Below the pieces are notes generated by a model. It saw only the letters and a list, made by a program, of their open reading frames with translations, was not told the origin of the DNA and made no database searches. The position numbers and the translations under genes were made by a program. Shown here in pieces: positions 1-26,089 of a DNA stretch of 26,089 nt; positions within the stretch are counted from its first letter, which is position 1, and each line of letters starts with the position of its first letter. Source of the DNA: a virus (Duplodnaviria; Caudoviricetes); IMG/VR virus record IMGVR_UViG_3300038393_003190, positions 1 through 26,089 of that record; one strand, written 5' to 3'.

Positions 1-357
1 TTATCCGGCCTGCTGAACACTACCGTGCTCCTTCAGTTCTTTTATCTCCATCTCAAAAGCGCGCATGCGGGCATGCAAAATATCCAGTTCAGTACGCATC
101 ATCTGTATTTCGGTAATCAGTTTTGGCGATTCGGCTTTGTTGATCTTCTTGTCGCCGGTTCCCAAAATGAGCCATTCAGGCGAATATTTAAGCTGAAAGC
201 ATAGTTTACTGATCAGATAATAACTCACCTCCTGCTTTTGATTGATCACCTTGCTGATAAAGCCCTGGTCGACACCAATAGCCCCGGCAAGCGCCAGCTG
301 GCCGCCATAATCTTTAACAATAATTTTTATGCGTTTTACAATACTATCGTCTACCAT
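1..357 (-). CDS. XRE/CI-like helix-turn-helix transcriptional regulator with C-terminal coiled coil
   Basis: HTH-like segment GQLALAGAIGVDQGFISKVINQK, followed by the SPEWLILGTG motif typical of CI N-terminal domains and a coiled-coil tail. The ATG at 357 (MVDDS) is preferred over the GTG at 381. Confidence 0.8.
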   Translation of the reverse strand: MVDDSIVKRIKIIVKDYGGQLALAGAIGVDQGFISKVINQKQEVSYYLISKLCFQLKYSPEWLILGTGDKKINKAESPKLITEIQMMRTELDILHARMRAFEMEIKELKEHGSVQQAG

Positions 358-444
358 ACGGTGCAAGTATAAGCAAACCACAATAAATGTAAAGCCTTAT
401 TTTTAAATGAAATATACATGGCTATTTTAAAGCCACTGCGGCCA

Positions 445-1137
445 TTAATGATTATGTTTTTTGTGGATGTCCTTAACCAGGCACAGCTTTTTAATATCAG
501 CTATTTTAATAGGGAAAGGCGCATATTTTAGCTGATGACCAATCATCTCGGTAGTATTGTCAGAGTGCGCAATCACCTCGCCTTCTTTATCGCTCAGCAA
601 TAAGCGCTTGTACATGCGGTAATCGCCCCATTCAATATAATAAACCTCGCCGGGTAATATTTTTTTGTCGTGGATAACCTTAAGCGCCACCCAGCAGCCG
701 TTCTCCAAATACGGATACATAGAATGCCCCCAAACCGGCAAAGCAAAGTCGCAATCTTCAATACCCGGAAAATTCATGCGCCCTACAGGCTGTGCATCAT
801 TAATATCGTTATAAACCTCAACACCCGAAGCTGTAGCCGTTATCTCGTACATAGGTATACCCTCGGCAACTTTTGAAACCTGTGTAGCAGGTACATGAGC
901 CACGCCGTCAATAAAATCTTTATAATGCGTTTTAAAAATTCTGAATTTTTCAGGATCGATGTTCTGGCGACTCTTGATGATCTCTGTAATGGAGCTTGCC
1001 GAATTAAAACCCAGCACCTCGGCCAGTTGCGCATTGCCTGTAAATGCCTTGCCTTTGAGCTGATTATATAAAATGATAAACTCCAGAGTTTCAGGACGAA
1101 TGTTCTTGATTTTATTGACTTTTTCGGGCGATTCCAT
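445..1137 (-). CDS. CI/LexA-like repressor: N-terminal HTH plus S24 autopeptidase domain
   Basis: HTH segment NAQLAEVLGFNSASSITEIIKSRQNI, S24 catalytic Ser motif VWGHSMYP, and Lys in MYKRL. The likely cleavage loop is YEITATASG. Confidence 0.88.
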   Translation of the reverse strand: MESPEKVNKIKNIRPETLEFIILYNQLKGKAFTGNAQLAEVLGFNSASSITEIIKSRQNIDPEKFRIFKTHYKDFIDGVAHVPATQVSKVAEGIPMYEITATASGVEVYNDINDAQPVGRMNFPGIEDCDFALPVWGHSMYPYLENGCWVALKVIHDKKILPGEVYYIEWGDYRMYKRLLLSDKEGEVIAHSDNTTEMIGHQLKYAPFPIKIADIKKLCLVKDIHKKHNH

Positions 1138-1167
1138 ATGCTGTTGAAAACTATTTTTAATTTTTTC

Positions 1168-1200
1168 TTGATTTTAAATACAGATATTTCTTTATATTTG
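1168..1200 (+). promoter_or_regulatory. Bacteroidota sigmaA-type promoter divergent from the repressor
   Basis: TATATTTG at 1193-1200 matches the TAnnTTTG -7 box, with TTG at 1168-1170 as a possible -33 element. Confidence 0.6.
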
Positions 1201-1375
1201 TATCGTTATCCGAAGCTAAACTAACACATATCTAAATACAATCCAAATAAAATTACAGAATATACAGAAAAATGAATACAGAACTACTGAAATACGATTT
1301 AAACTACAGGCAAGGCACCTACCCTTAGTTAAAGGAAACGACAAAAAACAATACCTGCCCATATGAAATACAGAA
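1179..1375 (+). repeat. Clustered TACAGA(A/T) motifs, candidate operator half-sites
   Basis: TACAGAT at 1179, and TACAGAA at 1254, 1263, 1277 and 1369, all in the divergent intergenic region. Confidence 0.4.
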
Positions 1376-1395
1376 TAGCCTAATACAACCAACCG

Positions 1396-1581
1396 ATGCA
1401 CATAGCCTACACCGCACTACAAGAAAGCAAACCGCGACCTACACACGGCAGCGTTACAGATGATAACCAATTACTCATCCGCTTAAAAGCTTATTACGCT
1501 GTTTGCGACAAGTACAGTAAAGAAATTACTGCCATACAAAAACACTTACCGGGATGGGTACCACCCTTTCCTGCCCTGTAA
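1396..1581 (+). CDS. Small hypothetical protein (61 aa)
   Basis: ORF downstream of the divergent promoter, followed by a GC hairpin. No recognisable domain. Confidence 0.55.
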   Translation: MHIAYTALQESKPRPTHGSVTDDNQLLIRLKAYYAVCDKYSKEITAIQKHLPGWVPPFPAL

Positions 1582-1612
1582 GGAAAAATTGAAAATACCT
1601 AAAAATTAATCC

Positions 1613-1642
1613 GGCCGCCAACAATGGCGGCCTAACCTTTTA
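1613..1642 (+). terminator. Putative intrinsic terminator or attenuator hairpin
   Basis: GGCCGCCA-ACAA-TGGCGGCC is a perfect 8-bp stem (1613-1632), followed by TAACCTTTTT. Confidence 0.5.
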
Positions 1643-1653
1643 TTGCATAAAAA

Positions 1654-2070
1654 ATGATAAAGATTACACAAAAACTAAAAGACAAACTATGGTGGATGAT
1701 CATTTCTGTTGATTATGATTACAGCCGCATTTCAGTAGCTGATCATGAGTTGAACGGCGAAATATTAACCCTTTGGCTGGAAGACAAGCACGATTTCAAA
1801 AACACACTCGACGAGTGCCTGCAGCTTGACATCAACACCAAACAATTTGCCAAGGTGATTAGGGCCGAAAATCTGAACAGCTATGAAGGCACCAAAATGC
1901 ACCCTAAAAAGCATTTTATTTATAAAACCCGTATTGAAATTAATGAACCGATAAGATGGTACCAGGAAGACGCGTCAGTAACCGAACAACGATGGGCGCG
2001 TGAGGCCGTAGTAAAAACCATCCTCACACAATTAGTGGAAACCGAGGTTGCCGAAGAAAAAATCTGGTAA
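1654..2070 (+). CDS. Hypothetical protein (138 aa)
   Basis: Clean ORF with an A-rich start context (ATAAAAAATG). No recognisable family. Confidence 0.75.
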   Translation: MIKITQKLKDKLWWMIISVDYDYSRISVADHELNGEILTLWLEDKHDFKNTLDECLQLDINTKQFAKVIRAENLNSYEGTKMHPKKHFIYKTRIEINEPIRWYQEDASVTEQRWAREAVVKTILTQLVETEVAEEKIW

Positions 2071-2073
2071 AAT

Positions 2074-2117
2074 ATTATGCCAAATAGCATATATGTCATA
2101 ATTTTTATTTATCTTTG
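2074..2117 (+). promoter_or_regulatory. Palindromic operator-like site TATGC-N6-GCATA next to a TAnnTTTG box (copy 1)
   Basis: ATTATGCCAAATAGCATAT at 2074-2092 is identical to 11133-11151. TATCTTTG lies at 2110-2117. Confidence 0.5.
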
Positions 2118-2151
2118 TATTGTCCGGCAATTAAAAGAGAAAATCTGTTGA

Positions 2152-2712
2152 TTACTTACGCAGCAGGTTGAAGGTGCCGCTCACCACATGCTCGCTCCCA
2201 TCATCGTCTTTTTTAGACATGAGGGTAGTAAATGTCCCCTTGGTTAACACGCTATCTTCCATGTATTTATTGAGGTGGATAGCATTTGATAGATTATTTC
2301 CAGCTTTATTTGAAAGCGCCAGTTGTTTAATGTGTTTTCCGTCGATATTAAACAACAGTTGGCCGCCGGCTATCACATTATCCAACTCAGGCCCGGCAAA
2401 GCCCGGCGAACTGATTCCAAAACTTACGGTATGTGCCTTATTAATAGCAGTTAAGCCAAAGTATTTATTACTGTCGATATTAACGTTGATGAAAGCTATC
2501 GAGTCTTTGGTGGCATCGAATGTGTAGGTCGAATCGTCGACCGTGATGCTGAGCGTGCCTTTTCTTGCAAAGAAATTGCCTGAGTTGTCGCTGGTATCCG
2601 GCTTAACCAATGGTTTAACTAAAGCTCCATCTGCAGGCTGCTCATCTTTCTGGCAGGATACAATCACTGCCGAAAAGAAAAAAGCGACTAACAGAGCTCT
2701 AAAAAACTTCAT
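2152..2712 (-). CDS. Putative surface lipoprotein (host-like)
   Basis: The ATG at 2712 gives MKFFRALLVAFFFSAVIVS-C-QKDEQ, a lipoprotein signal with K/D/E residues after the Cys, then a beta-rich body. A promoter-like TATCTTCG lies on the minus strand at 2737-2744. Confidence 0.75.
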   Translation of the reverse strand: MKFFRALLVAFFFSAVIVSCQKDEQPADGALVKPLVKPDTSDNSGNFFARKGTLSITVDDSTYTFDATKDSIAFINVNIDSNKYFGLTAINKAHTVSFGISSPGFAGPELDNVIAGGQLLFNIDGKHIKQLALSNKAGNNLSNAIHLNKYMEDSVLTKGTFTTLMSKKDDDGSEHVVSGTFNLLRK

Positions 2713-2879
2713 AAAAAGGCTTATTGTAAGTTTATACGAAGATAAGGGACAATTAGTTGTTTCTGAACAGCATTTAACAAATTTTAACGTTAAAACTGTG
2801 CCAATAGCAGTCAAAACTGCATTATTTAAAAAGTTTCACAGGGGCATGTCAATCACCCGCTTAAAACCCAACCTGAGTC

Positions 2880-3284
2880 ATGGCCAAAACAAAACATAAA
2901 TTCAACAACCGTGAGTCATTAAACAGACTCATTGACGAGTATTTTGAACGTTCAAAAAACAATACAGACAAAAATGTCGACCCGATTACCATTACAGGCC
3001 TTGCGCTTTATTTAGGCTTTGCCAGTAAAGAAGTATTTGATGAGTATGAGCAAATGGACAGATACAAAGATAGCTTGTCGCGCGGCCGTTTCAGGGTGAT
3101 GGCATACTATGAAAGCCGACTGCACTACCCTGCCCCCACCGGGGCCATGTTTGCCTTAAAAAGCATGGGTTGGGGCGACAAGGCGAAAGCCAAAAAAGCA
3201 GGTAACAAGACAAAATCGCTCACCGTGAAGGTGATCGAGACCGGTCCGCAGCCGGCATCTACCGAAAAAGAAGTAACGCTTTAA
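2880..3284 (+). CDS. terS: Terminase small subunit (P22 gp3-like DNA-packaging protein)
   Basis: PITITGLALYLGF..K..FDEY and GAMFALKSMGW motifs, and position immediately upstream of terL. Confidence 0.8.
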   Translation: MAKTKHKFNNRESLNRLIDEYFERSKNNTDKNVDPITITGLALYLGFASKEVFDEYEQMDRYKDSLSRGRFRVMAYYESRLHYPAPTGAMFALKSMGWGDKAKAKKAGNKTKSLTVKVIETGPQPASTEKEVTL

Positions 3285-3311
3285 AAATCGCCCAAAAACC
3301 AAACTAAAATT

Positions 3312-4538
3312 ATGATTGCTAATGATTATGAAGCGTCTGTATTGTTCAGGCGCAACTATTTCTCAAAGGCACATGTGGTCATTAACCAGGGCGGCACCAG
3401 CTCGGGTAAAACCTACGCCATTGAGCAGGTTTTATTTTGCCTGGCTGCAGAGAATGACAAACAAGTGATTACCGTTGTTGGCCAGGACATACCCAACCTT
3501 AAAGCCGGCGCCCTGCGCGATGCTTTGAGCCTTTACAACAGGTCTGACCAGCTGAAAAGCCTGATCAGAAATTTCAATAAGACCGACCGTATTTTTGAGT
3601 TTTACAATGATTCTATCATTGAGTTCAAGAGCTACGCCAATGCGCAGGACGCCAAGTCGGGCAAGCGCGATTATTTGTTTATCAATGAAGCCAATGGTAT
3701 TGAATGGAACATCTTCACCGAATTGGCGCTGCGAACACGGAATCGCATATTTATCGACTACAACCCCAATGCTGAATTTTGGGTTCATGACCAACTAATT
3801 GGCAAGCCCGGCGTAGAGCTGATTATATCCGACTATCGGCACAACCCATTCCTTGACCCGGCCATGGGCGATAAGATTGAAAGCATCAAAGAAACCGATA
3901 CCGAACTGTGGAAAGTTTACGCTCGTGGCCTTACCGGCCGTATAAGCGGACTAATTTTCACCAATTGGTTTGTAGTTGATGATATCCCTGCCGATGGCAA
4001 ACTCATTGGCGCGGGGCTGGACTTTGGTTTCAGTAATGACCAAACAGGCTGCTTGCAGGTTTACCTGCAAAATGGTGAGTTATGGATTGACGAGCTTTTT
4101 TATGATACCGAGTTAACCAATAAAGATATCTCCGCCAAATTATCCGCCAACGGGGTAAACAAAAATACGGAGATCATTGCTGACAGTGCCGAGCCTAAGT
4201 CCATCGAAGAATTGCGGAGAATGGGCTGGCTTGTATCGCCGGCGAAGAAGGGTGCCGACAGTGTCAATAACTCAATAGACATTTTAAAACGCTATAAACT
4301 AAACATCACGCGGCGTAGCATTAACCTGCGCAAGGAATTGGGGCGGTATAAATGGAAGGTCGATCGCTCAGGTAAACCATTGAATGAACCAGTCGACACC
4401 TGGAACCATTTGATTGATCCATTGCGGTATGTGGCGCTTAATAAATTGAAAACCAGATCGGCATCCCCACGCAAATCAAAACTACCCTACAAAGAAACCT
4501 TTACACCCGGCAACCTTACAGATTTATTTAAAACATGA
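3312..4538 (+). CDS. terL: Terminase large subunit, PBSX family
   Basis: Walker A QGGTSSGKT, Walker B YLFINEA, coupling motif DYNP, and nuclease motifs GLDFGFSND, ADSAEP and NHLIDPLRY. Confidence 0.95.
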   Translation: MIANDYEASVLFRRNYFSKAHVVINQGGTSSGKTYAIEQVLFCLAAENDKQVITVVGQDIPNLKAGALRDALSLYNRSDQLKSLIRNFNKTDRIFEFYNDSIIEFKSYANAQDAKSGKRDYLFINEANGIEWNIFTELALRTRNRIFIDYNPNAEFWVHDQLIGKPGVELIISDYRHNPFLDPAMGDKIESIKETDTELWKVYARGLTGRISGLIFTNWFVVDDIPADGKLIGAGLDFGFSNDQTGCLQVYLQNGELWIDELFYDTELTNKDISAKLSANGVNKNTEIIADSAEPKSIEELRRMGWLVSPAKKGADSVNNSIDILKRYKLNITRRSINLRKELGRYKWKVDRSGKPLNEPVDTWNHLIDPLRYVALNKLKTRSASPRKSKLPYKETFTPGNLTDLFKT

Positions 4539-5236
4539 TTGAAAAAACCGTAAAAACCTTAACAGGCAAGCTTAGCATTAAAATACCCTCGGCTTTAACC
4601 GAACTAAATCTGGGACAGCTGATGCAGATGCAGGCCATTGAACAATTAAGCGACCTGGATGCTATCAGCATACTATCAGGTATACCTGTGGCCGATTTAA
4701 AAAATGTAGTTCATTTTAATGAGTTTGATGTGTTTGGCGATGCGATATTATCGCTGTCCGGCCAAATCAAATATCTGTACAATGCCGAGGCTATTCCTGA
4801 TAAGATATCTTTTGATATCGACGGCAAAAAGGTGAACGTCAAAGTAAACCGCAACCTGTCCATTGAGCCGGCCGGCGCATTCATGGCTTCGCGCGATATT
4901 ATTGCCGAAGAGATCAGCAATCACATCAAACAACATGGCGAGGAAGATTGGCAGACAACTTTTAACCCATCTTTAAAAGCCTGTTGCCAGGTGCTAGCTC
5001 AGTACTGTTATTGTCGCGCTACCGGCAATCGGTACGACGAATACAAGGCCGAAGAATTTGCCGAAACCATTAAAACACTTGGGGTAACGGAGGCTCTGCC
5101 CATCGCCCGATATTTTTTTATGAGCTTTCTGGGCTTATCGAGACCGAAAACCGGCTTCTGGCGGCGCCTGCGACAGCCCTGGAGAAAAAAGCCGGAATAC
5201 AGGCTTTCGAAAAGTTTAAATATATCAATACCATAA
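4535..5236 (+). CDS. Probable tail assembly chaperone (gpG-like, zero-frame product)
   Basis: ATGA overlap with terL. It contains in-frame slippery heptamers T TTT TTT (5113-5119) and A AAA AAG (5185-5191) leading into an open -1 frame. Confidence 0.6.
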   Translation: MIEKTVKTLTGKLSIKIPSALTELNLGQLMQMQAIEQLSDLDAISILSGIPVADLKNVVHFNEFDVFGDAILSLSGQIKYLYNAEAIPDKISFDIDGKKVNVKVNRNLSIEPAGAFMASRDIIAEEISNHIKQHGEEDWQTTFNPSLKACCQVLAQYCYCRATGNRYDEYKAEEFAETIKTLGVTEALPIARYFFMSFLGLSRPKTGFWRRLRQPWRKKPEYRLSKSLNISIP

Positions 5237-5379
5237 ACTCATTAGCCGGCGGCGATATTACCAAATGGACCGAGGTATTAAATATGCCCTATGACAGGGT
5301 GCTTACCAAGCTCCTGCTCAACAAAACCGAAGCCGAGTATCAGCGCAAATATGCAGAGCTGCTGCAGGCCCAGCGATAG
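5113..5379 (+). CDS. -1 frameshift extension (gpGT-like C-terminal part), absent from the ORF track
   Basis: The -1 frame is open from 5074 to TAG at 5377-5379 and reads ...YELSGLIETENRLLAAPATALEKKAGIQAFEKFKYINTINSLAGGDITKWTEVLNMPYDRVLTKLLLNKTEAEYQRKYAELLQAQR. It has no ATG until 5284. Confidence 0.7.
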   Translation, partial: FFYELSGLIETENRLLAAPATALEKKAGIQAFEKFKYINTINSLAGGDITKWTEVLNMPYDRVLTKLLLNKTEAEYQRKYAELLQAQR

Positions 5380-5426
5380 TATAAAAATTACGGTTGTCTT
5401 TCGAACAATCATTAAACAACAAACCC

Positions 5427-5876
5427 ATGCCTATACGCAATCAAATAGAAGCCGTAGTTCAAACCATAACCGGCAGCCCCTCATTTATTTACGGCACTGC
5501 TAACGAGCTTAATTTATTAGCAGACGATGCCGTTTTTCCCTGTGTCTTCCTGTATCCTCCGCAAAGCATTAACCTGTCGCCGCAAATTAATGGTTCGGTG
5601 GATAATACTTTCAGTATCACGCTTGATTTTCTGTTTAAAACAGATTTCGACCAATATACTGCCGACAATGAAAGCTTTGTAAGCCAGGCGCTTTTTATGG
5701 CCAACCAGTTTATTGCTAAAGCTTCAACTTATCGCCAGGGGGATGGCCGCTACTTCAGGATAAAAGCTGGCGACAAGGCCAAATGTATACCGGTTTACAA
5801 CAAATTCGATGTCAATACAACGGGCGTTAGTTTAACTATTACGCTGGCGACAATGTATTTCAACGATTTACAGTAA
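5427..5876 (+). CDS. Putative tail completion/terminator-like protein
   Basis: About 149 aa from the ATG at 5427 (MPIRNQ). It has an FPCVFLYP motif and an alpha/beta pattern ending in TGVSLTITL, and its size and context fit tail terminators. Confidence 0.5.
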   Translation: MPIRNQIEAVVQTITGSPSFIYGTANELNLLADDAVFPCVFLYPPQSINLSPQINGSVDNTFSITLDFLFKTDFDQYTADNESFVSQALFMANQFIAKASTYRQGDGRYFRIKAGDKAKCIPVYNKFDVNTTGVSLTITLATMYFNDLQ

Positions 5877-5910
5877 TCCTTCTATTTCAAATCATTAATT
5901 AAAATTCAGT

Positions 5911-8001
5911 ATGGGATTAAATTGCTATATCAGGGCTCTTGAAAAAGAATACTCTACCGATGGCGCCTACAAGATAACCACCGCCAAAGTTTACGCGTTT
6001 ATAGTCGACGATTTTGACCAACCAACCGATGGCAACGGCGCTACCATTAATTACTTTATCAGCGAAAACCACGCCATTACAGGCACCGGCCAAGCCATTG
6101 CCATGGGGCAACAAGTTTTGTTGTTTGATGGTATTGTAGAGCGCGATCTGGATAACGGCGACGGCACATTTACGATTGAATACACCAAAACATTTGGGCT
6201 CGACAGCATCGTCCCGGCGCAAAGCCCGGCACCTCCGGTAAACAACTGCGACCTGTTGATCAACAGCATTAGTGTGGATAGCCCTGAGTCTGCACCCGGT
6301 GCAATGGATGGACAAATAAGTGTACACGCTTCGTCGAGTTATTTGCCGCTGCAGTACAGTTTGGATGGTGTTCACTTTCAATCGTCCAATATATTTACGG
6401 GATTGAGCGGCGGATTAAAAACCGTCACAGTTCAAGATGCCAACTCCATCGGTTGTGTTGAATCGCAGGCGGTTACCGTGCTGGTATTGAATGGCCTGCT
6501 CATCAAAGATCCGTCAGTCAACATCAACGGCAATATAAGCCGATGGAATGCCGCCTTCAACCCCATTGTGTTTACCTACCAACGCCGGGATTTTGGAGTA
6601 ATTAGTGTCGCCTACGATATAACGTACGGCAAGCCACGTGTAACCGTAAGCGCCAACCTAAGCGGATTGGCAACCGGCGATCAGATTTATATCAATGCCG
6701 GCTCTTATCAGGGTGTATTTAGCACGGTTGCTGTTTCACAGAATTCGTTCGTCATCGATACACCTTTTACAGATGGTATTTCAACTGGTTTTGTCAATAT
6801 CAACAAGCTAAGGCCGTATTACCGATTGCTCACCAACATTACTTACCAGGATGTCAAAACGGGTACAACACAAACCATCACCTCAACCAACCGGCCCGAT
6901 AACACGGGGCTAATCAGGGCAGACCTGTCCAACTTTTTGCAATCGTTATTGATTGCAAAAGATGACAGCGGCTACACCCAAGCCAATTTTAAAGACAGCA
7001 ACCTGAGCGCCTCTTATCAAATTAGCTATGCCGAACAATGGGATGACCCGAAGGCTACAACTGTTGATGCGCCGCCTATTACATCAAACACCATAAGCCT
7101 CACAGAACCCTATTATGTTGTTTATGCTGCCAAACAATTGGGCGAGCGTTATGGTGGTAATCTGGCGGCTTATGTGCCTTTTGCTAACGGGCAGCCGCTT
7201 GCAAAATGGGTCACTGATTTTGTTGAACCGGCTTATTCAAACGGGTATCCGTTCGATATCGGTTTTATTTATGGCGACAGCATCGTCGGCCAAAACATTT
7301 ATTGCGAACTGACCATGCTGGACATCAACAGAAATCCATTGTCCGGCACATCGCAAGATATCAGTTTATTGAATGAGGATGGCTCATGGTTACTTAACCA
7401 GGACGGCAGTAAGCTATTGATCGCCCGGCAAAATCCAACCGGTAGTACGCTGCCCCAGAAATTGGGTCTGAACAGGTTATTGGTTAACACCGATTTCCCT
7501 GCCGATGCGCACTATTTTAACATCACCCTAAAATATAATGACGGCATTGACACTCAATCTATCACCCAAACACAAACCGTGCGCATTGATGATGCGGTTG
7601 ATGAGCAATCAGTTTATTTACGCTGGATTGGGCTTTCGGGTTCGTGGAACTACTATCGCTTTGTTTATAATCAGGAGATTACACTGGATGTGCAAAATGC
7701 CACCATCATTAAAAATTATGTGACCGACTGGGAGAACCAGCAAGGGATTGAAGAGGTGATCAGCAAATCGGCGGGACAAAAAATGAAGGTAATGGCCGAA
7801 GATCTTGCCGTCGGCGATATCAAAGGGCTGCAATCCATCAAATACTCGCCTAAGGTGCAAATGTTGATGAGCAAAAGCCCTGTTAAATGGCAAACCGTAG
7901 TGCTCAATACCGCAACCTTTAGCGAGTACGAAACATTGAACGGCCGCGCTCCCTTCAGCGTGACATTTAACTTGCCGGGCATCAACATACAAACCCAATA
8001 A
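5911..8001 (+). CDS. Tail tip/baseplate structural protein with a SprB-like repeat
   Basis: Beta-rich 696 aa. C-terminal VYLRWIGLSGSWNYYRF...SPKVQML domain of the kind seen in Bacteroidota phage tail proteins, an internal SprB-like repeat, and an LLNEDGSWLLNQDG motif. Confidence 0.6.
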   Translation: MGLNCYIRALEKEYSTDGAYKITTAKVYAFIVDDFDQPTDGNGATINYFISENHAITGTGQAIAMGQQVLLFDGIVERDLDNGDGTFTIEYTKTFGLDSIVPAQSPAPPVNNCDLLINSISVDSPESAPGAMDGQISVHASSSYLPLQYSLDGVHFQSSNIFTGLSGGLKTVTVQDANSIGCVESQAVTVLVLNGLLIKDPSVNINGNISRWNAAFNPIVFTYQRRDFGVISVAYDITYGKPRVTVSANLSGLATGDQIYINAGSYQGVFSTVAVSQNSFVIDTPFTDGISTGFVNINKLRPYYRLLTNITYQDVKTGTTQTITSTNRPDNTGLIRADLSNFLQSLLIAKDDSGYTQANFKDSNLSASYQISYAEQWDDPKATTVDAPPITSNTISLTEPYYVVYAAKQLGERYGGNLAAYVPFANGQPLAKWVTDFVEPAYSNGYPFDIGFIYGDSIVGQNIYCELTMLDINRNPLSGTSQDISLLNEDGSWLLNQDGSKLLIARQNPTGSTLPQKLGLNRLLVNTDFPADAHYFNITLKYNDGIDTQSITQTQTVRIDDAVDEQSVYLRWIGLSGSWNYYRFVYNQEITLDVQNATIIKNYVTDWENQQGIEEVISKSAGQKMKVMAEDLAVGDIKGLQSIKYSPKVQMLMSKSPVKWQTVVLNTATFSEYETLNGRAPFSVTFNLPGINIQTQ

Positions 8002-8003
8002 TT

Positions 8004-8086
8004 TGGTGAATAGCGAGTGGTCAATTTTGTCCTCATCATCACTATTCAAAACTCACTACTCACCATTCACTACTCACCACTCACTA
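8004..8086. repeat. Degenerate 7-mer inverted repeat element
   Basis: Left arm GTGAATA GCGAGTG GTCAATT. Right arm ACTCACT ACTCACC ATTCACT ACTCACC ACTCACT, ending 2 nt before the ATG at 8089. Confidence 0.75.
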
Positions 8087-8088
8087 TC

Positions 8089-10131
8089 ATGAATGATTTA
8101 CAATTGTACATAGATGACCAGCTGGCCGATCTGACTGACGATAGCCCCATCGCCCTCACTTTCCAGATCAACAATCTGGCCGAGGTTAAAAATCAGCAGG
8201 GCAATACATCTAACCAGTTTAAACTGCCGCTTACGCAAAATAACCGGCGCATTTTGGGTTTTCCGGATGATGTGGCCTTTTGTGATGATCGCCCTTACAA
8301 AAAATATCAGGCCAAACTGGTGCAGGACGGACTGGAGATAATCCCCTACGGCATCTGCGAGTTAAATAGCATTGATCAGGACTTTGCCAACGTGACCATC
8401 CTGTCAGGTAATGTCGATTTTTTTGATGCGATAGATGGTAATCTTTATGAAATGGGCGATAAAACCAGCGTATGGTACAGCCCGCTTTGGAAGGATTACG
8501 ATCACGACTGGACATTGGCTAATGTCGCCTCATCGCAAGTTAAAACCGAAGACTGGATATACCCCGTGGTTGATTATGGGAATTTTACTGATGATCCGGG
8601 CCAAACCATTAATGTTATCACCTTGCGTCCCGGCTTTTTTATCAAGTCGGCGGTTGATCTTTTGGTGAAGACCACCGGGTACAAAGCTACCGGCTCGTTA
8701 TTGAAAGACCCATTGTATCCGCTGCTCATCGCCCAATTTAGTAATGGCAGTTGGGAGCACGGCAGCGATTATCAGAATCAGCCGGATATTTTGAGCTGTC
8801 TCGCCAGTAATGGCAATAACATTCAGCTTAATCACCCTAACAAAAGCAACCCAACGGGACTATTTGTTTTCAGTTCTGTTTCTGACCCTTCCAACCAACT
8901 GAGCAATGGCATTTTCACAGCAAAAAAACGGGGGATATATACCATCACAGCATATTTTCCGAAGATCTATCTGAACGGATTGATAACCGGCGATCATACC
9001 CATCTCGAAGTAGCTATTAACGTATACACTTCAGGAGTACCGACTACAGTTGCCACTTTAGATTTTAATTGGGACGCCGGCAACTATGTTCGCAAGGGCA
9101 GCGGCAGCAATGTCACAGGTTATATATATACTTCAAATAAAACGCTTTCTTGCCAGCAAGAATTGAATGAGGGCCAAAGTGTTGAGATTAACTATACCTG
9201 GCGCGGCGGCACCCCTGCTTATTTCATTGCGTATCCCGGGGCTACTTTTGCCATTAAAGCCGAAAATAGCCAGGTTAAATATACCCAGCGCGTTCAATGC
9301 GAGCGCATATTTCCCGACATTTCGCAAAAAGATCTGTTAAAAGACGTATTTCAACGTTTTGGTATTATTTGTCAGACCGATAACGCTACACGTACCATCT
9401 CGTTCAACTCGTTCAGGGATGTTATCAATAATATCCCCAAAGCAAAAAACTGGACCACCAAATGCCTCGACCAGGGCAAAAGCATCAGCTTTCAATTAGG
9501 CGGTTACGCACAAGCCAATACTTTAAAATACAAGACCGATGATGCGGTGTTACCCGCCAATTTTGCCGACGATGTGATTAAGGTGAAAGACACCACCCTG
9601 CCAGCCAGCGCCGATTTATTTGAGAGCCAGTATGCGCCGTCGCTTAACCGCCCTTACATTGGCGGCACCGTGGCACAGATAAAAATGATAGATACCAATA
9701 ATGGCGACGATTTTAGCATAGGCGTATCCCCACGCATTTTGGTAGACCAAAAACTCAATATCAATAATTTAAACAAAAAAATAACCTTTACAGATGGCAG
9801 CAAGCAGGTAGTGGTGAACGATATCATAAGCACGCCCTATTTTTACAAGCCCGACGGGCCATATAGCCTCTGCTTTGGCGACATGCCCGCAGCGGGCCAC
9901 AATGCCACCCTCCAAGGGTTAAGAACCAAATACTACCCCGAGCTGGAAAAGATATTACAGCAAACCAAAAAGGTGGTGCGCTACTTTTTACTCACCCCAC
10001 GCGACATACTGGAACTTGACCTATTGATACCCGTTTACCTGGAGCAAGACAGCGCCTACTATTACATTAATAAAATTGATAGTTGGCGCAAAGGGCAGCC
10101 TACAAAGGTGGAGTTGGTGAAGTTGGGATGA
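8089..10131 (+). CDS. Tail tip / baseplate hub-like minor tail protein
   Basis: The N-terminus MNDLQLYIDDQLADL...ALTFQINNLAEVK...SNQFKLPLTQNNRRILG and the C-terminus YYINKIDSW...TKVELVKL are typical of Bacteroidota siphophage tail proteins. The start is moved from 8017 because that extension is translated repeat. Confidence 0.7.
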   Translation: MNDLQLYIDDQLADLTDDSPIALTFQINNLAEVKNQQGNTSNQFKLPLTQNNRRILGFPDDVAFCDDRPYKKYQAKLVQDGLEIIPYGICELNSIDQDFANVTILSGNVDFFDAIDGNLYEMGDKTSVWYSPLWKDYDHDWTLANVASSQVKTEDWIYPVVDYGNFTDDPGQTINVITLRPGFFIKSAVDLLVKTTGYKATGSLLKDPLYPLLIAQFSNGSWEHGSDYQNQPDILSCLASNGNNIQLNHPNKSNPTGLFVFSSVSDPSNQLSNGIFTAKKRGIYTITAYFPKIYLNGLITGDHTHLEVAINVYTSGVPTTVATLDFNWDAGNYVRKGSGSNVTGYIYTSNKTLSCQQELNEGQSVEINYTWRGGTPAYFIAYPGATFAIKAENSQVKYTQRVQCERIFPDISQKDLLKDVFQRFGIICQTDNATRTISFNSFRDVINNIPKAKNWTTKCLDQGKSISFQLGGYAQANTLKYKTDDAVLPANFADDVIKVKDTTLPASADLFESQYAPSLNRPYIGGTVAQIKMIDTNNGDDFSIGVSPRILVDQKLNINNLNKKITFTDGSKQVVVNDIISTPYFYKPDGPYSLCFGDMPAAGHNATLQGLRTKYYPELEKILQQTKKVVRYFLLTPRDILELDLLIPVYLEQDSAYYYINKIDSWRKGQPTKVELVKLG

Positions 10132-10139
10132 TTTTGAAA

Positions 10140-10147
10140 TAAATTTG
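10140..10147 (+). promoter_or_regulatory. TAnnTTTG -7 box upstream of the accessory membrane protein gene
   Basis: TAAATTTG lies 55 nt upstream of the ATG at 10203. Confidence 0.4.
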
Positions 10148-10202
10148 GAATGTTTGGCTTTAAAAATTATTTTTACTAAAATAATTAGCACCCTAAACAC
10201 TC

Positions 10203-10811
10203 ATGAGTAAGCCAATATCAAAAAAGTTTAAAGTTAGTATAATTGTAATAGGGAGTATTTGTTGCATAGGCTATATAGCCTCATTTAAACACTCTGTTAG
10301 AAATTTAGCTTATGCAGGTTATTACTGGTTGTTCAAGTTTGATCACTTTAGTTCCGGTGACAAGGTTTATGCTTCTAAAAGCTTCATGAATCAGACACAG
10401 TTTGGCGCTTTAGGATTGTTCCGGCTTATGCGACCGCTTACATCTGATCAGTTAGAAATCATGGATCAGCTTACAGAGCCCTATTTGCACATTGATAAAA
10501 GGCATATTGACTCAAATGCTAAACCGATACTTGTACGCTGCGATAAATATCTTGTCAAAGAAAAGATGAAAATACAGCATTCTGCATATATCGGCGATTA
10601 TATAAAATCCGAGTATTTGCCTATTGCTGCAATGGTTAATGAGGGTCAACAAGGCACTGTTAACACTATCTTTTATGCTATAAAGCCCAACCCTCGTATA
10701 TTAACTAATTTTGAAATCAATCGTTATACCTTGCCAGCTAATTATACCTGGGCAGACAGTACCTTTTATATTATACCATTTAATGTATCCAATAAGGACA
10801 TAAAAATGTAA
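10203..10811 (+). CDS. Accessory (moron-like) membrane-anchored hypothetical protein
   Basis: Basic N-terminus followed by a hydrophobic anchor (VSIIVIGSICCIGYIA). The gene is AT-rich, has its own promoter box and is inserted among tail genes. Confidence 0.7.
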   Translation: MSKPISKKFKVSIIVIGSICCIGYIASFKHSVRNLAYAGYYWLFKFDHFSSGDKVYASKSFMNQTQFGALGLFRLMRPLTSDQLEIMDQLTEPYLHIDKRHIDSNAKPILVRCDKYLVKEKMKIQHSAYIGDYIKSEYLPIAAMVNEGQQGTVNTIFYAIKPNPRILTNFEINRYTLPANYTWADSTFYIIPFNVSNKDIKM

Positions 10812-10863
10812 TCAACTTTTATATTAAATAAATATCCCAAGATAATTAGCCTCCTAAACAGTC

Positions 10864-11061
10864 ATGAATAAATCTGTATCAAAAAAAAATTAAAATTAGT
10901 ATAACTGCTATATTATGTATTCTTTTATTGGCTGGCTTTATGCAATAAAACCGGACCCTCAATTAATCAAAGATGCCGGTATAGCACCTACGGGGCTTGA
11001 GCCCGGATTTACACTTGTAGATGACAATTATTACATTTACAATGTAGATATGCTTAGATAA
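10864..11061 (+). pseudogene. Frameshifted, internally deleted paralog of 10203..10811
   Basis: It shares the leader (ATAATTAGC..CCTAAACA.TCATGA.TAA). The 5' part reads MNKSVSKK/IKISITAILCILLLAG, broken at an A9 tract (10881-10889). The 3' part LYAIKPDPQLI...GFTLVDDNYYIY matches FYAIKPNPRIL...NYTWADSTFYII. Confidence 0.75.
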
Positions 11062-11109
11062 CACTTCATTCAGTAATTAATTCGACAAGTCGATTTTCCT
11101 ATTAATTAT

Positions 11110-11151
11110 CAAATTTATAAATCGTTAATATAATTATGCCAAATAGCATAT
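11110..11151. promoter_or_regulatory. Palindromic operator-like site TATGC-N6-GCATA (copy 2) with a minus-strand TAAATTTG box
   Basis: 19-bp identity to 2074-2092. CAAATTTA at 11110-11117 reads TAAATTTG on the minus strand. Confidence 0.5.
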
Positions 11152-11166
11152 TAAACATAAACCAAT

Positions 11167-11508
11167 ATGGGAAAAATAGATAGTAATGGTATCTCTGATG
11201 ATGATATCAAAAAAACGAAAGACTATGCAGATGCAGTAGACAAATTAAAAGACTCCTTAGTAGGTGTAAATTCAGCAATACCCAATTTTGCGGATGGTCT
11301 CGATGCGGGTCTAAAGGCAATCGCTGAGAAGTTACCAGATGTAGTGGCTTCTATGACAAAGCTAAACGCCCAAAACAAAGAATTAGCTGCAAACGGACAA
11401 AAGCCAATTAGCGTATTTTCACAGCTTACTACGTCATTATTATCCTGGAATGGCCTATTAACTGTAGGAGTTACTACCCTTACTGCTCTAAGTTTAGCGC
11501 CAGCGTAA
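11167..11508 (+). CDS. Truncated tape-measure-like N-terminal fragment (possible pseudogene)
   Basis: LPDVVASMTKLNAQNKELAANGQKPISVFSQLTTSLLSWNGLLTVGVTTL resembles the pre-TM/TM segment of Bacteroidota phage tape measure proteins, and it stops right after the hydrophobic stretch. Confidence 0.55.
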   Translation: MGKIDSNGISDDDIKKTKDYADAVDKLKDSLVGVNSAIPNFADGLDAGLKAIAEKLPDVVASMTKLNAQNKELAANGQKPISVFSQLTTSLLSWNGLLTVGVTTLTALSLAPA

Positions 11509-11581
11509 CTTAGACCTATAACGTCACAAGTTTTCAACTTGTGATAGTCGTCAGCATATTACATAGGTATCCATTAATTGA

Positions 11582-11773
11582 TTACCCCCAAAAACCAGGC
11601 TTTTTTTCTTCAGTATCAGAGTCAGAATAAAAGAAAAGCGTATAAATAGCCATATCACCAAAGTCCTTCCCATGCGTAATTTCCAGAATAGCCTCGCGGG
11701 GAATATTATTCTCATTAATAAACTTAACAATTCTTTCTATACTGGGGAAAGTTTGGCCTTTTAAAATTTTCAT
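11582..11773 (-). CDS. Small hypothetical protein (63 aa), antisense to the structural operon
   Basis: The ATG at 11773 gives MKILKGQTFPSIERIVKFINENNIPREAILEIT...YTLFFY, a plausible small alpha/beta fold. It fits the gap without overlap. Confidence 0.6.
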   Translation of the reverse strand: MKILKGQTFPSIERIVKFINENNIPREAILEITHGKDFGDMAIYTLFFYSDSDTEEKKPGFWG

Positions 11774-11805
11774 GATTATAAGTTTACACCAATAATAAAA
11801 ACAAA

Positions 11806-14148
11806 ATGGCAGATAACAATAAGATATCAATAGATATAGAAATTAAAGCAGATGGCCAACGACAGATTGAACAATATAAAGGCGCTTTTGATAGTCTAAG
11901 AACATCTATTAACAATTTATCAAGCCCAATTAATGCACTCAATAATGACGTGCTAAAACTTGCATCTTCCATTAATGAACTTGGATCAAAAAATGATTCA
12001 GTAGTTGATACAATAGGTAAAGTTAGCTCTACAAGTGAAGGGCTAAAAGTCGTGTTCAAGGGATTAAAACAAGCTATGGATATAGCAAAAGGAAGCGCCA
12101 TCACATTTGAAGCAGCATTATCCGGAGGACTTTCTGTTATCATCGCTTTTTTACCAGAAATCATTAATTGGGTTGGCGAGTTGATAAAGGGAAACACAAC
12201 TTTGTCAGCGCTTAATAAAACCTTAAAGGATAACAAAATAATAATGGATGCGGTAAATGCAGCCAAATTACAAGGCACACAAAATGCACAACAAGAACTG
12301 GTGCATTTAAAGCTTCTTTATAATGCAACCAAAGACAAGAACATCAGTGATAAAGAGCGTAAAAAGATACTCGCTGAGTTACAAAACCAATATCCCGGTT
12401 ATTTTGATAAAATGACCACCGAACAAATGTTAAATAATGCGGCAGCAAAAAGTTATAACGATCTTACCGAATCAATTCTTGCAAATTCAAGGGCTCGGGC
12501 TGCCGAAAACGTTATGGTTAAAAATGAGGAACGGTCTTTAGGCAATGATAACAATATAACCAAACTTAAGGCCCAGTTGGCTGAGTATGATAAACAACTA
12601 ATAGAAGCTAAAAAAGCACAACACTCGCTTGTTCATGGCTTCACCGGCGTGCCGGGTATTTATAGTGTCGACCCAAAAACGCAAGAGCTTGCAGGGCAGC
12701 TATCTAACATACAAAATAAAAGAGATGAAACACAACGATTAATTGATAATTTATATACTGACACATCGCTTTTAAACAGGCAAAACCAAGCGTTGGCCAA
12801 AACCATCAGTGACAATACAGAAAAATATGGTGCAAAAAATTTAGGTATAAATAATCCGACTACCTATCACTCTTATTCCAATAACGAGTTTTCATCAAAC
12901 GCTAATCCTCAAAAAGCCCTACAAGCCCAAGCAGACCAATTTGCCATGCGGGCGGATGTCAGAAAAAAGCAAATGGACACAGAGCTGGCCGATTTTGACA
13001 AGCAACTTAAAGCCGAACTGATTACGCAGGAGCAACATAATGATTTAAGCAAGCAGGCTAATGAAAAATTTCTTGCCGGCCTCAGGGCAGATATTGGCGA
13101 TTTTAGCGCAGAAAGTATTAATGAAGTTCTTCAATATCAAAAAGAACTGGTGAAATCAAAAAAATTGGGAGAAGACCAGCACGATGTTGATAAAGCCCTG
13201 CTGCCAACTCAAAAATTAGCTGCCGAAAAGAAGCTGATTGAAGACAAATGCAATTTCGAAATACAAGCAGCAAACGAAGCCGGCAAAGGCACAACGGCCA
13301 TCAGGATGCGCTATGCGCAGGAAATGGCGGAGGCAGATAAAAAATTTGCTCAGGAGCGCAAAGACTTCGAACTAAAAACCACACAAGAAGTTTCCAACGC
13401 GGCTTTTTCTATCTTGCAAAACAGCATCAAATCGCAAAGCGAGGCTAAGATTAAACAGCTCGAAACACAAAAAACAGCCGAGCTGAATAACAGCAGCCTC
13501 ACCTCGTCGCAAAAAAAGGCAATCGAGGAAAAGTATGCCAAAAAAGAAGCCGAAGAAAAAACCAAAGCTTTCAAAGCCGAGCAGAAGGCGTCTATACTGC
13601 AGGCGGTTATTAACGGGGCGCTGGCCATTACAAAAGTTACGGCACAAACGGGTGTAGCCTCGGCGTTCATTATCCCCGGCATTATAGCAGAGACGGCTAT
13701 ACAGGTAGCCACCATTGCCGCACAAAAGGCGCCGCAATATGCAAAGGGTGGTGTCCATTACCAGTCGGACGGGCGGGGCGCTTTGCTGCCGGGCTATAGC
13801 CGTACCGATAATATGAACGCCTACCTGCGGTCGGGCGAGGCCGTAGTAGTCTCAGAAGCCATGCGCGACCCATGGGCGCGCAACCTGGTGAGCGCCATTA
13901 ACGTGGCTTATGGAGGTCGTGATTTTTCAATGGCTAATCCGCATCGCGGCTACGCCATTGGCGGTATCTTTACCGATGGCGGCAACTCCAATCGTTACTA
14001 TAATCAGCCGATGAATGATCAGAAAGACCTGGCCAACACCATCGCCTACCAGATGATCAATAACTTCCCTCCTGTTTATGTGGATGTGAAGGACATCAAC
14101 ACCCAGCAAAGCATCCTGGCGCAGACTATTAATAGGGTGAATCTTTGA
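11806..14148 (+). CDS. Tail tape measure protein
   Basis: Long helical/coiled-coil protein with two hydrophobic segments. The C-terminal YAKGG...TDNMNAYLRSGEAVV...GYAIGG motif is typical of tape measure protein C-termini. Confidence 0.85.
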   Translation: MADNNKISIDIEIKADGQRQIEQYKGAFDSLRTSINNLSSPINALNNDVLKLASSINELGSKNDSVVDTIGKVSSTSEGLKVVFKGLKQAMDIAKGSAITFEAALSGGLSVIIAFLPEIINWVGELIKGNTTLSALNKTLKDNKIIMDAVNAAKLQGTQNAQQELVHLKLLYNATKDKNISDKERKKILAELQNQYPGYFDKMTTEQMLNNAAAKSYNDLTESILANSRARAAENVMVKNEERSLGNDNNITKLKAQLAEYDKQLIEAKKAQHSLVHGFTGVPGIYSVDPKTQELAGQLSNIQNKRDETQRLIDNLYTDTSLLNRQNQALAKTISDNTEKYGAKNLGINNPTTYHSYSNNEFSSNANPQKALQAQADQFAMRADVRKKQMDTELADFDKQLKAELITQEQHNDLSKQANEKFLAGLRADIGDFSAESINEVLQYQKELVKSKKLGEDQHDVDKALLPTQKLAAEKKLIEDKCNFEIQAANEAGKGTTAIRMRYAQEMAEADKKFAQERKDFELKTTQEVSNAAFSILQNSIKSQSEAKIKQLETQKTAELNNSSLTSSQKKAIEEKYAKKEAEEKTKAFKAEQKASILQAVINGALAITKVTAQTGVASAFIIPGIIAETAIQVATIAAQKAPQYAKGGVHYQSDGRGALLPGYSRTDNMNAYLRSGEAVVVSEAMRDPWARNLVSAINVAYGGRDFSMANPHRGYAIGGIFTDGGNSNRYYNQPMNDQKDLANTIAYQMINNFPPVYVDVKDINTQQSILAQTINRVNL

Positions 14149-14149
14149 G

Positions 14150-14288
14150 GTGAGTGGTGAATTGTGAGTGGTCAATAGGTATCAACTATTTATTTAGTTA
14201 GTTACTCACTCACTCACTCACTCACTCACTCACTCACTCACTCACTCACTCACTCACTCACTCACTCACTCACTCACTCACTCACTCA
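14150..14288. repeat. GTGAGTG-type left arm plus a perfect (ACTC)21 microsatellite
   Basis: GTGAGTG GTGAATT GTGAGTG GTCAATA at 14150-14177, then uninterrupted ACTC repeats at 14204-14287, ending about 12 nt before the ATG at 14300. Confidence 0.9.
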
Positions 14289-14299
14289 TTACCTACCCC

Positions 14300-14590
14300 A
14301 TGAACATTAAAACCGCAAACGCCTTGTTAGACGAAGGCATATTTTCTGAACTGTACAAAGCTGGCTTTATCACAACGAAAGTGTTTGTGTACCGCGAGAT
14401 ATACCTGTGGGTACAGGCCCAAATAAAAACCCGCGATATCACCAAGAACCAGGCGGTGCTCGAGGCCGAAGTGAAATTTGAAAAAGATGAACGCACTATT
14501 TGGCGCGCGTTGAATAGTTTTTGTGATACTGACAAAGTAGTGTCACCATCAACATTAAATAGTTTCACGACCTTTGATGTATGCCGATAG
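14300..14590 (+). CDS. Small putative DNA-binding (HTH) protein, candidate late-gene regulator
   Basis: KNQAVLEAEVKFEKDERTIWRAL is a helix-turn-helix-like C-terminal motif. The gene lies directly before two palindromic operator/promoter units. Confidence 0.6.
   Translation: MNIKTANALLDEGIFSELYKAGFITTKVFVYREIYLWVQAQIKTRDITKNQAVLEAEVKFEKDERTIWRALNSFCDTDKVVSPSTLNSFTTFDVCR
14528..14576 (+). promoter_or_regulatory. Operator/promoter unit 1: TGACA-N6-TGTCA, 23 nt, GAnnTTTG
   Basis: ACTGACAAAGTAGTGTCACCA at 14528-14548 and GACCTTTG at 14569-14576. Confidence 0.65.
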
Positions 14591-14617
14591 GCATAGACTA
14601 CATTAAATAAAAAAGCC

Positions 14618-14710
14618 GTCAATTGCGAGGAACGAAGCAATCTCTACATTCGCTAATCAAATAGCAAAATGTAACTGGCGCGCAGAGATTGCTTCGTTCC
14701 TCGCAATGAC
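14618..14710. repeat. REP/RPE-like palindromic element (host-type)
   Basis: 24-bp perfect inverted repeat ATTGCGAGGAACGAAGCAATCTCT (14622-14645) / AGAGATTGCTTCGTTCCTCGCAAT (14684-14707), closed by GTC/GAC. Confidence 0.85.
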
Positions 14711-14723
14711 GCGCCGGTGATGA

Positions 14724-14772
14724 ACTGACAAACTACTGTCACCACCGCAACCAGAAATAACCCGGATATTTG
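14724..14772 (+). promoter_or_regulatory. Operator/promoter unit 2: TGACA-N6-TGTCA, 23 nt, GAnnTTTG
   Basis: ACTGACAAACTACTGTCACCA at 14724-14744 and GATATTTG at 14765-14772. The spacing matches unit 1, and the unit lies upstream of the head genes. Confidence 0.7.
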
Positions 14773-14845
14773 TATATCCCCAAGCCGGAAAACCTACCCG
14801 ACAAAAAATCATCCAATTCTCATATCTCAAATCTCACATCTAAAA

Positions 14846-16012
14846 ATGAGTTACAAGATCTATTTATACGACACTGAAACCGACTGTATTGGGTCGGGCA
14901 CCTTATCATCAACCTACCTGCATCAGCAGCTTGAAGCGGCGGCCGGCCAGGATGTAGACGTTCACATTAGTTCGGTAGGTGGCAGCGCCTTTGACGCCAT
15001 AGCCATTTACGATTTACTTAAAAAGTACACCGGTAATGTAACTACGTACATCGACGCGCTGGCCGCCAGCGCTGCCTCGATAGTGGCAATGGGTGGCAAA
15101 AAAGTTATCATGAGTAAATACGCCCTGCTTATGATCCATAAACCAATGGTGGGCAGCGGCGGCAATGCCGACGAGCTGCTTAAGGACGTGCAGATGCTGA
15201 ATGTGGTACAATCGCGCCTGGCGCAGATTTACATGGACAAGACCGGGTTGGACGGCGTTACTGTTAATAGTTTGATTAACGCCGTCACCTGGCTATCTGC
15301 CGACCAGGCGCTCGACCTGGGTTTTATTGACGAGATCGAAGATTATGCAAGCGACATCGTCAACAGCGCCATCATTCAAAATTACACCAGCACCGCACCC
15401 GTATTTTATCAACGCTATATCAATAAAATCTTAAACAAAAACAGTAACATGAACAACGAGAACAGAGACCTTATCGAAAAAACCACGTCGGTGTTGGATA
15501 AGATCATGAACTTTTTCAAGAAGGTGGTCAACAAACAAACCATTACAGACAAAGGCGCCCTGCATTATACCGGCGACCTACAGGAGGGCACAGAAGTTTA
15601 CCAGGATGAAGACATGACCATGCCCGCCCCCGCCGACACTTACACCACTGCCGAGGGCAAAAGAATTACAGTTAAAGGCGGCTGCGCCGATACGATAACT
15701 CCGCCGACTGATGATGACGATGATGACTTACCGCAAGACAAGCTAAAAGCCGGCGATGTGCAAAATCGCATCAAAGAAATCAAGGCCAAGCTGCACGCAC
15801 AAAACCAGCTGTTAACCGAGGCCCGCGAAGCCCTGGAAACCGCCAATGAGCGACTGAGAAAAACTAACGAGCAGGTGCGCAATGAAATTAAATCAACCTT
15901 TATTCCTGAAGGTTCAAAACGTAGCAATAAAGCCAAAGCTGAGACTACCCCTTTCTTCGCACCGCAAACTACGCTGGCTCAGAATGCAGTTAAACGCGCA
16001 ATAGCTCGCTAA
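14846..16012 (+). CDS. ClpP-type (S14) prohead maturation protease fused to a scaffold-like C-terminal region
   Basis: HISSVGGSAFD, IDALAASAAS (catalytic Ser), LLMIH (His) and TWLSADQALDLGFIDEI motifs, then an acidic linker and coiled-coil tail. It precedes the capsid gene. Confidence 0.92.
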   Translation: MSYKIYLYDTETDCIGSGTLSSTYLHQQLEAAAGQDVDVHISSVGGSAFDAIAIYDLLKKYTGNVTTYIDALAASAASIVAMGGKKVIMSKYALLMIHKPMVGSGGNADELLKDVQMLNVVQSRLAQIYMDKTGLDGVTVNSLINAVTWLSADQALDLGFIDEIEDYASDIVNSAIIQNYTSTAPVFYQRYINKILNKNSNMNNENRDLIEKTTSVLDKIMNFFKKVVNKQTITDKGALHYTGDLQEGTEVYQDEDMTMPAPADTYTTAEGKRITVKGGCADTITPPTDDDDDDLPQDKLKAGDVQNRIKEIKAKLHAQNQLLTEAREALETANERLRKTNEQVRNEIKSTFIPEGSKRSNKAKAETTPFFAPQTTLAQNAVKRAIAR

Positions 16013-16019
16013 CCTCCTA

Positions 16020-16117
16020 AAGGGAGATAATCTCCCTTATTACAATTATCACCTATAACTCATCCCTATAAAGTAAACCTATTAATCAAAAGCTCCCCCT
16101 TTAGGGGGCTGGGGGGC
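16020..16117. repeat. Two short palindromes between the protease and capsid genes
   Basis: AAGGGAGA-TAA-TCTCCCTT (16020-16038) and a REP-like CCCCCT-TT-AGGGGG followed by CTGGGGGGC (16095-16117). Confidence 0.65.
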
Positions 16118-16125
16118 ATAATAAT

Positions 16126-17334
16126 ATGGCTCAATTTACATTCACAAACAACACTTATGCCGGCGAAGCACTGGCAGGATTTATGGCCAGCACGCTGCTT
16201 GAGGCCGACTCGGTAAAGCGTGGCTTATTGACGGTCATAAATGACGTAAAATCGCGCAAGGTAATTCTTGATGTTGATGACGATGTGGTTCTGCAAGATC
16301 CATCAGGCTTATTCAACGATCAGGGCACCACTGCGCAACAAACCGAAAGCTACCTTGATCCGGTAGTTTACGAGTTCATGAAACAAGAACAATGGGATAA
16401 ACTGGCCCAAGCCTGGGAGGCCCAAAGCCTGAAACCCGGCGCCTTTATGGATTATGAAGGCGTGGTTGACCTTTCTGATTTCATGGTACAGCGTTATTTA
16501 ACCAAAATCCAGATAGCAAACGAGCGTCTGTACTGGTTAGGTAAATCGGCAACCAAAGAGGCGTCATTCACAGCAGCGTTTAACGGTTTATTACCGACGA
16601 TATCAGCAGCGAGTGGCGTTTACAAAGTAGGCCTGGGTAAACCGTCCACCTCGATGTCGGCATCAGCTATCAGCGCAAGCGGCATAGTTACCGTTACCAG
16701 CACCTCTACCCTATCAGATGGCGACGTAGTAACCATCACCGGCGTAACCGGTACTATCAAAGACACCACCAATGGTGGCAGCGGTATTGATGTACAGGGC
16801 CAGTCGTACTTTATACAGGTGGCCAGCGCTACTACCTTTAAACTGGTACGTAATTACAACGAAATCAATACCCGTAAACCGGCTACTTTTACTGGATCGG
16901 CTTCGGTAGCAACAGTAAGCTACATCAACGCCACTAACGTATTAGACGTGCTGACCGGCGTTTATGCCCAACTTGACCCGGCTGACAGAAGTCAGGATGA
17001 CTTTAATCTGCAGATACCTTTACACGTTGGCTATGCGTACGCCCAAGCACAGGCCAACAAAGCAGTAAACGTGCTTAATGCCTTTAGCGATAGCAAGAAG
17101 ATGGACTATCTGGGTGTCCCGCTGCAATTAATGAATCATTGGCAGGCCAATACAATTTTAGGCGCCCGCGCATCAAACCTGTTCCTGGGTGTCGATCTGT
17201 TAGGCGATGCTTCTGAACTGTCGACCGTATACATGAAACCATACACTAACGACGATGTGGTACGCATGAAAGCACGTATGAAAGCGGCAGTAAACTTTAA
17301 ATTCGCTAACGAGCTGTTTTACTTGTCAGCTTAA
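16126..17334 (+). CDS. Major capsid protein with an inserted beta-rich domain
   Basis: Follows the protease. Motifs NTYAGE, IQIANERLYWLG, FNGLL, SNLFLGVDLLGD and VRMKARMKAAVNF fit Bacteroidota HK97-type capsid proteins. Confidence 0.8.
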   Translation: MAQFTFTNNTYAGEALAGFMASTLLEADSVKRGLLTVINDVKSRKVILDVDDDVVLQDPSGLFNDQGTTAQQTESYLDPVVYEFMKQEQWDKLAQAWEAQSLKPGAFMDYEGVVDLSDFMVQRYLTKIQIANERLYWLGKSATKEASFTAAFNGLLPTISAASGVYKVGLGKPSTSMSASAISASGIVTVTSTSTLSDGDVVTITGVTGTIKDTTNGGSGIDVQGQSYFIQVASATTFKLVRNYNEINTRKPATFTGSASVATVSYINATNVLDVLTGVYAQLDPADRSQDDFNLQIPLHVGYAYAQAQANKAVNVLNAFSDSKKMDYLGVPLQLMNHWQANTILGARASNLFLGVDLLGDASELSTVYMKPYTNDDVVRMKARMKAAVNFKFANELFYLSA

Positions 17335-17338
17335 ATTT

Positions 17339-17441
17339 AATGAGTGAATGAGTGGTTGAGCGAATGAGTGAATGCATTCATGAATCGAACAACCACAAAC
17401 ATTCACTCGCTCACTAATTCACTCATTCACTCATTCACTAA
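17339..17441. repeat. Degenerate 8-mer inverted repeat element
   Basis: Left arm of TGAGTGAA-type units (17339-17374) and right arm of TTCACTCA-type units (17400-17441). Confidence 0.8.
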
Positions 17442-17457
17442 TTATTAAAAATTACAC

Positions 17458-18042
17458 ATGCCAATTTATAATAAAATAAACGCCGGCTTCAGCCTGAGCG
17501 CCGGTCAGCCGGTTACTTCGGGTATCGAAGATGTGATTTACATTTTCAATGAAGATGATATCACCTTAACTTACGATGTCGCAAATCCCTTGATCGTTAC
17601 AGGCCTTACAGCAGTTAACACCGCCAAGGTTTACAAATTTGAAGGCACCAACAACAGCTTCAACGCTACCTCAAAACTGGCAAAAACCCAGGTTGGACCG
17701 CGCTATACCGAGGAAATTGACTTTAATATTGCCGGTTTATCTGTCGATGTTAAAACTCAACTGATGGCTATGGGTTATGGCCGTGTTCGCGCCATTGTGA
17801 TCAACAACTACAAATCAAGCGACTCAGCTATCGAGCTATTCGGTGCCGCCAACGGTTTGATTCTGACTGATGCTGAACGTAACGCTGCCGACGAAACTGT
17901 AGAGGGCGGTTACAAATTAAAACTAACCAACCCAGACAAGTTGAAAGAACCTTATCCCCCAAGAGCGGTATCTATTGCGCCCACAAGCGGCTCGGCTACT
18001 TATGCAAGCACGCTTGCTGCAATTGAGGCTTTGATTGCCTAA
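17458..18042 (+). CDS. Major tail (tube) protein, probable
   Basis: 194-aa beta-rich protein after the capsid gene, with the pattern GIEDVIYIFN...VYKFEG...GRVRAIV...IELFGAANGL...GGYKLKLT. Confidence 0.65.
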   Translation: MPIYNKINAGFSLSAGQPVTSGIEDVIYIFNEDDITLTYDVANPLIVTGLTAVNTAKVYKFEGTNNSFNATSKLAKTQVGPRYTEEIDFNIAGLSVDVKTQLMAMGYGRVRAIVINNYKSSDSAIELFGAANGLILTDAERNAADETVEGGYKLKLTNPDKLKEPYPPRAVSIAPTSGSATYASTLAAIEALIA

Positions 18043-18050
18043 CAAACCCT

Positions 18051-18133
18051 TCATGGTTGATGGTTCATTGATTTAATGGCTAATTGACCAATGGGCCACA
18101 ACCATGATCCATCCATGAACCGTTAACCATGAT
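18051..18133. repeat. Degenerate 7-mer inverted repeat element (CATGGTT/AACCATG type)
   Basis: TCATGGT TGATGGT TCATTGA... pairs with ...ACCATGA...CCATGAACCGTTAACCATGA, ending just before the ATG at 18136. Confidence 0.65.
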
Positions 18134-18135
18134 TT

Positions 18136-18339
18136 ATGAATAAAAAGAAATATATACTTAAACCAGGCAAACACCAGTTTGCGCCGGGATCAGCCGCGGT
18201 GCATGATAATGATACACTGACAGATAAAGAAGCCGCGTGGTACCTGAAAAGATATCCGCATATCAAAACCTTATTTGAGCAATTGCCGGATCGCCAATCA
18301 TCCCCAATAAATCAAAACCAAAGCGAGGAGGGCAAATGA
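18136..18339 (+). CDS. Small hypothetical virion-associated protein (67 aa)
   Basis: ATGA-coupled to the portal gene. Confidence 0.7.
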   Translation: MNKKKYILKPGKHQFAPGSAAVHDNDTLTDKEAAWYLKRYPHIKTLFEQLPDRQSSPINQNQSEEGK

Positions 18340-19634
18340 AAACCTACTTACCACAAATAGAACGCAGAATATTAGTTCGTCCAAATCAAACTTTTGGCAT
18401 CCTTAACTATGATCTGGATAATGCCTATCCACAACGTATGCTGGAGTTGGTAGCTGGGTCGGCAACTGCAAAAGATTGCTGGAACAAACGTGCCAGATTT
18501 ATCGCCGGTAACGGGTTTGAAGACAAAGACCTGGGTACGCAAGTGATCAATCCTAAAGGACTGACCATTGCCAAGCTATTAAAAGCTATTGCTACTGACA
18601 AGGCCTTATTTACCGGCTTTGGTATCCATGTAAATTATAATGCCAACTACCAGATATCGTCGGTAAACTATGTAAAGTTTGAAGACATACGCATGGGTGA
18701 CACAGACAGCCCGGATACCGCCGACAAATTTGCTTTATATAATGATTGGGGGCGTAAAACCTGGAAGAACATCATGCGCAACAAGATTATCTTCCTGGAC
18801 AAATATAATCCCGATCCGGAGGCCATTCAACGGCAGGTAGATACAGCGGGCGGATGGGAAAAATACAAGGGGCAGCTCTATTATTTCAACCCTGAAATTG
18901 ATGATTATCCGTTAATAGAAGCCGATAGCGTTTGGGAGGATTTCGAAACCGAAGCCGGCATCAAGATTTTCAATAATCGGGAGGTCACTACCGGTTTCTT
19001 ACCGTCGACAATGCTGTTCATGCAGTCACGTCGTGAGGAGGCAGATAACAGTCGCCCTGACGATGGTGAGCAAACATTTATCAATCAGCCATCGCAACTG
19101 GAAAAAGACCTGGGCCAGTTTCAGGGAACCAAAAGCGCACAGAAGATCATTGTGATCGAATACGAAGACGAGAGTCAGAAACCTGAATTTAAGCCCTATA
19201 CTATTCAAAATAACGATAAACTTTTTGAGACAACCGAGCGATCTGTCGAAGCCCGTATTATAAAAGGCTTTTCGGTTCCGAAGGAATTGATCAATGCAGA
19301 AAAGTCATCAGGCTTAAGTAATGGCAGCGAGAAAAAGGAAGCTATCCGCGAGTTTAATGATAACACCGCCGCGGATCGCTCGGAAATAGCTGATGTATTT
19401 GCTGAAATCTTTGACAAGTTTTATGTCGATGTCAATCCCTCCGGAAACTGGAACATCATCCCCATTCCTACTACCGTAGCAGACGATACCGCGGGCATGG
19501 TGGCCGGGCGAAGCATTAATCAACTGTTACTATCCGATCTGTCATCGGCAAATAAAATAGCTATTCTGGTTTACGCTTATGGCTTCAAGCGGCAAGAAGC
19601 AGAAGAAATGGTATCGGCTGAAACTTTAAACTAA
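18336..19634 (+). CDS. Portal protein
   Basis: 432 aa. Motifs YDLDNAYPQ, FIAGNG, NREVTTGFLPSTML, QFQGTKSAQKIIV and IIKGFSVPKELI...SGLSNG match the portal architecture. Confidence 0.8.
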   Translation: MKTYLPQIERRILVRPNQTFGILNYDLDNAYPQRMLELVAGSATAKDCWNKRARFIAGNGFEDKDLGTQVINPKGLTIAKLLKAIATDKALFTGFGIHVNYNANYQISSVNYVKFEDIRMGDTDSPDTADKFALYNDWGRKTWKNIMRNKIIFLDKYNPDPEAIQRQVDTAGGWEKYKGQLYYFNPEIDDYPLIEADSVWEDFETEAGIKIFNNREVTTGFLPSTMLFMQSRREEADNSRPDDGEQTFINQPSQLEKDLGQFQGTKSAQKIIVIEYEDESQKPEFKPYTIQNNDKLFETTERSVEARIIKGFSVPKELINAEKSSGLSNGSEKKEAIREFNDNTAADRSEIADVFAEIFDKFYVDVNPSGNWNIIPIPTTVADDTAGMVAGRSINQLLLSDLSSANKIAILVYAYGFKRQEAEEMVSAETLN

Positions 19635-19639
19635 ACATT

Positions 19640-20257
19640 ATGAATCCAATTTTAATTGATCAAACTACTTTTCAGCGATACGAGGACATTTCTGTAAATA
19701 TTAAGCCCGGGCGCCTAAAAGCATTCGTCAACAAAGCGCAGGATCTTGATTTGAAACCCTTTTTGGGATATGCTTTATATTACGATTTCATCAAACATTT
19801 TAACGATAATGGAACGATTAAAGACGACGCTCCGCAATCCTATAAAGATCTATTGAATGGCAGCGAATATCTGGATCAGCATGGCTATATCGTGCTTTAC
19901 GAAGGTCTGCTTCCTACTCTGCTTTATTTCGCTTTCGCACGATTTATAGAAGCGGATGCGATACGTTATACATCAAGCGGACCGGTCATCAAATCACTCG
20001 ATAGCAGCATACACGCGGCACCACAATATATTACAAAACTGGTACAACAGCAGCGTAGCGTAGCCAATGCACACGCTAATGAAGTCGAAAAGTTTCTGTG
20101 GGATCATCGGGCAGATTTTCCGCTATGGCGATTTAGTAATAAGAATAAAAATGCCCGGCAACCAGGTCCGCGTATTCGCAGCGTTGACAAAACCAACTTT
20201 AACTACCCAGGCGGCAGTTATAATCAAACCAATTATTTACCGCTAATAGAAATATAA
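19640..20257 (+). CDS. Head-tail adaptor-like protein (DUF6712-like)
   Basis: Follows the portal gene. Pattern AQDLDLKPFLGYALY...GLLPTLLYFAFARF...TSSG. Confidence 0.6.
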   Translation: MNPILIDQTTFQRYEDISVNIKPGRLKAFVNKAQDLDLKPFLGYALYYDFIKHFNDNGTIKDDAPQSYKDLLNGSEYLDQHGYIVLYEGLLPTLLYFAFARFIEADAIRYTSSGPVIKSLDSSIHAAPQYITKLVQQQRSVANAHANEVEKFLWDHRADFPLWRFSNKNKNARQPGPRIRSVDKTNFNYPGGSYNQTNYLPLIEI

Positions 20258-23200
20258 TGTCAGACAAAAAAATAAGCGAATTAACCGAAGCAACAGTCAT
20301 CAATCAGACTGATGTTTCGGTACTGGTAAGTGGTGACACGGATTATAGATTCGCCTTTTCGACGCTACTACAGTTTTTAGGAAATAATCTGAACGTTGGG
20401 GCAAATATTTCATTCGGCACCGTGCTGCCTCAAAATACGTCAGGTAAAAACGGCGATCTGTTTATCAATACAACCACCGGCTCATTTGCTCAAAAAATAT
20501 CCGGCACATGGTCGGTGGTTTATAGTCTGCCTTCAAACAACACCCAAACGGATACTACAGTGCTATATGGTTTTGGAGTACCTGGAGCATTGACCGGTAA
20601 CAATGGCGATACCTATATCCATACCGGAACCGGCGTTTTTTACAAAAAATCGGCCGGTAGCTGGAGCCAGGTATTCTCTATGCAAACCGGGCCTCAGGGG
20701 CCCCAAGGGCCTGCCGGCACAAATGGCACCAACGGAACAAATGGTTTTAGTGTTTTAAATGGACCGGGTAATCCGTCAAATTTAACAACCGGTACTAATG
20801 GTGACTTTTATATTAACACCAGCAATTACAATTTTTTCGGTCCTAAAACTGACGGTGACTGGGGCGACGGTGTTTCATTAATACCACCAGGCATTTCACC
20901 TGGCGGCACTGTCGGGCAAGCCTTGATTAAAAATAGTGACGCTGATTACGATATAGAATGGTTCGATTTCGACACGCTATATGTAAAACTTGGAGGAAGT
21001 TACAGTAATCCATCATGGATAAACTCATTAACTTGGGATAAAATAACCGGCGCGCCTACTACTATCAGCGGATACGGCATTACGGATTACAATGGCCTGG
21101 GTGACGCCCGCTGGCTGCAGCAATCAGGCGGTACGGTAACCGGCGATATCCAATCTACTTTTTCAGCATTTAGCTCAACATCCTTTATAACCAAAAATTA
21201 CGTCGACAATATTATTACCGGTGTTATTTGGGTGGGCGCGGATGCCGCGACAACTACAAACATACCGCTGTCGGGCGAACAAACCGTAGACGGTGTGACC
21301 ACCTCGTCATCACGCGTCTTTGTTAAAAATCAAACCGACCAAACGCAAAACGGCATTTATATCACAAGTACCGGTGCGTGGATGCGAGCTACCGATGCCG
21401 ACACAGGTACTAAGATAACGCGACTGGCTATAATTATCGAGGGTGGTAGTCAAAAGGGCAATCAATGGGTGAATACCAATAGCTCGATTACTGTAGGTAT
21501 AACCAATATAACGTTTGCTCAAAGTTCTGGGTTAGGTACTTATACCAATGGTTTGGGTATTGCGTTAGCGGCAAATGTGTTTAGTTTGGATTTGGCTTAT
21601 GTTGATGCGAGGTACCAGCCCCTGGAAAATCAAAGGTTGAGTACTACCAATAGTCCGACTTTTGCCAAAGTCGTTGCAGACACCCGAGGCGTTGGTGCAG
21701 GTTATAACTCAACCGCAAACCATGTCTTAATTGCTAATAGTACCGATAATACATCGACTAACGTTTATCCGGTGCTGGTAAACAGATCGCAAACCACTTT
21801 GACTACAGGCTACGGTACAGGCATTCTTTTTGCAGATCAAACAGTAGCTTTGGGTAAGATATTATTGGTTAGGCATAATTCAGCTGACAATTGGGATTCA
21901 GAGATGCGATTTTATGTAAGGATGCGTAACGGTGGCTATACAACCGATCCGGAAGTTAACCAAGTATTAGCGCTAACATTGAATAATGATGCTTCGGCAA
22001 CTTTTGGCGGCGCTATAATCGGCGCGGGTAAAATATCAACGACTTTAACCACCGAGCAGTTTAGATTGAACTACGATGCCACGCATTATGTTTCGCATAC
22101 TGTTGACGCAATAGGTAACTATACGATTGCAAATAGCCCGGCGGGGAATATAATAATAAATGCTCCCAATAGTGCATATGGACTTACTATTCAATCTACT
22201 GCATCAAGCACTAATGTTTATCAACTTTTACCAAGCATCCCTGGCAGAGGGGCCGGCTTTGCTTTAAGAGATAATACTATAGGCGCTAACTTGTTTTATG
22301 TTGATAAGGGTGGTACTACATTTAGTATTCCCGGAGTAATGGGTGTAGGAGGTAGTATAGAAGCATCCAGTTATATAGCAAGTTATAGCTCCTTTACGAT
22401 GCCATCGGGAGCTTATTTAGATTTCGACAAGGGTGTTTCAAGTAATTATAGGATATATAAAAATGGTATCGTTTTACAATTTAATAGTGCCGGAGGGTTT
22501 TCTTTTAATGGAATAATTAGTTCAGGTGGGTTTGGGTCGATTAGCAATGCATCAGCAGCAGCATGGGGTGTGCTAAGTCCGTCGTTTTATACAGCTTCTA
22601 AAACAATGACTGATACTTCAACTCCAGCAAATACTACAGTCAGCAATGTAACAGCTGTTTCAGGGGGTTTTATGTCCGCAACTTTAGCAGCCACGAATAC
22701 TAGTGTTACGTACACTACAGCTGCAACTATAGTGGTTAACGGACCTCCAACAGCAGGAACTAATGTTACTATTACTAATCCTTATTCTCTTTATGTTACT
22801 AGTGGTGTTGTAGCATTGGCTGGCACAACCGGTACATCATTGAAGTTGGGAGCAGCTACTAGCTTATCAACTGCAACACCAGTAGCTATTGACATGGGAG
22901 GAACTATCAGTAATACTGCTGGAGCTAATCCAAAAATATTGCTATTTAATGATGGAACAAAAAAATTAGGGTTTGGGTTTTCAAATGCTCAGTTTGATTA
23001 TATGGCTGATACTAATAACCATCATGCTTTTTGGTCGGGTACTACAAAAGTGTTCGATATTGATGGTAACGGTTCATTAACCATGAACTCGATAAGTTCG
23101 GCGTCATCAAATATTACATTTAATAATTTAAATAATTCAGGGGCTTCACTTAGTTATAATTATTCTGGCTTAAACAGATTTCAATTTAATACACCGTCCG

Positions 23201-23859
23201 GGATTGTACCTGTTCTAAGCATTGGCAGCTCATCTACAATGGCCAATGGCGCTTTTTTTGAATTTTTCGGATTGGGATCGGCGGCCAGTTCAAACAATGA
23301 ATCGCTGCGATTTATATTGAATAATGCTTTTTCGGTTAGTGGTACGCAGGATGCAGTAATTAACACTTCTGCAAATGGAACCGGTACAGCAAGGAACATT
23401 CAGATTAACCCGAATGGAACACCTGGCTTCGGAGTAACAACTGCAGGTAAGGTAGGCTCGCTATCATCAGTTTCCCCTATTACATTTAGAAATGTGCTTG
23501 ATGATGGCTCCGGTAATGCCACCTTTGCTGGTTTAGTGTACTCTACATCCGCAACGCCAACTATTTCAGTTACCGGCGCGGGTACAGGTGCTACCATAAA
23601 TATTAGTGGCAGCAATCAAAAGCAAATCATACAAATAACGACGGGAACGTCTCCAAGCAATATGGCAATAACCGTAACAATGTCCGGAGGTTTTGCTTAT
23701 CCACATAGTTGTGTACCTGTTGTCAGTGCTCTTTCATCGTCGGCGCAAACATTGGGCTGGTATGTTTCTTCTTTGGGCGCCAATACTTATAGTATGTATA
23801 CTGGGGCAACAACCGCATCAACCGTTTATTATTATACAGTAGATAACGGAGGATATTAA
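20257..23859 (+). CDS. Long mosaic fibre / receptor-binding protein (1200 aa)
   Basis: MSDKKISEL start, three GxNGDxxIxT...W repeats, collagen-like GPQGPQGPAGTNGTNGTNG, WDKITGAPTTISGYGITD, and an ATTTNIPLSGEQTVDGV...KNQT..QNGIY module, then a G/S/T/N-rich C-terminus. TAATG coupling to the upstream gene. Confidence 0.85.
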   Translation: MSDKKISELTEATVINQTDVSVLVSGDTDYRFAFSTLLQFLGNNLNVGANISFGTVLPQNTSGKNGDLFINTTTGSFAQKISGTWSVVYSLPSNNTQTDTTVLYGFGVPGALTGNNGDTYIHTGTGVFYKKSAGSWSQVFSMQTGPQGPQGPAGTNGTNGTNGFSVLNGPGNPSNLTTGTNGDFYINTSNYNFFGPKTDGDWGDGVSLIPPGISPGGTVGQALIKNSDADYDIEWFDFDTLYVKLGGSYSNPSWINSLTWDKITGAPTTISGYGITDYNGLGDARWLQQSGGTVTGDIQSTFSAFSSTSFITKNYVDNIITGVIWVGADAATTTNIPLSGEQTVDGVTTSSSRVFVKNQTDQTQNGIYITSTGAWMRATDADTGTKITRLAIIIEGGSQKGNQWVNTNSSITVGITNITFAQSSGLGTYTNGLGIALAANVFSLDLAYVDARYQPLENQRLSTTNSPTFAKVVADTRGVGAGYNSTANHVLIANSTDNTSTNVYPVLVNRSQTTLTTGYGTGILFADQTVALGKILLVRHNSADNWDSEMRFYVRMRNGGYTTDPEVNQVLALTLNNDASATFGGAIIGAGKISTTLTTEQFRLNYDATHYVSHTVDAIGNYTIANSPAGNIIINAPNSAYGLTIQSTASSTNVYQLLPSIPGRGAGFALRDNTIGANLFYVDKGGTTFSIPGVMGVGGSIEASSYIASYSSFTMPSGAYLDFDKGVSSNYRIYKNGIVLQFNSAGGFSFNGIISSGGFGSISNASAAAWGVLSPSFYTASKTMTDTSTPANTTVSNVTAVSGGFMSATLAATNTSVTYTTAATIVVNGPPTAGTNVTITNPYSLYVTSGVVALAGTTGTSLKLGAATSLSTATPVAIDMGGTISNTAGANPKILLFNDGTKKLGFGFSNAQFDYMADTNNHHAFWSGTTKVFDIDGNGSLTMNSISSASSNITFNNLNNSGASLSYNYSGLNRFQFNTPSGIVPVLSIGSSSTMANGAFFEFFGLGSAASSNNESLRFILNNAFSVSGTQDAVINTSANGTGTARNIQINPNGTPGFGVTTAGKVGSLSSVSPITFRNVLDDGSGNATFAGLVYSTSATPTISVTGAGTGATINISGSNQKQIIQITTGTSPSNMAITVTMSGGFAYPHSCVPVVSALSSSAQTLGWYVSSLGANTYSMYTGATTASTVYYYTVDNGGY

Positions 23860-23882
23860 CTAAAATACCATAAATAAAACAA

Positions 23883-24305
23883 ATGAAAACAACTATTAAA
23901 AGTATCGATCAATTCAACCAATTAGCTACTTATTATTTGCAAAAAAACACAGCCGACACTAAGTTGAATTACGCACTTAAAAAAGTGCAAAAACAGTGTG
24001 AGCCCGTACTGGGGGCTTATAACAGCGACTTACAGGACATTGCCATCAACAATGCGTCTGTAGATGAAAAAGGCAATTTGGTGCACGTTAAAAACGAGGT
24101 CAGCGGTGCGATCATTGATTATAAATATACCAAGGAAGCCGCAATTAAGCGTAAAAACGAATCTAAGGACTTGTACAATGTGGAGAAAGACTATCCTATC
24201 ACACCTCATATACTCCGAGATCTGCCTGCTGATTTGGCTGAAGAGCAAATCGAAATATTCGCCGGATTTGTGATGGAACCAATCATTGATATTGAGCCGG
24301 TATAA
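23883..24305 (+). CDS. Hypothetical protein, possible fibre assembly chaperone
   Basis: Helical 140-aa protein directly after the fibre gene, with the LNYALKK...VDEKGN pattern seen in phage post-fibre genes. Confidence 0.55.
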   Translation: MKTTIKSIDQFNQLATYYLQKNTADTKLNYALKKVQKQCEPVLGAYNSDLQDIAINNASVDEKGNLVHVKNEVSGAIIDYKYTKEAAIKRKNESKDLYNVEKDYPITPHILRDLPADLAEEQIEIFAGFVMEPIIDIEPV

Positions 24306-24323
24306 TAAAACAATCCGACGCTC

Positions 24324-24698
24324 ATGACTATAGGATCTTCTAACCTTATGATAATCATATCAATCCTTACTTCGGTAGGGTTTGGTATGACTATTACTGT
24401 AATTGCAACCCGGCGGAAAATCAAAGCAGAAACTTTACTTGCTGAAACTCGGGCAAAATTTACTGAGATTGAGATGTATAGCAAAATACTTAACGACCTA
24501 AAAATGCAATCAGAGATACAAGCACAACAAATATTAACGCTGCAACAAAAGGAAGCCGAGTATCTAAAAATCATCCGCGCGCAAAATTCGCGGGAACGTG
24601 AATTGAACAAGAAAATTAATCATATGGGTATTGAAATCACCTTATTAAAAAACAAATTGACAATTTATGAACAAGCTGAAAAACTGGCTGATAAATAG
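24324..24698 (+). CDS. Single-TM coiled-coil protein, holin/antiholin-like
   Basis: N-terminal hydrophobic helix followed by RRKIKAE and a coiled coil. First gene of the lysis cassette. Confidence 0.55.
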   Translation: MTIGSSNLMIIISILTSVGFGMTITVIATRRKIKAETLLAETRAKFTEIEMYSKILNDLKMQSEIQAQQILTLQQKEAEYLKIIRAQNSRERELNKKINHMGIEITLLKNKLTIYEQAEKLADK

Positions 24699-25077
24699 CT
24701 GGAACCTTCTAACTGAAATATCATTGCATCATGGCGAATACATTTTATTGACAGCCGCCATTCTTCTTTTCCTTGTGTCTCCTTTTCTTTTAAGGTGTTA
24801 CGATCCAACTGCCGGAACTTTCGATGTCGGCGTTTTGCAAGTAAATATTACCTCTATAATTAGTCTGTCTATTTTTTGCTCAGTGTCCTGGTTAATGATT
24901 AAGGTGATATGGCCTGATCTGCGCTATTTCTTTGAAACCGAATTTGGCACCGCTTTTAAATCCCTAACATCATGGCAAAAAGTAACTACGTCTTTATTTA
25001 TCTACTGCTTTATTGTGTTGGTGTTAGTTATGCTCAATCAAGCTATACCAGCAATACAATCATCCGCAATAAAGTAG
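24667..25077 (+). CDS. Putative holin (3 predicted TM segments)
   Basis: Three hydrophobic stretches, and it overlaps the endolysin gene. Confidence 0.55.
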   Translation: MNKLKNWLINSWNLLTEISLHHGEYILLTAAILLFLVSPFLLRCYDPTAGTFDVGVLQVNITSIISLSIFCSVSWLMIKVIWPDLRYFFETEFGTAFKSLTSWQKVTTSLFIYCFIVLVLVMLNQAIPAIQSSAIK

Positions 25078-25517
25078 CATTAACTTATACTTCGCAAATT
25101 GGTGTTCGAGAATTAACGGGCAACAATGACGGCAAAGCCGTTGAAACTTACCTTCGCTACTGCGATTTGCCTAAAGGAGAACCCTGGTGCGCTTCATTTG
25201 TCTGTTGGGTTTACGGGAAAAATAATGTTACAAATCCCAGAAGTGGCTTTTGTCCGGATCTATTTCAACAAAAAAACATTGTCTGGACACGAAATTCAAA
25301 TCACAACATCACCCCTACCCGAGCCGACATCTTCGGAATTTATTTCCCCGACAAAAAAAGAATTGCTCACACCGGTTTTATAGATAAGTGGACCTCAACA
25401 CAGGCACACACTGTCGAAGGTAACACTAACCAAGCCGGTAGCCGGGAAGGTGATGGTGTGTATCGCAAAATACGATTAACCAGGCAGATCTATGCCGTAG
25501 CAAGATTTATAAAATGA
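24972..25517 (+). CDS. Endolysin, CHAP/NlpC-P60-like amidase/peptidase with an N-terminal signal-like segment
   Basis: PWCASFV (catalytic Cys), IAHTGF (His) and TVEGNT motifs, with a hydrophobic N-terminus YVFIYLLLYCVGVSYA. Confidence 0.85.
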   Translation: MAKSNYVFIYLLLYCVGVSYAQSSYTSNTIIRNKVALTYTSQIGVRELTGNNDGKAVETYLRYCDLPKGEPWCASFVCWVYGKNNVTNPRSGFCPDLFQQKNIVWTRNSNHNITPTRADIFGIYFPDKKRIAHTGFIDKWTSTQAHTVEGNTNQAGSREGDGVYRKIRLTRQIYAVARFIK

Positions 25518-26089
25518 AATTTTATTTAATTACAATACTTTGTATTATCCTTACTTCATGCTCAAAAAAAACACATGTTTCAGATACCATCCAAACATCA
25601 ACTAAGTTGCAGGAAAATAATGATAGTATCGGAATAAGAAATTTATTAAGTGTTGACAAATCGGTCATCACAACTAATATTGATCTAGATACTACCATTT
25701 CAATAAGCGGTAAACCGTTATTGGGTAGCTTTAATCTTAAAGATTCTATCGGAAGCTTTGAGAACGATGATTTAATAATTGGCTTTACGAAAGATAAATC
25801 CGGTCTAAGCATCGGCTTTAAGGCATCGCCTAAAGTAAAAACCGTCAAGGCGCATTATCATCAAAAAAGCCTAACACAAAACAACATTTTCAAAACTGAT
25901 AACTCTCAATTAAATACACTCAAGAAAACAACTATTCAACATGATTCAACCAGTAATCATGTTGCAGACCACCGTGACTCAACGAATATTATGAGCGGCC
26001 TAAAATCTATTATTGTTTGGGTTATTATTTTGCTAATCGCCGCTGTGGTCGGATTTTTTATCCTGAAGAGAAAATTATTACAGTTTTAA
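25514..26089 (+). CDS. Putative unimolecular spanin
   Basis: Lipoprotein signal (ILTS-C), beta-rich middle and C-terminal TM helix (IIVWVIILLIAAVVGFFIL-KRK). ATGA-coupled to the endolysin. Confidence 0.65.
   Translation: MKFYLITILCIILTSCSKKTHVSDTIQTSTKLQENNDSIGIRNLLSVDKSVITTNIDLDTTISISGKPLLGSFNLKDSIGSFENDDLIIGFTKDKSGLSIGFKASPKVKTVKAHYHQKSLTQNNIFKTDNSQLNTLKKTTIQHDSTSNHVADHRDSTNIMSGLKSIIVWVIILLIAAVVGFFILKRKLLQF

Follow-up and report, generated by a model that had tools for sequence, protein, structure and literature searches.

Gene transfer agents (GTAs) have been characterized in few lineages, and none was found for the Bacteroidota in the literature searched. In the portions of the viriform description on which we draw (PMC9662315), they are delimited by caudovirus-like particle genes that are endogenized without autonomous replication and inherited vertically, by a head that packages mostly random host DNA and is too small for the agent's own genes, and by delivery. 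The window analyzed here, which is the entire virus record IMGVR_UViG_3300038393_003190 (26,089 nt), holds a 26-kb siphovirus-like head-tail-lysis gene cluster, packaging genes included, with close relatives throughout the genus Mucilaginibacter. As far as the cited descriptions go, this element shares with RcGTA and the Rhodogtaviriformidae, BhGTA (PMC9662315) and FpGTA of Faecalibacterium (PMC12946183) chromosomal head-tail genes of caudovirus derivation, a single-copy terL, vertical inheritance, purifying selection, the lack of a replication module and presence in most species of the host taxon. Set against the same accounts, it differs in its independent phage origin (a Bacteroidota siphovirus lineage with a Clp-type protease and the portal after the capsid), in forming a single locus that includes a CI-like repressor and lysis genes of its own, and in its exchanged fibres, surface-modifying genes and recurrent exact deletions. 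A fixed defective prophage state, head, tail and lysis genes, a CI-like repressor and possibly a PBSX-class terminase (the TIGR01547 match is below cut-off) are shared with PBSX of Bacillus subtilis, from which the element differs in host phylum and in the lack of a detected sheath gene. The reading we prefer, which we put at slightly less than an even chance, is that the locus would encode a phage-derived, vertically kept, non-replicating tailed particle that likely packages host chromosomal DNA and would deliver it to kin in a GTA-like manner.

Both ends of the record fall on gene ends, so that its own flanks are not inspectable. The sequence-only reading had proposed a host-maintained GTA- or PBSX-like system; the computable predictions of such domestication (distribution, tree, dN/dS, right end and flanks) were borne out, and the absence of ORF decay that it also invoked was not. 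Of 229 Mucilaginibacter genomes, 197 have a match to TerL and 32 do not; 199 contain the ORF at 1654..2070 and 117 the capsid gene, with rare exceptions as single copies, and portals above 70% identity occur only in genomes of this genus among 401 family genomes, the remaining homologues lying at 21-39%. The expected conservation at one locus is seen at the right end, which is fixed at a tRNA-Leu pair: tRNA-Leu(GAG) and (CAG) stand there in 13 of 20 loci scanned, and a YCF48-like gene is the right neighbour in 27 of 41 right-flank rows. The tRNA-Leu(GAG) of one relative (L326) ends 9 bases beyond the homologue of the last window gene, and another (L095) has no tRNA flank within 20 kb; left-flank neighbours are clade-specific rather than genus-wide. 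The predicted absence of integrase and att sites was likewise observed in the relatives' flanks examined, with no tRNA duplicate of at least 16 nt in 29 left-side sequences and, across the flanks scanned, no element-linked integrase; an integrase in five genomes lies past the YCF48-like gene.

Congruence with the species tree, a further prediction, was evident in 46 genomes, where a five-gene head/tail tree shares 26 of 43 splits with rpoB (shuffles: mean 0.17, maximum 3; patristic r 0.77), well-supported element splits contradicting this one marker in 7 of 34 cases by FastTree supports. Low dN/dS was also found, the element genes ranging from 0.03 to 0.23, with median pairwise values of 0.053 for the capsid, 0.038 for the portal, 0.065 for TerL, 0.10 for the protease and 0.048 for the tube gene, as compared with 0.032 for rpoB and 0.099 for a flanking host gene. 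An old prophage relic in the course of being lost, its low dN/dS inherited from past phage life and its deletions representing decay, would fit the internal deletions described below and the frameshifts or stops seen in the capsid gene of G033 and G077 and in the protease gene of L131 and L381; defective prophages are known to have genes under selection. However, sister species differ by dS of 0.2 to more than 1 and dN of only 0.003-0.07 on branches matching the host tree, which implies that selection acted during the element's residence, intact copies occur throughout the rpoB tree, deletions being found at its tips, and an internal stop occurs in only 1 of the 150 TerL matches listed. The relic reading is largely refuted by these data on intact-copy spread, dN/dS and tree, and we regard it as very improbable. 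The best reading of the sequence comparisons is that the element is vertically inherited and under purifying selection at the tRNA-Leu site in Mucilaginibacter.

The nearest phages identified are Bacteroides phage BS-TP3 (PQ571276) and prophages in two genomes (G425 and G266), which share the order Clp protease, capsid, tube-like gene, small gene, portal, adaptor, fibre and lysis, and whose portals are 32-38% identical to that of the window. These relatives are sporadic and at other sites, whereas the Mucilaginibacter element is genus-wide at tRNA-Leu; they retain an integrase beyond the lysis genes, and both prophages have a recombination/replication block upstream of terL that is absent from the element, their genes including integrase, AAA_24, SNF2 helicase, methylase, ParB or Lin1244-type genes. 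No match to an integrase, helicase or primase was obtained for any of the 28 window ORFs scanned with Pfam and PHROG profiles. Judged by its genes, the element thus appears fully endogenized, with neither autonomous replication nor excision. An active temperate prophage was rejected on the lack of integrase, att pair and replication genes in the window and the relatives' flanks scanned and on a distribution that is genus-wide, not sporadic.

All the modules that had been named as needed to build, fill and release a tailed particle are present as open ORFs, on labels of unequal footing: terS, terL, portal, protease, endolysin and repressor are upheld by profile matches and the chaperone by a conserved frameshift, the capsid follows from the ESM Atlas and synteny, and tube, tip, adaptor, holin and spanin derive from position, source names or hydrophobicity. 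Packaging genes comprise a P22 gp3-like terminase small subunit (2880..3284, +; PF16677, GP3_package, and phrog_606), the fastest-changing of them at about 36-78% identity over the genus, and a large subunit of the SPP1/PBSX/P22 class (3312..4538, +; Pfam Terminase_3/3C, Terminase_3 above cut-off), which reaches 80.7 bits against the PBSX family TIGR01547, below the cut-off of 105.05, and which retains the catalytic motifs in 40-46 of 47 sequences. The head region encodes a ClpP-type prohead protease/scaffold (14846..16012, +; NF045542 above cut-off, phrog_94), a probable major capsid protein (16126..17334, +) placed by ESM Atlas capsid clusters (SU10_MCP 0.95) and synteny with BS-TP3 gp3 and without a Pfam match, a portal (18336..19634, +; phrog_11226, E 7.6e-78) and a DUF6712 putative head-tail adaptor (19640..20257, +; PF20459) that follows the portal in the prophage relatives. 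The capsid carries an inserted beta domain at about residues 174-268, and its structure model is confident for the insert only and too poor to size the head. A conserved 96-residue ORF (14300..14590, +) is present in most capsid loci with dN/dS of 0.09.

Tail genes begin with the assembly chaperone G (4535-5236) and its GT extension (4535..5379, +), joined by a programmed -1 frameshift at a T-tract (about 5112-5118) that adds 87 residues; each of the 33 distinct sequences listed has the -1 frame open over 83-87 codons. They continue with a putative tail terminator or neck protein (5394..5876, +) kept in the prophage relatives, two large putative tail-tip genes of 696 and 704 residues (5911..10131, +; phrog_26672 virion protein and phrog_33698; dN/dS 0.059 in one pair and 0.044 in 11 pairs) in an order the prophages share, a tape-measure protein of 780 residues (11806..14148, +; phrog_14476; mostly 650-1000 in relatives) and a putative tail tube protein (17458..18042, +), named as such in UniRef, the BS-TP3 homologue of which is annotated as head-tail adaptor. 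A tail sheath found no match in Pfam, PHROG or NCBIfam scans of the window, several ORFs being without assignment, so that the tail is probably non-contractile. The 1200-residue fibre and its 140-residue companion (20257..24305, +; phrog_11518) are followed by a lysis module (24324..26089, +) of two holin-like membrane proteins, a CHAP endolysin (24972-25517) and a spanin-like lipoprotein with a C-terminal membrane helix, which is a minority replacement for the usual lysozyme-holin module; endolysins of other genomes belong to PF00959, PF01832 or PF05838.

This variable part of the locus bears on a second reading, rather unlikely in our estimate, by which the same host-kept particles would serve mainly as a PBSX-like weapon against rival strains, any host DNA that they enclose being incidental. 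Fibre tips are exchanged between species, the protein being conserved in its first 210-280 residues only, with coverage in relatives mostly 17-23%. Acyltransferases of PF01757 in 27 capsid loci, for the most part located between the fibre and the lysis genes, and glycosyl- and methyltransferases in others fit self-protection through surface change. The low-GC cassette before the tape measure (10203..11830, repeats D3/D7) consists of a membrane protein (10203-10811), a decayed copy, an orphan tape-measure 5' fragment (11167-11508) and a small ORF (11582-11830), and the tandem lipoprotein and fragment arrays at this position vary from genome to genome; exclusion genes such as HK97 gp15 occupy the position before the tape measure. 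The single locus under a CI-like repressor is likewise a property of PBSX, and the frequency of deletions that yield non-producers is in keeping with a costly public good. On the other hand, the PBSX tail is contractile, whereas no sheath was matched here; head, portal and terminase genes are constrained at an rpoB-like level, whereas non-contractile killers such as F-pyocins are not known to retain them; and a scan of 22 accessory families brought up no toxin family. Tailocins typically lack capsid, portal and terminase; a tailocin was accordingly rejected, all three being present and constrained. PBSX, as the cited part of one account has it, packages 13.4-kb chromosomal fragments yet functions as a tailocin (PMC12946183), which favours the weapon reading.

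The left end of the window carries a small HTH regulator (1..381, -; phrog_8 and phrog_4 regulator matches), adjoining the repressor in many but not all relatives, and a CI/LexA-type repressor with an S24 peptidase domain (445..1137, -; PF00717), 75-94% identical to GTDB relatives with a median dN/dS of 0.026 (5 pairs), in which Ser and Lys motifs (GHSM, YKRL) and a candidate cleavage site (ATASG) can be read. Upstream lies a candidate palindromic operator of aligned consensus TAMAGA-N4-TCTKTA (1179..1194), overlapping a TAnnTTTG box that we take to be a promoter consensus; the pattern was found in 19 of 20 left-flank loci (L328-L347) and once in the window against a chance mean of 0.25. Searches for further sites returned neither a genome-wide regulon nor a conserved second target, and the single occurrence of the Sphingobacteriaceae SOS box, CTAA-N5-TTAG, is no more than chance would give. 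The Bacteroidetes LexA-like S24 SOS repressors, as far as described in the cited part of PMC8565304, share a phage-like S24 repressor kept on the chromosome and a palindromic operator in its own promoter; the motif of the element is different and lacks a conserved second target in our searches. As had been noted, the gap between repressor and terS (1138-2879) holds two small ORFs and a lipoprotein: a 61-residue ORF in the cro position (1396..1581, +) without family match, its start region conserved in relatives; a conserved 138-residue protein (1654..2070, +), possibly an activator, with 43 matches in 1.84 billion representatives and none in Pfam, PHROG or Atlas; and the lipoprotein (2152..2814, -), which immediately precedes terS in most of the left flanks. 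In relatives' loci, host genes are interspersed in the repressor-terS interval.

Under the GTA-like reading, the S24 repressor would occupy the conserved operator until stress, possibly DNA damage, inactivated it, whereupon the rightward genes, including the candidate activator, would turn on terS to spanin. The headful-class terminase would then cut and fill heads from the chromosome only, the sole substrate for an element with neither excision nor replication, the holin-endolysin-spanin module would lyse the producer, and the exchanged fibre tips would determine recipient range. The runs located in looking for packaged DNA were whole metagenomes. The only RNA run yielded contigs of a relative (90-97% identity) that are scattered and of low depth, and is unable to show transcription.

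The claim of long residence without ORF decay failed at two levels. Within the window, about 10830-11508 contains a degenerate duplicate of the gene at 10203-10811 together with the orphan tape-measure fragment; across the genus, clean deletions inside the cluster are present in at least 61 of 229 genomes, and TerL and the capsid gene are both whole in only about 99. Some 49 of about 62 deletion joints fall on 8 sites. The main hotspot lies exactly after terL codon 101 (window 3614/3615), where 21 genomes of independent lineages break; others are in the chaperone at about 5105 (10 genomes, near codon 191), in the terminator/neck gene near codons 38, 77 and 146 and, on the right-hand side, at the tape-measure end (about 14103, 5 joints) and in the capsid (about 16383, 6 genomes and 3 JGI contigs). 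Non-producer alleles have arisen repeatedly by clean loss of sequence at a small number of fixed positions. Nucleotide-exact recurrence is hard to account for biologically, no motif common to the joints having been found, and database or assembly artefacts would explain it; but the joint between terL codon 101 and capsid also occurs in the 3 JGI metagenome contigs, L147, an IMG/VR contig near-identical to the window, is broken at a different hotspot, the joints checked contain no N bases, and joints are present in records with one contig per genome, which makes an artefact extremely improbable.

How the deletions arise is more tentative. Our leading guess, itself doubtful, is cutting by the element's own terminase and rejoining by Ku/LigD. 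Somewhat more doubtful is the broader proposal of an independently evolved Bacteroidota GTA that scars its own locus, in which the terminase or another conserved enzyme would break fixed positions despite synonymous change, blunt rejoining would make non-producers, at least a quarter of species representatives would be fresh knockouts, and particle DNA may restore the intact copy. The strongest break site, about 300 nt into the gene of a pac-class terminase, is near the pac position of SPP1, which lies within gene 1 according to the cited part of PMC3592435. This would suit a grounded prophage serving itself, one that packages in situ from pac in the style of lateral transduction, has a head large enough for the whole 26-35 kb locus and its flanks, and depends on homologous recombination or a helper phage for restoring the locus or spreading it among kin. 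The head might hold the whole locus, given relatives' genomes of up to 57 kb (57.5 kb in BS-TP3 against the 26-kb window), and the scenario would explain intact copies persisting alongside many fresh deletions. Module exchange with phages also continues, as indicated by swapped fibre, surface-modifying and lysis modules and by one genome (G038) in which a 69%-identical TerL is followed by divergent structural genes of a phage. However, tree congruence and the fixed tRNA-Leu end leave little scope for spread between species, there is no att duplicate and second-site copies are absent in nearly all genomes, and we consider the self-serving prophage improbable.

Whatever their cause, the repeated nucleotide-exact deletions point to an unrecognized process of DNA breakage and joining and allow the emergence of cheaters to be measured in a phage domesticated by its host, a matter relevant to the question of why GTAs persist. 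Mucilaginibacter lives in soil and on roots, can be cultured and is represented by many type strains, which makes the system directly testable, and sister species provide natural matched pairs of producers and non-producers. The locus likely inflates soil-virus catalogues, the window and close relatives being classed as viruses.

The sequence-only reading had also seen host-type palindromic repeats between genes, and this was corroborated: the REP-like palindrome at 14622..14707, which has perfect 24-nt arms and is deeply covered in metagenome contigs, belongs to the host and recurs genome-wide, with 12-39 copies in each of 3 related genomes, reversed patterns giving 0 copies. An (ACTC)n tract with related host-type repeats lies nearby at 14180..14292.

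The record is complete at 26,089 bases, with limits that coincide with gene ends, and since it forms the whole window and carries no flanks, these were read from relatives instead. An HTH gene and then an S24 repressor (445-1137) lie leftmost, on the minus strand, followed from left to right by two small ORFs, a lipoprotein gene, terS (2880-3284) and terL (3312-4538). To the right of terL come the tail chaperone (4535-5379), three putative neck/tip genes, a variable cassette and the tape measure (11806-14148), and then, in order, a ClpP-type protease (14846-16012), the capsid (16126-17334), a putative tube (17458-18042), the portal (18336-19634) and DUF6712; the fibre (within 20257-24305) and the lysis module occupy the rightmost part. 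None of the 28 window ORFs scanned matched integrase, helicase, primase, recombinase or sheath families, and Rfam and ARAGORN returned no matches on the window. The element has lost its integrase and replication genes: prophages of two genomes outside the genus (G425 and G266) combine its structural gene order with integrase, AAA_24, SNF2 helicase and methylase genes, and also with ParB or Lin1244-type genes; these prophages reveal the ancestral gene set that is missing from the element. Particles would package chromosomal DNA, there being nothing else to package; packaging by the element of its own DNA is improbable.

Of the host-type palindromic repeats that the sequence-only reading placed between genes, the palindrome at 14622-14707 is present in 12-39 copies per genome in all three related genomes checked. 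Long intergenic (ACTC)n and CACT-rich tracts at 14180-14292 and 8045-8087 also recruit other contigs from the same metagenomes and are therefore probably a host repeat family. In metagenome run X2, depth is 25 over positions 1-14703 and almost nothing thereafter, a coverage gap and not evidence. RNA run X24 gave scattered contigs of low depth from a relative (90-97% identity), which do not bear on transcription.

A capsid query of GTDB identified 107 relatives, the best 80 of which are syntenic, 78-97% identical and titled Mucilaginibacter or unclassified Bacteroidota/Sphingobacteriales. Among the 229 genomes of the genus (many of them MAGs of unreported completeness, and one, G135, unpublished), 197 had a match to TerL, 199 one to the ORF at 1654-2070 and 117 one to the capsid (two of them weak), nearly always a single match per genome. 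Only the genus had portals exceeding 70% identity in a survey of 401 family genomes. The element has been inherited vertically and its genes are under selection, as a host-maintained system of the kind proposed from the sequence alone should be. A tree of protease, capsid, tube, portal and DUF6712 in 46 genomes has 26 of 43 splits in common with that of rpoB, the sole host marker (at most 3 in 1000 label shuffles), with a patristic r of 0.77 and 7 of 34 supported element splits in conflict. Nei-Gojobori pairwise medians of dN/dS (pairs with dS 0.05-1.5, not independent of each other) are low, ranging from 0.026 for the repressor (5 pairs), 0.038 for the portal (20), 0.048 for the tube (64), 0.053 for the capsid (150) and 0.065 for TerL (17) to 0.10 for the protease (218), 0.19 for TerS (20) and 0.21 for the chaperone (296); for comparison, rpoB has 0.032 and the flanking host gene 0.099. 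The Walker and nuclease motifs of TerL are found in 40-46 of 47 sequences.

Several loci depart from this pattern. G038 (L144, L317, L151) has an element-like repressor, a homologue of the ORF at 1654-2070 and a 69% identical TerL, together with structural genes only 26-37% identical to those of the element and some 8 kb of extra ORFs; it may represent replacement by a phage, or else a sister element that has been reduced less. Clusters of this phage family that are more distant occur in G064 (L319-L320) and G073 (L311-L312), where the main element is missing; no integrase was seen among the scanned ORFs of the G073 cluster, and both are possibly separate domestications. Two MAG records (L063, L048) hold second, more divergent copies, with the tape measure before the 704-aa putative tip gene, which may be contamination or related prophages. 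In two further genomes (L400, L401) the tape-measure block lies between terL and the chaperone, rather than past the tip genes.

The expectation of a common chromosomal locus holds for the right end; on the left, neighbours are common within clades and not genus-wide. The right end is fixed at the pair tRNA-Leu(GAG) and tRNA-Leu(CAG), beyond which lie a YCF48-like gene, present in 27 of 41 right-flank rows, and tRNA-Lys. The tRNA-Leu pair was found in 13 of 20 loci and the downstream tRNA-Lys alone in four more; one locus (L095) has neither, and in another (L326) the tRNA end lies 9 bases past the last lysis gene. The 29 left-side sequences searched contained no second copy of the tRNA end. 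From this arrangement we infer that the element integrated at tRNA-Leu and later lost its integrase and second att site. The integrase present in five genomes sits beyond the YCF48-like gene; that of L326, a tyrosine integrase, stands at the head of a separate island past tRNA-Lys (5777-11318) with an AAA_13 protein and Shedu (SduA_C). tRNA-Lys appears to be an insertion hotspot in its own right.

On the left, host genes are interspersed between repressor and terS in relatives, one clade has the repressor pair in inverted orientation, and in one clade a RES-Xre toxin-antitoxin pair (L088 4911-5934) is inserted directly upstream of terS. A palindrome, TAMAGA-N4-TCTKTA, is conserved over a promoter-like box upstream of the repressor in 19 of 20 left loci; no conserved second target was found, the eight remote sites fetched having no target in common. 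PMC8565304 shows phage-like S24 repressors to be DNA-damage inducible in Bacteroidetes, so that such induction of the element, under repressor control, would be plausible.

The element is recurrently deleted. Seventy genomes were fetched for looking broken, 30 with a short TerL match and 40 with full TerL and no whole capsid match. The former showed a joint in 29 cases and a contig edge in one, and the latter an internal loss in 32, a contig edge in seven and divergent phage genes in one (G038), so that at least 61 of the 229 genus genomes carry a deleted element and about 99 have whole TerL and capsid genes. Left breaks recur at terL codon 101 (21 genomes), chaperone codon ~191 (10), codons 38 (7) and 77 (3) of ORF 5394, a putative neck/terminator gene, codon ~577 of the 696-aa putative tip gene ORF 5911 (3) and terL codons 146 and 158 (2 each); a break at ORF 5394 codon ~146 is seen in a single genome and in an IMG/VR contig, and about 13 breaks are singletons. 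Right ends recur as well: six genomes share capsid codon 87 and five the tape-measure end, and there are several recurring holin sites. The terL-to-capsid joint is base-identical in all six genomes, though synonymous positions vary on either side, and is also present in three JGI contigs. The dN/dS of the remnant genes is about that of intact ones (higher for TerS and holin), for which reason the deletions look recent. Broken copies would suit a relic; that the element is just a relic is unlikely.

Carriers are dispersed over the rpoB tree amid intact relatives, and a single old deletion or allele transfer was rejected, with AU p values for carrier monophyly of 9e-61 on rpoB (five carriers) and 3e-54 on the capsid remnant (eight). 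Headful-length deletions were discarded by inspection, right ends falling on the same codons despite kilobase spacing differences between genomes. One-base microhomology at terL codon 101 was also dismissed: all capsid joints have G, as in the right parent, and the first base of intact terL codon 102 is A in 22 of 37 sequences and G in 5. No common DNA motif was evident in consensus contexts of ~17 breakpoint sites; by eye only, CA|R is frequent at right ends and WSN| occurs at several left ends. The reciprocal capsid-to-terL pattern of an excision circle had one IMG/VR match, which lacks homology to the element, the terL-to-tape-measure joint pattern had none, and contigs of four runs contained no hotspot joints. 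In G091 (L079/L399) an inversion between the 696-aa tip and capsid genes has two joints that fit base-exact reciprocal exchange, with no base gained or lost relative to parents inferred from relatives. Ku was found in all five genomes tested. According to PMC3592435, the SPP1 terminase subunits alone cut pac, located inside the small-subunit gene, which suggests by analogy that the element's own terminase may make the breaks; a recombinase or topoisomerase would be an equally good candidate.

The tail chaperone label is well supported by its sequence: a T-tract at ~5112 gives access to a -1 frame, 83-87 codons long in each of the 33 distinct sequences listed, which is the classic G/GT arrangement. 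Within 5085-5379, synonymous positions of the chaperone gene are conserved immediately upstream of the T-tract, at a GTAACGGAGGC motif, which suggests a stimulator of frameshifting; these few codons also contain the second most frequent deletion hotspot.

The putative capsid label at 16126-17334 rests on an Atlas feature search and synteny with Bacteroides phage BS-TP3 (PQ571276). Folding gave no confirmation: the single-sequence model reached pLDDT 31, that from a 25-row alignment pLDDT 42 (confident at aa 174-268 only), and Foldseek yielded no matches at E<=0.001; a PDB sequence search was empty. The profile gave a 99.9% match to BS-TP3 gp3, which is weak support because its alignment leans on four prophage rows picked by gene position, to one of which the window capsid gives a direct BLAST E of 0.11.

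Taken as a whole, the element is probably a particle system kept by its host, GTA-like or PBSX-like. GTA-like transfer, in which producer cells would lyse and the packaged DNA be delivered, is a serious possibility at somewhat under even odds, and three of the six GTA criteria in PMC9662315 apply. The element would work like a GTA or like PBSX and is assignable to neither. No description of it was found in the literature, most subscription papers being outside the scope of the search; PMC12074574 reports only geNomad proviruses, and its Table S6 may include the locus.

The fibre is conserved over its first 210-280 residues only, with distal modules swapped, 27 loci carry an acyltransferase family, for the most part in the fibre-lysis interval, at least four endolysin families are in use across relatives (the window's CHAP module being a minority type), and the stretch ahead of the tape measure holds variable arrays of lipoprotein genes and of fragments of the tape measure itself. 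Such features speak for a continuing interaction with cell surfaces and are compatible either with a choice of recipients or with killing combined with self-protection; PBSX-like killing is the main rival to GTA-like transfer and the less probable of the two. In the window (10203-11830) and in five relatives (L006, L027, L052, L137, L385), lipoprotein/membrane genes alternate in tandem with fragments of the tape measure, an arrangement reminiscent of a system of exchangeable cassettes.
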